A DNA stretch of 64,000 nt from an uncultured delta proteobacterium (GCA_963745835.1 CAVUZH010000003.1:1385185-1449184); one strand, 5' to 3'; shown: positions 1 to 64,000, counted from the first letter of the stretch. Numbers and translations: made by a program. The notes: a model not told the origin generated them from the sequence alone.

Positions 1-1
1 T

Positions 2-493
2 TTGGGCTATCCTGGAGGGGCAGAAATCGACCTAGCGGTCGAAAAAAACGAGGTTATCTGTCGAGGGATGACCGCTTCGCCGTTCCACGGCCGTGAACCT
101 TTCATATCATGGCAGAAGAAAAACTTCGTCCGGGTCCTGCTTTTTACCGGCGAAAAACGCGACGAAAGACTGCCGGATGTTCCGACTCTCGACGAGATCT
201 TCGACAAGGAGAAGGTCCCCGAAGCCGGACGCCGGGTCGCTGAGGTGATCCTTGCTGCCGAGAAGTTCGGGCGGCCGATCATCGCCGGACCCGGAACCCC
301 GCCGGAGCGGCTAAATATCCTTCGTCAGGCATTCAATCAGGCTATGAAAGATCCTGAGCTGCTTGCCGAGGCCAAGAAAACTAGGATGGATGTCGATCCG
401 ACGAGCGGGGAAGTTCTGGAAAAGCTGGCGAGGCGAGTTTTAGATCAACCCCCCGAAGTCCTTGCCCGAGTAAAAAAGATACTAAGTAACTAA
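2..493 (+). CDS. Bug/TctC-family tripartite tricarboxylate transporter substrate-binding protein (5'-truncated by window edge)
   Basis: C-terminal half with GYPGGAEIDLAVEKNEV, GRPIIAGPGTPPER motifs; paralogous to downstream genes. Confidence 0.85.
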   Translation: MGYPGGAEIDLAVEKNEVICRGMTASPFHGREPFISWQKKNFVRVLLFTGEKRDERLPDVPTLDEIFDKEKVPEAGRRVAEVILAAEKFGRPIIAGPGTPPERLNILRQAFNQAMKDPELLAEAKKTRMDVDPTSGEVLEKLARRVLDQPPEVLARVKKILSN

Positions 494-561
494 CCCCTAT
501 CTCTTGCAAGCGCACCGGATGATGATAAACAAGCAACAATATTCCTAAGGAGGTTCGCTGA

Positions 562-1593
562 ATGAAGAAATTCGCGGTAACCTTAGCAATCGTTTTGCTC
601 CTGGTTGCCAGCGCCCACGCGCAGGCTCCCTTTTACCAGGGTAAAACCATCACCATCATTGTCGGCACAAAATCCGGCGATGCCTACGATCTTTACCCTC
701 GCATGCTCGCTGAATTCATGCCCAAGTATATTCCGGGGAATCCGAATATCATTATTCAAAACGTCCCAGGCGCCGCCTCGATGATCGCTGCCAATCAAGT
801 TTATAACGTCGCAAAGCCCGACGGCTTGACTATCGGCGCCATCTATCCGGCGCTTTATTTCGAGCAGCTCACTAAAAAACCCGAGGTCAAATTCGACTGG
901 ACCAAGTTTGGCTGGGTTGGCAATCCGGTCACCTCAAACCATCTCCTATACATGCGAGCCGATGCTCCGTACAAATCAATGGATGACATTCGCACCGCGT
1001 CCTCCGCGCCTAAATGCGGCTCCAACGGTATCACCTCGACCGGTTATTATTTGCCAAAATTGATGGAAGAAACCCTCGGCACGAAATTCGACATCGTATT
1101 GGGTTATCAGTCCGGACAAGATGTTGATTTGGCCGTGGAGCGGGGCGAAGTCGTTTGCCGCGCTTTCACGATCACCGCATTCTTTGCTCGCGAGCCCTTC
1201 ATTTCTTGGCGCAAACGAGGCTTCGTCAATGTGCTGATGCAGAGCGGCGCCAAGCGCGACGCTCGCCTCAAAGATGCGACGACGATTTATGAGCTCATGG
1301 ACAAGTACAAAACCAACGAAGCCGGCAGAAGTCTGGCTAAAGTAGTTTTATCGGCCGGTGAGTTCGGGCGCCCTCTGGTTACCCCTCCGGGTGTTCCGGC
1401 AGATCGATTGAAGATCCTGCGCGATGCCTTCGACAAGTCTGTGAGCGACCCCGCCTTGCTGGCTGCCGCGGAGAAGCGAAGGCTTGAAATGGATCCCGCC
1501 AGTGGCGCCGAGTTGGAAACGTTGGCTAAAGAAGTCATGTCGGCAAGTCCAGAGATCGTGGAGCGGATGCAAAAATTGTTAAGCGGTAAATGA
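562..1593 (+). CDS. Bug/TctC-family substrate-binding protein
   Basis: Signal peptide, FYQGKTITIIVG, PGNPNIIIQNVPGA, AKPDGLTIG motifs; SD AAGGAGG upstream. Confidence 0.9.
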   Translation: MKKFAVTLAIVLLLVASAHAQAPFYQGKTITIIVGTKSGDAYDLYPRMLAEFMPKYIPGNPNIIIQNVPGAASMIAANQVYNVAKPDGLTIGAIYPALYFEQLTKKPEVKFDWTKFGWVGNPVTSNHLLYMRADAPYKSMDDIRTASSAPKCGSNGITSTGYYLPKLMEETLGTKFDIVLGYQSGQDVDLAVERGEVVCRAFTITAFFAREPFISWRKRGFVNVLMQSGAKRDARLKDATTIYELMDKYKTNEAGRSLAKVVLSAGEFGRPLVTPPGVPADRLKILRDAFDKSVSDPALLAAAEKRRLEMDPASGAELETLAKEVMSASPEIVERMQKLLSGK

Positions 1594-1607
1594 TGTCACA
1601 ATAATAC

Positions 1608-1650
1608 CCGGGGCATCTCTAACTTGTTGCTCAGCCGCGAGATGCCCCGG
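1608..1650. repeat. Intergenic perfect 12-bp inverted repeat (mRNA stem-loop)
   Basis: CCGGGGCATCTC (1608-1619) pairs with GAGATGCCCCGG (1639-1650); no U-tract, so probably a stabilising/processing hairpin rather than an intrinsic terminator. Confidence 0.6.
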
Positions 1651-1676
1651 CACACCATTGACGGGAGGGAAATCCA

Positions 1677-2702
1677 ATGATTGTGATTCTCGTCCTAGCT
1701 CTCATCATCGGCTGGCATTCCGATCTTCTTGCTCAAGCGCCTTTTTACCAGGGTAAAACCATCAGCATTGCCGTCGGCACTAAAGCCGGCGATGTTTACG
1801 ACTTATATCCCCGACTTCTTGCCGAGTTCTGGACTAAACACATCCCCGGCAATCCCAACATCATCGTCCAGAACGTGCCGGGAGCGGCCTCGCTCATTGC
1901 TGCCAATCAGGTATATAACGTAGCCAAACCGGACGGGCTGACCTTGGCGGCGATCTATCCGGCGCTCTATTTCGATCAGCTGATCAAGAAACCGGAAGTG
2001 AAGTACGACTGGGCGAAATGGAATTGGCTCGGCAGTCCGGTAAAGTCCAATCACCTTCTCTATATGCGCGCCGATACGCCGTATAAGACCGTGGATGACG
2101 TGCGCAAGGCATCGACAGCGCCGAAGTGCGGCGCCACCGGCGTCGCTTCGACCGGTTACTACATGCCCAAGCTCATGGAAGAAGTCCTCGGTTCCAAGTT
2201 CGACATCGTCTCGGGTTATGTATCGGGGCAGGATATCGATCTCGCGGTAGAACGCGGCGAACTGCAATGCCGGGCATTCACAATTACGGCCTACTTCGCC
2301 CGCGAACCGTTCATCTCGTGGCGTAAGAAAAACTTCACTAACGTGTTGATACAAACCGGGAGCCGGCGCGATTCCCGGATCAAGGATTCGCCGACGATTT
2401 ATGAATTGATGGACAGGTACAAAACTAGCGACGCGGGGCGTGCGTTAGCCAAGGTAATCCTCGCTTCGGGTGACCTGGGCCGTCCGCTTGTAGCTCCTCC
2501 CGGCGTTCCAGCGGACAGGATAAAGATTTTGCGCGCCTCATTTGAGAAAACGATTCAGGATCCGGCACTCCTGGCGGAGGCAGAAAGACGAAGATTAGAG
2601 ATCGATCCGACACCTGGAGATGAAATGGAAGCTTTGGCGAAGGATGTGATGGCGACTCCGCCCGATGTCGTTGCAAGCATGCGCAAACTCCTCGGCAGCT
2701 GA
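1677..2702 (+). CDS. Bug/TctC-family substrate-binding protein
   Basis: Same motifs as neighbours; SD GGGAGG. Confidence 0.9.
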   Translation: MIVILVLALIIGWHSDLLAQAPFYQGKTISIAVGTKAGDVYDLYPRLLAEFWTKHIPGNPNIIVQNVPGAASLIAANQVYNVAKPDGLTLAAIYPALYFDQLIKKPEVKYDWAKWNWLGSPVKSNHLLYMRADTPYKTVDDVRKASTAPKCGATGVASTGYYMPKLMEEVLGSKFDIVSGYVSGQDIDLAVERGELQCRAFTITAYFAREPFISWRKKNFTNVLIQTGSRRDSRIKDSPTIYELMDRYKTSDAGRALAKVILASGDLGRPLVAPPGVPADRIKILRASFEKTIQDPALLAEAERRRLEIDPTPGDEMEALAKDVMATPPDVVASMRKLLGS

Positions 2703-2796
2703 CGCGGCGACGTTGAATCATAGTAAGGCATCTCGGGCGATTGACACCGCTTGCAGCTTCCATGCTTCGGCCGCCCAGCCAAAACAAAGGACGACA

Positions 2797-3828
2797 ATGA
2801 TGCTTCGACGGGTTTTCCCATTTCTATTCGTCCTTTTCTGGAATTATGATCTGCCGGCCCAGACGCCTTACTATCAGGGTAAGACCATAAGGCTCGTGGC
2901 GGGGACGCCGGCCGGAAGTGTTTATGACAGCTATGCGCGCCTAATGGCGCAGTTTCTACCGAGATATATCGCAGGCACGCCCAACATCATCGTCCAAAAT
3001 ATGCCCGGCGTGGCTTCGATGGTTGCGGCGAATTACATCTACAGCATCGCCAAACCTGATGGTCTGACAATCGGCGCAATTCAGCCTGCCCTCTACTTCG
3101 ATCAACTAGTCGGACGCAAGGAGGTCCAGTTTGACTGGCAGAAGTTTAGTTGGATCGGTAACACAACCGTATCGCACCATCTGCTCTATATCAGGGCGGA
3201 TGCGCCGTATAAAAACATAGAGGAGATCCGCCAGAGCTCGGTGGCGCCCAAGTGCGGTTCGGAAGGGACAGCCTCGTCGGCTTACTACATACCTAAACTA
3301 CTGGAAGAGACTCTCGGGGCAAAATTTAACGTTGTCACGGGTTATAACGCGGGAACCGAAGTTGACCTGGCGGTGGAGCGCGGAGAGGTGCAATGCCGCG
3401 CCTTCACCATTGCTGCTTTCTTTGCCCGGGAGCCTTTCCATACCTGGCGTAAGAACGGGTTTGTTCGCGTGCTTATTCAAACCGGAAAGAAGCGCGATGC
3501 AAACTTGCCGGACGTGCCTAGTCTTCATGAGCTCATGGATCGATATAAAACAACCGATTCGTCGCGCCGTTTAGCCGACGTAATCCTGGCTGCCAATGAG
3601 ATTGGTCGCCCGATTATCGGCACGCCGGGTATCCCAACGGAACGTCTAAAAATTCTCCGCGATGCGTTTAGCAAGGCGGTGAATGATCGAGAGCTTCTGG
3701 AGGAAGCGAAAAAGAAACGCTTGGAATTGGATCCGGTTTCCGGCGAGGAGTTGCAGACTCTCGCCAGCGAGATCATGGCGCAACCGCCGGAAGTCATCGA
3801 ACGGATGAAAAAACTGCTGGGATCGTAA
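2797..3828 (+). CDS. Bug/TctC-family substrate-binding protein
   Basis: Start moved to ATG 2797 (MMLRRVFP, after AAGGA); YYQGKTIRLVAG, AKPDGLTIG motifs. Confidence 0.88.
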   Translation: MMLRRVFPFLFVLFWNYDLPAQTPYYQGKTIRLVAGTPAGSVYDSYARLMAQFLPRYIAGTPNIIVQNMPGVASMVAANYIYSIAKPDGLTIGAIQPALYFDQLVGRKEVQFDWQKFSWIGNTTVSHHLLYIRADAPYKNIEEIRQSSVAPKCGSEGTASSAYYIPKLLEETLGAKFNVVTGYNAGTEVDLAVERGEVQCRAFTIAAFFAREPFHTWRKNGFVRVLIQTGKKRDANLPDVPSLHELMDRYKTTDSSRRLADVILAANEIGRPIIGTPGIPTERLKILRDAFSKAVNDRELLEEAKKKRLELDPVSGEELQTLASEIMAQPPEVIERMKKLLGS

Positions 3829-3868
3829 ACAACAAACGTTAGGATTTGAACAAAAATAGGGGGAGATC

Positions 3869-4897
3869 ATGAGGAGAATCGTTGCCTTTCTTCTTTTATC
3901 GGTTACATGGGCTGCCGCCGCCAGCGCCCAAACGCCCTTTTATCAGGGCAAAACAATCACAATCATAGTTTCGACCAAGGCCGGCGATGTTTACGATCTT
4001 TATCCGCGTCTGGTCGCCGAGTTCATGCCCAAACATATCCCCGGAAGTCCCAACATTATCATTCAAAACGTTCCCGGCGCCGCTGGCCTGATTGGCACCA
4101 ATCAGATCTACAACGTCGCGAAGCCGGACGGATTGACCTTCGGCGCAACCTATCCGGCGCTTTATTTCGAGCAATTGGTCAAGCGTCCGGAGGTCAAGTT
4201 CGACTGGACGAAGTTTATCTGGATTGGCAGCACAATTAATTCGAACAGTCTCATGTACATGCGCGCAGACACGCCGTACAAAACCATCGAAGATGTCCGC
4301 ACCGCGTCGACCCCGCCGAAATGCGGTGCTACCGGCGTGACATCGTCCGCATATTACATGCCGAAACTCCTGGAGGAGGCGTTCGGAACAAAGTTTGATG
4401 TGGTCTCGGGTTATGTGGCTGGCCAGGATATTGACCTAGCGGTGGAGCGCGGCGAAGTACAGTGCCGCGCATTTACCATCAATGCCTTCTTTGCGCGCGA
4501 GCCGTTTATCACTTGGCGTAAGAAAAACTTCGTGAACGTACTTTATCAGACTGGAAGCAAGCAGGACGAAAGACTCAAGAACGTGCCATTGTTCAATGAC
4601 TTAATGGATAAGTACAAGACGTCGCAAGAAACTAGACAGCTGGCGAAAGTGGTTCTAGCCTCCGACGAGTTCGGCCGACCACTGGTCTTCCCTCCGGGGG
4701 TTCCCGCAGACCGTGTCAAAATCATTCGCGATGCATTTAACAAAACCATCAACGATCCGGCGCTTCTAACCGAAGCAAAACGACGCCAACTCGACATCGA
4801 TCCCGCGACCGGCGAGCAGTTGGACTCTCTCGCCAAGGAAGTGATGACAGCGACACCTGAAATAATCGAAAAGGTTAAGAAGCTGATCGGTAAGTAA
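3869..4897 (+). CDS. Bug/TctC-family substrate-binding protein
   Basis: Signal peptide and family motifs; SD GGGGAG. Confidence 0.9.
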   Translation: MRRIVAFLLLSVTWAAAASAQTPFYQGKTITIIVSTKAGDVYDLYPRLVAEFMPKHIPGSPNIIIQNVPGAAGLIGTNQIYNVAKPDGLTFGATYPALYFEQLVKRPEVKFDWTKFIWIGSTINSNSLMYMRADTPYKTIEDVRTASTPPKCGATGVTSSAYYMPKLLEEAFGTKFDVVSGYVAGQDIDLAVERGEVQCRAFTINAFFAREPFITWRKKNFVNVLYQTGSKQDERLKNVPLFNDLMDKYKTSQETRQLAKVVLASDEFGRPLVFPPGVPADRVKIIRDAFNKTINDPALLTEAKRRQLDIDPATGEQLDSLAKEVMTATPEIIEKVKKLIGK

Positions 4898-5014
4898 AAG
4901 ATGAATGTTCAGCTCGCAATCCCATGGCGCTTGGCAAGGCTCCCAACAATCAGTCGCACCGACGTAACTGACGATGCAACGGACTTGAGAGTTAATCGAC
5001 AAAAAACAAGAGCG

Positions 5015-6049
5015 ATGCTGGCCGCTTCGCTCTTGTCCTTCGCTCTCATACTTGCCGGCTTAGCCTCTACCTCGCAGGCCCAGACTCCCTACTATCAAGG
5101 CAAACAAATCAGGCTCATCATCGGCTCAAGTCCGGGCGGCGGCTACGACCTATGGCCGCGCATGATGCTGCGTTATCTGACGAAGCATATCCCCGGCAAT
5201 CCGGAGATCGTGCCGCAAAACATGCCCGGCGCCGGCGGCGTCGTGGGCGCGAACTATGTCTATGGGATCGCTAAACCGGACGGGCTCACCATCGGCGCTT
5301 TCAATCCAGCGCTTTACTTCGATCAATTGATCAAGCGCGAGGAAGTAAAATTCGACTGGTCAAAATTTGCATGGATCGGCTCGCCGGAACAGAATGATAT
5401 TCTGCACTTCATCCGCACCGACGCCCCGTATAAGACTATTGATGACCTGCGTAACGCGAAGGAAGCGCCGAAATGCGGCAGTTCCGGTACCGGCACGACC
5501 GGCCACTATATTCCTCGTCTGCTTGAAGAGGTCCTCGGGATCAAAACTCACATCGTTAGCGGCTATCAGGGCGGCGCTGAGATCGATCTCGCCATTGAAA
5601 GAAATGAGGTCGTTTGTTGGTCTCCGGTAGTGGCTACATACTTCGGCAGAGATCCCTACAAGCGTTGGCACAAAAGTGGATTCACGCGGGTCGTCCTTCA
5701 GACTGGTGAGAAGCGCGACCCGCGCTTGAAAGATGTGCCGAGCATTTGGGAGCTCATGGACCAGTATAAGACCCCGGATTCCGGCAAACGGCTGGCCAAG
5801 GTGATCTTAACAGCCGCCACTCTCGGACGACCGATTACTGCTCCGCCGGGAACGCCTGCCGACAGGGTAAAAATTCTCCGTGACGCCTACGCCAAAGCCC
5901 TCAGTGATCCTGATCTGCTCGGCGAAGCTAGCAAAAGAGATTGGGATGTGGAGCCGGTTAGCGGCGAAGATTTGGAGACACGATCGAAAGAAGTCATCGC
6001 ACAGCCAGCCGAGGTCGTCGAACGAATGAAATGGGTTCTCGGAAAGTAA
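5015..6049 (+). CDS. Bug/TctC-family substrate-binding protein
   Basis: GSSPGGGYD, NMPGAGG, KPDGLTIG motifs; start uncertain (ATG 5015 chosen). Confidence 0.88.
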   Translation: MLAASLLSFALILAGLASTSQAQTPYYQGKQIRLIIGSSPGGGYDLWPRMMLRYLTKHIPGNPEIVPQNMPGAGGVVGANYVYGIAKPDGLTIGAFNPALYFDQLIKREEVKFDWSKFAWIGSPEQNDILHFIRTDAPYKTIDDLRNAKEAPKCGSSGTGTTGHYIPRLLEEVLGIKTHIVSGYQGGAEIDLAIERNEVVCWSPVVATYFGRDPYKRWHKSGFTRVVLQTGEKRDPRLKDVPSIWELMDQYKTPDSGKRLAKVILTAATLGRPITAPPGTPADRVKILRDAYAKALSDPDLLGEASKRDWDVEPVSGEDLETRSKEVIAQPAEVVERMKWVLGK

Positions 6050-6387
6050 TCCGGGCACCGAGCTGATCACTATCATTCATTCCATGAACGATACCCTCTA
6101 GAAGTAATACTCGGTACTGCACGCGCTTAGATCCCTTAACTCAGCAATCAATTGTAAGACTTGGAAAGGAGGGTACAAAATTGTAGATCTTTGTCGATTG
6201 ATGTCTACAGCCGAAGCCTACCTAGAGCCAGGGTTCGCTAGCTCCGGCGATCAACTCCTCTAAAATATTACATTTCCGTACTCGATATCTCTTCTCCTGG
6301 TCTGCATCATACCCGGCACAACCGTTGCTATTTGGGCATTCATTACGATTCGCGGAAACCGATCCATAAGGAGTTAGCCACCCAGCG

Positions 6388-6678
6388 ATGCTGACCTATC
6401 TTTCCAAACGTAAGTGCCCGCGCTGCGCTTTCGACTTTGTCGTCGTTCTGCTGGATTGTCACGCCCGAATGCAATGGATCAACGGCTTTTGCGGAAAATG
6501 CGATCACAATATCTCATGGAAGTTGTTTCGGAGAAGAGATTATGAACCCGGAAATCATTCTGTGGACTCGAGTACTGTTACAAGCGATATGGGACCTGGC
6601 CGGCATACGGGTCAACGCCCCACCGAGAGACGTACCCAGGCTCCGGTCGTCCGCCCGAGCTTGGATCTGCTCCGCTGA
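6388..6678 (+). CDS. Small hypothetical zinc-ribbon protein
   Basis: CPRC...CGKC pair, SD AAGGAG upstream; 3' part overlaps the next ORF, so true end is uncertain. Confidence 0.4.
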   Translation: MLTYLSKRKCPRCAFDFVVVLLDCHARMQWINGFCGKCDHNISWKLFRRRDYEPGNHSVDSSTVTSDMGPGRHTGQRPTERRTQAPVVRPSLDLLR

Positions 6679-6835
6679 TCATTCGCAGGGAAGCTTTATC
6701 TGGACCTGTAATTCTCTTTCCCTTGATCCCGACACCGTCCGGAAGCGCGTGCTGACCAAGAGCAAAGCTGACTTGAAAGCGATCGCCGAAAAAGAATTTC
6801 TCGAGAGCCCACTGCAATTGATCAACTCGATGTAA
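6542..6835 (+). CDS. Hypothetical small helical protein
   Basis: ATG 6542; LLQAIWDL...ARAWI...SFIWTCNSLSLDPDTVRK pattern looks like a real small-protein family. Confidence 0.55.
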   Translation: MNPEIILWTRVLLQAIWDLAGIRVNAPPRDVPRLRSSARAWICSADHSQGSFIWTCNSLSLDPDTVRKRVLTKSKADLKAIAEKEFLESPLQLINSM

Positions 6836-6979
6836 TGATGGGATCAAATGTCAAGAGAGCGACCGTAGCCCGCGCAATCTCAAGCGGGTTGCGGTTGTCT
6901 TAATCGGACGCTGGAAACGCTTGGATGAGTCCCTACTGACCGATGGCCCCGCGCTTCAGCTATCCAGGGATAGCGGAAA

Positions 6980-7429
6980 CTAAGTCTTAACTGCTTCGAG
7001 CGCGTCCTCAGCCTCTTCAGGACGTCGCATAGAGTCGATTCCCTCGAAATCGCCGCGCAAAGCTTTCAAAGCATATTTCTCCCGGTTGATCTCATCGCGA
7101 GTTCGAACACCCAGCCGCCGGAATATCGGCACAGGTGGACACCAACCTTGGATTGCATGTTGAAACAAGAATGGTAAAACCACGCTCGGAACAATTAGCC
7201 ATTTCCTGTTCCGAGTTATGCCGAGCACAAGTCCGGTGAACGCAGCGGCGGAGGCGTTAGCCTCCAGCAGCCGCTCCATGTCCCACTCATGATCGAGCTC
7301 GTTTATACGCCGAGTAAGCTCACTCTCACTTCGCAGGGAATACTCCCGAACGCGATTGTCGATCTCGCGATCGATTTTGCGGTTTATCTCTTCAGCCGTG
7401 TTGGCGCGTACCCTATCTGCCTTCGCCAT
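6980..7429 (-). CDS. DUF2892/YgaP-like membrane protein
   Basis: EWDMERLLEANAS...FLFQHAIQGWCPP...RRLGVRT motif; SD GGAGG. Confidence 0.75.
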   Translation of the reverse strand: MAKADRVRANTAEEINRKIDREIDNRVREYSLRSESELTRRINELDHEWDMERLLEANASAAAFTGLVLGITRNRKWLIVPSVVLPFLFQHAIQGWCPPVPIFRRLGVRTRDEINREKYALKALRGDFEGIDSMRRPEEAEDALEAVKT

Positions 7430-7580
7430 GTCTATTGACCTCCGGTAATCGAGGCCGGAGCGCTCTCGTGTGCTCAGGTCGCATGATCAAAAAGCTTCTT
7501 GATCGTTGCCTTACCAGATCTGGATCTACTCTAACAGTTACGAAGTGGCGAAAAAATCGGCTGGCGGGAGAAGCAGGCGG

Positions 7581-7925
7581 CTAAAGATCTTTGTCGGCGG
7601 TAGCCACCTCCTTAACCAGAAACATGCATTGCTGGCATCTTACCTCGGAAACTGTGCCGTTGTTGTATTCGGTTTGCTGAAGCTCTTTTGAACCGCATTC
7701 GGGGCACTTTGTTCCTTGTTCAGTCGCTACGTCATATCCAAGTTTTTCGATCTCTACATGCCCTTTCCTCACCGGAAGCATCTCAATCTCATAATAGAGT
7801 TGGCACTGCCGACAGATAACACGGCACTCGCGAAATAATCTCGGTCTGTACTCCCTCGGCTTCCACTCGGTTTCAACGACGAAATCCTGCGATTGACAGT
7901 TGGGACAGGTCATCTTTATTTCCAT
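7581..7925 (-). CDS. Multi zinc-ribbon hypothetical protein
   Basis: Four CxxC motifs; SD AAGGAGG. Confidence 0.6.
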   Translation of the reverse strand: MEIKMTCPNCQSQDFVVETEWKPREYRPRLFRECRVICRQCQLYYEIEMLPVRKGHVEIEKLGYDVATEQGTKCPECGSKELQQTEYNNGTVSEVRCQQCMFLVKEVATADKDL

Positions 7926-8355
7926 AACCCCTCCTTAGCACTGGAAAGTTTGAGCGGACAGTTCCGCATTACTGGCAAGCACGATGCTTACTTTTGATCG
8001 GCAGCCTCCGAACAAATGGCGAACATCCCACCAAGGTAAGGCGTGCGTGCTCAATACTTCGGGAACAACCGAGCCTTCGCACTATCGAACATGCTTCAAG
8101 CCCCGGTGACCTCAGCTGGTCTCATAGAATCAACTACTTATGAGTCCCTGTCAATAATAAAGCTAATGGCCTACGGGATGATGTCATGGGTTAACGAAAC
8201 GCCGGAGTGAGAATTTAATCGGCTGTGCTTCGACAGCGTGCGAGAGCTTCTTTTTCAAAAGAAGAAAACCGCGCGCCGAATTACAACACGCGGCGCGGAA
8301 TTTTTAGGTTACCGGCAGGTTGTGACTTGAACTGAATGATCCCTTCTGTCAATCT

Positions 8356-9705
8356 TTGGTGAACTCTAATTGTGCCGTTTCAATGACTGAAACAGAACTC
8401 CCCCGAGATCAACTCCTGGCTCTTGCTTCTCATCTAAACAGTCGACGCGACAGCATTCTGGAAAAGTGGCGCGCGGCGGTGAAGCAGGATTCAGCGCTTA
8501 CCAATGCAACCACGCTCTCGAGCGCGCAATTCTACGATCACATTCCCAGCGTACTTGATTCGTTTGAAAGGAATCTTTGCGCCCGCAGTCAAGCGGCTGC
8601 TGTCGACGCAGCAGAAGTCCAGAAAGAACTGGCCGCTGACCATGGACTTCATCGCTGGCACCACGGCTACAATCAACAGGAAGTGATGCGCGAGTGGAGT
8701 CATTTGCATCTCTGTCTCGTCGCCGTGCTCGAAGAATACGATGCTGCGCACCCCGAGATTGCCCATGAGGTCATGGCGTTTGCGAGGCTCACACTGGCGC
8801 AGTTGTGCAGCGACGGCGTCAACGAAAGCGCCTCGCGTTATGCTCGTTTGCAACAGGTGGAGGCGGCTGGCCGCCTTCGTGACTTGGAACAGGCGCTGGC
8901 GCAGCTAAGAAGTTCGGAGCGCCAAAGAGCCGATGCCTGGCGCGAAGCAGCCCATGACCTGCGTGGTAAGCTGGGAGTTGTTAAAAATGTCACCGAGATT
9001 CTGACCAATGACCGTTTGCCCGAGTCCGACCGAGGCGAAATTCGCACGATGCTACAGCAGGGCGTTGAGTCGTTGCACGCTCTTCTGGAAGATCTGATCG
9101 TGTTATCTCGCTTGGATGCCGGCCAGGATCGACGCAACATCACCGGTTTCGACGCCGGGGCTATGCTGCGGGATTTGTGCGTTGCGATGAAACCCGCCGC
9201 CACGGAGCGCAATCTGTTTCTTGAATCCCTGGGTCCGGAACCGTTTATGGTCGAAGGAGATTCGGTCAAAATTCTGCGTATCACTCAAAACTTGCTGCTA
9301 AACGCCATCAAGTATACCGAACAAGGAGGCGTGAAGGTCGGTTGGTCGGAAGTGGCGCCGCAAACATACGAGCGCTGGATGCTGTATGTACAAGACACCG
9401 GTCCGGGCTTTGAAGACGGCTCGATCACGCCGCTCGCGCAAGCAATCAAGAAATCCACGGAAGAGGTTCAGGTGGTGGACCAGGAGGCGGAAAAAGCCGG
9501 TCAGGATTCAACCTTTGTCGCCCCCGCGCCCGTGCTTCCTTCGGAGTCAAAGCACCGACCGGACTATCAACCGCCCGGTGAAGGAATCGGCCTATCGATT
9601 GTCAAAAAACTCTGCGAGCTCCTGGACGCCAGCTTGGAATGTGAAACCGAGCGCGGCAAAGGAAGCACCTTTCGGGTTATCCTTCCGCGCCGCTACGAAG
9701 CCTAG
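8356..9705 (+). CDS. Cytoplasmic sensor histidine kinase with RsbRD_N-like N-terminal domain
   Basis: H-box AAHDLRG, N-box NLLLNAIKYT, DTGPG, GEGIGLSIV, GKGSTF; start may be ATG 8383. Confidence 0.88.
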   Translation: MVNSNCAVSMTETELPRDQLLALASHLNSRRDSILEKWRAAVKQDSALTNATTLSSAQFYDHIPSVLDSFERNLCARSQAAAVDAAEVQKELAADHGLHRWHHGYNQQEVMREWSHLHLCLVAVLEEYDAAHPEIAHEVMAFARLTLAQLCSDGVNESASRYARLQQVEAAGRLRDLEQALAQLRSSERQRADAWREAAHDLRGKLGVVKNVTEILTNDRLPESDRGEIRTMLQQGVESLHALLEDLIVLSRLDAGQDRRNITGFDAGAMLRDLCVAMKPAATERNLFLESLGPEPFMVEGDSVKILRITQNLLLNAIKYTEQGGVKVGWSEVAPQTYERWMLYVQDTGPGFEDGSITPLAQAIKKSTEEVQVVDQEAEKAGQDSTFVAPAPVLPSESKHRPDYQPPGEGIGLSIVKKLCELLDASLECETERGKGSTFRVILPRRYEA

Positions 9706-9966
9706 CGCGCGGAGCTTGAGAAAGTTCACCAGTCATAGTTCAGCTAGTTTCATAAGCAGAAATAGCTTACTCGCGAGACACCAGTCGTCGGGCTTGCGAT
9801 TCGAATTTCTTTCGGACCTCCGTAGAATCTTTGATTGCCAATTAAACGGGCTTTATCTCGCTCTCTCTTACGTCGGCAATGCGATGTTTGACAGAGATTA
9901 TTGCATTCATTAGATTCTGCCCGACAAATATCGATCCAAAACACTCTGCACCGTCAGGGAGGTTTC

Positions 9967-11028
9967 ATGCGCACCAGAATAGAAGGGACATTATCGATTG
10001 CCGCAGTTGCGGTTTTTCTCAGTATCGGCTCGACTGCTGTGAGCCAGACGAAAAAACCGACTACGCTTGCGGAACTAGCAGCCTACACGGGCGCCGACCG
10101 TGAACAGCTTTTATTGGCCGGGGCCAGAGCTGAAGGCAAAGTCGTTTGGTACACGTCATTGGCCGGCGCGTCATTCAAAGAACCCATGAAAGCCTTTGAA
10201 GCGAAGTATCCCGGCGTCAAAGTGGAAGTTTATAGATCTCAGAGCAGCGATCTCGGAAAGAGGATCATGACCGAGAACAAGGCAAAGCGGTTTTATATGG
10301 ATGCGCTCGAAACCACGCTGCCGCTTCAGAAGCTTCTGCATGAAGACAAAATGATGACTCCTTTTACTTCGCCTCACCTCAGCAAGTATCCAGATATAGC
10401 AAAACGAAAAGCGGATAAGGGGCTGTACTTTTGGGCGGTGGACCGTGAGTCATATTCAGGATTAGCGATCAACAAGACCTCCATCACGGCAGCGAGTGTA
10501 AAGAACTACGAAGATCTCTTGAGGCCCGAGTTCAAGGGCAAATTAGGTTTTGCCATTTCCGAGACCGGACCGAGAGCTATCGGTGCAATGATCACGGCGA
10601 AAGGCGAAGAGTTTGTAAGAAAGCTGAAGTCACAGGAAGTTTCATTGCACGCGGTTTCAGGCCGCGCCGTGGCCGACCTGGTCGCCTCGGGTGAATTGGG
10701 TGCATCGCCGACGGTTTTCCGCAGCCATGCATCGGAGATTGCCGCCAGCGGCGCTCCGGTTACCTGGATTCCAATGGATCTGGTGCCTACTAATGCCGGT
10801 GCCGTAAGTCTTCCAATCAGCGCGCCGCATCCGCACGCAGCCGTTCTCCTGATAGATTTCATGTTGAGTCCCGAGGTGCAGGCCATCTTCGAGAAGGGTC
10901 AACAAGGTAGCCCGGCTAAGGATTACGGTTTCAAACGGTGGTATCCTGAAGAGGGAATGAATTCCGAGCAATACGATAAGGCGAGCACGCAGTGGGAGAA
11001 ACTGCTGCGCGAGATCGGCCGCAACTAA
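9967..11028 (+). CDS. ABC transporter extracellular solute-binding protein (Fe3+/thiamine-like family)
   Basis: Signal peptide, ARAEGKVVWYTS, APHPHAAVLLIDFMLS motifs; ATG 9967 after GGAGG. Confidence 0.85.
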   Translation: MRTRIEGTLSIAAVAVFLSIGSTAVSQTKKPTTLAELAAYTGADREQLLLAGARAEGKVVWYTSLAGASFKEPMKAFEAKYPGVKVEVYRSQSSDLGKRIMTENKAKRFYMDALETTLPLQKLLHEDKMMTPFTSPHLSKYPDIAKRKADKGLYFWAVDRESYSGLAINKTSITAASVKNYEDLLRPEFKGKLGFAISETGPRAIGAMITAKGEEFVRKLKSQEVSLHAVSGRAVADLVASGELGASPTVFRSHASEIAASGAPVTWIPMDLVPTNAGAVSLPISAPHPHAAVLLIDFMLSPEVQAIFEKGQQGSPAKDYGFKRWYPEEGMNSEQYDKASTQWEKLLREIGRN

Positions 11029-11029
11029 A

Positions 11030-12100
11030 ATGAAACTCAAGTATCACGGAGGAGAATCAAAAGTGCTGACCATCGATGCTGATGCCCACGTAGTTGAGAG
11101 TGAACGAACCTGGGACTATTTGGAAGGTAGCGACAAACGTTATAGGCCGGTGCCCATTACCGCCGACATGCCTCAGGATAAGAGAAAAAACTTCTGGATT
11201 ATCGGTGGCCGCCTGATTGGAGGGCGCGATAATATCGGCAAGGATACTTCTCAGGAGTCTCGAGAAATGGCCGACATTGAGGCGCGACTAAAGCACATGG
11301 ACGAGATCGGCACTGGGATTCAGGTGCTCTACCCTACTCTATTTCTCCGTCCGTGGACGGACCAACCGGAAATCGAGGTAGCACTGAGTCGCTCTTATAA
11401 TCGTTGGCTCGCGGACATCTGGTATAAAGCCAAGGGTCGATTGCGTTGGGCTGTGCATTTACCTTTGATGACGATGGACAAAGCGCTGGACGAGCTTCGC
11501 TGGGCCTCCGGAAACGGCGCGTGCGCTGTTTTTATGCGCTGTCTGGAAACCACTCATAGGTTGCACGATCCCTACTTCTTTCCCTTATACGAGGAAGCAA
11601 GCCGGCTCAACATGCCCATCGGCATTCACTCAGGGGTGGGAAACTTCGCGGTCTCCGAAGCTTTCGGCGTTGATCCTTTTCGCGAAGCCAAGCTCGGCGT
11701 GATTGGCGCTTTTCACGCTATGATCATGCGCGGCATCCCGGAACGTTTTCCGCGTCTCCGCATCGGTGCCATCGAAGTTTCCGCACAATGGATTCCGTAC
11801 GTGGTCCATGACATCAACCTGCGTTTGCCGAAGTTTCTCGGCAAAGAGGCCAATCCCGATGTGCTGCGCAACAGCAGTCAATTGTTTGTTGCCTGCCAGA
11901 CCGATGATGACCTGCCTTACATACTGAAGTATTCCGGTGAAAATAGCCTGATGATCGGCTCTGATTACGGCCACGCCGATAATGCCAGCGAGTTGCTGGC
12001 TTTGACTCGACTTAAAGCCAAGGGTGAAATCGATCCCCAGGTGATCGATAAAATCCTTTATGACAATCCAGCGCGGTTCTACGGCTTGTCGATTAATTGA
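11030..12100 (+). CDS. Amidohydrolase_2 family protein
   Basis: IDADAH metal motif, IGIHSG, GSDYGH, ILYDNPARFYG. Confidence 0.88.
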   Translation: MKLKYHGGESKVLTIDADAHVVESERTWDYLEGSDKRYRPVPITADMPQDKRKNFWIIGGRLIGGRDNIGKDTSQESREMADIEARLKHMDEIGTGIQVLYPTLFLRPWTDQPEIEVALSRSYNRWLADIWYKAKGRLRWAVHLPLMTMDKALDELRWASGNGACAVFMRCLETTHRLHDPYFFPLYEEASRLNMPIGIHSGVGNFAVSEAFGVDPFREAKLGVIGAFHAMIMRGIPERFPRLRIGAIEVSAQWIPYVVHDINLRLPKFLGKEANPDVLRNSSQLFVACQTDDDLPYILKYSGENSLMIGSDYGHADNASELLALTRLKAKGEIDPQVIDKILYDNPARFYGLSIN

Positions 12101-12142
12101 GTTTCCATGTAAGAAAGACGCTGCGGCCCGCGCGGAGACAAC

Positions 12143-12580
12143 TCACTTCATCGGACGAAACTTCGGCAAGGTATAGCCTTCGTTGTCCTCGTAGACCACT
12201 TCCACCGGCATGCCGATCTTCACTTGATCGGGCGCGCAATCGATGACGTTGCTGATCAAGCGCGGCCCTTCGTCAAGATCCACCAACGAAACATTGTAAG
12301 GCACCTTGTCCTCATAGGACGGGTGCCAGGCGCGGCAATAGGTGACGAACGAATACACTTTGCCTTTGCCGCTGAGCTGAACCCAGTCGTACTCCGGAGA
12401 AAGACAAAGGGGGCAGGAACCCTGAGGCGGATAGCTAAAAAGTTTGCCGCATACGCGGCAGCGCTGCGCCGTCAATTTGTGCTCACTCAGACTAGCCCAG
12501 AACGGCTTGGCTTCCGGTTCCTGGAGGAACGGTTCTACTTTAGGGACGGCTCGCCCGCGGTGGTCTTTTGTCTCGCTCAT
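12143..12580 (-). CDS. Zn-ribbon/OB-fold (DUF35) protein, thiolase partner
   Basis: QRCRVCG...CPLC, SGKGKVYSF, VDLDEGPR; overlaps the thiolase stop. Confidence 0.88.
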   Translation of the reverse strand: MSETKDHRGRAVPKVEPFLQEPEAKPFWASLSEHKLTAQRCRVCGKLFSYPPQGSCPLCLSPEYDWVQLSGKGKVYSFVTYCRAWHPSYEDKVPYNVSLVDLDEGPRLISNVIDCAPDQVKIGMPVEVVYEDNEGYTLPKFRPMK

Positions 12581-13731
12581 AATGCCCCCAAAATCAGACT
12601 AGCGTGCATGCATAGGCTGCCGCCATGGCCGCTGACGATACCAAGTTTGGCATCTTTTACCTGACGCTCCGGTTCGACTTCATTGCCGCGAAGCTGTCGC
12701 GCCGCTTCGGTGACGTGCAGCATGCCTTCGATATGCGCCTGCGATAACAGGCCGCCGTGGGTGTTCACCGGAAGCTCGCCGCCGACTTCGATGCGGCCGT
12801 TTTTGACAAAGTCCTTGCCTTCGCCTTTTTTGCAGAAACCATAATCTTCCAGGGTGATCATCGTGGTGATCGTGAAGCAGTCATAGATTTCGGCGAAGTT
12901 CATTTCTCCGGGTGTGAGTCCGGCCATCTTGTACGCCAGTTCGGATGACTTTTTGCCGCCGAGAGTCGTCAAACTGGGAGCATCCATCAGGCTAAAATGT
13001 GGATGATGTTGTCCCATTCCTAAAATCGCCACCGGCCGTTTGGGATAATCGCGGGCGCGTTCAGCGCTGGTGACCAGAACCGCGCCGCCTCCGTCGGACT
13101 CCAGCGCGCAGTCGAAAAGGCGTAGTGGATCGACGATGTAGCGTGATGCCTGGTGATCGGCGATGGTCATGGCTTTTCTCATCGTTGCGTTTCCGTTCAG
13201 ACAAGCGTGCTTGCGCGTTGCCACTGCGACATGGGCGAGATCTTCGCTGGTAGTGCCGAAGTCGTGCATATGGCGCTGCGCGGCAAAGGCGTGATTGGCG
13301 ACGGCCGAGAAATGGCCCCAAGGTTCCTCCCAATGTTCGTCGCCGTGGCGAATCGGGTTGCCCGGCGACGGATCGGGAGTGGCGCGTTTACGCGCGTGCA
13401 CGCACATGACCGTGTTGGCCATGCCCGCTTCGATTGCCATGACCGCGTTCTGGACCATCGCGATCGGGGTCGCGCCACCAAGAGCCAGGTCGGTGGCATA
13501 GGTCGGGCTCATGCGCGCCATATTCGCCATGCGCACGGCGTAACTACGGTGCGCGTCGTTGAGCGGTTGATTGGTAATGAAGCCGTCGACCTCAGAGGCT
13601 TTGATCCCGGCATCGTCGAGGCAAGCCTTGATGCATTCGAGATGAAGCGAATGCGTGCTCGCCTCCGGTCGCTTACCGACTTTAGTTTCGCCAACCCCGA
13701 CAATGGCGTACCGGCCGCTAATATGTCCCAT
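12577..13731 (-). CDS. Thiolase-family protein (SCP-x/Ltp2-like)
   Basis: AIVGVGET, EIYDCFT, VNTHGGLLS motifs; ATG 13731 after GGAGG. Confidence 0.88.
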   Translation of the reverse strand: MGHISGRYAIVGVGETKVGKRPEASTHSLHLECIKACLDDAGIKASEVDGFITNQPLNDAHRSYAVRMANMARMSPTYATDLALGGATPIAMVQNAVMAIEAGMANTVMCVHARKRATPDPSPGNPIRHGDEHWEEPWGHFSAVANHAFAAQRHMHDFGTTSEDLAHVAVATRKHACLNGNATMRKAMTIADHQASRYIVDPLRLFDCALESDGGGAVLVTSAERARDYPKRPVAILGMGQHHPHFSLMDAPSLTTLGGKKSSELAYKMAGLTPGEMNFAEIYDCFTITTMITLEDYGFCKKGEGKDFVKNGRIEVGGELPVNTHGGLLSQAHIEGMLHVTEAARQLRGNEVEPERQVKDAKLGIVSGHGGSLCMHASLILGAL

Positions 13732-14059
13732 GGTTCCTCCGAACAGATGATAGTCAAGACTTACGGGTCGTGAGGCATTGCTCATTGATCCCAGCGCTCC
13801 ATCACTCCATACTCCAGCCGGCCAGGATTTCCAACTGATTTACGTAAAATAACGCAATCGTAAAAGGATAGCGTCTCGTGTTCACCACGTTGAAGAGGAT
13901 TCGGAAAATCATGACTGACTGCCCGCAATACGCCTTAGATGTGATAGATCGGTAGGTCCAAGTCTCACGACAATTTTGGGACTAGCGCGGGTCTCAGGTT
14001 CTTAAGCGGTGCGGGACAGCGTCATGGACGTTCTGAGCCGCCAACGGATGACACCTGAA

Positions 14060-14191
14060 TCATTTGGCCGATGGGTGATTCAGCGTTCCTGCTTCCGGAG
14101 CCTCTTTCTTTTTCTTGAAATACTCTCGCTTAGCAAGCCGAGTCGCATGCCGCTTACGGCGTTGCAAGTTGCGTTTAGCATTCTGTTTCAT
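14060..14191 (-). CDS. Putative 43-aa Lys/Arg-rich small protein
   Basis: GGAGGT 5 nt before ATG; MKQNAKRNLQRRKRHATRLAKREYFKKKKEAPEAGTLNHPSAK; below ORF-track cutoff. Confidence 0.4.
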   Translation of the reverse strand: MKQNAKRNLQRRKRHATRLAKREYFKKKKEAPEAGTLNHPSAK

Positions 14192-14400
14192 GTCGTACCT
14201 CCATCTTCGTGCATCTTTTATTTATGTGCTATTTACAGTTGGCTCTCGATGGCAGTCAAAGCCGTTGTCACAGAGACGAATTCAGACCAAACAGTTCACA
14301 CAATAGCCGGTGCAGCGAGCGGCGGCAACCGAAGCGTTCTGATAACACCGCATAGGATTTGCTGTAGCGTGTGGGAAGACGGTTGGCGACGCAACAACGC

Positions 14401-15093
14401 CTAGACAAGCCGTAACTGCGCATCTGAGATCGGATTGATGCAATCCGAGGAGTCGAATTCAGGCTTATTAACCAGCGGCGAAACATCGTGAGACTCCATC
14501 AGCTCCGAAGGAAACGGCGCAAGCACCGCCGCGATATCTGCATCGCGCGTGCTGAGCCGCGGATCCAGCCACTGCCTCGCCTGCAGCGGATCGAAGATCA
14601 CCGGCATTCGGTTGTGAATACGGCGCAGCAAGGCATTGGGCGCTGTCGTTATAATTGTGAAGCTGTGGAGTATCTCCCCTTCCACATCCCGCCACACATC
14701 CCAAAGGCCGGCGAACGCGAACGGCTCTTTTTTCTTCAGATGAAACCAAACAGGCACTTTGCCGCTTCCCTCACGGCGCCACTCGTAAAAGCCGTCCGCG
14801 GGGATCAGGCAGCGGCGGCTTTCGACCAGCCGGCGAAAGCTCGGCTTTTCCGTTAGGCTGTCGGCGCGCGCATTGATCATTCGGTTCGCAATCGATCGAT
14901 CCGGCGCCCATGACGGGACCAAACCCCAGCGCATGATCTTGAGTTCGTTCTTGCCCCCGTTCTGAATAATGACAGGCACTTCCTGCGAAGGCGCAATATT
15001 ATAACGGCGACGAAGCAGCGGCAGATCACTCTGGAGTTTATAGCGAACTTTGATTTCTCGAAATTCGAAAGAAGCCGTAAAGCGTCCACACAT
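14401..15093 (-). CDS. SOS response-associated peptidase (SRAP/YedK, abasic-site shielding)
   Basis: N-terminal MCGRF, YNIAPSQ, WGLVP, INAR, GFYEW, HNRMPVI. Confidence 0.92.
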   Translation of the reverse strand: MCGRFTASFEFREIKVRYKLQSDLPLLRRRYNIAPSQEVPVIIQNGGKNELKIMRWGLVPSWAPDRSIANRMINARADSLTEKPSFRRLVESRRCLIPADGFYEWRREGSGKVPVWFHLKKKEPFAFAGLWDVWRDVEGEILHSFTIITTAPNALLRRIHNRMPVIFDPLQARQWLDPRLSTRDADIAAVLAPFPSELMESHDVSPLVNKPEFDSSDCINPISDAQLRLV

Positions 15094-16300
15094 AATAGCG
15101 GTCATCTATAGCACGCATAGCGAGATCTTTCATCAACGCAGGAGATTGTTTAAGCTCTCTACATAGGATCCTAGACGGCAGACAATGGAGAGCTCACATG
15201 GTTACAGCAGATAGTAAGTGTCCAAAATGCGGGAATGGCATCATGAAACTGTTTCCTGAAACAAAGCCTCTGATTCCGGAACCCGAGCAGAGCGAGCTGC
15301 GCGCCCGCTGCACCGTTTGCAATTACGAGGATACGGTTACGATTCGATCCGACGATTAGAAGAGAACCATCTGCCAAATGATTCTTTGCATTCCTACCCA
15401 GCCCGCTGCAGCTCGACTAAGACGGTGTCCCAAAGGAGTGAAGCTTATACTGGCGAAGAAATGACTTAGATCTTCTAGGCCACGGGTTTTGTCAACTTAG
15501 TCAATACGACGCCGCACGAGTGGCGAGATCCTGTGGAAGAACTTCCATCTAAGGCTACTTCAGTACAAGAGATGACGGCTTTACCGGCATCATGTTTGCG
15601 CCAAAGCTGCTTCAGTAATAGTGCCTAGAGGAGTGACTTCGATGGAATCGCCGCGACAGAAGAATGGCGGTGTGGGCGATGAAACTATATGCCCCTTCAG
15701 CGCTAAGACGGAAGAAAACCCCAATATGAGGATCTGTGATTTGGAACCCTATATTGAGCAAGAACAGAAAGTCTTTAGAATTAAAGAAACAGCGCGGTCT
15801 TGTAATCGGCGGCGCATGCTTAGAATTTATCTTCCATCATTACCGCTCAAGTAGATCGATAGTGAATACGACCCCAAATAAGTGGATTGACGAATGTTCA
15901 AGCTCCCAGAGTGGCCCCTTTTTAGAGTCAAATGTTTGCTCTGCCGTCATACAAATTGTCCGGCGTGTCGCGAGGTGTCATTTTCCATATTAGCATGTTG
16001 TCAATGCCGAGCTAGATTCTTCGAACGTCTTAAAAGATTCATACGAGCACCAAAGCAGCAATGGTAACAAAAAAGATGGATTTACTATGTCGTGGACAGC
16101 GAGAAATAAAGCCCCTATCGTTGGAGACACGTCGTCGCTATTCCAGGCTGTTTTCGAGTTCGCGTATCGTACTGAATTATTAAAACCGGACTTCCAAAGC
16201 GGAACGCCGTGGTTGTGCAAGAAGGATGTCTTCGAGTTTGAGAGAAGGCTTTCTCTCTTTGCAGCCCTAGGGTCGTGCCGATCCACCTATGCGTGGATCC

Positions 16301-17320
16301 TTACATACCGGACGTTTTATCTCGCACCAGGCGCTGAACGAAACATTGGCTGTCCCGTGACTCGTGAACACTCTGGCCGCAAGTGACTTTGCCCTTGAGC
16401 AAACCCGGTGCGGGGAATGCGTCTGCTGTGTTATTCCCCTTATCGGGACAGAAACGTGCCCAATCTGTGATCATCTGGCACTGGTTCAAGTTGCCACCGT
16501 TCTTGATTACTGGAATTAAGTAGCACCGGTTAGGGTCAGCTTTGAACATAGGCTTTAGGTGCTCATTAAAGATCGTTGCGTTGACACCATTGGCGATATT
16601 TCCACAGTAACCGACATCGATTGCCGGCTGGCCTGCGCACAGGGGCAACTTCTCAAAAAGGGCCCGGACCTCATCGGTGCTTGCGTTAGTTATCTGGTAA
16701 GTTTCCCAGCCGGCATTCCCTTTACCTCCGGTACGTAAGTCAAGCGTTGTATCCATACCGCAGATACCTTCCACGACGACTATGGGTAGTGCTGGAAGGG
16801 CTTGGTTCACAGCAACCGCGCTGACGCTCACATTAGCGGTGCCTTCTGTGGCTTGACCGAACAAATTGAGGAGAGGAGTTAAGAACAGCGGAGACTTCAT
16901 GGATTCCCCTGCAGAGCCCCCGTGAGGATTTTTATTCTCTAACGCAACCCGAGCTCCGTTAGCATTGGCGATGTTGACGCCTGAGGTGACAAATTCCCCA
17001 GTAGCGTTATCATACTTCACCAGCGTTACGTTCTGCTGATCAATGCTATTATTGGGACTGTCTAAATAATTGTTCCCGGTACCGGGATTAGTCCCGCCCG
17101 GATTAAACTTGGCCGCCCGGTTCGTGACGGTTGACCAGTTCCCGCTTGGTATTGCAGAAGCCGCCGCCAGAGCCGCCGCATCCACCGCCGGCTGCCCCTG
17201 CGATCTGACATAGGCGAGGTGCCCGGTATCTAACGCCATGCCGACCATGATCAGGAGCAAAACGATCATTACCGTGACGAAAATAAGCGCATAACCTCGT
17301 TCATTCGTTACAGCCTTCAT
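16301..17320 (-). CDS. TadG-like Flp pilus assembly protein
   Basis: ERG cleavage motif + TM, GMALDTG, Q-AVDAAALAAA; Cys-rich C-terminus. Confidence 0.8.
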   Translation of the reverse strand: MKAVTNERGYALIFVTVMIVLLLIMVGMALDTGHLAYVRSQGQPAVDAAALAAASAIPSGNWSTVTNRAAKFNPGGTNPGTGNNYLDSPNNSIDQQNVTLVKYDNATGEFVTSGVNIANANGARVALENKNPHGGSAGESMKSPLFLTPLLNLFGQATEGTANVSVSAVAVNQALPALPIVVVEGICGMDTTLDLRTGGKGNAGWETYQITNASTDEVRALFEKLPLCAGQPAIDVGYCGNIANGVNATIFNEHLKPMFKADPNRCYLIPVIKNGGNLNQCQMITDWARFCPDKGNNTADAFPAPGLLKGKVTCGQSVHESRDSQCFVQRLVRDKTSGM

Positions 17321-17335
17321 CGCACCCTCCCCAAT

Positions 17336-17854
17336 TTAGGCAGAATATGGTCCGAACGTGGTGGCATTCGTGCAGTAATTGTTATTCATATAGGGCTGAT
17401 ATTTGTAGTGCATCTGCGTGGTCCGAGAGATGGTAGCGGAGTCTGGAGCGTTACCGCCAAACAACCTTAATAACTGATACATAAAGAAGTTATACTGACC
17501 TTGTGCAGTCACCTCGAGAAATTCCATACAGCCCGTGCCTTTGTAAAATGTCACCGTCACCGTTTTGTTGGTTAGATATGCCGGCAACCGGCTCAGAACC
17601 TCTGTTTTGACGGTATTCGCTTCAGCGGAACTGAAGACTAGATTTGTACTCGGCCCACTTTTTTGGAGTCCGCTACCGATTCGAGCCCCCTCCCGAGCCG
17701 CAGTCTGAGTAAGATTTGCTACGAAAAAAGAAACGCCGAAATCAACGGGTATATAAAGTGCGATCAGTATCAGCGGAGTTATGAGCGCGATCTCTACGAT
17801 ACTTTGACCGCTTTCATTTTTTTGTTTTACTTTAGTTTCGTCGCCCGAGTTCAT
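17336..17854 (-). CDS. TadE/TadF-family pseudopilin
   Basis: GQSIVE motif, TM, AAREGAR. Confidence 0.85.
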   Translation of the reverse strand: MNSGDETKVKQKNESGQSIVEIALITPLILIALYIPVDFGVSFFVANLTQTAAREGARIGSGLQKSGPSTNLVFSSAEANTVKTEVLSRLPAYLTNKTVTVTFYKGTGCMEFLEVTAQGQYNFFMYQLLRLFGGNAPDSATISRTTQMHYKYQPYMNNNYCTNATTFGPYSA

Positions 17855-17898
17855 TGATTTGCCTCCTATCTGTCAGGACGCTTCGATCGCAACGCAAA

Positions 17899-18477
17899 TT
17901 AACACCCCGCCTGACCCTCCCACCGCATGCGCGTTTCACGAGTTATTGCTGTATTGCTTAGGTCTCCAGAAGCCCCGAACCACCGTAAGAGTTGATAGAA
18001 GAAGAAGTTGTAAGTCCCGGATACCGTGACCGTCACCATTCGGTTGCAGTTTGTGCCGGTATTAGGATCTAAATCCAGGGTGATGGTAGCAGCTGGAAGG
18101 AGCGCCGACGAAAGCCTGGCTGCCGTTTCCTTGAAGATATTTCCCGTACAAGAAGGCATGACGCAGCTAGCTGTTCCGCTTACGAGCGTCGGATCGGCAG
18201 CCGCAATTCTGGCTCCTTCGCGTGCCGCGTTTTGAGCAAGCTGCCCGGTATAGAACGCAAGTCCAAAGTCTGCCGGTATCCAGGCAACGATCAGCAGAAT
18301 TAGAAATGTGAGCGTGAACTCAACAGCAGCTTGGCCGGAGGAACGAAGCAATTTAAGTAAAGGATTTCGGCTAACATGCAGCGGGTATAAACCTGATGGC
18401 ATCCATCGACTCCCTTCAGCTTCAAATTTTGCTCTTTGGCCAACTGCAAATGATGCAACGCTGCAAAATTGCGACAA
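17899..18477 (-). CDS. TadE-family pseudopilin (start uncertain)
   Basis: GQAAVEF motif, TM, NAAREGAR. Confidence 0.82.
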   Translation of the reverse strand: MSQFCSVASFAVGQRAKFEAEGSRWMPSGLYPLHVSRNPLLKLLRSSGQAAVEFTLTFLILLIVAWIPADFGLAFYTGQLAQNAAREGARIAAADPTLVSGTASCVMPSCTGNIFKETAARLSSALLPAATITLDLDPNTGTNCNRMVTVTVSGTYNFFFYQLLRWFGASGDLSNTAITRETRMRWEGQAGC

Positions 18478-19052
18478 TCAATTGCTAGTTTCAGACCATG
18501 ACAAATCGCTGTCAAAACCGGTACTTTGATTGACACTGTTGTCACTGTCGCGTTCCGATTCGCATATAACGAGTAGCAGACGAACAAAATTGGTCGATTG
18601 CGCGGATGTGGAACTGGTGAGAGAACTCTATCGCAACAGCCCACCTGAGTGATGATCGCGTGGATCAGAGATCCGGCACAAATGAGCTGAGACGAAAGCG
18701 CAACCAACGGCGTCTTTTAGTTGTCTGATGCGAAGTGCCTGACGCTTTAACTGCCTCCGGAGAGACCTCGATTTCGTCGCACTAGAAAAAGAGCAGCGAA
18801 GCTAAATTCATCAGGCAGCGCAAGTCAGATGTATTCTGGTGAAAGATTCTCTTGTTGTACATTGCTGGCAGCAGTAGTGTGGTTTTGAGCAGTCCTCAGC
18901 GATTGGTGGCTTCTGAAATCTCGCAATAGACTGCCCTGCATTGCGTTCAGGCTTGCGAAGCATAATCCATGACAGCCAATACATCGCCGCAAGCGCGAGA
19001 TAGGCACTTTGCCATAACGGTAATTCCCGCTAGGCGGGTAATTCTTTTGCGA

Positions 19053-19397
19053 CTAACAGTTCTCGAATCTTACGCTGGAGGTCCACAAGACGGCTTGACA
19101 ATCCGTTACAGCCTGCGTCCAACACGACTTGAGATCCTCAGAACGAACCAGTGCGGTCGTTGCCAAGATAGGTATGTCTTTCGTTTCTCGGGAGGCGCGG
19201 AGCGCCCTCGCCACTTCCCAGCCGTCCATCACCGGCATCATCATGTTCATTAAGATCAAGTCTGGCTTATCTTGGTTAGCCTTTTCAACACCGGCTTTGC
19301 CGTCACTCGCCAGAACAGGAAGGTAGCCGGTTATTTGTACTCTTAGGGCCAATAGATCGCGCATATCCGAGTTATCTTCTACGATCAAAATCTTCAT
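19053..19397 (-). pseudogene. Single-domain response regulator (DivK-like), C-terminus frameshifted
   Basis: KILIVED, KPDLILM, MPVMDG, DIPILA; phosphoacceptor position is N rather than D; expected LDAGC..KP falls out of frame. Confidence 0.7.
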
Positions 19398-19766
19398 TAT
19401 CCCTCCCCGTATTTCGAATTTGACTACTTCATTGAAGCAACGCGGCGCCGGAAAGAAGAGAATCCTCATGTAGTTCCAAGCTGCGCTTCTTCGCTGGGCT
19501 ATTAACGAGAGCCACCTTTGCCCTCAGTTTCTAGAGGACAGCCAATAACTCTGGAGAAATTCGGCACGGGTGGAGGTCTATCTCTGCGGGCGCGATGGCA
19601 ACTTTGCCTGTTAACTCAGAGCGATCTCACTCATCGGGTTTATTCGTAGGCCGTATTGGTGAATCGACGGAACGCTATTAGACAAACATCAACAACGCAA
19701 CGGGCATGCTCAGTGCTCTAATGAATCGAATGGCAACAAAGATAATGCTCAGATAGGAGATACATA

Positions 19767-20123
19767 ATGAATATCATCTCAAAAGTCTCGATGGGCAAGG
19801 CGAGTTTGTTCACGACCTACTGGTTTATCTTCTTTCCGATTGCCTTTGTGATCAAACTCGCTGACAAAGCCGGAGCCGGAGGCGAGCAGCTGCTCATCAT
19901 TCTGCTGATCCCTTTCCTTTGGTCGCTATATGGCGTCTGGAGATGTGCCTTCAATGTCCGACATTCGATGTGGGGTTATATCGCCAGAGGGTTAATGGTC
20001 GTCAACGTTCTAATCTTCTTTGGGGTTTTCTTTGCCAGCATGGCTAATGAGATCCGCAAGCCGCAGCCGGCAAAGGCCGAGGACTTACGGCAGCGCGACT
20101 ATATCATAGGAACGTCCTTGTGA
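19767..20123 (+). CDS. Small membrane protein
   Basis: Three hydrophobic segments, GVWRCA motif; SD AGGAG. Confidence 0.65.
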   Translation: MNIISKVSMGKASLFTTYWFIFFPIAFVIKLADKAGAGGEQLLIILLIPFLWSLYGVWRCAFNVRHSMWGYIARGLMVVNVLIFFGVFFASMANEIRKPQPAKAEDLRQRDYIIGTSL

Positions 20124-20337
20124 CTTCATGGAGATGGACGGCGCCATTTAAACTCCGGTTACAGTCCCATTCTCAGGGAACTCAAACACGTACTCCTAGA
20201 TCTCGGAAGATCGTCCATTCCTCACCTAAGCTTAGCGCTTGTCGCCCACGGCGCGTATTGTACGTTGAAATCCCCGGCTGATTGCAAAAGCCTCAATCAA
20301 TTCTGGATTTTGAATTTTCGTTTTTAAATTTGGTCGA

Positions 20338-21375
20338 TCACCGGATTACCTTATCTGCTCTTGCGAGAACCTCCGGCGGGATGATCACGCCGATCTGCTT
20401 CGCGGTCTTTAGATTAACGACGAGTTCGAACTTCGTCGGCTGCTCGACCGGCAGCTCGGCCGGTTTGGCACCCTTGAGTATTTTGTCAATCATCGCCGCG
20501 ACACGCTTGAAGGCTTCGGTCTCATCGGCCCCGTAGGACATCAACCCACCGTTGTCCACAAAGTCCTCGCGATAATAGATTGCCGGCAGACGATACTTTG
20601 CTGCCAGGTCGATGATCCGTTTTTGGATGGCGCTTGTTTGAGACAAGCGGTGCCGGGTTACTGAAAGAGCCGTGCTTCCCGCTTTGACCGCCTCTTTGAA
20701 GCCGCTCTCGTAGTTTTCGCTGCTGCCAATCTCCATTGAATGAATTTGCAGCCCAAGTTGCCGCGCAGCTCGCTGGCTTTCGGCCCACTGAGGCTCGCTA
20801 CTTCCAGAGCTTGGGTACCATAAGACAGCGACGCGCGAGAGTTTGGCTATGGATTCCTTGAGTGCTTCCACTCGTTTCCCTGCCAAGACATCCGCCAGGG
20901 AATAAAATCCCGTCGTGTTTCCTCCCGGCCGCGCCACACTGGCAACCAAGCCGCGTGCAACTGGATCGAAAGGAGTATCAGTAAAGACAATCGGGATTGT
21001 TTTTGTAGCCTTCTTGGCGGCCAGACCGTCATTTGGACCGCCCGCAACGATGACATCGACTTTAAGGCGCACCAGCTCATCCGCCAAACCAGGAAGCCGC
21101 TCGGGCTTCTCTTCCGCATAGCGGCGCTCGAAGACAATGTTCTTACCCTCTACGTAACCGAGTTCCCGCAGTTCCCGTCGTAGTGCCTCGATGCCGAATG
21201 TACTGGAAGATGATCCCCCGCTGAGTCTTCCTATACGATAAATTTTTCCCTCTTGCTGCGCGTTCGCATAAGGGCATAGCACAAAGAGCAAACCCATCAG
21301 TGCCAGACAATAAACTTCTCGCCTTTGTGATCTTTCGATCCAGAATCGACAATCCAAAATCGAAAATCGCTTCAC
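20338..21375 (-). CDS. ABC transporter substrate-binding protein (ABC_sub_bind-type), array member
   Basis: [54 protein letters not shown]...LARADKVI. Confidence 0.9.
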   Translation of the reverse strand: MKRFSILDCRFWIERSQRREVYCLALMGLLFVLCPYANAQQEGKIYRIGRLSGGSSSSTFGIEALRRELRELGYVEGKNIVFERRYAEEKPERLPGLADELVRLKVDVIVAGGPNDGLAAKKATKTIPIVFTDTPFDPVARGLVASVARPGGNTTGFYSLADVLAGKRVEALKESIAKLSRVAVLWYPSSGSSEPQWAESQRAARQLGLQIHSMEIGSSENYESGFKEAVKAGSTALSVTRHRLSQTSAIQKRIIDLAAKYRLPAIYYREDFVDNGGLMSYGADETEAFKRVAAMIDKILKGAKPAELPVEQPTKFELVVNLKTAKQIGVIIPPEVLARADKVIR

Positions 21376-22376
21376 TTGATCACCTTGTCCGCCCGCGCCA
21401 ATACGCTAGGCGGAATCATCAAACCAATCTGCTTCGCGGTTTTTAAGTTGATCACAAGCTCGAACTTCGTCGGCTGCTCCACGGGAATATCGGCGGGCTT
21501 CGCTCCTTTGAGAATTTTGTCGACGTAAGTGGCGGCGCGTCGATAGAGTTCAGGTACATTCACTCCGTAGGACATCAATCCACCGGAATTTACGAACGCA
21601 TCCGTCCAATAGATCGCAGGCGTTTTGGTTGCGATCGCCATTGAAACTAACTGCATCCGGTGACCAGCGAAAAACTGACTCGATATCAGGGTCATGGCGT
21701 CTAGGCGCTTTTTCATGAGAATCGTGGGCAGTTCTTGGACATCCTTAAGCTCGCGCGCGTTAAGAATTTCCACCTTCACCCTTCTGCCGTGCGTCACTCG
21801 CTCGACCTCCTTTAATTGCGGAGCGCTAATCGGATCAGACGGGTTAGTAAGCACCCCGATCAGCTTCGCCGAGGGGAAAGTTTCCATTAGAAGTTCTGTG
21901 CGCTTGCCGCTCAGCTCGACATTCATGTTGGTGAGGCCCGTCAGATTTCCGCCGGGATTGGCGAGGCTCGCCACCATTCCGGCACCTAGAGGATCAGCAA
22001 CTAAGGCAAAAACGATCGGCGTTGTCGGCATCGACTTCTTGGCAGCCAGTGCCGCGGGCGTAGAGGATGCTAGAACTACATCCGGTTTGAAGCGATCGAT
22101 CTCTTCGGCCAGCTCGGCAAGCCTGCCTGCGCGGCCCTCAGCGTTCCAGAGCTCGATTGTAGCGTTTTGGCCGGCGACGTAGCCGAGACGATTCAGCTCT
22201 TCGAAAAAAGACTCCATATTCGCGCGTTGTTGATCATAGGCGAAAACTGCTATGCGCAAGATTTTGCCTGGCGCCTGCGCCTGAGCGTAAGCACAAAGGG
22301 CAAAGAGCAGAGCGCTCAGGCAGGTAAGCGCAAAGAACAAAGCCCGAAGCCGAAAAGAAATAATGTCTCTGTTCAT
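21372..22376 (-). CDS. ABC_sub_bind-type substrate-binding protein
   Basis: Family motifs, intact ORF. Confidence 0.9.
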   Translation of the reverse strand: MNRDIISFRLRALFFALTCLSALLFALCAYAQAQAPGKILRIAVFAYDQQRANMESFFEELNRLGYVAGQNATIELWNAEGRAGRLAELAEEIDRFKPDVVLASSTPAALAAKKSMPTTPIVFALVADPLGAGMVASLANPGGNLTGLTNMNVELSGKRTELLMETFPSAKLIGVLTNPSDPISAPQLKEVERVTHGRRVKVEILNARELKDVQELPTILMKKRLDAMTLISSQFFAGHRMQLVSMAIATKTPAIYWTDAFVNSGGLMSYGVNVPELYRRAATYVDKILKGAKPADIPVEQPTKFELVINLKTAKQIGLMIPPSVLARADKVIK

Positions 22377-22418
22377 GATCCTTTTACTATGCTGTTGCCT
22401 AATGGCTATTACCTGCTG

Positions 22419-23432
22419 TTATCGAATCACCTTATCCGCTCTGGCCAACACATTCGGCGGAATCGCCAGGCCAACCTGCTTGGCGGCATTTAAGTTTATC
22501 GCCAGCTCAAACTTTGCCGGTTGTTCGACCGGTAAGTCGCCCGGCTTCGCGCCTTTTAAAATCTTGTCGACATAAATAGAGAGGCGCCTGAAAACCTCGA
22601 GATCATCGGTTGCATACGACATCACGCATCCGGCATCTACGTACTGCCGGGCCTCGCACATCGAAGGCAGTCGATTCTTTATGGCCAGATCTGAAATTTG
22701 CCTCATATGCGGCCCGAGCACGGCATGACTCACCGTAATTAGCGCCTGTACTTTTCTCTGAATCGCTTCTCGAATTGCGCCTGCCAAGTCAGGATTCGGA
22801 CGGGTCACCTGCAGCGATTGGAGCTGTATCTTCAACGCTTCGGCAGTAGGCTCGTAGCTTTGGAACGCGGTTCCTATACCTAGTGCAGTCGGGCGGACCC
22901 AAAGAACGCCGACGCGAGAAATCGATGGGATGATCTCCTTGAGTATCTCCAACCTCTTTCCACTCAGGTCGCGAGTGAGGCGCGCAATCCCGGTGACGTT
23001 TCCGCTCGGACGCGCTAGGTCGTCAACTAAACCGGTGGCGACCGGGTCCTGATTGGTCACCATAACAATCGGGACGTTCTTAGTGGCCTGCTTGGCAGCA
23101 CGGACTGAGGTTGGATCTACGGCTATGAGAATATCGACCTTCAGTTGCAGAAGTTCCTTAACCAGATCGGTAGGCTCGAATTTCCCATCGGAGTGGCGGG
23201 ACTCGATCACGATGTTTTTTCCTTCAACGTACCCGAGATCTCGCAACCCATCCTGCAGTGCTTTGAACTGCCGCGGTATGGGGGCGCCGGCGCTTGGCAG
23301 ATAACCAATCCTTGGAATTCTCTCCGGCTGCTGCGCTTCGCTAAACGAGCAAAGCGCAAACAGCATAGTGGCAAGAGTAAAACAAAAAACTTTCTTGTTC
23401 TTCGCAAAATCCAAAAACGAAAATTGAATCAC
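22419..23432 (-). CDS. ABC_sub_bind-type substrate-binding protein
   Basis: Family motifs, intact ORF, GTGA overlap with upstream gene. Confidence 0.9.
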   Translation of the reverse strand: MIQFSFLDFAKNKKVFCFTLATMLFALCSFSEAQQPERIPRIGYLPSAGAPIPRQFKALQDGLRDLGYVEGKNIVIESRHSDGKFEPTDLVKELLQLKVDILIAVDPTSVRAAKQATKNVPIVMVTNQDPVATGLVDDLARPSGNVTGIARLTRDLSGKRLEILKEIIPSISRVGVLWVRPTALGIGTAFQSYEPTAEALKIQLQSLQVTRPNPDLAGAIREAIQRKVQALITVSHAVLGPHMRQISDLAIKNRLPSMCEARQYVDAGCVMSYATDDLEVFRRLSIYVDKILKGAKPGDLPVEQPAKFELAINLNAAKQVGLAIPPNVLARADKVIR

Positions 23433-24421
23433 TTGATCACCTTGTCCGCTCTCGCCAGCACACGCTGCGGAATAGTCACGCCTATTTGCTTCGCAGTTTT
23501 AAGATTAATCGCCAATTCAAACTTGCTCGGCTGCTCTATGGGAAGGTCGGCAGGCAGGGCGCCTTTCAGAATCTTATCCACATAGACGGCTACACGACGG
23601 TAGCTGTCCGCGAGGTCTCCCCCGTAATATATCAGCCCGCCGGCCTCTACCGCTTCTCTGTTGTTGTAAATCGATGGCAACCGTCTTCTTATTGCGTAAC
23701 CGGCGATCCGTTCATAGTTACCAGAGATTCGCGTCCCGGAGAGTACATAAAGAGCATCCGTGCGCTCCTTGTTAGACGTACCGAATGCTCGCTCGAAACC
23801 GTCTGCGTCTGGTACCTCCCAAGGCTGAACAGTTAATTTCAGCACCCGTGCTGTCTCTGGGAGGATCTCTTTCACCTCGCGTACCTGGGACGTATTGGCC
23901 GGATCGTAGAGAACCGCGACACGGGCAATCTTCGGAACCACTTCTTTGAGTAGCTCCAGACGCTTACCGCCCAGTTCTCTGGCAAAGTTTGTAAGGCCGG
24001 TGACGTTCCCACCGGGTCGGGCAAGGCTTTTAACCAGCCCTGCCTCAACGGGATCGGACCCGCCCATCATAACGATGGGAATGGTATTGGTCGCATTCTT
24101 GAGCGCCCGCGCGGGATTGTTTCCTCCATCTACTATAACGATATCAACCTTCAGACGCACCAGCTCGGCCGCAAGCTCAGGAAACCGATCGCGCTTCCCC
24201 TCCGCGTACCGGTATTCGAACGCGATGTTCTGTCCTTCTATGTAGCCTAACTCGCGCAGCGCGAGCCGAATTCCCTCAGAATCGGCGGATTCACTATTGG
24301 GGGTGCCCGGCATTAAATATCCTACTCGGTGAACTTTCTTTGGCTGCTGCGCATCGGCAACATGGACACTGTTCATGGTAAAGACAATCACCAGAAGAAC
24401 AGTTGCGGAGTTCTTTTTCAC
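23429..24421 (-). CDS. ABC_sub_bind-type substrate-binding protein
   Basis: Family motifs; start overlaps the TGA of an orphan tail module. Confidence 0.9.
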   Translation of the reverse strand: MKKNSATVLLVIVFTMNSVHVADAQQPKKVHRVGYLMPGTPNSESADSEGIRLALRELGYIEGQNIAFEYRYAEGKRDRFPELAAELVRLKVDIVIVDGGNNPARALKNATNTIPIVMMGGSDPVEAGLVKSLARPGGNVTGLTNFARELGGKRLELLKEVVPKIARVAVLYDPANTSQVREVKEILPETARVLKLTVQPWEVPDADGFERAFGTSNKERTDALYVLSGTRISGNYERIAGYAIRRRLPSIYNNREAVEAGGLIYYGGDLADSYRRVAVYVDKILKGALPADLPIEQPSKFELAINLKTAKQIGVTIPQRVLARADKVIK

Positions 24422-24508
24422 TTGATCACCTTGTCCGCCCGCACCAGTACGTTCGGCGGAATCGCCGTACGACTTTAGATTTTGGATTTTCGATTTTGGA
24501 TTGTTCGA
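24418..24508 (-). repeat. Orphan SBP 3'-tail module (heptamer repeats + AIPPNVLVRADKVIK*)
   Basis: Near-identical to 42952-43043 and related to 26240-26377. Confidence 0.8.
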
Positions 24509-25561
24509 TCATCGGATTACCTTATCTGCTCTGGCTAATACAGCTGGTGGGATCGTCACGCCGATCTGTTTGGCAGTTTTTAAGTTGATCACGAGCTCGA
24601 ATTTAGTGGGCTGTTCGACCGGGAGATCGGCCGGCTTGGCGCCCTTGAGGATTTTGTCTATGTAAATAGCCGCCCGGCGTTGCAGATCGCCAAGGTTAAC
24701 ACCGTAGCTCATCAGGCCACCTGCGTTGACAAAGCCTTGTCTTACAAACACTGCCGGCAGCCGGCTTTTTGCGGCGTGATCTGCAACCGATTTCGGATCA
24801 ACGTTGAATATGGGGCCGCCGAGCACGAGGATCGCATCAGCTCGAGCGCTACGCGCGTCTCGAAACGCGCGGTCGACTTCTTTCGGATGGCGCACGTCTA
24901 CATACTGAAGTTGTACTCTGAGTGCGGCGGCGGCGCGTTCTGTCTCCTTAAGTCCTTCAGCATCGCCCGGATTGTTTGAAGAACCTAGGACTGCGACATG
25001 AGATAGGCCAGGAAGGATCTCCTTCAGAAGCTCCAGCCTTTTTCCGCTTACCTCGGGGCGGACTGTGGACAACCCAGTAATATTTCCGCCGGGTCGTGCT
25101 AGGCTTGCGATGAAGCTGCTGGCGACAGGATCGTTATCCTGGAGCATAACAATCGGAATCCTAGTCGTAGCCGCCTTGGCAGCGCGGGTTGCCGTTGAAC
25201 CGCCGCTTAGAATAACGTCGACCTTCATACGAACCAGCTCGGCAGCCATTAGAGATAGCTGATCCGGCTTCCCCTCCGCATGCCGGTACTCAAATGCGAT
25301 ATTCTGCCCTTCGATGTAGCCTAGCTCACGTAAACCTTCTTTAATCTGCGCAAGACCGCCACCTGTTAAGGAAACGGTACTCGCATACAGGAACCCCAAT
25401 TGTGGGATTTTTTCCGCTTGTTGCGCCTGAAGCGGAAGGCAAATCGTCAAGAGCAAACCGCTCAATAAAAGATAAAATACATTGTGCCGTCTTGTTCCAA
25501 TCCACAATCCAAAGCATGTCCTGAGCCATGCCGAAGGATCAAAAATCCAAAATGGGATCAT
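24509..25561 (-). CDS. ABC_sub_bind-type substrate-binding protein
   Basis: Family motifs, intact ORF; leader contains PSAWLRTC insertion. Confidence 0.9.
   Translation of the reverse strand: MIPFWIFDPSAWLRTCFGLWIGTRRHNVFYLLLSGLLLTICLPLQAQQAEKIPQLGFLYASTVSLTGGGLAQIKEGLRELGYIEGQNIAFEYRHAEGKPDQLSLMAAELVRMKVDVILSGGSTATRAAKAATTRIPIVMLQDNDPVASSFIASLARPGGNITGLSTVRPEVSGKRLELLKEILPGLSHVAVLGSSNNPGDAEGLKETERAAAALRVQLQYVDVRHPKEVDRAFRDARSARADAILVLGGPIFNVDPKSVADHAAKSRLPAVFVRQGFVNAGGLMSYGVNLGDLQRRAAIYIDKILKGAKPADLPVEQPTKFELVINLKTAKQIGVTIPPAVLARADKVIR
25515..25538. repeat. 24-nt REP-like element CATGTCCTGAGCCATGCCGAAGGA
   Basis: Also at ~30543-30564 and 31591-31614; longer variant at ~26314-26361. Confidence 0.7.
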
Positions 25562-25690
25562 TTGATCACCTTATCGGCCCGTGCCAAGACGCTAGGCGGA
25601 ATCATCAGATCAATTTGCTTGGCGGCTTTGAGATTGATCACCAGCTCAAATTAGTTGGCTGCTCGACCGGCAAGTCGGCAGGCTTGGACC
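25558..25690 (-). pseudogene. 3'-terminal fragment of an ABC_sub_bind gene
   Basis: [11 protein letters not shown]...[14 protein letters not shown] with no upstream coding part; hicBA lies immediately beyond. Confidence 0.75.
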
Positions 25691-25769
25691 GGATTACTCC
25701 CGTTCTCATTTCACCACAGCTTGTGATCACAGGAGCGGCTGATATAGCAATTGTAGCTCTGGAGGAATC

Positions 25770-26015
25770 ATGATGCGTTACTCGGTGCTTCTTGAACCCA
25801 TAAACGAACCAGAGTTTCAGGGCTACTACTACGCTCATATTCCGACTCTCGACCTGACCACCCATGGCATGGGAATCGAAGGCGCCCTTGGCGCTGCCCA
25901 ACAGTTGGTCGAGGCCTGGGTTGAAGAGAAAAGGTCACGTGGCGAAACCGTTCCTGTCGAAGCGAAATCCTTGATTGCACACGTCGAAATTCCGGATGCC
26001 GTACTCCGCCCGTGA
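25770..26015 (+). CDS. hicB: HicB-family antitoxin (short, no obvious DNA-binding domain)
   Basis: YSVLLEP...[20 protein letters not shown]...GETVP; SD GGAGG. Confidence 0.8.
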
Positions 26016-26202
26016 AGTCCTCGCAAAATTGATTCGCGCCGGCTTTATAGAAGTAAGACAGAGCGGTAGCCATAAAGTCCTGCGGCATCCAGATGGCCGA
26101 CAGACTTACGTAGCAATGCATCCAGGAACGCTGCCAACAGGAACCTTTCGCAAGATTCTTAAGCAAGCCGGCCTGACTGAAGAACAATTTCGGTCGTTGT
26201 GA
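25996..26202 (+). CDS. hicA: HicA-family mRNA interferase toxin
   Basis: [20 protein letters not shown]...[13 protein letters not shown]. Confidence 0.88.
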
Positions 26203-26239
26203 ATTATCCCATTGTAAGTAAATTTGGCTGTGCCTCTTC

Positions 26240-26377
26240 TCATCTGATCACCTTATCCGCTCGCGCCAACACATTCGGTGGAATCGCCATCCGATTTTAG
26301 ATTTTGGATTTTGGATCCTTCTACGGAGTTTATTCTGAGAGAGCCGAAGGGCTCAGGAAAGATTTTAGATTGTTCGA
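26240..26377 (-). repeat. Orphan SBP 3'-tail module with REP-like insertion
   Basis: Heptamer repeats + [15 protein letters not shown]; carries CCTTCTACGGAG...GGGCTCAGG insertion. Confidence 0.75.
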
Positions 26378-27457
26378 TCATCGGATCACCTTGTCCGCTC
26401 TTGCGAGCACGTTCGGCGGGATCGTGAGACCGATCTGCTTCGCGGCGTTAAGATTGATCACCAGCTCGAACTTCGTCGGCTGTTCCACCGGGAGTCGGCA
26501 GGCTTTGCGCCTTTCAGAATCTTATCGACATACGTGGCAGCGCGGCGGTATAAGTCAGGCGATGTTCGCCCCGTAATACATAAGGCCACCCGTGTCTGTC
26601 CACTGGACGTTTGGGTATATGGCTGGCATACGCGTCTGTTCCACCAGCTCCAAAATCGTTTTTCGGTGAGGAGTTAAACCAAGGTTACCTAAACCGGTAA
26701 TGAGACCGCCAACACGCTCCTTAACCATGAGGCGGAATGCGCCCTCAAGATCCGGATTGGGAGTTTTTACCTCTACAAGTTGAAGCCTGACTCCTAAGGC
26801 CTGGGCCGTTACCTCCGCAGCCTGGAATCCGGCTCTATTCGGCGAACTGAGCGGTTCATTAAGGAAGACAAAGCGCGCGATCTTCGGCACCGCCTCTTTC
26901 AAGAGTTCCAGTCGCTTTCCAAGCACCTCCGGGGTGAGGTTTGTCAAACCCGTGACGTTTCCCCCCGGACGGGCCAGACTGGCGACGAGGCCGGTCTCAA
27001 CAGGGTCAGCACCGCTTGCCATAATAATCGGAATCGTAGTGGTTACCTTCTTGGCGTGACTGGCCGCCGAGTATGACTCCGCAACAATGATTTCAACCGG
27101 GAGTCGAACGAGTTCCTCAGCCAATGCGGGCAGTCGTTCGAGTCTACCGTCAGCGTACCTGTATTCGATGGTGATGTTTTTCCCCTCGATGTAGCCCAAT
27201 TCCCGCAAACCTCGATGGAAAGCCTCAAGGTTCCGCGGCGCAGGTGCACGGGAATCTGACGGATGAAGATCGCGCGACAGAAAGCCTATCCTGAAAGTAT
27301 TTTTCGGCTGCTGCGCCATCGCGGACGGACATTGCGCGAAAAGCATCGCGCTAACCGTTAAACAAAAGGCGCTCAATGGGGCTACGTACCAAAGAATACC
27401 ACTGATCGTGGAAGGATCACTTTGCGTTTCACGCGGCTTGCCTTTCGCCTTCTTCAC
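26378..27457 (-). pseudogene. ABC_sub_bind-type protein, frameshifted near 3' end
   Basis: ORF stops at 26555; [16 protein letters not shown]...ADKVIR continues in other frames. Confidence 0.8.
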
Positions 27458-28497
27458 TTGATCACCTTGTCCGCCCGCGCCAACACGTTGGGCGGGACAA
27501 TCAGACCGATTTGCTTTGCCGTTTTAAGATTGATCACCAGCTCAAACTTCGTCGGCTGTTCGATGGGCAGATTGGCGGGCTTCGTGCCCTTTAAAATCTT
27601 ATCTACATAAACGGCGGCGCGCCGGAAACTCTCCGCATCGTTAGCCGCATACGATACGAGACCACCGCTTTCTACAAAATCCGCTCCCGCTGACATTAAA
27701 GGTAGCCGGTGCTTTATGGCAAGATCCGCAATTTGGGCTCGATAGTTTACGAGCAGCGAAGTCCTAACTGCAATAATCGCGTTCGCGCGCCGTTTGGCCA
27801 CTGTTTGAAAAGTATCCTTGAGATTAGAGCTCGCACCGCGTACTTCCAAGGATTCAAGCGCAATTTTCAGTGCATTGGCCGCGTTTTGATAATTCTCCAC
27901 CGGTGAAGCCGTATCCGCTTCCCAAAGAAGTCCGACTCGAGAGATACCAGGGACTACCTCCTTCAGCAGCTCAAGCCGTTTTTCACTTAGATCTCGGGTG
28001 AGCCGAGTGAGCCCAGTAATATTTCCACCCGGTCGGGCCAAGCTATCGACCAGCCCAGTTCTCACTGGATCTTCCGTAATTGCCATGACAATGGGAATTG
28101 TCCTGGTCGCTCGCTTGGCCTCGCGGACAACTCGGAAAGTCGGCGAAACAAGGACATCAATATTGCGCTGGACAAGTTCGGCCACGACGCTAGGGATATT
28201 GTCGTCCTTCCATTCTGCGTGGCGATAATCAATGACGATGTTTTTTCCGTCGATGTACCCGAGATTTTGCATCGCGTGACGGAAAGCTGCAAAATTCGGC
28301 GAGGAGGTGGAAGGCTCGCCACCTCCTGTAACATATCCAATCCGTACGTCTTTTGACTGCTGCGCCTCAACGGAAACATCGGTAGGCAGAAAGAAAGCAA
28401 GCAGCAAGCAGTTAAAGACAAATCTTATCGTCTGTGTTAGAAGTTTCGCTACGCTTGTCTTACTGTCAGCTGCTCTCTGCTCACGACCCGTTGTCAT
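27454..28497 (-). CDS. ABC_sub_bind-type substrate-binding protein
   Basis: Family motifs, intact ORF. Confidence 0.9.
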   Translation of the reverse strand: MTTGREQRAADSKTSVAKLLTQTIRFVFNCLLLAFFLPTDVSVEAQQSKDVRIGYVTGGGEPSTSSPNFAAFRHAMQNLGYIDGKNIVIDYRHAEWKDDNIPSVVAELVQRNIDVLVSPTFRVVREAKRATRTIPIVMAITEDPVRTGLVDSLARPGGNITGLTRLTRDLSEKRLELLKEVVPGISRVGLLWEADTASPVENYQNAANALKIALESLEVRGASSNLKDTFQTVAKRRANAIIAVRTSLLVNYRAQIADLAIKHRLPLMSAGADFVESGGLVSYAANDAESFRRAAVYVDKILKGTKPANLPIEQPTKFELVINLKTAKQIGLIVPPNVLARADKVIK

Positions 28498-29498
28498 CGA
28501 ATCACCTTATCCGCTCTTGCGAGCACGTTCGGCGGGATCGTGAGACCGATTTGCTTCGCGGCTTTGAGATTAATTCCTAAATCAAACTTATTCGGTCGCT
28601 CCACAGGCAGATCCGCAGGCTTTGAGCCCTTAAGAATCTTGTCGACGTAAGTCGCCGCGCGCCGGTGTAAGTCGGGGACATTGGCGCCGTAGTACATAAG
28701 GCCGCCTGCGTCTATCCATGATGGGGTTGGATATATGGCTGGTATGCGCGTCTGTTCGACCCATTGCAGAATCTTTTTACGGTGACGAGTTACATTGAGA
28801 AGACCTGCGCCTGTAATGAGAGCGCCAACACGCTCCTTGGCCATGGTTCGGAATGCGCCGTCGATATCCGGATTCGCGGCTTTTACTTCCACCAATTCAA
28901 GTGTAACCCCTAATACCTGGGCAGCGGCCTGCGCATCCTTAACATTGGACCTGTTGAACGTAGAGTCATCGTCATCGAGGAATGCAAAGCGGGAGACTTT
29001 GGGGACGAGTTCTTTCAATAATTCAAGTCGCTTTCCAAGCAATTCCCCGGAATAGTTCGTCAAGCCTGTGACATTTCCGCCAGGCCGCGGGAGACTGGCG
29101 ACAAGTCCGCTTTGAATTGGATCGCTGCCGCTCCCTATAACAATAGGAATCGTCGAAGTTGCACTTCGGGCGGCTCGGGCTGCTGTGGAATTTGTTGCGA
29201 AGATAATGTCAACTTTGAAACGAACTAGTTCTTCTGCGAGCTCCGGCAGTCTTTCAAACTTTCCTTCGGCGTGTCGGTATTCGATGTAGATGTTTTTCCC
29301 CTCCTGGTAGCCTAACTGCAGCAAACCTTGACGAAAGGCCTCAAGGTTACGCTGCGCAGGCACAGCGGAGTTCGGCGAAGAAAGTTCATGAGACAAATAT
29401 CCTAGGGTTGGAACGTTTCTCGTCTGTTGCGCCACAGTCGTCGAAGTAGTAGCAAGAAGAGAAACTGCAAGTAGCCAAACCGTCCGTAGTCTCCTCAT
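28494..29498 (-). CDS. ABC_sub_bind-type substrate-binding protein
   Basis: Family motifs, intact ORF. Confidence 0.9.
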   Translation of the reverse strand: MRRLRTVWLLAVSLLATTSTTVAQQTRNVPTLGYLSHELSSPNSAVPAQRNLEAFRQGLLQLGYQEGKNIYIEYRHAEGKFERLPELAEELVRFKVDIIFATNSTAARAARSATSTIPIVIGSGSDPIQSGLVASLPRPGGNVTGLTNYSGELLGKRLELLKELVPKVSRFAFLDDDDSTFNRSNVKDAQAAAQVLGVTLELVEVKAANPDIDGAFRTMAKERVGALITGAGLLNVTRHRKKILQWVEQTRIPAIYPTPSWIDAGGLMYYGANVPDLHRRAATYVDKILKGSKPADLPVERPNKFDLGINLKAAKQIGLTIPPNVLARADKVIR

Positions 29499-29539
29499 CT
29501 GGTTCTCCCATGCCTGTGCCGATTAACGTCTGACCATTG

Positions 29540-30574
29540 CTATTTAATGACCTTATCCGCTCTCGCGAGCACCTGCGGTGGAATGATCACGCCGATTTGC
29601 TTTGCCGCTTTGAGATTGACGACTAACTCGAACTTAGTCGGCTGCTCCACCGGAATTTCGGCGGGTTTGGCGCCTTTCAGAATTTTGTCGACCATCGACG
29701 CTCCACGCCTGTAGGGCTCGACGCGGTCATGGCCGTAGGACATCATGCCACCGCTGGCGGCATAGTCTCCGCGAGGGTATATCGCCGGCAGCCCACTTTT
29801 CGCTGCTAAATCAGCCATATGTTTTTGGTTGGAAGCCGCTAACGGGTACTGCGCGACGGTAACAGCTGTGGCTTGCGCCCTGATTGCCTCTTTGAACGCG
29901 CTGTCGAATTGCTCGGCGCTCCTTACCTCCATCGAATGAAGTTGCAGGCCGAGTTCTCTCGCCGGCAGTTGGCTCTCTTTCCATGCTTGCGTTGAACCTG
30001 AATCATTTGGATTCCACAGCACCGCAACGCGCGACAGCTTGGGAATGATTTCCTTGAGTAACTCCAATCGCTTGCCGGCCAAGACCGACGAAATGATGCT
30101 GAAGCCCGTGATGTTTCCGCCAGGCCGGGGCAGGCTGTCAACCAGCCCAATTGCAACGGGATCACTCACGCTCAGGAAAACGACGGGTATTGTTCTCGTT
30201 GCGTTCTTGAGAACCCGGGCAACACTCCCCGAGGCCGTAACGAGTACGTCAACTTTGAGTTTGATCAGCTCATCCGCCAGGGCGGGAAGTCGATCAGATC
30301 TACCCTCGCTGTATCGATACTCGATGGTTAAGTTTTTGCCCTCAAGATAGCCGAGGTCAGCCAGAGCCTGCCGGAAGAACTCGCGCCCGGAGCCTGCGCC
30401 ACCTTCTCCCAGCCAGCCGATTTTAGCTACTTTGGTCGGCTGCGCGTTGCCAATCGAGCAAAGCGCAAAGAACAAAGTGCAAAGAGTCAAGCCAAACGAC
30501 TTGCTTTCTCCTGATTCTATTAGCCAAAATTCAAAGCCTCGTGCCTGAGCCATGCCGAAGGATCGGAAATCCAA
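29540..30574 (-). CDS. ABC_sub_bind-type substrate-binding protein (start uncertain)
   Basis: Family motifs; leader within heptamer/REP-like junction. Confidence 0.88.
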   Translation of the reverse strand: MDFRSFGMAQARGFEFWLIESGESKSFGLTLCTLFFALCSIGNAQPTKVAKIGWLGEGGAGSGREFFRQALADLGYLEGKNLTIEYRYSEGRSDRLPALADELIKLKVDVLVTASGSVARVLKNATRTIPVVFLSVSDPVAIGLVDSLPRPGGNITGFSIISSVLAGKRLELLKEIIPKLSRVAVLWNPNDSGSTQAWKESQLPARELGLQLHSMEVRSAEQFDSAFKEAIRAQATAVTVAQYPLAASNQKHMADLAAKSGLPAIYPRGDYAASGGMMSYGHDRVEPYRRGASMVDKILKGAKPAEIPVEQPTKFELVVNLKAAKQIGVIIPPQVLARADKVIK

Positions 30575-30581
30575 AATCGAC

Positions 30582-31637
30582 TCACTTGATCACATTGTCC
30601 GCCCGTGCCAGCACGTTCGGCGGAATCGTCAAGGCCGATTTGCTTCGCGGTATTGAGATTGATCACAAGCTGAAATTTCGTCGGTTGCTCGACGGGAATG
30701 TTAGCAGGGTTTGAGCCTTTGAGAATCTTGTCGACCATGAACGCTAAACGTCCGTAGGGTTCAGCCCGCTGAGGTCCGTACGACATCAAGCCACCACTCC
30801 TTCGACGTAATCTTCCCGGGGATAAACAGCTGGTAAGCGATTTTTTGCCGCGAGGTCCACAATCTGCTTTCGATTAGAAGAGGCCAACGGACTCGACGCC
30901 ATGATCAGAGCAGCGCTACGCACCTTCATTGCTTCCTTGAAGGCACTCTCGTATTTCTCCGCGCTGCTTACCTCCATGGAATGAAGTTGCAGCCCCAGTT
31001 CTCGTGCCGCAAGTTGGCTTTCTCTCCATAGCTGCACATTGCCCTCATTCTTTGGATCCCACAGCACCGCAACACGGGAAAGCTTGGGAATCATTTCCTT
31101 CAGTAACTCGAGTCGTTTGCCAGCCAATATCGGCGCAATGGTAGTGAACCCGGTCATGTTCCCGCCGGGCCGAGCTAGACTGTCAACTAACCCTAGCGCA
31201 ACAGGGTCGCCTGAGCTTAAAAAAACAATCGGGATGGTTCTGGTAGCATTCTTGGCAGCGATAGCAGCAGCAGTCGCAGACGTAACAAGTACATCCACTT
31301 TTAAGCGGAGGAGTTCATCAGCCACGGCTGACAGACGCTCCAATTTGTTCTCAACTGATCTATACTCAAAGACTAGGTTTTTGCCCTCAATATAGCCGAG
31401 TTCAGCGAGACCGCGCCGGAACAACTCACGGCCGGAGCCTGGACTCTCGGCTGAACGTGAACCGAGCCAGCCGATCTTGGCTACTTTCTGCTGCTGGGCG
31501 TTAGCTGGGAAGCAAAACGAAAAGAGCAAAACGAACAGCGTTAGACAAAAACTTGTCTTTCTCTTTATTCTTCCAATCCAAAATCTAAAGCATGTCCTGA
31601 GCCATGCCGAAGGATCTAAAATCCGAAGTGAGATCAT
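30582..31637 (-). pseudogene. ABC_sub_bind-type protein, frameshifted at ~30790 and near end
   Basis: Split ORFs 30786-31637 and 30520-30789. Confidence 0.8.
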
Positions 31638-32662
31638 TTGATCACCCTATCCGCTCTTGCCAGTACGCTCGGCGGAATCTTGATTCCGATCTGCTTGGCC
31701 GTGTTTAGATTGATCACCAGCTCAAACTTAGTCGGCTGTTCAATGGGAATATCAGCGGGTTTTGCTCCTTTGAGGATCTTGTCAACAATAATTGCGCCGC
31801 GTCTGTAGGGCTCAGCCTGGTCGGCTCCGTAGGACATTAAGCCGCCGTTGGCGACATAATCGCCGCGCGGGAATATCGCCGGGAGCCGACTCTTCATTGC
31901 CAGGGCAACGACCCGCTTTTGATTCGTCGAAGAGATTAGTGGGTTCTGCGTTACAGCAATAGCGGCGCTTCCCGCCTTGATTGCTTCTTTAAACGCACTT
32001 TCGAATTTATCTGCACTGGTGACCTCCATCGAATGGAGTTGCAGACCAAGTTCTCGAGCCGCCAGTTGGCTCTCCTTCCACGATTCACCAGACATTTTTG
32101 GATTCCACATCACCGCAACACGGGCGAGCGTGGGAATGGTTTCCTTAAGTAGCTCAAGCCGTTTCCCGCTCAACTCCGTCGCAATGGTGGTGATTCCCGT
32201 GATGTTGCCCCCGGGCCGCGCCAGGCTTTCGACCAGTCCTGATGCAGCAGGATCACTTTGGGCAAAAAACACGATAGGGATCGTTTTGGTGGCGTTTTTA
32301 GCGGCGAGCGTTTCATCGGGCGACGTAGTGAGAAATACGTCAACTTTAAGACGGACCAACTCCTCAGCTAACGCAGAAAAGCGATCAAGATTACCCTCCG
32401 CAGAACGAGTCTCGTATATGACGTTCTTTCCCTCGATGTAGCCGAGCTCACGGAGCGATTGCCGAAACAACTTGCGTCCGGTGCCCAAAGTGGTATCGCC
32501 CTGCAAGTGGAATTCGCCAATTTTAGCTATCTTCTCCCGTTGCTGGGCTCCGACAGGACCGCTAAGCGTCAATAGCAGAGCGCCAAGAGCAAAACGAAAA
32601 ACTTGCTTTCTCCTGGTCGCGCTAATCCACAATCTAAAATCGGCAATCGAAAGTCGATTCAC
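31634..32662 (-). CDS. ABC_sub_bind-type substrate-binding protein
   Basis: Family motifs, intact ORF. Confidence 0.9.
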   Translation of the reverse strand: MNRLSIADFRLWISATRRKQVFRFALGALLLTLSGPVGAQQREKIAKIGEFHLQGDTTLGTGRKLFRQSLRELGYIEGKNVIYETRSAEGNLDRFSALAEELVRLKVDVFLTTSPDETLAAKNATKTIPIVFFAQSDPAASGLVESLARPGGNITGITTIATELSGKRLELLKETIPTLARVAVMWNPKMSGESWKESQLAARELGLQLHSMEVTSADKFESAFKEAIKAGSAAIAVTQNPLISSTNQKRVVALAMKSRLPAIFPRGDYVANGGLMSYGADQAEPYRRGAIIVDKILKGAKPADIPIEQPTKFELVINLNTAKQIGIKIPPSVLARADRVIK

Positions 32663-33715
32663 TTGATCACTCGATCCGCTCTGGCCAGCACGTTGGGTGG
32701 AATCGTGAGGCCGATCTGCTTGGCGGTTTTAAGATTGACCGCTAGTTCGAACTTAGTCGGTTGCTCCACCGGCAGCTCGGCAGGCTTCGTGCCTTTCAAG
32801 ATCTTGTCGACGTACCAGGCGGCTCGCCTGTAACTGTTCAAGTCATTGGCTGCATAGGAGATGAGTCCACCGGCCTCTGTGTAGTCGATTCTCTCGCCGA
32901 TGGAAGGCAGCCGTTGCTTTATGGCCAAGATCGCGATCTGCTTTTGATAAGGACTGATCACGATGTGCGTTACCGTGATGAGAGCCTTAATGCCATCCTT
33001 TGCCGCAATGCGAAATGCGCCCTCCAAATCCGGCTTTGAACCTCGGACGGCAAGAGATTCAATCGTTATTTTCATAGCCCGCGCGGCCGCCTCATACCGT
33101 TTGAAAGCATTGCCGAAACCAGCTCCCGACCCATCCGCGTTCCAAATGAGTCCAACGCGCGATATTGACGGAACCATTTCGGTAAGCAACTCCAGTCTTT
33201 TCTCACTTAGGTCCGGATGAGGTTGGTGAGCCCGGTAATATTTCCACCTGGCCGGGCGAGACTATCGACATAGCCCGCTCCACCGGGTCCTGGTTTGTCA
33301 CCATGCCACAATAGGGATCGTCTTGGTTTGTTGTTTCGCTGCGCGGATCGCTGGCGGCGCTCCAGTCGATGAGCACATTGCATTTAGATCGCACGAGTTC
33401 GGCCACGAGGTCAGGGATAGCGATCGCTTACTTCGCCTCAGTACCGATACTCAAGCCGAATGTTCTTTCCTTCGATATAACCGAGATCACGTAGCCCTTG
33501 CCGGAATCGTTCGAGCTGAGTACCTCCTGAGGACCATTGATCGCGACCCGATAATCAACTATCGGAGGAATCTTCTTCGGCTGCTGCGGGCGACTGGAAG
33601 AGCGCAGGCAAAAGGACAGCAAGCAGTAAGCAGAAACAATCCACGATGATGAAATCCTCTTGTGCTCGTTTCGCTTCTCTAATTACTCGAACTGAAGAAT
33701 CCGGTACAATCTCAC
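32659..33715 (-). pseudogene. ABC_sub_bind-type protein, 5' half heavily frameshifted
   Basis: Intact C-half 32659-33189; fragments of QQPKKIP, MVTNQDPV in several frames upstream. Confidence 0.78.
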
Positions 33716-34662
33716 TTGATCACCCTATCCGCCCGCGCGAGCACCTGCGGCGGAATCGTCACGCCAATCTGTTTCGCTGTCTTAAGGTTGATTGCCAGTT
33801 CAAACTTCGTGGGTTGCTCGACCGGGAGTTCGGCGGGTTTCGCGCCTTTCAGGATTCTATCAACGTAAGTGGCGGCGCGTTGGAACATATCACGATTATT
33901 CACCCCGTAGGAGATAAGACCGCCTGCGTCTACGTAGTCCGCCAACGGATATATTGCCGGCAAACGGTTCTTTGCCGCGAGTGCGACGACTTGTTGCCGA
34001 TTTGCAAACAATGTTGGTTGACCCGGAAAGACGATGAAAGCGTCGGAGCGCTCTTTGATCATGCTTTTGAAAACACCTGCTAAATCGGAGGAACTTCCCA
34101 CATTGAAAGATTGAGTCCTTAGTTGCAGAGAGCGAGCGGCCAACTCCGTATCTTTTAGATCGATGGTGTTTCCTCGGACATTTGGACTCGTGAGCAGCGC
34201 CACTTGCGATAGCTTCGGAATCGTTTCTTTGAAAATCTCCAGCCGTTTTCCATTGAGTTCTGGAGAATAAGCGCTCAACCCTGTTATGTTTCCCCCTGGT
34301 CGCGCCAGACTGGCGACGAAACCCACACCAACGGGATCAGATCCGATCGGCATGACGATCGGAATCGTCTGGGTCGCGTGCTTGAGAGCGTCGATCGCGG
34401 GGTTGGGAATAGCGACAATGACATCAACTTTGAGACGAACCAATTCGGCAGCCAGGATAGGAAGCCGTTCGGCCTGTGCTTCAGCGTAGCGGAGTTCTAA
34501 CAGGACGTTCTGTCCGTCCACATAGCCGTGGTCTCGCAGACCCTGCTTAAACGCATTGATAAGGTGCGGTAGTGAGTCAGGGAAGCCAGTCGTAAGAAGC
34601 CCTATACGATGCAGCTTTTTTTGCTGCTGCGCCTCGGCGGGCAACGAAAGTGCAAACAACAT
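33712..34662 (-). CDS. ABC_sub_bind-type substrate-binding protein
   Basis: Family motifs; coupled ATG at 34747 is out of frame across the heptamer tract. Confidence 0.88.
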   Translation of the reverse strand: MLFALSLPAEAQQQKKLHRIGLLTTGFPDSLPHLINAFKQGLRDHGYVDGQNVLLELRYAEAQAERLPILAAELVRLKVDVIVAIPNPAIDALKHATQTIPIVMPIGSDPVGVGFVASLARPGGNITGLSAYSPELNGKRLEIFKETIPKLSQVALLTSPNVRGNTIDLKDTELAARSLQLRTQSFNVGSSSDLAGVFKSMIKERSDAFIVFPGQPTLFANRQQVVALAAKNRLPAIYPLADYVDAGGLISYGVNNRDMFQRAATYVDRILKGAKPAELPVEQPTKFELAINLKTAKQIGVTIPPQVLARADRVIK

Positions 34663-34743
34663 GGCGGAAAGAGCAAAACGAAAACTCGCTTTCTGCTCTT
34701 AGTTCTCCTAATCCAAATCCAAAATCGAAAATCCAAAATGGGA

Positions 34744-35751
34744 TCATTTGATCACTCTGTCCGCCCGCGCGAGCACATTCGGCGGAATCATCAGCCCGAT
34801 CTGCTTGGCGGTTTTCAAATTAATCACCAGTTCAAACTCCGTGGGCTGCTCGACCGGTAAGTCTGCCGGCTTGGCGCCTTTAAGAATTTTATCAACGTAA
34901 ACAGCGACCTTTTGGAACCGCCCCTCGGTCTGCGCGCCGTACATCATAAGGCCGCCAAGATCCATAAACGTTCGTTCTAGATAAATCGCAGGTAAACGAT
35001 TCTTTGCGGCTAGATCGACGAGCTGCTTACGACGAGGGAGAGGAGCAACTGATGGGATGCGTGCGATAAGGGCATGAACCCGTTCTTTGGCGGCGAGTTG
35101 AAAAACGGATTCAATATCCTCGTCTCTGCGAACGGGAGAACGGATCAACTGAACTTTCAAGGAGCGGGCGGGCTTCTCTGTTTCCTTCATAAACAAGTCT
35201 TCCGATGGAGTTCCGGGCGCTGGTCCGGGTACAATCACACGCGAGAGCCCGGGAACTATTTCCTTTAGTAGCTCCAAAAGTTTTCCTCCCAAATCTCCGC
35301 TAACGCTCGTTAGCCCCGTTACATTCCCGTCTGGACGCGCAAGACTGGCGACGAGCCCTGTTCTTACCGGGTCGGTGCTGCTCGTCATAACGATCGGGAT
35401 TACGGTCGTTGCCTTTTTCGCAGCCAGGGCCGGAGCCGTTCCATCGGCGACGATGACATCTACGTTCAATCGGACCAGATCGGCTGTGAGATCGGTGTAC
35501 CGCTCGGGTTTGCCTTCTGTACTCCGAAATTCGAGCGTGACGTTTTTCCCTTCGAAATATCCTAGCTCGTGCAAAGCTTGTAAGAACGCTGGAGAAACAG
35601 ACGACGCTCCTCCAGCAAGGTAACCGATGCGATAAAGCTTCCCCGGCTGCTGCCCTTCGATAGACCCGCAGAAGGCAAAGAGCATAGCGCAAAGGGTAAA
35701 GCAGAAGACGCTCTTGCGGACCGTTAAAGACAGACTACTAACCACGTTCAT
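34744..35751 (-). CDS. ABC_sub_bind-type substrate-binding protein
   Basis: Start moved to ATG 35751 (MNVVSSL), overlapping upstream TGA. Confidence 0.88.
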
Positions 35752-36844
35752 CGAATTACCTTGTCGGCCCGCGCCAGCATACTTGGCGGAATTGTCACCC
35801 CAATTTGGTTGGCCGTCATCAGATTGATTGCCAACTCGAATTTGGCGGCTTGCTCGACGGGAAAATCGGCTGGCTTGGCGCCTCTTAGGATTTATCGACG
35901 TAGAGTGCCGCGCGTTTGTAACTCTCGGCATCATTGGATGAATACGCAATCAGGCCGCCGGGTTCTATCCATAAGCCCGAGTCATACATCGACGGCAGTT
36001 TATATTTGATAGCATAGTTCACGATTTGCTTTCGGTGACGATTCAGAAGGGAATTACCTATTGTGATCAGAGCTTTCGCTCGTGTTTGGGCAGCAGATTC
36101 AAATGCGGCATCCAGATTAGGGTCAGGGCCTCGCACCTCTAGAGACTGCAATTGAATTCTTAACGCCTGAGCCGCAGCCTGGTACTCCCGAAAACTTATT
36201 TTTGGTCCCTCCGCGCTTGAATCCCAAAGGATGGCGACGCGCGCAATCCCGGGAATTAGCTCTGTTAGTAACTCCAGCCGTTTCCCTCCTAACTCCCGGG
36301 TGAGGCGGCTAACCCCAGTGACATTCCCCCCCGGGCGAGCCAAGCTATCGACAATCCCCGTCGCGACTGGATCCTGATTGATGACCATGACGATGGGAAT
36401 TGTCTTGGTCGCCTGCTTGGCGCTGCGGATCGCGGGGTCGTCGCCAGAGATAAGCACATCGACTTTGAGTTGCACGAGTTCCGCCACGAGGTTTGGAATC
36501 CGGTCGCGCTTGCCCTCGGCATAGCGAAACTCGATCAGAATATTTTTACCCTCAACGTAACCTAGATCTTCTAGGCCTTGGCGAAACGCCTCGACATTAG
36601 GGCCCGGAGGAGAAGGAACGCCAACCACTCTCAGATAGCCTATCCGTGGAACTTTCGTTGGCTGCTGCGCCTGAGCCACAGCCCCACAAAGGTTAGATGC
36701 GAAAACGACTGCGAAGATCGCCACCCATCTTAGATTTTGGATTTTAGATTTTGGATTGTTGGCAGAAAGAGATTCGGAGCGGATTAGTTTCGTAACGTCT
36801 TTTCTGCGCATTCCAAAATCCAAAATCGTAAATCCAAAATTCAC
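35748..36844 (-). pseudogene. ABC_sub_bind-type protein, frameshifted at ~35890
   Basis: ORF 35885-36844; [11 protein letters not shown]...ADKVIR continues in another frame. Confidence 0.8.
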
Positions 36845-37870
36845 TTGATCACCTTGTCCGCTCGTGCCAGCAAGTTCGGCGGAATCGTAAGGCTGATCTG
36901 CTTGGCGGCTTTGAGATTGACCACTAGTTCAACGTCGCCGGCTGCTCTACTGGTAGATCAGCCGGCTTCGCTCCTTTGAGGATTTTGTCGACATAGGTTG
37001 CAGCGCGGCGTTGTAAATCGGCAAGACTAACCCCATAGCTCATCAGCCCGCCTGCATTCACAAAATTTTCCCTGACATAGACCACTGGCAGCCGGCTTTT
37101 TGCTGTGCTGCAAGTTCTTTTGGCTTGACGTTGAATATCGGACCTCCTAACACAAGAACTGCCTCCGCCCGCTCCGCGCGCGCTTCTCGAAACGCTGCCT
37201 CAATATCTTTCACACCATGCACGTCCAGATATTGAATCTGCAGTTTGAGTGCGCCGGCAGCGAGTTGTGTCTCCTTGAGTCCTTCGGCGTTGCCGGGGTT
37301 GTTCGATGAGCCGAGGACCGCTACTCGGGAGAGCCCGGGGACGATTTCTTTCAAAAGTTCCAGCCGCTTTCCGCTTATTTCTGGTCGTAGCGTCGATAAG
37401 CCGGTAATGTTTCCGCCCGGCCGTGCTAGGCTGGCGATAAACCCGCTTCTGACAGGATCGTTATCCTGGAGCATGACAATCGGGATGGTGCTGGTGGCCT
37501 CCTTGGCAGCACGAGTCGCCGTAGAGCCGGCCGTAAGAATAACGTCAACTTTTAGCCGGACCAGCTCATCAGCGAAGGTAGCTAAACGATCTAAGTTTCC
37601 GCCCGCCTGTCGCCACTCGATGACGATGTTCTTTCCTTCCACATAGTCTAATTCGGCCAAACCTTCTTTGACCGCCGCAGGTCTGCCGCTTTCTCCCGGC
37701 CCGGTACTTGCCGCGAGAAAGCCCACTTTAGGGATTCTTGCGGATTGCTGAGCCTGCGCGATCGTGCAAACACCAAAGAGCAGAAGTGCAAAACAGCAAA
37801 GCGCGAAGAGCATAAAACGACGCAGAGTGTTCTTGCCGACTTTTGATCTCTGACATTGGATCTGTGTCAC
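36841..37870 (-). pseudogene. ABC_sub_bind-type protein, frameshifted at ~37100 and ~36930
   Basis: ORF 37058-37870; remaining C-terminal motifs in other frames; close paralog of 24509-25561. Confidence 0.8.
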
Positions 37871-38862
37871 CTGATCACCCTGTCGGCTCTTGCCAGTACG
37901 TTCGGTGGAATTATCACGCCAATCTGTTTTGCTGTTTTCAGATTGATCACTAGCTCGAACTTCGTCGGCTGCTCCACCGGTAGCTCGGCAGGCTTTGCGC
38001 CTTTGAGAATTTTATCTACGAAAACTGCAGCACGGGCAGCAAGGACTCGATCGTCCGGCGAATAGGAGATTAGGCTGCCTTCCTCTACATACAGATTGGT
38101 CTCGCCCATTGAAGGGAGCTTGTTCTTGATGGCCAGTTCGGCAATTCGCTTTGTGTAAGGATCGAGCACGATATTCGAAAGAGAGATGAGCGCATCAACA
38201 CGCTCCTTGGTCGCAGCCCGAAACGCGCCGTCGAGATCCGGGATGGGTCCTCGTACCGGCAAGGATGCAAGCTTTATCTTCAAAGACGGGGCTGCAGCCT
38301 CGTACCGCTTAAAACCCACAGCGAACCCAGCATCCGACCCGTCCGCATTCCAGAGAAGGCCCACGCGCGACACCGCCGAAATCACTTCTTTGAGCAGTTC
38401 TAAACGTTTTTCGCTCAAGTCTCGGGTCATTCTCGTCAATCCAGTGATATTCCCACCGGGTCGCGCAAGACTATCCACATATCCCGCGGCAACAGGATCC
38501 TGAGTTGTCACCATCACAATGGGAACTGTCTTCGTGGCCTGCTTGAGCGCTCGCATGACTGGGGGAGTTCCAGAGATTATTACATCGACCTTTAGCTGTA
38601 TTAGCTCAGACACAACACTCGGAATCCGCGCGCGGTCGCCATGAAGATAGCGGTACTCGACGAGAATGTTTTTCCCCTCGGTGTATCCAAGATCGTGCAG
38701 GCTCTGCCGAAATGCCTCAATGCGAGAGCCGGGATTCTTCGGATCACCGATAGACACATACCCTAACAGCGGAACTCTCTGCGGCTGTTGTGCCGCGGCG
38801 GAAAACGTGAGCGACAACAGCACTGCAGCCAAGCCGAACTGAATGACTCTGCTCGGTCTCAC
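37867..38862 (-). CDS. ABC_sub_bind-type substrate-binding protein
   Basis: Family motifs, intact ORF. Confidence 0.9.
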   Translation of the reverse strand: MRPSRVIQFGLAAVLLSLTFSAAAQQPQRVPLLGYVSIGDPKNPGSRIEAFRQSLHDLGYTEGKNILVEYRYLHGDRARIPSVVSELIQLKVDVIISGTPPVMRALKQATKTVPIVMVTTQDPVAAGYVDSLARPGGNITGLTRMTRDLSEKRLELLKEVISAVSRVGLLWNADGSDAGFAVGFKRYEAAAPSLKIKLASLPVRGPIPDLDGAFRAATKERVDALISLSNIVLDPYTKRIAELAIKNKLPSMGETNLYVEEGSLISYSPDDRVLAARAAVFVDKILKGAKPAELPVEQPTKFELVINLKTAKQIGVIIPPNVLARADRVIR

Positions 38863-39825
38863 TTGATTACCCGATCGGCTCTGGCTAATACATGTGGTGG
38901 GATCGTCAGGCCGATCTGTTTCGCAGTCTTCAGATTGATCGCCAACTCGAACTTACTCGCCTGCTCGACCGGCAGGTCGGCCGGGTTTGCGCCTTTCAGA
39001 ATCTTATCGACATAAAACGCAGCGCGCCGGTAAATTTCGTCTCGATGAGCATCATAGGATGCGAGGCCGCCATCTTCGACAACTGTCACGCTCTCCGACA
39101 TCAACGGCAGTCGATGTTGTAGCGCAAGATCGGCGATTTGCTTTCGGTGAACTGAGAGCGAAGGAACACTAGTTGTGATGATTGCGCTGACCCGCTCCTT
39201 TACGGCAACTTGGAAAAGCTTAGGCAAGTCGGCAGTTGGCGCTTGCACTTCGAGGATTTGAAGCGGCACCTTGAGACTCCGCGCCGCATCCTCATAATCT
39301 TTAAATGCCCCAAAGCCCGAAAGAATTCCGACCCGCGAGAGCCGCGGAATCATCGCGGTCAGTAGTTCCAGCCGTTTGCCGCTCAGGTCTCGGGTAGCTG
39401 ACGTAAACCCGGTGATATTTCCTCCCGGATGCGCCAGACTATTAACCAGACCAGATGCTACCGGATCCGGAGTAATCGCCATGACAATGGGAATCGTTTT
39501 GGTCGCCTGCTTGGCTTCGCGGATGACGATCGCCTGTGTGGAGAAAATGAATATCGACCTTGAGGCGCACGAGTTCGGCGACAATTCCCGGGACGCGAGA
39601 CCTATCTCCCTCGTTGTTGCGATATTCAAACAAAATATTTTTCCCCTCAAAGTAACCGAGCTCTTGCAGCTCTTGCCGGAATATTTTGATTCTCGAACTA
39701 GGGTCGGTGGCAATGCCTGTGACGATTCCTATGCGCGGGATTTTCGTAACCTGCTGCGCCTGAACTGTGGAGCACGTGGCAAAAAACAGAGAGCATAGAG
39801 TAAGCGAAATAGTTTTTTTAGTCAT
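38859..39825 (-). pseudogene. ABC_sub_bind-type protein, single frameshift at ~39550
   Basis: Split ORFs 39442-39825 and 38859-39713 join at LKVDI/IFSTQ. Confidence 0.82.
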
Positions 39826-39872
39826 ACTCGGCTTCCTGTTTCCGATCTCGGACGTCTGACTTCTGGTCCCTG

Positions 39873-40913
39873 TTATCTAATCACCCTATCCGCCCTTGCC
39901 AGGATATGCGGCGAAATGGTAGCGCCGATCTGTTTTGCAGTCTTTAAATTGATCACCATTTCGAATTTGGTTGGCTGCTCGACCGGAATGTCGGCTGGTT
40001 TGGAGCCTTTCAAGATCCTGGCCAGGTAGCGCGCGCCATCAAAACCTTCAATGCTGTAGCCCGGTCCATAAGCCATGAGATTGCCGTTATCAGCGTAATC
40101 TGCTCGCGCACATATCGATACCCAGCGGTAACGCATCGCCAGATCGGCGATCCTCTTCTGATTCGAGTTGGCTAACGGGTTTAACGTCACGGCAAGAGCG
40201 CCGCTGTGCGCCTTGGCTGCTTCTTTGAACGCCTCCTCATACTTATCGGCGCTGCTTACCTGCATTGAATGTAGCTGCAGGCCAAGCTCTCGTGCCGGCA
40301 CTTGGCTGTCTTGCCACTGCGGCGCGGAGCCGGGAGCTTGAGGGTCCCATAGCACGGCAACACGGGAGAGCTTCGGAACGATTTCCTTTAGCAGCTCCAG
40401 TCGTTTGCCTGCTAAAATGGCCGCCATGTTGGTGATCCCCGTGCTATTCCCTCCGGGTCGCGGCAGGCTATCGACCAGTCCCGCGGTAACAGGATCAGTC
40501 ACGCCCATGAAAACGTGCGGAATAGTCTTGCTAACACTGCGAGCGGCTTGAGCGGCATTGGTCGTGACGGTTACAAAAACGTCAGTCTTAAGCCGGACAA
40601 GTTCGGCTGCAAGCTCCGGAAGGCGGTCAAAGTTCCGGTCCTCATGGCGATACTCGATAAAAATGTTCTGCCCCTCGATATAGCCGAAATCCCGTAGCGC
40701 CTGCCGGAATGCCTCTTTGCGCGGGGCATCAGCGGCCGGTGATACCGCGGCCAGATAACCGATGCGCGGAACTTTTTTCGGTTGCTGCGCCTCGGCTTCC
40801 GTCCAGCACAGCACGAATATGACAACTAGGGCGAGCATCCCTGCCAATTTTGGATTTTGGATTGCCGATTTTCGATTGTCGGAAACAGACTCCGAAGGAA
40901 CCGCGTTCATCAC
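39873..40913 (-). CDS. ABC_sub_bind-type substrate-binding protein
   Basis: Family motifs, intact ORF. Confidence 0.9.
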   Translation of the reverse strand: MMNAVPSESVSDNRKSAIQNPKLAGMLALVVIFVLCWTEAEAQQPKKVPRIGYLAAVSPAADAPRKEAFRQALRDFGYIEGQNIFIEYRHEDRNFDRLPELAAELVRLKTDVFVTVTTNAAQAARSVSKTIPHVFMGVTDPVTAGLVDSLPRPGGNSTGITNMAAILAGKRLELLKEIVPKLSRVAVLWDPQAPGSAPQWQDSQVPARELGLQLHSMQVSSADKYEEAFKEAAKAHSGALAVTLNPLANSNQKRIADLAMRYRWVSICARADYADNGNLMAYGPGYSIEGFDGARYLARILKGSKPADIPVEQPTKFEMVINLKTAKQIGATISPHILARADRVIR

Positions 40914-40965
40914 TTTGTTCTCCTGCTTTCAACCCAAAAGTCTAAATTCGAAATCCAGAATCGGA

Positions 40966-41010
40966 TTACTTGATTACTCTATCGGCTCTTGCCAGCAGGT
41001 TGGCTGCAAC
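40966..41010 (-). repeat. Orphan SBP tail ([14 protein letters not shown])
   Basis: 45-nt tail directly downstream of the S1/P1 nuclease, followed by heptamer repeats. Confidence 0.7.
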
Positions 41011-41066
41011 GTCGACGTTTGCTTCGCAATCCTTCGCGCTCCAGCAATAGCTTTGCCGTAGCCACA

Positions 41067-41840
41067 TTACTTGAAAATATTATTCAGCAACCACTCCAGC
41101 CTCATTCCCGCCTGAGCCAGCCGTCGTCTGACTATCATGAGAGCGGTTGCCACGTATTCGTCTGACAATTCCATGGATTCTCCAACGGTATAGGCATCGG
41201 ACCTCGATAAACGAAATGATTCGTCAGTCCACGTTTTCGGCTCGCCAGACTGCCATTCAGAGCGTTGCTTCGGTGTAATGCTCTGGTCCAATTTCTTGGC
41301 TAGTTCCTCGGCGTTGCCTTCTTCCATGTCGACGACGTTGAAATCCCAGAACAGATGGAGGTTCTTCGTCTGTCCTCTATAACTCACGGTAATTTCGGTT
41401 CCACCTCTATCTTCTCGCCTACCTGCATGTAGAGGCTGATGCATATCATTTACTAGATGGGCCACGTACCGGAGAGCAATCAGTCGCACATTGATCGGCA
41501 CCTTAACGTCAGCGATAATCGAGGTAAACCAATTTAAAGCCTCAACCATGCAATTTCTTGCTTTACAGTCTCGTTCTTGATCGTAGCCGGCGGCATCATC
41601 GGGAATGCTGACGTGATGCAGCCGATCGAACTCTGTTATTCGCCTACCTTCCCTGTCAGGCCACACAGCTGCATCGGCCAGTGTCGTGCCATCAGGAAGA
41701 AGCTTCCTCACCTCTTCTCGTGCCTGCTCCGTGAGCTGCGTATCGGCTAAGATAGCTACAATTCGATGGCCCTTGTCGCCCCAGCCGTAGGCTACGTCGC
41801 GCAATGGAAGCATGAACGCGAATGCAGCAGTAGCCGACAA
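41067..41840 (-). CDS. S1/P1 nuclease family protein (probably secreted; start uncertain)
   Basis: WGDKGH, AAVWPD, HLVNDMHQPLH, NLHLFWD, LAQAGMRL motifs. Confidence 0.9.
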   Translation of the reverse strand: MSATAAFAFMLPLRDVAYGWGDKGHRIVAILADTQLTEQAREEVRKLLPDGTTLADAAVWPDREGRRITEFDRLHHVSIPDDAAGYDQERDCKARNCMVEALNWFTSIIADVKVPINVRLIALRYVAHLVNDMHQPLHAGRREDRGGTEITVSYRGQTKNLHLFWDFNVVDMEEGNAEELAKKLDQSITPKQRSEWQSGEPKTWTDESFRLSRSDAYTVGESMELSDEYVATALMIVRRRLAQAGMRLEWLLNNIFK

Positions 41841-41931
41841 GGATCAGCTTGTAGATAAACAGCTCACCTTGGGCGGAGAATCGCCGTACGACTTTCAGTA
41901 GATTTTGCGATTTTTGATTTTGGATGGCAGA

Positions 41932-42899
41932 TCATCGGATTACTTTATCTGCTCTCGCCAGCACATTCGGCGGTATCGTCACGCCGATCTGCTTTGCCGT
42001 CTTTAAGTTGATCACTATCTCGAACTTCGTCGGTTGTTCCACTGGCATTTCGCTCGGTTTAGCGCCTCTTAGAATCTTGTCTACGTAGACAGCAGCGCGT
42101 CTAAAGAGCGCCGGATCATCAGCTGAATACGAGATGAGCCCTCCCGCCTCTACGCGAGCGGCCACTTCATGCATAGTCGGCAGTCGGTTTTTGATGGCAA
42201 ATTGTAGGATCTGCTTCGTGAAAGGGTTCAGTGTGCGACTTGCAACCGGCATAAGCCCGTTCACTCGTGCTCTCACAGCAGCTCGAAATGCGCCCTCCAG
42301 ATCGGGTTTAGAACCGTTTACCTCGATGGATTCGAGCGAAATCTTCAGCAAGCGTGCCGCAGTCTAATAGTCTCGGAAACTCGATGACCCGCGGACCGCA
42401 ATGATTCCTAAATGTGACAGGCTCGGAACCGCCTCCTTGAAAATTCCAGTCGTTTTCCACTTAACTCATGGGTAAGTCTGGCGAGTCCCGTGATATTTCC
42501 GCCTGGGCGTGCGAAACTATCGATTATGCCTTTCTCCACCGGATCAAAAGAAGCCACCATAACTATGGGGATCGTTTTCGTTGCTTTCTTGGCTTCAACG
42601 ATTGCTCCTGCACTCGAACTAACCAGCACATCGACATTAAGTTTTATGAGTTCCTCGACGAAGCCCGAGACTCGATCCGGATTTGTCCCGGGATAGCGAT
42701 ATTCAACGTGGATGTTTTCTCCTTCGATGTAGCCTAAATCTCGGAGCCCGCGCCGGAAGGACTCGACGAACACGCCGGGATTATTGATGCTGCCACTGCT
42801 CGCCGCATATCCAACTCGTGGTATTCTCGCTTGCTGCTCGGCGTTGAGAAGAGAAACATTGGTCAGAAAAAGGAACCAGAAAACAATCTTGCTAATCAT
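41932..42899 (-). pseudogene. ABC_sub_bind-type protein, frameshifted at ~42350-42440
   Basis: Split ORFs 42408-42899 and 41932-42351. Confidence 0.8.
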
Positions 42900-42951
42900 T
42901 GCTTCCGTTCCATTTAAGCTGGTCAGTACTTACCATTACGCTGCTCGACCA

Positions 42952-43043
42952 TTATTTGATCACCTTATCCGCACGTCGCCAGCACATTCGGCGGAATCGC
43001 CGTACGATTTTAGATTTTGGATTTTCGATTTTGGATTGTTCGA
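42952..43043 (-). repeat. Orphan SBP 3'-tail module
   Basis: Near-identical to 24418-24508. Confidence 0.8.
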
Positions 43044-44025
43044 TCATCGGATTACTTTGTCAGCTCTACCCAAAACATTGGGCGGAATGGCTACGCCGAT
43101 CTGCTTGGCCGCTTTCAGATTAATCAGTAGTTCGAATCTCATGGGAAGTTCCACGGGTAAGTCTGCAGGCTTGGCTCCTTTAATAATCTTGTCGACATAA
43201 ATTCCCGCACGACGGTAGAGGTCGCCGTAATTAACCCCATAGCCCATCAGCCCGCCGTCTTCGATAAACTGCCCCGTTTGATACATCGCCGGCAACCGAA
43301 GATTTGGTGGCGAGATCGACGATTCGTTTTGAATTCAACGTCATCAGCGCGCCCCCCGGTATAACTAGAGCGTCCGGCTGAAGTTGCTTTAAGACGTTCG
43401 CGGCGCCCTCGATATCTCCTGTGCTTCTGACCTCGTGAGGCCGGAGCTGTAGCCCAAGAGCCTTGGCGCCCTTTTTTGCTCCGTCGAGAACCTGCGCTGC
43501 AAGCTGGCCAGCTTCGGGATTCCACAGCATCGCGACCATGGTGATTTTCGGGAACGCCTCCTTGAGCAGATCCAAACGCTTACCCATCATTTCAGGGCCA
43601 GCGCTGCTTGATAGTCCGGTAACGTTTCCGCCTGGGTATGCCAGGCTCTTGACCAAGCCGGTGGCAACAGGATCAAATCCGATGCCTACGATAGGCGTTC
43701 GGCTATTTGCCTGAAGAACAGCGCGAGTGGCGGCAGGCGTAGTTGTAAGAATAACATCAAGATTGAGCGCGACGAGTTCCGTCGCAAGCATCGCCAGTCT
43801 GTCCGAACTCCGCTCGGCATAGCGGTACTCGATAGAAATGTTCTTGCCGTCAACGTAGCCTAAATCTCGCAATCCCTGGTGAAATGATTCCAGATGAGGT
43901 TGATCCCTCGACCCGAAGAACAGAAATCCCAAGCGAGGAATCTTCGCCGGATGCTGCGCCTGGGCCACCTCCCCCCAGGCCGTCAATGTCAGAACGACTG
44001 CAAGGAGGCCGACAATGTGTTTCAT
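43044..44025 (-). pseudogene. First ABC_sub_bind-type gene of array, frameshift at ~43300
   Basis: Split ORFs 43231-44025 and 43044-43295; SD TAGGAGG. Confidence 0.82.
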
Positions 44026-44590
44026 GCCCCTCCTATTTTAGATTTTCGATTTTAGATTGCCGATGGGACGGAAAACTTCCATTTCGCTTCTGATGAGTCT
44101 TATACAAGTTCAATGAACCGTAATGCCACTAGTTTAGTGCGTTGTTTGAATAAGATTTCGTCCGGCGTGTTCCCGATCTAAACTCGGCAATCGAAAAATT
44201 GAAAATTGCTTGATCATGGCCATTGCCCCTACCGCAACGGATATGCCACAAAACAAACTCTATGAAAATAATAATTTAGGAACCGCCGAAGTGGTGAGAG
44301 GTGGCCGTTTGACTACAGGGGAGTATCAGATTTGCTGCGCTACAAGGATCACATCCTCGAGACTGCCTGTCGAGACTGCCTGTGGTCCGATGGAGTGCTC
44401 CAACCTTATGAAACACGGTCGCGAGATGGCCATGGTCTTAGTCGATCACGCAGCTTGCCTACAGGGCACTCTCACTCCTCACAAAACCCCCTCATAGAAT
44501 TAAGGCCAGCCGTCGGGAAACGTTTCTGATGCCGCGGTAAAATCTTGAGGTATCTAGTTATGTGCCGTGCGCCGGCGACGTTGTTGCCTT

Positions 44591-45187
44591 TCATTTCCTG
44601 GGGCGTTGGCACCACCCCAGAGCTTCTTCCAACCGATCATTTCCCCAGAACAATTCCTCGTCGGCAATGAAGCTAGGTGCCCCGAAGATGCCGAGATCCA
44701 CTGCTCGGTCGGTCTGTGCCCTAAGCATGATCTTTGTCTCGGCGGAACCAACGGCCTCGAGGACAGTGTCTGTATTCTGATTCACCGAACTCAAGCAGGC
44801 GGCGATCACGCGGCGGTCGGCAATGTCTTGATCTTCGGCGAAGTTAGCGTGATAGATCGCTCGAACAAAAGCGGGCGTCCACGCTTCACTTGAGAAACGG
44901 CAGGCGATTCGCGCGGCCACTAACCCGTTGCGCGGGAACTGCGATGGACGGCGGAATGGCAGGCGTTGCGCTTCGCAGATGCGCTCCAGATCGCGCCACA
45001 TGTAACGCCCCTTTACCGGGTACAAGTTGAATGGCGAGTCGTTCCACCCCTGCGCCCGGAACATTCGGCTGAGCAAAAAAGCGTTCCACGACAGCGGCAC
45101 GCCGCGCTCCCGCGCGAGTTGTTCGATTCGCATCGCAGTGGGATATGAGTACGTGCTCGCAAAATCGAACCAGAAGGAAAGTGTCAT
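44591..45187 (-). CDS. 2-hydroxychromene-2-carboxylate isomerase / DsbA-like (GST kappa) protein
   Basis: FWFDFASTYSY, KGRYMWRD, GIFGAPSF, LFWGNDRL. Confidence 0.88.
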   Translation of the reverse strand: MTLSFWFDFASTYSYPTAMRIEQLARERGVPLSWNAFLLSRMFRAQGWNDSPFNLYPVKGRYMWRDLERICEAQRLPFRRPSQFPRNGLVAARIACRFSSEAWTPAFVRAIYHANFAEDQDIADRRVIAACLSSVNQNTDTVLEAVGSAETKIMLRAQTDRAVDLGIFGAPSFIADEELFWGNDRLEEALGWCQRPRK

Positions 45188-45303
45188 GCCTGTACCATGA
45201 GCCTAAGCTTTGGCTACTCTTGAACACCGACGCCCAGTGAGGGTATTCAGTGGTTAGTTTTAGATGATGTGAGATCGCATTCTGATCCGACCTCCGATCA
45301 CGA

Positions 45304-46056
45304 TCATCGTGCACCGGCCTGCCGCAGCAGCTTCACCATTGCTTCATATCCGCGCGCGCGTGCGAGCGAGAGCGGCGTTTGCCCGTTTCGATCCGCCAAG
45401 TTCACCTTTGCTCCCGCCTCAAGCAATACTCTCAAGGTCTCGGTGTGACGTGAACCGCCGTCGCCAAGCACAATCGATTCGATTAGCGCCGTCCAACCAA
45501 GATTATTGATGTGGTCCAACGGCGCACCGGCGCGGATGAGTGTCCGTACGACGTCCGCATGCCCCAGATGCGCCGCAGCGATCAAAGCGGTGCCGTCGTA
45601 GCGGCTGGTGATATTCTTTGCGCTCGCCCCTAGTGCGAGCGCCACTTTCAACGTTGGAACATCATTGGCAACAGAGGCAATAGTGACAATGTCGTATCGA
45701 TCGTTTTCCAATACGTTTGGGTTTGCGCCCGCGCCGACGAGTACGCGCATGGCTTGATGCTTGCCGTCATAAGCCGCGACGTGCAACGGAGTACGACCAT
45801 GGGCATCCCGAACGTCTGGTTCCTCGCCTTTAGCTATCAGGGCCTTTATTTGCGTCGAGTCACCTCGCACGGCAGCGGCCAGAAGTCCGGTGTAGCTAGA
45901 TTTTTCTGCTGCCGACGGCGGCACCTGCGCGTGCAGCGCGCAGGTACAACAGGCAATGAGCAAGAGGCTGAGGCTACTGCTATGGCTCAGGAGCAAATAA
46001 ACTCCTATGATCGTGAGCACGAGTGTGGCCACGTGAAACCAGCCGTCCCAGGTCAT
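45304..46056 (-). CDS. Ankyrin repeat protein (N-terminus apparently fused to a DUF2243-like remnant)
   Basis: GRTPLHVAA, DGTALIAAAHLGH, GWTALIE, GQTPLSLA. Confidence 0.85.
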   Translation of the reverse strand: MTWDGWFHVATLVLTIIGVYLLLSHSSSLSLLLIACCTCALHAQVPPSAAEKSSYTGLLAAAVRGDSTQIKALIAKGEEPDVRDAHGRTPLHVAAYDGKHQAMRVLVGAGANPNVLENDRYDIVTIASVANDVPTLKVALALGASAKNITSRYDGTALIAAAHLGHADVVRTLIRAGAPLDHINNLGWTALIESIVLGDGGSRHTETLRVLLEAGAKVNLADRNGQTPLSLARARGYEAMVKLLRQAGAR

Positions 46057-46240
46057 GTTTATGTCATCGTCTCCATCGTATCGACGGTATCTTGGCCGAA
46101 CCCGTGTTATGCCATTAGCGCAATCTGGTGTAGCGCAATTCCATCTACGAAACCACCAATGCCAAGCCCCAACACTGCGCTGATTGAGCGGGTTGTTTGC
46201 ATCCGAGTGGCTGATCGATATTGCAACCGGCTAAGACCAT
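46057..46240 (-). pseudogene. DUF2243-like membrane protein remnant
   Basis: LGLGIGGFVDGIALHQI / WHN...WDGWFH across broken frames. Confidence 0.55.
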
Positions 46241-46617
46241 TGCCGCCTTGTGCCTTGCGCTGCCGTTTTTTTCGTATGACGATTCGCGCCTAAGCCCCTG
46301 CAGATACTGCTCCCCATAGAAACGATCGCAACGCGTTTTCGGCCAGCCGCTTGTCAAAGCGAGTTTTGCAGTTGCGAGATTCTACCGCAAGCGACTATCT
46401 CCGCGGCCATCACCCGTCGTTGCTGAAACGATAAAGGACCAGGCAACTTGATTATCCTTGCCGGTCCGCAGAAAAAATCATATTTTGGCCCAATCTAAAT
46501 TTTTGTCGCTTGCACGTATCGATGAAGACCGCCCGCGAGTGGAGCTGATACATTCAACACCGACAGCAAAAATCCAGGTTAGATTGATGGCTCACTAACC
46601 AAGAAAGAGGGACAACG

Positions 46618-47697
46618 ATGAAACCGAAGAAGACAGCTAGGTTTGTGCTTTTCGTTGCAATTGTTAGCGCCGTCTGGGTGAATCTTACTTTTTCAGCCGA
46701 GACGCCTTTCTATCGGGGCAAAACGTTGACCGTCCTAATCAATTTCGCCTCCGGCGGGCCAACCGACATCGAAGGAAGACTGGTGGCGCGCTTCTTGGGA
46801 AAACACGTCCCAGGCCAGCCGACGATCGTGGTTCAGAACATGCCCGGAGCGGGCGGCGTCACCGGCACCAATTACCTCGGCGAGATTGCCAAACCGGACG
46901 GATTGATGCTCGGATATTTCACCTCGCAGTTTTTCAATATCTTGACTGCCGATCCCAACCTGCGAGTCGATCTGGCAAAGTTCGCATACATCGCAAGTAT
47001 CGAGGGTGTCGCCGTGGCGTATGCACGTAAGGATTTCCCGCCCGGCATTCAGGAAGCCAAAGACATCATCAAAGCCAAGGGTTTAAAGGCGGGTGGCTTG
47101 AGTCTCAACAGCGCCAAGGATGTCCGTTTCCGCCTGCAGCTCGATATATTAGGTGTTCCTCACCAATACGTTACCGGATACAACTCAAACTCGGATGCGC
47201 GCTTGGCGGTGGAGCGAAACGAGATTCAATTCTTTACCGAAGGGACGCCGGGCTATCGCTCGCAGGTCCAACCCCGGATGGTGAAAGAGGGCCTCGTCAT
47301 CCCGCTGTATGCGGACGAGCTTGTGACCGTGGATGGGGAATTCCGCCCTAGCGCTGAGGTGCCCGACATACCTTCTTTCTCGCAACTCCATCAACAGATA
47401 TTCGGCAAGCTCGGTTCGGGCGTGTTGTGGGAGGCCCTGAAAACCATCAATCTTACACACGCAATGCAGCGCATCGCCAAGGTTGCTCCGAACACGCCGC
47501 CGGAAGCGGTTGCGGCGCTGCGACAGGGATTTTCCCAAATGCTCAAGGATCAGGAATTCATCCAGGAATTCAAAAGAGTCACTCGTTCCGATCCGCACTT
47601 CCAAGTCGGCGGTGAAGCGGACAAGTTGATAAGCAAGCTGGTTCAAGCGCCGCCGGAGGTCAAGAATACAATTCGAAAATACACCGAGAGCAAGTGA
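46618..47697 (+). CDS. Bug/TctC-like substrate-binding protein
   Basis: FYRGKTL, GGPTD, NMPGAGG, AKPDGL. Confidence 0.85.
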   Translation: MKPKKTARFVLFVAIVSAVWVNLTFSAETPFYRGKTLTVLINFASGGPTDIEGRLVARFLGKHVPGQPTIVVQNMPGAGGVTGTNYLGEIAKPDGLMLGYFTSQFFNILTADPNLRVDLAKFAYIASIEGVAVAYARKDFPPGIQEAKDIIKAKGLKAGGLSLNSAKDVRFRLQLDILGVPHQYVTGYNSNSDARLAVERNEIQFFTEGTPGYRSQVQPRMVKEGLVIPLYADELVTVDGEFRPSAEVPDIPSFSQLHQQIFGKLGSGVLWEALKTINLTHAMQRIAKVAPNTPPEAVAALRQGFSQMLKDQEFIQEFKRVTRSDPHFQVGGEADKLISKLVQAPPEVKNTIRKYTESK

Positions 47698-48018
47698 TTT
47701 GAGAACGTTCTGTAGAGCTGGCTTACTCGGCCCCGGGTAAAGTAGTTGTCTGTCGCATCCAATCACGTTCGCTGATCCAGAGCTTGCATTCACCGCCTTG
47801 GCAAAGCCGTTCGTATTCTCACGTCAGCGTAGGCATTGCCTCGGCTCTCTCACTCACGATTTGACGGAAGCTGACAGGCAATGGTCATCGAGCGCCATTG
47901 GTGAAGCGTCCCCGGCTGTCACCTGCAATGCACGAGTTTAGATTCAATCACCGCAAGTCCCGGCGGAGAATCGCAATCTCCTCACCATGGTATACCCATA
48001 TAGATCGCGCTTGCTCTA

Positions 48019-48330
48019 TCAGCTGTACTTCTTAGCGGCCGCCTCGATGGCGCCACCGGCCCTGGCGAGATCATCGGGTATCATCACAGGATGGATCTCG
48101 ATACTCGCATTCAACGCCAGGAACCACGGCTCGGCAATAGCGGGGATCTGTGAAGCGTCGTTCATCTCAACGAAAAGAAACGCTGTCCGTTGGCCATTGT
48201 CGTCAGTGAAATACACCGCCTCGGGCTTCAAATCCGCCAGTATGGATTGGATGGTTGCGCCGAGTTTGCCGGCTCTTGCGGCCTGATTGCCAGCTTCGAC
48301 TGGAATGTTTACCTTGACTAAAAATCGCAT
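48019..48330 (-). CDS. Small alpha/beta hypothetical protein (DUF3303/GYD-like)
   Basis: KPEAVYF...GQRT...IPAIAEPWF...HPVM; SD AAGGAG. Confidence 0.7.
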   Translation of the reverse strand: MRFLVKVNIPVEAGNQAARAGKLGATIQSILADLKPEAVYFTDDNGQRTAFLFVEMNDASQIPAIAEPWFLALNASIEIHPVMIPDDLARAGGAIEAAAKKYS

Positions 48331-48372
48331 AGATCATCTCCTTCGAATCAACAGGTTTAAAACGAATGGTCG

Positions 48373-50507
48373 CTAATTTAGAAATCTTTGGAGCGTCGCC
48401 TGTAAATCGGGGGCATCGGATCCTCTGAGCGTGTATGGGTGTATGCGGTGTTTTGCGATGGCGCGGAAATAGCGCTCGACTTGTTGATCTTGAGAGATCA
48501 GCAAAACGTTGCGTCCAAGCGTATGCGCTATTCCGAGTTCAAGCACGACGTTGGCATTTAATCCGGTGAGATCAACCACGACATGGGTGGCACGGCAAAT
48601 TTCATCCCAGATCGAACGCAGAATGTCCGGAGCCAAGACTCCATCGCCGCGGATATATTCAATCTGCGAACCGCACGCATCTCCGACCAGGCGCCTCGTG
48701 CTGTTCGCCCATGTCGGGCCAAAGGCGGTCACGTGAAAGCAACGTCTATTAGACGCGTCTGGATACTGACCCGGCCAGGCCGGCAGCAGGATCTGCAAAG
48801 CTTCGGCGCCGAGAAAGCCGCATGTCGAGGTGATGAGATATCGCGCTTTGATCGGATCGGCCGTGGCCTCGTCATCCAGCGTCTCAAGGGACATGCGCAC
48901 GTGAGCACTCGGGTGCCCGGCAAATCGATCACGCAAATACTTTACCGACGACTTCACCGAGCTGCCGGCGGCGCCTCTCTGCAACCCGTACAGCGCCCGG
49001 TCGAAGGCGGCAGACATCATTGCAACATCGCTATCATCGTTCTTAAGACACACGGGTTCGATGTCGAGATCGAACGGCAAGCTCTTGACCATCGATTGCG
49101 ACCACGACTGCGGCGCGTCCGAGCGCAAGAGCGATGCCCAGCTCGTAGGCTACTGCCGCAATCGGGCTGGCTTCTTCCAGAGAGGCGGCACGTTTGTAGC
49201 CAGTAAAATCAAAAACTGCCACGGCTGATTCGCGCAATTGATCCCAACGCAGCGATGCTGGTTCTCGATCGGCTTGCGGCACAAGACAGCGGAGCTCGCG
49301 GCTGGCGCAAACCTGCGCGACCAAGGCGCCGACATGCGAACCGCCGGAATAGAACAAAGCATTGCCATGTTGCCCGACCGCTCGCGAAGGCCACACGGGT
49401 TGGGCGAGGGTCAGATGATGGCGCAAGGAAAAGTTTCGAATCTCTAACGCCAGCGGCCGCAATACTTCGGTTTCTACTTTCACCGAGTCTGCGCTGGCGG
49501 GTAGATTTGCGAGAGCCTCGCGACTACCCCTGAGCCGTCCCATCAAAGCCATCAAGGCTTTGCCTTCTTCGCCGGTCAAGAGCCCCGCCGCCGTCTCGGT
49601 CATGACATAGCGATGGAGATTCGCGTGCAGTTCACTAAGGGCCGCCCGGCTCGAGCCGGCTACAGGTTCTTCCACTGGTTGTGCTCTACTCGGATGCAGA
49701 AGCGCTTCGGACATTTGCGAAAGCAACTGCTGGACGCGGGTCGCTCTGATCTGTTTGTCGGCGAGCCCCGGCGCCGGGCTGCCAAGGATCTCCTCGAGCT
49801 CTGCGAGAATCGCGGTCAAGAAAGTTTGGCGCTCCGAACCAATTTGGCCGCTGGCAATGAAACCCTGGTACATCTGACGGAGAACGCCCATCTGCTGCCG
49901 CCAGTCGGAGGTGTCATCGTCCGGACCGGATACTGGTAGTCACGTCAGGTTCGGAACTTCCGGCGCGTCGTTCGGCCCTGGCGAGCAGTTCTTCGATAGC
50001 TCGGTCATCGGATATAAGCTCCTCGAGCTCTTTCCGCGCCCCATCACCGTTGGTTGAAGAGACTTCGTCTTGATCAATATTCTGATCGGCAAAGTAAGAG
50101 GCGCACAATCCACAGCGGCCGCAGCTATGCAATGGCGCGCGATAACGCTCGCTATACTCCCAGATTCCCCATTGATGTTCGATGCGGTTTTCGTCGCCCC
50201 ACTCAGCGCAACGCTGACAGCGTTTGCTCTGATCGCAAAAACCATCCTGTCGATACGCCCAGGCATCCCAGTTATGTTCAATACGCTTTTCCGACTCAGC
50301 GCAGCGGCTGCAACTGCGCAACAGCTCGCAAGATTGCGCGGCGGCGTGATTCCAATCGGACCAACTGTGCTCTACTCGTTGATTGACAGTAGCGCAGCGC
50401 TCGCAAGTTTGAATCAAGACGCAGCGCGCCGGGAATTCGGGCCGCCAATCTCCCTGATGAAAACCGAGCAGGCACTTTCCGGTATCGAGCCAATCCTTCA
50501 CTGCCAT
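48373..50507 (-). CDS. Probable single ~710-aa protein (two apparent frameshifts): Cys/His/Trp repeat N-terminus + helical linker + two nucleoside 2-deoxyribosyltransferase-like domains
   Basis: ORF pieces 49914-50507, 49043-49891, 48373-49128; AVFDFTG...VAYELGIALALGR and VVVDLTGLNANVVLELGIAHTLGR; frames join at GQEL/PFDLDI and near PDV/LPVSGPDDD. Confidence 0.6.
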
Positions 50508-50526
50508 AAGTTTGCCGCAGTCGAAT

Positions 50527-51694
50527 TCACGAAATCCGTTCCCATATCCGGTAGCGCCCGTCGCCCGGCCAGAACATCGTGGCATCTTTGAGAGCGACTT
50601 CGCGCGCGAGACTAGTTCCGTCATCAAAATTGAGGTGCAGCGTATTGCCTGACGCCGACCAAGTGCCATTTTCGGGTCCAGAGGTACTGGGCCCGAAACT
50701 GCTCATCGATTTGCTCCACCACTCGAACCGACCGCCGGGATCTAAAACGCAGTGGGTGTCGATCGTCATGCTGAATCCGCCTGATGACCGCGGTTCGGTA
50801 TGACGCCAGTGGCCGAAGAGCCGCATGTTCTTTTCCCCGGCCGGCGCTGTCGATGGCATAGGTCCCGGGGCTTGCGCTCGATGGTGGCGGAACATAAGCG
50901 GAGTCCTGTGATGCGGCCGGCGCGAAAACCGTTTCGATCCCTTCCCTGCGGCATCGCTCGATCAAACCGGCGAGCTGACGAAAAGTATTCTTGGCACTTT
51001 CATCCGGCGCCCGCTGGTCGATAACGAATTTAAAATACTTCTCAGCAACCGGGTTGAATAATACTTTCTTATTCTGCGACAGACGGTCACGCACGCCGGC
51101 GCTATCTGTCGCTTCCATGACGTTCCAAACCGCCCGGTCAATCATTTGCAAAGAGACTTGATCTGTCTCGCCGCCTCCATGATCAGACTTGAAAACCATC
51201 TCCGCGCAGCGACGGCACACGCGCACCGGCGTCTCATAGAATTGGCTGGAATGCCAGGAACCCCAATCGTGGACTATGCGTCTTTCGTGTCCGGGCTCAC
51301 CGCAGCGCGAGCAGGTCACGAGTTGCGCGCAATTATCTGCCGCCTCGTAACTCCAGGATTGGTAAACGTGAGCGTTGCCGGCCGGCGTTGTCTCCTTGCA
51401 GCGCGAGCACGGGCGAACCAGCTCGCACGAGTGCTCCGATGCATAGATAGGTGAAGCCCAAACATGCTCGACCTTGGTTTCGGTTTCTGCGCAGCGGCCG
51501 CATCGTCGAGCCATGCGGCAGGAATCCGGGGTTTCATAGTCCCAGGTTTGCCAGGGATGAACTAGCTGCTGGCTTGCAACTTGGCAGCGCGAGCAGATAC
51601 GCGTCTGTTGGCATGATCGATCCTGTAGATAGCGCCAGTCGCCACTGTGAAATCCGAGGGCGCACTTTCCTTTATCGAACAGATCTTTGAGCAT
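50527..51694 (-). CDS. Cys/His/Trp repeat protein with C-terminal lipocalin-like beta domain (one apparent frameshift at ~50835)
   Basis: Five H-x-W...C-x5-CxRC repeats; LFGHW...GTWSASGNTLHL in the second frame. Confidence 0.6.
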
Positions 51695-51880
51695 ACCAGG
51701 AAAATCTCGACGGGAGTCTCCGCCCGTTGCGGCAAAATGTCACAATATCGCAGCGGCTTACATCGGTCTGCGATCTCCAGTGCTGCAGCGGACTCTGGGA
51801 ATTGCCAACCCTGGGCGAAGCACCTCAGTGGGCATGAAAACAGTACACTTCTATGCCCTCGTTCGTAACACCACCTGCGG

Positions 51881-52654
51881 TCATCCCTTTGGCACCAATG
51901 CGCTGCGAATCTCTCGCAGCTTCGCCTTTATTTTAACGGCATTCTCGTGGCCTATCCGCACGAGAATCTTTTGGCCCGCCGAGAGTTCCTCTAGTTTCGG
52001 ATCAGCGAACTCGTACAGCACTTTGGGTTGAATCAGCAACACCGGCGCTTGAACTTCCGGCGTGTTCAATAGATGGTCGATCACTTGCACCACGCGATCA
52101 TTGAAGTATCTGCCTGGATAACCCAGTTGCTCGTAGTCTTGTTGTAGCAACGGATAAACCTGCACATAGGCGGCTACTAGCGCTCCGGTGGGCACCGCCT
52201 CAGCCAACCGCACATAGGCGTCATAGCGCGCGGCATTCGCCGCACCGAGGGTCAGGCTGCTGCCCTGGCCTACCGTAATGACAGGCCCCGTCACCGGTTT
52301 TACCGGCAGCAATTGGATCGGCAGGTTCTCGCGCGGCAAATTGTCCAAAGTGGCGACGGCGCGGCGGATGATGTTCTGAAGATTGAAAAGCTTTTCCGGT
52401 TTACGGCCGAAAAGCTGTGCCAGCATATCCTGCATCAGGCTGTCGCTTTCATCCAGCGACGGCAGCGGTTTCGCCGGCGCAGGCGGCTCGTCCGCTAAAC
52501 TGGCTTCGTCGATCGGATAGCGTATCAGCGGCTCCGCTGGCGACTCGAGCGGTGCGGCAACCTGCGGCTTGGACTTTTCCCCGTTGCTCCAGAAGTACAA
52601 GGCAGCGGCGCCGGCGATCAGAATCAAGACTAAAATCGTTTTTTTACCAGTCAT
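51881..52654 (-). CDS. DUF3014-family membrane-anchored protein
   Basis: N-terminal TM, LPSLDESD, YPLLQQ.YE.LGYP..YFNDR, LSAGQKILVRIG. Confidence 0.85.
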   Translation of the reverse strand: MTGKKTILVLILIAGAAALYFWSNGEKSKPQVAAPLESPAEPLIRYPIDEASLADEPPAPAKPLPSLDESDSLMQDMLAQLFGRKPEKLFNLQNIIRRAVATLDNLPRENLPIQLLPVKPVTGPVITVGQGSSLTLGAANAARYDAYVRLAEAVPTGALVAAYVQVYPLLQQDYEQLGYPGRYFNDRVVQVIDHLLNTPEVQAPVLLIQPKVLYEFADPKLEELSAGQKILVRIGHENAVKIKAKLREIRSALVPKG

Positions 52655-53055
52655 AACTCCTCCTAAATTCTGAGATCGTGATTCAAACCTGACAGCGCCA
52701 AAGCTAGGTTGCTATAACAAACCAATACAAAGTATCCATAAAAAACCGCAGAAACTGAAAACGACCGGCGCACGATTGAGTGTCGTGGCGATCACCTTGA
52801 GTTTGAAGTTTAGAGTTGTTTGCCCGGAAAACTATCAAAGCAGAAAGACTGTTGCGGTGTTTGCCGATGGACATTCATCTCTGTTCCGGTAGCCCCTAGA
52901 GTCGACAAGTACTTTAGTAGAATTGTTACAACAGTGTATGGAAAAATTCCGCTGCGACATTTGACTTTCCCCCACCAAATACGTCCCAAGAAACTGTGAT
53001 CATGTCGGCAGAAAATTAGCGGCGCGAATATTTCGTGCCAGGGGATTACCGGGAG

Positions 53056-53864
53056 AAATGGGGTCAGAGAGCGTTTTCAATCGGCGTCACCGTCCCTTTC
53101 CTAGGTCGACCCCGGGCTTTGCCCACTAAACGCCGTCCAATCATTGCTTCGACCTGTTTCTGAAACGTTTCTTTCCCGATCAAGCGACCGCGTTTAGTGG
53201 CCTGTCGGATTTCATCCCATTCTTTTTGATTGATTTGTGAGTCGATCCACTGTCGATATTCTTGTTGTCTCTCTTGTTCAGTCGTTCCTAAACCTGTGTA
53301 CCACGGATCCTCATCCAGTAAACGATCCGACATGCCCAATCCTCGGCGCTGGTAGCTACTCCAACGATAATCCTTCGGATGCTCTACTAACCCTGCTCTC
53401 ATAGGATTTAGCTCGATATACCGGCTGCACGCTATCAAGTATTCATCTCGACTTACCGCGGCACTTTTAAATCTTCCCTCCCACAATGTGCCCGATCGGT
53501 CGTAGGTCTCATTGATGTATCGAACATATCTTCGTCCCACACTTTGCATGAACCGACTCAGATCTCCGACCTCAGCCGGTTCCACCAAGAGATGGAAATG
53601 ATTGGTCATCAACACGTACGCGTATATCCTGCATCGGCATTTTATTTTGGCCTGGCGAAGACATTCCAAAAAGAACCGGTAATCATCGACGGCAAAGAAA
53701 GTAGCAGCGCGATTATTTCCGCGCTGAATAATGTGATGAGGATAAGCAGGAATTGTGATTCGCGGCGATCGTGCCATTCGCTATCTTGTGCCAGCAGTTA
53801 TCGTCAGGCAGCCTATCGCCGGATTAGTACATCCGTCAAGGAAAAAAGTTCTCTGACCCCATTT
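53056..53864. mobile_element. Y1/RAYT transposase element bounded by 15-bp inverted repeat
   Basis: AAATGGGGTCAGAGA (53056-53070) and TCTCTGACCCCATTT (53850-53864). Confidence 0.65.
53064..53777 (-). CDS. REP-associated tyrosine transposase (Y1_Tnp, HUH)
   Basis: HIIQRGNNR, YVLMTNHFHLL, LWEGRFKS, YIELNP.RAGLV, YRWSSY. Confidence 0.9.
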   Translation of the reverse strand: MARSPRITIPAYPHHIIQRGNNRAATFFAVDDYRFFLECLRQAKIKCRCRIYAYVLMTNHFHLLVEPAEVGDLSRFMQSVGRRYVRYINETYDRSGTLWEGRFKSAAVSRDEYLIACSRYIELNPMRAGLVEHPKDYRWSSYQRRGLGMSDRLLDEDPWYTGLGTTEQERQQEYRQWIDSQINQKEWDEIRQATKRGRLIGKETFQKQVEAMIGRRLVGKARGRPRKGTVTPIENAL

Positions 53865-53874
53865 TCTGTTTGCT

Positions 53875-54795
53875 TTACCTGTAGCCGGTGGCATCCGCTG
53901 GTTTGCCGGCATCCTGGACCTCAACAACATAGCGCCAAGCATCGGGCTGCGAACCGTCGAGATCGGTAAAGCCATAGACCTTGGCGAGCTGGCCACTCGA
54001 AAGCGATTGGCCGCTCCAACGCTCAACGTCCCGATCTGCAGCAAGGTGGGCGACCGCGCGGCCGACGTAACGCGGCGTTTCGGTGATGACGAAATGCGGT
54101 TGCTTGGCGATGGCATCACGCCAATTTGCCTCGCTGACACCGTAGTTGTCCAGCATCTGCTCGGAACGAAGCCAGCCGGGAGTCAGGGCAACTGCGGTGC
54201 AATGATACGGCCGAAGCTCTTTCGCCAGCGACGAGGCAATGCGCATGACAGAGGTCTTGGTGAGATCGTAGAAAAGCGACAACCGGTAATTCGCGTTGTT
54301 GTATTCGGCGGTGCCGTCGGTCATCTCGACCACCAGTCCGCCCGGATTCTTGATCAACAGAGGCAGCGCAAAGTGGCTGGTGATGATATGCGTATCGATA
54401 GCGAGCCGTAGCATGCGCAGGCCGTTTTTCAACGAGTGTTTCCACACCGGCACATTCCACTCGATCAAAAAGTCCGCTCCCCACACGTCGTTGACCAGAA
54501 TATCCAGGCGGCCTTGCTCACGCTCGATTCGCGCCACGAGCGCTTGCACTTGAGCCGGGTCCAAGTGATCGACTTGCACGGCGATGCCATGGCCCCCGGC
54601 GTGCTGCACCAGCTCGGCGGTCTCTTCAATAGTTTCGGTTCGGTTAAGCTCCGAAGCTTGCGTGCGCGTGCTTCGCCCGGTGCAGTACACGGTGGCTCCC
54701 GCTACGCCCAATTCGACAGCGATGCCGCGGCCGGCGCCGCGCGTTGCCCCTGCCACCAACGCCACTTTACCTTGGAGTACTTGACTCATCATCAA
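53875..54795 (-). CDS. SDR family oxidoreductase
   Basis: VAGATRGAGRG, LDILVND, YDLTK. Confidence 0.9.
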   Translation of the reverse strand: MMMSQVLQGKVALVAGATRGAGRGIAVELGVAGATVYCTGRSTRTQASELNRTETIEETAELVQHAGGHGIAVQVDHLDPAQVQALVARIEREQGRLDILVNDVWGADFLIEWNVPVWKHSLKNGLRMLRLAIDTHIITSHFALPLLIKNPGGLVVEMTDGTAEYNNANYRLSLFYDLTKTSVMRIASSLAKELRPYHCTAVALTPGWLRSEQMLDNYGVSEANWRDAIAKQPHFVITETPRYVGRAVAHLAADRDVERWSGQSLSSGQLAKVYGFTDLDGSQPDAWRYVVEVQDAGKPADATGYR

Positions 54796-54862
54796 CTCTC
54801 TTTGAATCGTTTACACCTAAAGTTTATCCAACATCTCCACCGGCAAGAGTCACACAATTCAA

Positions 54863-55267
54863 TCACCTTCTGTTTTCAATTGGTGTCTCGGTCGTGACTG
54901 TAAAGGCGCTGGCCCGCTCCGAGTCAATCGGTCGAATCTCGAAAAACAAGCCGCAGTTTAGACAAGGGTTTCCTGCGGCAATCTGAGCTGCTTCGTCGAG
55001 ACTGCCGGCGATGATAAACCAGTAGCCGCCGATTACCTCCTTGGCTTCGCCGAAAGGGCCGTCCGTCACAATATTTTTCCTCGAAACGGTTTTTCCCTCG
55101 CTCCCGAGTCGCTGTCCGGTTTTCATTTTGCCCTCATCGACGAGCCGAGCCAGCCAGACATAGAATAAGTCAATTGCCTTCTGTATCTCCTCCGGCGAGA
55201 GTTCCCTGTCCCATTGTCCGCGGGAAATGACCAGGTATTCAGATTGTGAAACTTTTTCATCCTTCAT
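54863..55267 (-). CDS. YciI/DGPF family protein
   Basis: TDGPFGEAKEVIGGYW motif. Confidence 0.85.
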   Translation of the reverse strand: MKDEKVSQSEYLVISRGQWDRELSPEEIQKAIDLFYVWLARLVDEGKMKTGQRLGSEGKTVSRKNIVTDGPFGEAKEVIGGYWFIIAGSLDEAAQIAAGNPCLNCGLFFEIRPIDSERASAFTVTTETPIENRR

Positions 55268-55437
55268 GGCGTCTCCTACAGTCGAGCACAGTGCGTGCGG
55301 CGAGCATGGATCTTACCGGCACGCAGGCAGTTAGTCATATATTTTGCTTCTCCTGTTACCTCAAACCATATTCCGCAGCCGCCACTTTGCAGCAATCACT
55401 GTCCTGCCGGCTGCCCGCGATTGCTTCTGAGGTGCGA

Positions 55438-56256
55438 CTATTCCGCCCAATCGACTTCGTAGAGCTCAACCGGGTCCGGGAAGCCTTTCAGGTTAACCTC
55501 ACCGTGACGTTTAAAACCAAACGACTTGCCTGCACAAAGTTCCGGAATTACCCGCGCCGCCAGGATCTGACCTGGTTCGGCACATGCGCAGATTCTCGCC
55601 GTGAGATTGACCGTTGAGCCGAACAGCGTGTCACCATCGGTCAACGGCTCGCCAGCCCCGAGACCGATCCGCACTTGAATTGTCACCGGTCCTGCGCCGC
55701 TGAGATTGTAGGTCTGGAAGCCTCGCTGAACCGTCACCGCGCAGGCGACGGCCTGGGACACGGATGCAAAGCACGTCAGAAAACCATCTCCAGCCCGGTC
55801 GACTTCGCGTCCCTCGTGAGCCAGCAAAGCCTGTCGAACGAGCTCATGGTGCTTCGCCAAAACACTCTGTGCCTTGGCATCTCCGAGCGAGTGCGTAATC
55901 TGAGTGGAATTTGCCATATCGGTAAACATGATGGCCCTAAAGCCCGCTTCTCGAATTGGTTCACCCGCTGCGCCTTCAGGATCTGTAACTCGACCAAGAA
56001 AGCTGGAGACCGTCGATGGATTCACTTCGATGATCACGTTCGGAATGAGCCCGTGAGCATCGCGATGTAGTGCGCGAACGGCCGCTGCGGTCGGCGCTTC
56101 GATCAGGCAAAAAGCCGTCCCTCTCTGCTCGTCATACCAATAAGTAAGCGTCTTGCACGCGTGCTGCGCTTGGACTCTCAGATCCTCCTGGTGGGCGGCG
56201 GCAACCGCTTCTGCAGTTGCGTCTCGAACGTCGTGGCGGTCCATAAAAATCGGCAT
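55438..56256 (-). CDS. DUF4242 + class III adenylate/guanylate cyclase
   Basis: MPIFMDRH...AFCLIEAP...H..AHG; IMFTDMANST, GDGFL, VRIGLGAG, FGSTVNLTARI, LKGF. Confidence 0.85.
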   Translation of the reverse strand: MPIFMDRHDVRDATAEAVAAAHQEDLRVQAQHACKTLTYWYDEQRGTAFCLIEAPTAAAVRALHRDAHGLIPNVIIEVNPSTVSSFLGRVTDPEGAAGEPIREAGFRAIMFTDMANSTQITHSLGDAKAQSVLAKHHELVRQALLAHEGREVDRAGDGFLTCFASVSQAVACAVTVQRGFQTYNLSGAGPVTIQVRIGLGAGEPLTDGDTLFGSTVNLTARICACAEPGQILAARVIPELCAGKSFGFKRHGEVNLKGFPDPVELYEVDWAE

Positions 56257-56474
56257 ACCAACCTCCTCAAGCTCCTCACTATACTGCTTCTAAACACTGT
56301 GGCTGCACGCCGGTCGCTGCACACGCGCATCTCACACGCAATGTGACGCTTAGCTGAGCAGCCAATCCTCCGCTAGTGCTTGCGGGTGCGGAAGAGGTCT
56401 CAAACCGTCCGTATGTATGAATTTTCAATGGCCGCAAACTCGTCACATCGTCGGTGGCTATTTCAACTGGACAT

Positions 56475-56543
56475 CCATAACCGCCGCTCCACGAACCTGA
56501 CCGCCCGCGCACTCTACCGCCGCGGGTCAGGAGCATGTTTGCG
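56475..56543 (-). other. Degenerate attC-like site
   Basis: Minus strand CGCAAAC...GTTATGG with CCTGACC/GGTCAGG stem, overlapping the GNAT stop. Confidence 0.4.
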
Positions 56544-57017
56544 TGGCATCCTCTTGATTAACGGAAAATCACCGACAATGCGGCCTACGAGCCTAGGAGC
56601 GCCATTAGAAACGTAGCCGTTCCGCTCGTAAAACTCCTTGGCGGGTATACTGCTCACCACGCGGATGTGATCAACTCCACAGGCGATCGCTTGAGTCTCT
56701 AACGCTTGGAGCATTCGCTTGCCAATACCCCGATGCAACACCTCGGGAATAACATAGTTGAGCATGATCTCGGCGCCGGAAATGCTGGCGAAACCCAAAA
56801 CTTGACCCTGAGCATTTACCGCCACGACGCAATAAGATCGGTCAGACTCGATCCACCGCCGGACGTTGGCCGGCGTTTTATTCTCAAGCCATTGAGCCAA
56901 AATCTCTTGATCATTCTCGTAGTACGGCGCGCATATTTCTTTGATCGAGCGCACCAATACCGCGCATGCTGCTTCGGCGTCTTTGGGAGTCGCCTTTCGG
57001 ATGATGATATCGTCCAT
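56514..57017 (-). CDS. GNAT family N-acetyltransferase
   Basis: IRKATPKD, YV.PE..HRGIGKRML, AKEFYERNGY. Confidence 0.85.
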   Translation of the reverse strand: MDDIIIRKATPKDAEAACAVLVRSIKEICAPYYENDQEILAQWLENKTPANVRRWIESDRSYCVVAVNAQGQVLGFASISGAEIMLNYVIPEVLHRGIGKRMLQALETQAIACGVDHIRVVSSIPAKEFYERNGYVSNGAPRLVGRIVGDFPLIKRMPRKHAPDPRR

Positions 57018-57067
57018 ATTAATTACGCTACCTCCGAGGGCAAGCTTCTCCTCGCTGAATTTACATT

Positions 57068-57622
57068 CTATTCAACGATATCCCGAATGACACGAGAAGG
57101 ATTGCCTGCCGCGAAAACACCGGCTGGGATATCGCGCGTCACTACACTGCCGGCGCCGATTACCGCGCGCGACCCGACATGAACACCAGCTAAGATCAGC
57201 GCGCCACCACCAACCCAAACGTCCGCTCCGATCTCTACTGGTTTTCCAGATTCGTGCTCTCTGCGTAAAGCGGCGTTGAACGGATGGATTGGCGTCAGGA
57301 TCTGTACGCCCGGACCGAACAGAGTGTAGTCTCCGATTCGTACTTCGCAAACGTCCAGCACTATGCAGTTGAAGTTAAAGAAGACCCGAGTTCCAAGATA
57401 GATGTTCGAGCCGTAGTCGCAATAGAATGGTGGCTGCATCCAGACGGTATCACCGCCGGCGCCAAACAAATCAGACAGCAGGCCTCGTCGGAGTTCCTGT
57501 TCCGACTCACGTGTCTGATTCAGGGTCTGGCACAGATCTCGGGCACGTTCTCGGGCCAGGACAAGATCCGCATCGAGCGGATTGTATAGCTCGCCTGCGA
57601 GCATCTTGTCACGTTCAGTCAT
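57068..57622 (-). CDS. maa: Maltose/galactoside O-acetyltransferase
   Basis: KMLAGELY, PPFYCDYGSNI, hexapeptide repeats, AAGNP. Confidence 0.88.
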   Translation of the reverse strand: MTERDKMLAGELYNPLDADLVLARERARDLCQTLNQTRESEQELRRGLLSDLFGAGGDTVWMQPPFYCDYGSNIYLGTRVFFNFNCIVLDVCEVRIGDYTLFGPGVQILTPIHPFNAALRREHESGKPVEIGADVWVGGGALILAGVHVGSRAVIGAGSVVTRDIPAGVFAAGNPSRVIRDIVE

Positions 57623-57836
57623 CCAGATCCGCCCGTCGTTGATGAGCAGAAACACTTCGCGATCGGCAGGAAGCTAGGTTTAGCCCTCTTATTCATAGCG
57701 CGCTATCGCTTTTCCGGTGGAATATCTGTGATGGGCTTGAAAACTTCGCAAGAGTTGTTGCATCAACGGGTCGGTGCTTGATAGCCGTACTCGCAGAATC
57801 CTTGCCCAGAAGGAGGAACCTGCCGGCTTCCCAGCA

Positions 57837-58337
57837 TCAAACGCTACCAGCATACGCCCGCTTTATTTTCTCGATGTCGATCTTTTTCATCTGGAGAATC
57901 GCCTGCATAACTCTTTGGGATTTTTCCGAATCGGGATCATTAATCATCTCGATCAAAACTTTTGGAACAATTTGCCAAGACACGCCGTGTTTGTCCTTGA
58001 GCCAGCCGCACATTTGCGCTTTTTCATCCCCGCCTTTAGAGAGTTCGCCCCAGTAATGATCGATTTCTGCCTGCGTCTCGCAATTGACTTGAAACGAAAT
58101 GGCTTCGTTGAATTTGAACATGGGGCCGCCATTGAGGGCAGTAAACGCCTGCCCGTCGAGTTCGAAGGCAACGGTCATTACCGTTCCCGCGGGTTTACGA
58201 TGATGCTCGTATCCCGCTTCTCCATAGCGGGCTACGTTAACGGTTTTCGAATTTGGGAAAATGCCGGTATAAAACGCAACTGCCTCTTCTGCTTGATCAT
58301 CAAACCACAAACATGGGGTAATCTTTTGAACTTCCAT
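57837..58337 (-). CDS. VOC/PhnB-like (3-demethylubiquinone-9 3-methyltransferase-like) protein
   Basis: QKITPCLWF, ALNGGP.FKFNEAIS, CGWLKDK.GVSWQI. Confidence 0.9.
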   Translation of the reverse strand: MEVQKITPCLWFDDQAEEAVAFYTGIFPNSKTVNVARYGEAGYEHHRKPAGTVMTVAFELDGQAFTALNGGPMFKFNEAISFQVNCETQAEIDHYWGELSKGGDEKAQMCGWLKDKHGVSWQIVPKVLIEMINDPDSEKSQRVMQAILQMKKIDIEKIKRAYAGSV

Positions 58338-58537
58338 GGTATCTCTCCTACTGATTTTCAATCACAGATGGAGTGGCGTCACAAGCACCTAATCGCCTGC
58401 ACAGCCGCATTGGACAAACGAGCCGACATCATTCCTGACCTTGAACGTGTCAGCTCAGTCGCAGTTGTCAGCACACTCAGCGTCAAGCATACTCAGGTGT
58501 TTCGTTGAAATCTTCATATGGTCCGATTCCCGGTTTG

Positions 58538-58628
58538 TCCTAACTGCGCCGCGCGCTTGCTACGTGATATTGGTTCTTTGCAAACCGTATGTGACAGACG
58601 AGCCGGCGAGATTCCGCGTTTATTATGC
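58538..58628 (-). other. Possible degenerate attC site
   Basis: Minus strand GCATAAT (contains stop of upstream gene)...GTTAGGA; weak inner pairing. Confidence 0.3.
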
Positions 58629-59036
58629 GCCATCGGTATGAGATACCGAGCTCATTGCGTACTGACAGAGTAGCCCAAATGGAATGACGACAAAGAAGGA
58701 TACCGCAGCCGCGCTCAATCCCATGACATATAACGAAACCGTATCGTGAAGATTTGCTAATCCGCCGTATAGAAAAGTCTTTAACCAGATTAATCCGACG
58801 GACAAGCTTAAATAGACGAGGCAGCCCAGATATGGAATTACCGTGGCTCGGAGCAAGTGCTCGCCAAAGCTGTCGGCGCTGCTGATGAACTTACGCGCCG
58901 CAAGAGCGACGATAATGCTCGCAACAATCAGAGACCCGAGGTTTTGAAAGACGTCAGCCAAAAGCCATTCCCTGGTAACGGACGGAACCAGTAAGACGAC
59001 AAACCACCGCATCCAAGCGCTGCCGCTGTAACGCAA
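58623..59036 (-). CDS. Hypothetical membrane protein
   Basis: Several hydrophobic segments; start uncertain. Confidence 0.55.
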   Translation of the reverse strand: MRYSGSAWMRWFVVLLVPSVTREWLLADVFQNLGSLIVASIIVALAARKFISSADSFGEHLLRATVIPYLGCLVYLSLSVGLIWLKTFLYGGLANLHDTVSLYVMGLSAAAVSFFVVIPFGLLCQYAMSSVSHTDGA

Positions 59037-59104
59037 TATTTCAGCATCGCTTTATGAGCATAAGCTCAGCCCGAATGATTAACCTGCTGTCCGAACATCA
59101 TACA

Positions 59105-59548
59105 TCAACTCTGTGGGCTGCATGCCATGAGAATGTGCGTCTCATTGTGCGCGATTTTTTGAAAGCCCAACCGTTGATAAAGCCGATACGCTCGCTCGTT
59201 CTTCAAAGCGACAGAAAGTAACACCTTCTTCCGCTGCTCGTGGACTCGAGCAATCGTATCCTGCAAAACGCGACTGCCAATCCCCTGGTTTTGGTGACTT
59301 GGCTGTATCTGGATCTCGCCAACCTCAACCGCATCAGGTTGATCAAACAACTGAATCATCCCCACGCGCACACCGTCAACTTCGATGGCGTAGATTGCAC
59401 CGCGCTCCCAGCATTCAACGCAATGTCGCCGGTGACGAGCTTCGTCCCAACCGCCAAACGTCGCCATAAATAGCTCTTGGTATACATCCCGCCGCAAGCG
59501 TTCTAGCCATACCTCGTCTTCAATGGATGCTGGAACTAGCTTGAACAA
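59105..59548 (-). CDS. GNAT family N-acetyltransferase (cassette)
   Basis: IQIQPSHQNQGIGS, VALKNERAYRLYQRLGF; starts 10 nt after attC. Confidence 0.85.
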   Translation of the reverse strand: MFKLVPASIEDEVWLERLRRDVYQELFMATFGGWDEARHRRHCVECWERGAIYAIEVDGVRVGMIQLFDQPDAVEVGEIQIQPSHQNQGIGSRVLQDTIARVHEQRKKVLLSVALKNERAYRLYQRLGFQKIAHNETHILMACSPQS

Positions 59549-59557
59549 CCAGCAGGC

Positions 59558-59618
59558 GCATAACGCCGGCCTTCACGCGCGTCCGTCTTCGCACGTCGCG
59601 TGCAAGGCATTGTTCGGC
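59558..59618 (-). other. Integron attC site (61 bp)
   Basis: Minus strand GCCGAAC-AAT-GCCTTGCACGCG...CGCGTGAAGGC-CGGC-GTTATGC; stem with extrahelical base. Confidence 0.85.
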
Positions 59619-59736
59619 TCCTGAATACACGAACCACACTGTCACGCGCAGGTCGGTGCATGGCCCTTCGGACAGGAAGCCAGGTGTGCTTCTGCGTCAT
59701 GGAAGGTAAGCTCTCGAGGACCATGGAGATGTCTTC

Positions 59737-60108
59737 TCAGGAGCCTACCTCTCTGCCGACGGTATAGGGATCTCCGATCAGCCAGCACCATGTTCCGTCT
59801 GGCTGACGGCGGGCGACTTCGATCGCATAGACTGTCATGGGCTGCGGCCCCGACACCTTCCAACTCGTGTGCATCAGGGCGATGTCGCCAGTCTGAATGA
59901 CCTGCCGAATGTCAAAGTCGAAGTGAGCCTTCATGGCCGCAAGTGGGGCCAACTCCTGTCTCAAGCCTTCCCTGCCGTTCGTGATTTCGGCGGACTGATT
60001 CAGAAAGACCGCTTCCGGGTCATAGACGCTCAGCACCGATTCGATATCGCCTTCGGCCATGTAGTGCTGGAATAGGCGACAGATATCTTCGGGACTGTTT
60101 GCTTTCAT
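59737..60108 (-). CDS. SnoaL-like/NTF2 (DUF4440) protein
   Basis: GDIESVLSVYDPEA, EVARRQPDGTW..LIGDP; SD GGAGGT. Confidence 0.85.
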   Translation of the reverse strand: MKANSPEDICRLFQHYMAEGDIESVLSVYDPEAVFLNQSAEITNGREGLRQELAPLAAMKAHFDFDIRQVIQTGDIALMHTSWKVSGPQPMTVYAIEVARRQPDGTWCWLIGDPYTVGREVGS

Positions 60109-60250
60109 TGTGACACCTCCATTTGTTTGGAAGGACGAGCGGCAATACAGGTACTCGACCCAATACAACTTTGGCTTACATGCAATTTTCTCGATGAGAG
60201 CGGATCATTCACATCGATGTGTGCGTTTAACACACGTTCACTTTGCTGCT

Positions 60251-60342
60251 GCCGAACGTTTACCGTGGACGGCGCCTCCACAATTGGGATCGAAAAAGTC
60301 GCCGAACGTGTTGTTGTCATCCGCTCAACGCTATTGTTGGAT
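60251..60342 (-). other. Integron attC site (92 bp)
   Basis: Minus strand ATCCAAC AATAGCGTTGAGCGG...CCGTCCACGGTAAAC GTTCGGC; includes upstream gene stop. Confidence 0.7.
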
Positions 60343-60849
60343 GATTCGTTTCGCGACGCAGCTGAGAACATCGTCGGCACAACGGCAAACGACGACCTTG
60401 TGCTCAAGGTCACGAATGAAATCCATGGCCTGCCTTAAGTTGTCGCCATCGTACTTGTGATTCCACTCAATCAGGCGATACAAGTCGAGAACGCTCTCCT
60501 TCTTGGTTGGCATGACCGCGAACTTTCGCTTAACGAATCGCTTCAGCATACGCCAGTCGCGCACAAAGACGTTGGGACGCAACACGAAAATAACATCCGT
60601 CCGCTCAAAGCTAGGTCTCAACCAGCGATAATAGACACCCTCAATGATCCATGTATTCTCAGCAGTGATGGACATGAGTTTCGCGTCGCGCTCGGTATCC
60701 GATGCGCGCACCCCATAGCTCTGTGCCGCGTTATCCCAAAACCAATCGTCAAGATCATACCTGGGGAAACCCAATAGATCAGATAGATGTCGTGCCGCAT
60801 AGGTCTTTCCGCTTCCAGGACCGCCAATGATGTGGATGCGCTGAAGCAT
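60331..60849 (-). CDS. P-loop kinase, FlaR/topology-modulation-like (cassette)
   Basis: RIHIIGGPGSGKT, DLDD.FW, WIIEGVY; ATG 9 nt after attC. Confidence 0.85.
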   Translation of the reverse strand: MLQRIHIIGGPGSGKTYAARHLSDLLGFPRYDLDDWFWDNAAQSYGVRASDTERDAKLMSITAENTWIIEGVYYRWLRPSFERTDVIFVLRPNVFVRDWRMLKRFVKRKFAVMPTKKESVLDLYRLIEWNHKYDGDNLRQAMDFIRDLEHKVVVCRCADDVLSCVAKRIIQQ

Positions 60850-60857
60850 ACTTTTGT

Positions 60858-60940
60858 ACCTAACGTTAAAGGTTGAGAGGTCGAAAGCAGCGAGCACAGC
60901 GAGTGGGTTTGAAGATCCGTTCCGAAGCCGTTTGTTAAAC
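60858..60940 (-). other. Integron attC site (83 bp)
   Basis: Minus strand GTTTAAC AAACGGCTTC...CAACCTTTAAC GTTAGGT. Confidence 0.75.
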
Positions 60941-61023
60941 GGTCTACTCTAGTTCTTCACTCGAATTTAACGATAAACCCTCATATTACGAATAGAGCGA
61001 TTCCGACGTAGGTATATCTCACA

Positions 61024-61227
61024 CTAAATCAATCCAGCGCAAACCGGAGTGCTTGCAATCCGTTGTTGCTGGTGAGCGATACAAAAAACGCCGACGATCG
61101 GAATCATCAGAACTGGAGCTGCTAGCGCAGCCATGAGGTGTGCCTTCCACGAACGTTCGTACAGAAGCACGAAGAGGACAGCGAATGAATATCCAGTGCA
61201 GTACTCGAAGATGAATACCGCGTACAA
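61024..61227 (-). CDS. Small membrane protein or fragment
   Basis: Two hydrophobic segments; 5' end appears broken. Confidence 0.35.
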   Translation of the reverse strand: MYAVFIFEYCTGYSFAVLFVLLYERSWKAHLMAALAAPVLMIPIVGVFCIAHQQQRIASTPVCAGLI

Positions 61228-61419
61228 TAATATACCGAGTCAAGGCTCTAACCAGGCGGGAGTCTTATCCCAAGCTTTACCAGGTTCAGACAGTGAGCGC
61301 CCGAAAGGGTGCGATGATTTGTAAGCGAGGACTTGATCTGACGATGGTCGGATCTTGGTTGTCAGACGTTGTTGATCTTCTACTCACGCGGCAATCATCT
61401 TTTCTTCAGCCAACAGCGA

Positions 61420-61887
61420 CTAACCTTCGGACCACTTGTATGCCGCCAAAACGTTCTCCGCTTCATCCTGCAGGATGCCCCGGATCACTTCGAGCTTGAT
61501 GTTCATTTGTTTACTCAGCTCTTCCACGGAATAGCTCCTCGGCGGCGACCCAGTGAGACGGGTGAGTGCCTGGGAGGGAGCGCCGATGACGAGCCGCTCT
61601 ATACGGGATGCGAACATCGCTCCGGCGCACATGGGGCACGGGTCACACGAAGCATAGAGCGTGCAGCCCTCTAAGGAAGGGCTTTTCAAGTGAGCCGTTG
61701 CCGCACGGATTGCCATGGTCTCAGCGTGGCTCGTTGGATCGCCGGAAGACTCCACGACGGAATACGCACGCGCGACGATTTCGTCTCCCCGAACGACAAC
61801 CGCTCCGAAAGGGCGCTCGCCTGCGCGAAGTCCTTTGTGGGACTCGTCAATGGCGAGAGCCATGAATTTTGCGTGGTCGGTGCTCAT
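61420..61887 (-). CDS. Nucleoside/nucleobase deaminase (TadA/guanine deaminase-like)
   Basis: PFGAVVV, HAE, PCPMC. Confidence 0.9.
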   Translation of the reverse strand: MSTDHAKFMALAIDESHKGLRAGERPFGAVVVRGDEIVARAYSVVESSGDPTSHAETMAIRAATAHLKSPSLEGCTLYASCDPCPMCAGAMFASRIERLVIGAPSQALTRLTGSPPRSYSVEELSKQMNIKLEVIRGILQDEAENVLAAYKWSEG

Positions 61888-61988
61888 AGCTATCCTCCCC
61901 AGAGATTCACATTACAACAGGCAACCGGGCCGGTCGCAGATTGATCTTGCACAAGGCGAAACGCAGGTGCACTTATCATCTTGATGTT

Positions 61989-62103
61989 GTCTAATGTTTA
62001 GCGTGAGCGGCTCGGCATTTGCGCGGGCGGCTCTCGAGAGGATCAAAGCCCCACCGGCCTGAGAGTAAATCCTCCATCCACCGACGCCATCAACGGTTTG
62101 GAC
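61989..62103 (-). other. Degenerate attC-like site
   Basis: Minus strand GTCCAAAC...GCCGCTCACGCTAAAC ATTAGAC (GTT core altered to ATT). Confidence 0.45.
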
Positions 62104-62127
62104 AGCGTTTGCATGACGGCTGTCACT

Positions 62128-63243
62128 TTAAATTGCGTAGAATTTCGCGGCGTTGTCGCCGAGGAGCCGCCTCTTGACAGCGTCGCTAAGGTCGCTCCGC
62201 TCCCGGATCTCTTGGACGGAACCCTCGCGTGCCTCCCCGTGAGGCATGTCGGCCGAGATCATGATCCGGTCCTCTCCGACAAAATCGATGACCTGGGGCA
62301 CGAGCTTTTCCTCTGCCTCACAAGTGAAGTAAATCTCGCATTGGCGCACGTACTCGCTCGCTCGCTGCTTGGGCACCGGCCGGCGGTTGGCGGTTTCGGA
62401 GTGAAAGTAGTGATCCATTCGTTGGATGAGGTACGGGACCCAATCGACGCCAGCTTCCAAAAAGGCGACTTTGAGCCGCGGAAAACGATCTAGGATCCCA
62501 CCACCCACAAACGCGTAGAAACCCATCATAACGGGTAGCGTAAAACCTAGGACGTGGGCGCCGTAGCTGTCCGTGAAGGGACGCTTGAGGCCCGGATGGC
62601 ACCAGCCCGTGTGCACGCAGACTGGAATCCTTAGCCGCTCGGCCTCAGACCAGACCGGGTCGAAATCTTCGTGGCTCAACAGCGTCTCTCCGACGGTTCC
62701 GTAGACCGCTAAACCTACAGCGCCGAGATCCTTCGCGCGGCGCGTCTCCTCGACCGCTTCGGGCACTGAACGCATAGGCAAAACCGCCGCCCACTTGAGC
62801 CGATCCGAATGTTTGCGGCAGGCCGAGGCCATCCAGCTATTGTAGCTCTTCATCAGGGCCGCCTCGAAGCCGGGGTCTTCGGAAAGTGGTTCGAGGAAAA
62901 TCGTAGGAAAGATGACCTGCACGTCGACGCCTCCAGCGTCGAGATCTCTGAGACGCGCCGCCGGTTCAAGCAGCGTCTGGCTATCCAGGGTGAAAGGCTT
63001 GAGCTTCGCGCGCGCCATGGTGACTGGAGTGGCGTAAATCGTTACTCCTTGTCCGGCAACCTTCGGATACACAGATCCATCGATGTACCAGAAAGAGTTC
63101 ATGTTGTGCAGGAACGGGCGATTTTCGCCGGTGATGGGGAACGGTCGGCGCGCCTCATATTTCGGGTCCAGATAGCCCCAGGCCTCGGCGGGCTCCTCGA
63201 CGTGCGAATCAGCGTCAATCACGCGAAATTCGGCCATGGTCAT
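62128..63243 (-). CDS. Amidohydrolase_2 family protein
   Basis: IDADSH, VCVHTG, FLEAG, SADMPH, GDNAAKFY; ATG 63243 after AAGGAGG. Confidence 0.88.
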   Translation of the reverse strand: MTMAEFRVIDADSHVEEPAEAWGYLDPKYEARRPFPITGENRPFLHNMNSFWYIDGSVYPKVAGQGVTIYATPVTMARAKLKPFTLDSQTLLEPAARLRDLDAGGVDVQVIFPTIFLEPLSEDPGFEAALMKSYNSWMASACRKHSDRLKWAAVLPMRSVPEAVEETRRAKDLGAVGLAVYGTVGETLLSHEDFDPVWSEAERLRIPVCVHTGWCHPGLKRPFTDSYGAHVLGFTLPVMMGFYAFVGGGILDRFPRLKVAFLEAGVDWVPYLIQRMDHYFHSETANRRPVPKQRASEYVRQCEIYFTCEAEEKLVPQVIDFVGEDRIMISADMPHGEAREGSVQEIRERSDLSDAVKRRLLGDNAAKFYAI

Positions 63244-63308
63244 CCTCCTTTGGCTCTCCGCTAAAACCTTTGCGGCGAAAGTACCGGATGCCAATCGGCT
63301 GTGTCAAC

Positions 63309-63411
63309 GCCTAACGACCATGCGGGTAAGAGGCGGGAAGCACCGCGCCGGTACTCTGCTGCTACTCGAAAAGATGCCGAGCCCCCGCCCTCTTCACTCG
63401 CCTCGTTAGGC
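63309..63411 (-). other. Integron attC site (103 bp)
   Basis: Perfect GCCTAAC/GTTAGGC ends; GCGAGTGAAGAGGGCGGG pairs with CCCGCCTCTTACCCGC leaving two bulged bases; GrpB TAA stop lies inside R''. Confidence 0.88.
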
Positions 63412-63999
63412 ATCGCGGTCCGAGGAGCCTGACCCACTGCAGTGGCTTTCGGACGACAGCGCTTCACTCGACGCGTACCAGAGTCGCGCCGCCGCCAAAA
63501 GCGATTTCACAAAGGCGTCCTTTCCCAGCATGTAGCCGATGTTATCGTCACTGTGAGCAAGCGCCAACCGCTGCTTGAGCTCGCCATAGGCGGCCGCCTC
63601 AACCGGGTGCACGCGTACGTAGTCGCGGAATGCCAGCTTGTCGGCGATCTCAGGATGTCCGTCCGCACATACATGCACCTGGTGCGTGCGAGTCCCATTG
63701 CGGTCTTTGCTGAAATAGAATCTCCCCGGGGTGCCGGGAACGGTTGCGTCCAAGCACTCGCCACGAGGCCGATATCCAAGCGCCTCCATCGCGGTGTTGA
63801 AGGAGTTGATCGTTCCGGTTTGGTCAAGCACGATGAGGATGTCAATAATAGGTTTCGCGCAGAGCCCGGAAATCGACGTGCTGCCGATGTGATGGATCCG
63901 TAACAGCCGCCGACCGAAGACGCCCGCGAGCGCGACCGCCTCTTGCTCGAAAGCGGCACTCCAGGTGGGATCGTGGTCAACAACGTTGATAACTCGCGG
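63406..63999 (-). CDS. GrpB family protein (5' end beyond window; cassette)
   Basis: HHIGSTS..GL.AKPIIDI, HQVHV, FRDY.R, Y..LK..LA, K..FV. Confidence 0.88.
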   Translation of the reverse strand, partial: PRVINVVDHDPTWSAAFEQEAVALAGVFGRRLLRIHHIGSTSISGLCAKPIIDILIVLDQTGTINSFNTAMEALGYRPRGECLDATVPGTPGRFYFSKDRNGTRTHQVHVCADGHPEIADKLAFRDYVRVHPVEAAAYGELKQRLALAHSDDNIGYMLGKDAFVKSLLAAARLWYASSEALSSESHCSGSGSSDRDA

Positions 64000-64000
64000 C

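Follow-up and report, generated by a model that had tools for sequence, protein, structure and literature searches.

Organization and probable birth-and-death evolution of a tandem array of orphan PF04392 substrate-binding protein genes in an uncultured delta proteobacterium

Results

Organization of the array

The window, i.e. the whole stretch of 64,000 nucleotides analysed here from contig C3 of an uncultured delta proteobacterium genome (G000), carries on its minus strand, between positions 20338 and 44025, 21 co-oriented units of the PF04392 (ABC_sub_bind) family, of which 13 are intact and the other 8 disrupted by frameshifts, stop codons or deletions (Table 1). A first-pass annotation of this DNA had described 21 co-oriented paralogous genes; number and orientation are borne out by the HMM map, whereas intact genes are restricted to the 13 units. 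Each unit codes for a signal peptide of Sec type, followed by a ligand-binding body, which is divergent, and a tail at the C-terminus. All five substrate-binding protein (SBP)-like ORFs tested passed the PF04392 cut-off of 25.9 bits (59.7–172 bits). Specifically, full-length ORFs scored 143.8–172 bits over profile positions 13–20 to 292–293, and the two half-ORFs of unit 20 reached 59.7 and 61 bits. The array units match this family instead of TctC (PF03401). A TctC-like five-gene array is also found inside the window, at 562–6049.

Table 1. Features of the array. Units were mapped with an HMM built from 12 intact copies against the six-frame translation, which placed 21 units between 20341 and 44013.
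Feature	Position	Strand	Basis
Whole array, 21 PF04392 units and two passenger modules	20338–44025	-	HMM map, Pfam
Units 1–5, all intact	20341–21330, 21375–22331, 22422–23405, 23432–24421, 24512–25495	-	Single-frame HMM matches, columns 2–9 to 329
Unit 6, broken (three frames)	26381–27370	-	HMM map
Units 7–9, intact	27457–28419, 28497–29495, 29543–30508	-	HMM map
Unit 10, broken (frame shifted at ~30631 and ~30801)	30585–31568	-	HMM map
Unit 11, intact	31637–32617	-	HMM map
Unit 12, N-terminus heavily decayed (several frames and stops)	32662–33533	-	HMM map
Units 13 and 14, intact	33715–34692, 34747–35718	-	HMM map
Units 15 and 16, both broken	35751–36739, 36844–37798	-	HMM map
Unit 17, intact	37870–38862	-	HMM map
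Unit 18, broken	38862–39822	-	HMM map
Unit 19, intact	39876–40859	-	HMM map
Units 20 and 21, both broken, single-base indel in each relative to intact G004 orthologues	41935–42884, 43047–44013	-	HMM map, congener comparison
Gene-less tail pieces (five, the last degenerate)	24421–24465, 25561–25688, 26243–26290, ~42957–43003, ~41850–41900		
Gene-less tail relic, one frameshift; stop overlaps unit 5 ATG	25561–25688	-	HMM columns 287–329
Passenger 1: 81-aa ORF in HicB position and HicA toxin ORF	25770–26015, 25975–26202	+ (opposite to array)	PF07927
Passenger 2: S1/P1 nuclease with signal peptide	41067–41840	-	PF02265, 195.1 bits, profile positions 1–258 of 258
Junction module after unit 5: tail end, ~40-nt spacer (AAAATCN)n, mini-tail 24421–24465; stop overlaps unit 4 GTG	24419–24563	-	129.7 bits
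Unit 6 broken tail, heptamer spacer with small hairpin insertion, mini-tail 26243–26290 with in-frame ATG	26243–26506	-	
Junction module after unit 21: tail end, spacer of heptamers, mini-tail with frameshift	42954–43098	-	124.2 bits
Hybrid tail end of unit 20, degenerate heptamer spacer, truncated mini-tail abutting nuclease	41843–41980	-	Tail alignment
Unit 15 leader: inverted tracts (GATTTTN)n ... (AAAATCN)n, long-stem hairpin enclosing start region	36715–36845	-	-41 kcal/mol, z -5.16, 0/200 shuffles as stable
Reverse heptamer tract directly after stop, read as N-terminal extension	21300–21372	-	Sequence
Like heptamer tracts after stops	23432, 25561, 30585, 31637, 32662, 34747, 36844		

The many ATGA/GTGA stop–start overlaps noted at first pass were confirmed: one of the two motifs forms the terminus of 21 of 24 tail ends (21 units and three separately detected tail pieces), and eight ORF pairs in a mechanical ORF list overlap by 4 nt. 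Tails without a gene, proposed at five or six places, were found at five, and such pieces border both unrelated passengers, a hicBA-like module and an S1/P1 nuclease, as had been claimed. In the former, the HicA toxin ORF scored 65.7 bits on PF07927, and the overlapping upstream 81-aa ORF had no Pfam or NCBIfam match. Several tails that ORF calling made appear detached belong to broken units, whose ends are frameshifted.

Family relationships and transporter context

The closest structures in the PDB are 3LKV (E 4.6e-34), 3LFT (5.8e-31) and 6HNI (5.4e-24). The ligands known for PF04392 are L-Trp, L-Tyr and L-Phe (PMC10443332). The array units have the Pfam family and the C-terminal motif in common with the TrpX-type aromatic amino-acid binding proteins (3LFT, 3LKV, 6HNI; NF041285), but they are massively multiplied and do not lie beside a permease or ATPase; the two array units scored on the TrpX equivalog NF041285 reached 151.7 and 146.1 bits, far below its cut-off of 390 bits. 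In agreement with the earlier claim that the array lacks transporter partners, neither BPD_transp_2 nor ABC_tran matched anywhere in the window, nor at the other three arrays of the genome (see below), the nearest match being ~90 kb from the window. A canonical ABC importer operon, with permease and ATPase adjoining the SBP gene, was thus found at none of the four arrays. The sole cognate-type locus is an operon at C23:2439-7445, in which genes for a permease and an ATPase accompany those for a STAS protein and a fused double PF04392 protein.

Expansion in the genome and in the lineage

The four arrays lie on C3 (the window), C19 (45 kb, 28 intact units), C22 (21 kb, 12 intact) and C24. The genome total amounts to 114 units (62 intact, 24 full-length but broken, 28 fragments), so that ~86 full-length units in 7.3 Mb stand against one cognate-type permease/ATPase locus. 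PF04392 was present in all 24 genomes of the same family, many with at least 43 matches (a tally including the unpublished G012 and G018), and in none of 11 genomes of a sister family. In addition, co-oriented arrays of at least three full units were found at 33 of the 80 loci examined, in several phyla, with a maximum of 14 units in 21 kb. The features of an orphan-SBP lineage-specific expansion, namely many paralogues, few membrane partners and lineage-restricted spread, are all found here. The host is described as a soil-type bacterium in which a single gene for a periplasmic binding protein is present about a hundred times.

Paralogy among the units is old and dispersed, with saturated synonymous sites in the body. 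The best body identity per unit ranges from 0.44 to 0.78, and the best match of 20 units lies in another array or locus for 13, at a non-adjacent position in the window for 6 and next door for only 1. The units at 24512 and 36844 form the closest pair inside the window (69% aa identity over the body), as reported at first pass. Neighbours are therefore rarely closest relatives; local tandem duplication nevertheless occurs too, since the adjacent trio 31637/30631/29543 is 62–66% identical.

Conservation of the tail

Among the 62 intact copies of the genome, the tail is 72% identical at the nucleotide and 76% at the amino acid level, compared to 51% and 41% in the body. The statement that the tail is conserved at the DNA level thus holds weakly: tails of paralogues are ~73% identical and share no invariant core. 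The longest exact match between two tails has a median of 11 nt, equal to that of the body, and reaches 20 nt or more in 5% of the pairs. Tail identity was 0.739 between adjacent units and 0.729 and 0.715 otherwise; adjacency has no effect on tail similarity, and there is therefore no sign of ongoing homogenisation of ordinary tails. At synonymous sites, the ratio of observed to expected conservation was somewhat higher in the tail (1.37) than in the body (1.16), a constraint that is only mild. It persists in comparison with equally conserved body columns (1.32–1.43 versus 1.12–1.25), a difference that the reading preferred below leaves unexplained. Codons are random at fully conserved body sites and only mildly biased in the tail. 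A Shine–Dalgarno-like GGTGAT was not enriched where the downstream unit is coupled (77/155, versus 24/52 and 49/108).

The tail was aligned with high posterior probability in 3LKV and 3LFT (Vibrio and Streptococcus structures), its peptide patterns occur at no fewer than 577 confirmed loci in many phyla, and the motif is also present in single-copy transporter SBPs of other phyla. Because nucleotide identity tracks amino acid identity, and because the tail aligns in distant structures and recurs across phyla, we conclude that its conservation is that of an ancestral protein motif of the family, older than the arrays.

Turnover of units between congeners

Congeneric genomes (G001, G004 and G005) share with G000 the flanks and some orthologous units, and differ from it by indels and replacements of whole units. 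The congeners are represented by short contigs only, and for this reason the indels are read as differences, with no direction assigned. In G004, unit 20 and the nuclease are separated by two additional units relative to G000, and the orthologues of units 20 and 21 are intact; G005 lacks unit 20, and unit 18 is followed there by a unit similar to unit 10. G000, G004 and G001 have left flank and trailer in common, with adjoining unit bodies that are non-orthologous (at most 63% aa identity). In one case, the breakpoint lies in the tail itself: the final 24 nt of unit 20 of G000 match the neighbouring unit of G004 at 23 of 24 positions and their own orthologue at 16 of 24, whereas the blocks upstream match the orthologue at 19–24 of 24. 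Units are therefore gained, lost and replaced between congeneric genomes, with boundaries at or in the tail. The gain, loss and shuffling of units suggested at first pass is in line with these data, gene order being unstable across congeners.

Junction modules and heptamer leaders

Some unit borders carry a junction module of ~145 nt, composed of an AT-rich tail end, a heptamer spacer and a mini-tail. Clear heptamer tracts were found in 16 of 94 leaders of G000 and in 18 of 243 leaders of its relatives; the one variant by which the leader frame would acquire a stop is avoided. Stable folds were predicted for leaders with inverted tracts in four genomes (z -2.9 to -5.2). Often the tracts are translated and make up the n-region of the signal peptide. 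The short tandemly repeated heptamers (STRR) of heterocystous cyanobacteria are likewise heptanucleotide tandem tracts, which lie in both orientations in intergenic DNA and where genes start; their sequence differs from the one found here (AAAATCN), which is tied to one gene family across phyla.

Discussion

All together, the data make it likely that the locus belongs to a set of four tandem, operon-like arrays of orphan PF04392 SBP genes, which evolve by birth-and-death via unequal homologous recombination at the tails. The data establish the family, the copy numbers, the broken copies, the absence of transporter and recombinase genes, the protein-level origin of the conservation of the tail, the turnover of units and one in-tail breakpoint. 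The encoded proteins would probably constitute a receptor repertoire for small ligands of presumably varied nature. By analogy with the proposal made for the Bug/TTT proteins, all of them might be served by one shared permease/ATPase, that of the C23 operon, or by signalling partners, and the units may be co-transcribed and translationally coupled. Birth-and-death would comprise old duplications and decay into pseudogenes, together with the deletion, duplication and replacement of whole units, with units changing by unequal homologous recombination or gene conversion, presumably through a RecA-type mechanism. Crossovers would fall in tail or junction sequences because these are the only stretches alike enough between paralogues, and the gene-less tails would be left behind by deletions of this kind. 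Long exact matches between tails are so few that classical homologous recombination would be inefficient for most pairs, and microhomology-mediated events are an alternative to it.

Comparable expansions have been reported for the Bug/TTT (TctC) proteins in Bordetella, Cupriavidus and Rhodoplanes sp. Z2-YC6860, and read as lineage-specific expansion for sensing or uptake (PMC5994714). In Rhodoplanes, 434 TTT SBP genes include arrays of up to nine, whose members are less than 50% identical within the array; in the nine-member array, the closest match of five members lies elsewhere, and relative to membrane components the genes are orphans (PMC5994714). Both families thus show tens to hundreds of orphan SBP paralogues with very few membrane partners, and in both the identity between members of a tandem array does not exceed ~50% and the closest relative of a member is often found outside. 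The present units differ in being type I ABC binding proteins of PF04392 and not TctC, in forming longer arrays (21 and roughly 40 units versus a reported maximum of nine), and in their many stop–start overlaps, large broken share, heptamer leaders and conserved junction module. On our best reading, the PF04392 array is for its family what the Bug/TTT expansions are for theirs, namely a large new case of a gene-family expansion of known kind and not a new cassette machine; the idea that the system is undescribed does not hold against the pattern published for TTT/Bug proteins (PMC5994714).

The synonymous excess in the tail and the lack of higher tail similarity between neighbours count against this explanation, and so does the junction module, which is conserved across phyla far beyond the expectation for neutral relics. 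Module and heptamer leaders might instead be a functional or self-propagating boundary element defining exchangeable units (mini-tail, gene, tail end, spacer), a view that we regard as unlikely. The module would copy itself to any paralogue by gene conversion, since both its flanks are homologous to any tail, and the repertoire would be shuffled in a cassette-like manner with no dedicated recombinase, which we likewise judge improbable. It may also act in expression, through a translated mini-ORF ending at the stop–start overlap, RNA processing or hairpin control. Around 20 strong copies were found, in G000 (C3, C19), in three congeners and at loci labelled Binatia and Deltaproteobacteria, and the left junction occurs 1–4 times per genome in five other genomes, where a control pattern gave 0; the copy number is nonetheless low. 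The non-coding spacer and mini-tail of G000 are 81–84% identical to other-phylum copies; their identity reaches 90% at two paralogous sites within G000, but only 77–78% with the orthologous copies of G004 and G005. In the body tree, the units with a module are dispersed (mean patristic distance 1.82, versus 1.76 in random sets), and the module is present at the G001 orthologue of unit 9 and missing from unit 9 of G000. Two modules flank the indel of unit 20 between G000 and G005, and toxin–antitoxin passengers directly follow a module in G000 (hicBA-like) and G001 (PIN with Phd/YefM), but most passenger-bearing array gaps, judged from coordinates with no formal count, lack one. As for expression, the stop-avoiding tracts and stable leader folds fit such a role, as does the in-frame ATG mini-ORF spanning the mini-tail in 7 of 16 copies; the other 9 have no such ATG, several copies are frameshifted or truncated, the heptamer tracts are confined to few leaders, no pairs of a conserved RNA structure were predicted in the module, and it had no match in viral contigs or Rfam. 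Moreover, the module could be what an internal deletion left of a unit, with a coupled ATG and heptamer leader fused to the last ~16–19 codons.

Integrons combine an IntI integrase with attI and attC sites and co-oriented arrays of mostly promoterless single-gene cassettes, unrelated to one another, and toxin–antitoxin passengers occur inside large chromosomal ones. Co-oriented, mostly promoterless single-gene units, content varying between relatives and toxin–antitoxin passengers are found in the PF04392 arrays as well, and the first-pass annotation had proposed an integron-like system, with the gene tail as attachment site and units leaving and entering the array as circles. Unit indels and replacements at tail boundaries, closest paralogues that are rarely neighbours and the mild constraint on synonymous tail sites all favour this proposal, which we nevertheless hold to be very unlikely. 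Searches of the window and of the C19, C22 and C24 arrays revealed no tyrosine or serine recombinase: of 13 PF00589 matches in the genome, none falls in the window (C3:1385185-1449184), the nearest on C3 is ~120 kb off, and the tyrosine recombinases closest to any unit lie ~3–5 kb from a small two-unit locus on C14. The variable DNA of the tails offers no fixed core, the tail motif predates the arrays, and the paralogues diverged anciently. An attC after every unit is absent: at least eight junctions are 4-nt stop–start overlaps without intergenic DNA, and at the many junctions devoid of spacer nothing attC-like lies between the units. Unlike integron cassettes, the units all belong to one family, and their shared 'site' is a coding protein motif. 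An integron-like, site-specific mechanism is not supported, no recombinase lying at the four large arrays.

That metagenome assembly (chimeric joins, a collapsed repeat) produced the array or most of what is odd about it is the least probable reading and extremely unlikely: contamination is estimated at 9.3%, the window terminates at a contig end and a flanking gene contains single-base frameshifts, but in independent contigs of G004, G005 and G001 the flanks, the nuclease, the junction modules and the succession of several units recur at 81–95% identity, metagenome contigs of four studies run along the stretch, some with 0–1 differences, rpoB/rpoC-sized genes are uninterrupted, and many other assemblies contain similar arrays. 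Assembly errors may nevertheless explain some of the 'broken' units. None of the three runs covering position 39550 has the extra base found there, and the flanking 737-aa frame, split in three in G000, is intact in G004.

The array and its gene family

The window (C3:1385185-1449184) lies at a contig end of a 7.28-Mb genome in 25 contigs. By mapping a profile of 12 intact copies against the six-frame translation, we located 21 co-oriented minus-strand units (single copies of the binding-protein gene) of one family, from 20341 to 44013. An uninterrupted frame spans essentially the whole profile in thirteen of them; in the other eight, the frame is disrupted by frameshifts, stop codons or an internal lesion. 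The first-pass annotation, which reported 21 co-oriented paralogues and several copies of their conserved 3' tail detached from any gene, was mostly right, except that some of these "detached" tails are the frameshifted ends of broken units.

All five substrate-binding-protein-like ORFs tested passed PF04392 (ABC_sub_bind). Among NCBIfam models, the tryptophan-binding TrpX equivalog comes closest, but the scores against it (146-152 bits) are well under the cut-off of 390, so that the units are relatives of TrpX and not TrpX itself. Their solved relatives are 3LKV, 3LFT and 6HNI; the ligands on record for the family are L-Trp, L-Tyr and L-Phe (PMC10443332). Every intact unit has a signal-peptide-like start ending in A-x-A-Q-Q.

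Neither an ABC ATPase nor a BPD_transp_2 permease was found within the window. The array is flanked by Tad-pilus and receiver-domain genes on one side and by DsbA-like and ankyrin-repeat genes on the other, and it houses two passenger modules (see the table). A stand-alone response-regulator receiver gene (19053-19469, minus strand) lies just past the last unit. In addition, five TctC/Bug-like (PF03401) genes stand in tandem at 562-6049 on the plus strand (32.7-55.2 bits), and therefore a second orphan binding-protein family is multiplied in the neighbourhood; a sixth, weaker gene past the array (46618-47697, plus strand) scored 19.4 bits, under the cut-off.

Coordinates and extent of the principal features (window positions unless a contig or locus is named)
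Feature	Position	Strand	Remark
Unit 6	26381-27370	-	broken; profile mapping
Unit 10	30585-31568	-	broken; profile mapping
Unit 12	32662-33533	-	broken; profile mapping
Unit 15	35751-36739	-	broken; profile mapping
Unit 16	36844-37798	-	broken; profile mapping
Unit 18	38862-39822	-	broken; profile mapping
Unit 20	41935-42884	-	broken; profile mapping
Unit 21	43047-44013	-	broken; profile mapping
Tail relic	25561-25688		43 codons; beside hicBA-like module
Passenger 1	25770-26202	opposite to units	HicA toxin ORF and overlapping upstream 81-aa ORF
Passenger 2	41067-41840		secreted S1/P1 nuclease
Hairpin-like inserts, window	~25505-25545, 30535-30570, 31585-31620, 26320-26365
Hairpin-like inserts, relatives	L080, L047, L011, L063, L001:2192-2348
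C3 array	contig C3		23.7 kb; window array
C19 array	contig C19		45 kb; 28 intact units
C22 array	contig C22		21 kb; 12 intact units
C24 array	contig C24		11 kb; mostly broken units

Spread of PF04392 arrays in the genome and beyond

The 180 profile matches in the source genome were grouped into 114 units (62 intact, 24 full-length broken and 28 fragments), most of them in four co-oriented arrays, all devoid of ABC ATPase and BPD_transp_2 permease genes. The only PF04392 gene beside a single permease and ATPase is at C23:2439-7445 (L089), where a gene for a 661-aa double-PF04392 protein is followed by those for a 412-aa STAS-domain protein, the permease and the ATPase.

Within the same taxonomic family, PF04392 matches occurred in all 24 genomes, a tally that takes in the unpublished G012 and G018, and many genomes had at least 43; none was found in 11 genomes of a sister family of the same order. 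Scanning species-representative genomes with two tail peptides returned at least 582 stretches, at least 577 of them confirmed. The titles of the best 80 of these loci include Syntrophobacter-like/Deltaproteobacteria, Candidatus Binatia, Rokuibacteriota, Pyrinomonadaceae, Udaeobacter, Betaproteobacteria and Nitrospirota. Of these 80, 33 hold at least three full units in the same orientation, with a maximum of 14 in 21 kb; long PF04392 arrays are thus common in uncultured soil and groundwater bacteria.

Orphan binding-protein expansions are already known in the TTT/Bug (TctC) family, of which the PF04392 arrays are the counterpart in another protein family, at 2-4 times the length of the published TTT maximum. 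In the portions of the PF04392 and COG2984 literature covered, no such expansion was found described. All together, these data point to a widespread, unstudied strategy of sensing or scavenging many related small molecules via one transporter. With a copy number of about 100 here, and recurrence across several phyla, the arrays represent a natural system for the birth-and-death evolution of bacterial receptor repertoires.

Relationships among units and reality of the broken copies

In the body, the divergent ligand-binding part of the protein, the best identity of window units to any other unit of the genome is 0.44-0.78, and the array paralogues are, to judge from their divergence, old. The best match of 20 window units lies in another array or locus in 13 cases, at a non-adjacent position of the window in six and next door in one. 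The distant pair 24512/36844, singled out as close-looking in the first-pass annotation, is indeed 69% identical, and the units at 31637, 30631 and 29543 form a local trio (62-66% identity). The same pattern of relationships has been published for a nine-gene TTT array of Rhodoplanes (PMC5994714). Segmental duplication of whole arrays appears unlikely, as the best matches of C3 units in C22 are not collinear when read by eye.

Unit 12 carries multiple lesions, and units 20 and 21 have one single-base indel each compared to their intact orthologues in the congener G004. In Logan contigs of metagenome runs, X5 and X7 carry the extra base near 43302-43305 and X1 and X6 lack it; at 39550, none of the three covering runs has the extra base. 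On the array flank, a 737-aa frame of G004 (L007:943-3153) corresponds to three abutting frames of 258, 298 and 262 codons (48376-50702, minus strand), with single-base insertions at 49079 and 49938. This split frame, either a pseudogene or an assembly error, bears on the true number of broken units; elsewhere in the genome, genes as long as 1,373-1,381 codons show no interruption, and 49 frames are longer than 1,000 codons. Some of the single-base breaks may therefore stem from misassembly, so that at most eight units are truly broken.

Conservation of the tail

When the 62 intact copies are compared in all 1,891 pairs, identity in the tail (last 44 codons) is 76% for amino acids and 72% for nucleotides, compared to 41% and 51% in the body. 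The tail motif aligns with high confidence in the otherwise distant relatives 3LKV of Vibrio and 3LFT of Streptococcus, and it predates the arrays.

Conservation at the DNA level was assayed as the frequency of the same codon at shared amino acids, relative to the expectation from the codon usage of the family. In the 62 copies, same-codon use was 0.368 against 0.318 expected in the body (ratio 1.16) and 0.467 against 0.340 in the tail (1.37), rising to 1.56 in the last 14 codons; the 13 intact window copies gave 1.15 and 1.34 for body and tail, respectively. When matched for amino-acid conservation, the tail ratio (1.32-1.43) still exceeded that of the body (1.12-1.25), in which invariant residues such as P115, G142 and T141 show random codon choice. 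A nucleotide-level signal is therefore real but modest. Tail pairs have a median identity of 73% and a median longest exact match of 11 nt, the latter equal to that of the body, and only 5% share an exact match of at least 20 nt; the signal is far short of a conserved site.

Homogenisation of ordinary tails by gene conversion was rejected, tail identity being nearly equal whatever the adjacency (0.739 for adjacent, 0.729 for same-array and 0.715 for different-array pairs). A role of the tail end as Shine-Dalgarno sequence or ribosome-binding site for the next gene is not supported either, since GGTGAT is not enriched in the last seven codons before coupled downstream units (77/155, versus 24/52 and 49/108 otherwise). 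A diversity-generating retroelement, with the tail as variable repeat and its short second copy as template, was dropped because the differences between the two copies, read by eye, are not adenine-specific and because no other part of the protein varies less than the tail.

In the source genome and relatives, 234 of 315 tails stop with TGA and 230 of the 315 end in ATGA or GTGA, an ending that TGA tails owe to a last residue of K or R. Of the 24 tail ends in the window, 21 show this ending, and for eight pairs of ORFs the overlap is where the longest form of the downstream ORF begins. Co-transcription and translational coupling of the units are plausible.

Unit turnover at the tails

The orthologous locus was recovered on short contigs of three same-genus genomes, G001, G004 and G005. 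G004 retains the right flank, the nuclease and the orthologues of units 21 and 20, both intact, at 95-96% amino-acid identity. Between unit 20 and the nuclease, it carries two extra units whose best match in the source genome reaches just 59-61%. The final 24 nt of our unit 20 agree at 23 positions with the tail of the adjoining extra unit of G004 and at 16 with its own G004 orthologue, to which eleven blocks further upstream are identical at 19-24 of 24 positions. These matches mark a recombination breakpoint within the tail of unit 20.

In G005, the tail of unit 21, a junction module (described below), the nuclease and units 19 and 18 are present, and unit 20 is missing; after unit 18, a unit 79% similar to unit 10 stands in place of unit 17. 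At the other array end, the flank and a trailer of about 120 nt, up to the stop codon, are common to G000 (the source genome), G004 and G001. The adjoining unit bodies of G004 and G001 are not orthologous, with at most 63% identity to any G000 unit and less than 60% to each other; the three tails at this trailer are too similar to position breakpoints. Gene order is therefore unstable, and the genomes differ at unit boundaries, as the first-pass annotation had predicted in proposing unit-level turnover at the tails.

The same annotation likened the units to integron cassettes without attC, with the tail as a recombination or insertion site. Searches for tyrosine and serine recombinases found none within the window and none at the C19, C22 and C24 arrays. 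The evidence points to homology-based recombination within a motif constrained at the protein level rather than to a site-specific system of integron type. Circles and structural variants were sought in Logan contigs, mostly short, of soil and rhizosphere metagenomes. Most contigs matched at no more than 90-95% identity on tails, and the joints had short sides of 20-52 nt and one contig each, many from paralogues or other organisms. In conclusion, the array is a large and old expansion of orphan PF04392 binding proteins in which units are actively turning over.

The junction module

Five tails are truly gene-less. One is the tail relic listed in the table; the other four are parts of the junction module, a composite some 145 nt long that recurs and consists of a tail end in AT-rich codons, a stop, a spacer of about 40 nt made of AAAATCN heptamers, and a second copy of the last codons. 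This mini-tail comprises the last 16-19 codons, in ordinary codons and with its own stop. A nucleotide profile detected about 20 strong copies in the source genome and relatives: two in the window array, together with two degenerate ones, five in C19, and the remainder in G001, G004, G005 and loci titled Binatia and Deltaproteobacteria. Five other genomes have the left junction of the module, at 1-4 copies each, and a reversed control pattern gave no match.

Spacer and mini-tail are 90% identical between the two window copies and 81-84% to other-phylum copies, but only 77-78% to the orthologous copies of G004 and G005. Module-bearing units are dispersed over the body tree, and the module is present in the G001 orthologue of unit 9 and absent from unit 9 itself. 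In 7 of 16 copies, an in-frame ATG opens a mini-ORF over the mini-tail.

A phage or mobile-element origin was set aside after one exact-pattern scan gave no match in viral contigs. The heptamer spacer is not a regular 3' trailer of arrays, as among the 18 units listed without a following unit only that at the C3 end has it. RNAalifold predicted no conserved pairs in 14 copies, and Rfam returned no match on 19000-46000 at E values up to 1.

The module is best read, we infer, as what is left of a unit after an internal deletion, whereby the coupled start and heptamer leader of that unit would have been fused to its last codons. It could then be copied to other units, or lost again, through ordinary recombination, since both flanks are homologous to any tail; gene conversion of modules is possible. 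The remnant reading leaves the cross-phylum conservation of the module unaccounted for.

In the G001 array, a junction module is immediately followed by opposite-strand genes for a PIN toxin and a Phd/YefM antitoxin (L003:1186-1868), a placement that mirrors the hicBA-like module of the window.

Heptamer leaders of the units

Tracts of at least three AAAATCN heptamers occur at 22 places in the source genome, of which 16 are no more than 300 nt away from a unit, and none in the reversed-sequence control; in relatives, 29 matches fall in 18 of the best 80 loci. Clear tracts are a minority, present in 16 of 94 leaders of the source genome and 18 of 243 of relatives. Three contexts were distinguished: forward in the N-terminal coding region, where the tract supplies the signal peptide with its charged n-region; reversed, immediately past the preceding stop; and forward within the junction module. 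Read by eye, tracts in the coding context avoid the sole heptamer variant giving a stop codon.

When both orientations surround the start codon, a long RNA hairpin is predicted, in four genomes (-40 to -45 kcal/mol, z -2.9 to -5.2), and none of 200 shuffles was equally stable. Together with the junction module, these hairpin leaders are small, testable candidates for coupling gene turnover with expression.

Some heptamer tracts are interrupted by a small GC-rich hairpin-like element, about 20-25 nt long, which is found in either orientation and recurs at the same type of site in several genomes and phyla. Two tracts, C13:364838 and C13:368091, apparently lie within an open frame of 1,709 codons (C13:364322-369448), which would mean that the repeat also occurs outside the binding-protein family. 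Unit leaders generally seem to be built of short tandem repeats; other GC-rich short repeats, of roughly 7-nt period, come after mini-tails and stops in L042, L050, L071, L082 and at about 389490 of contig C24.
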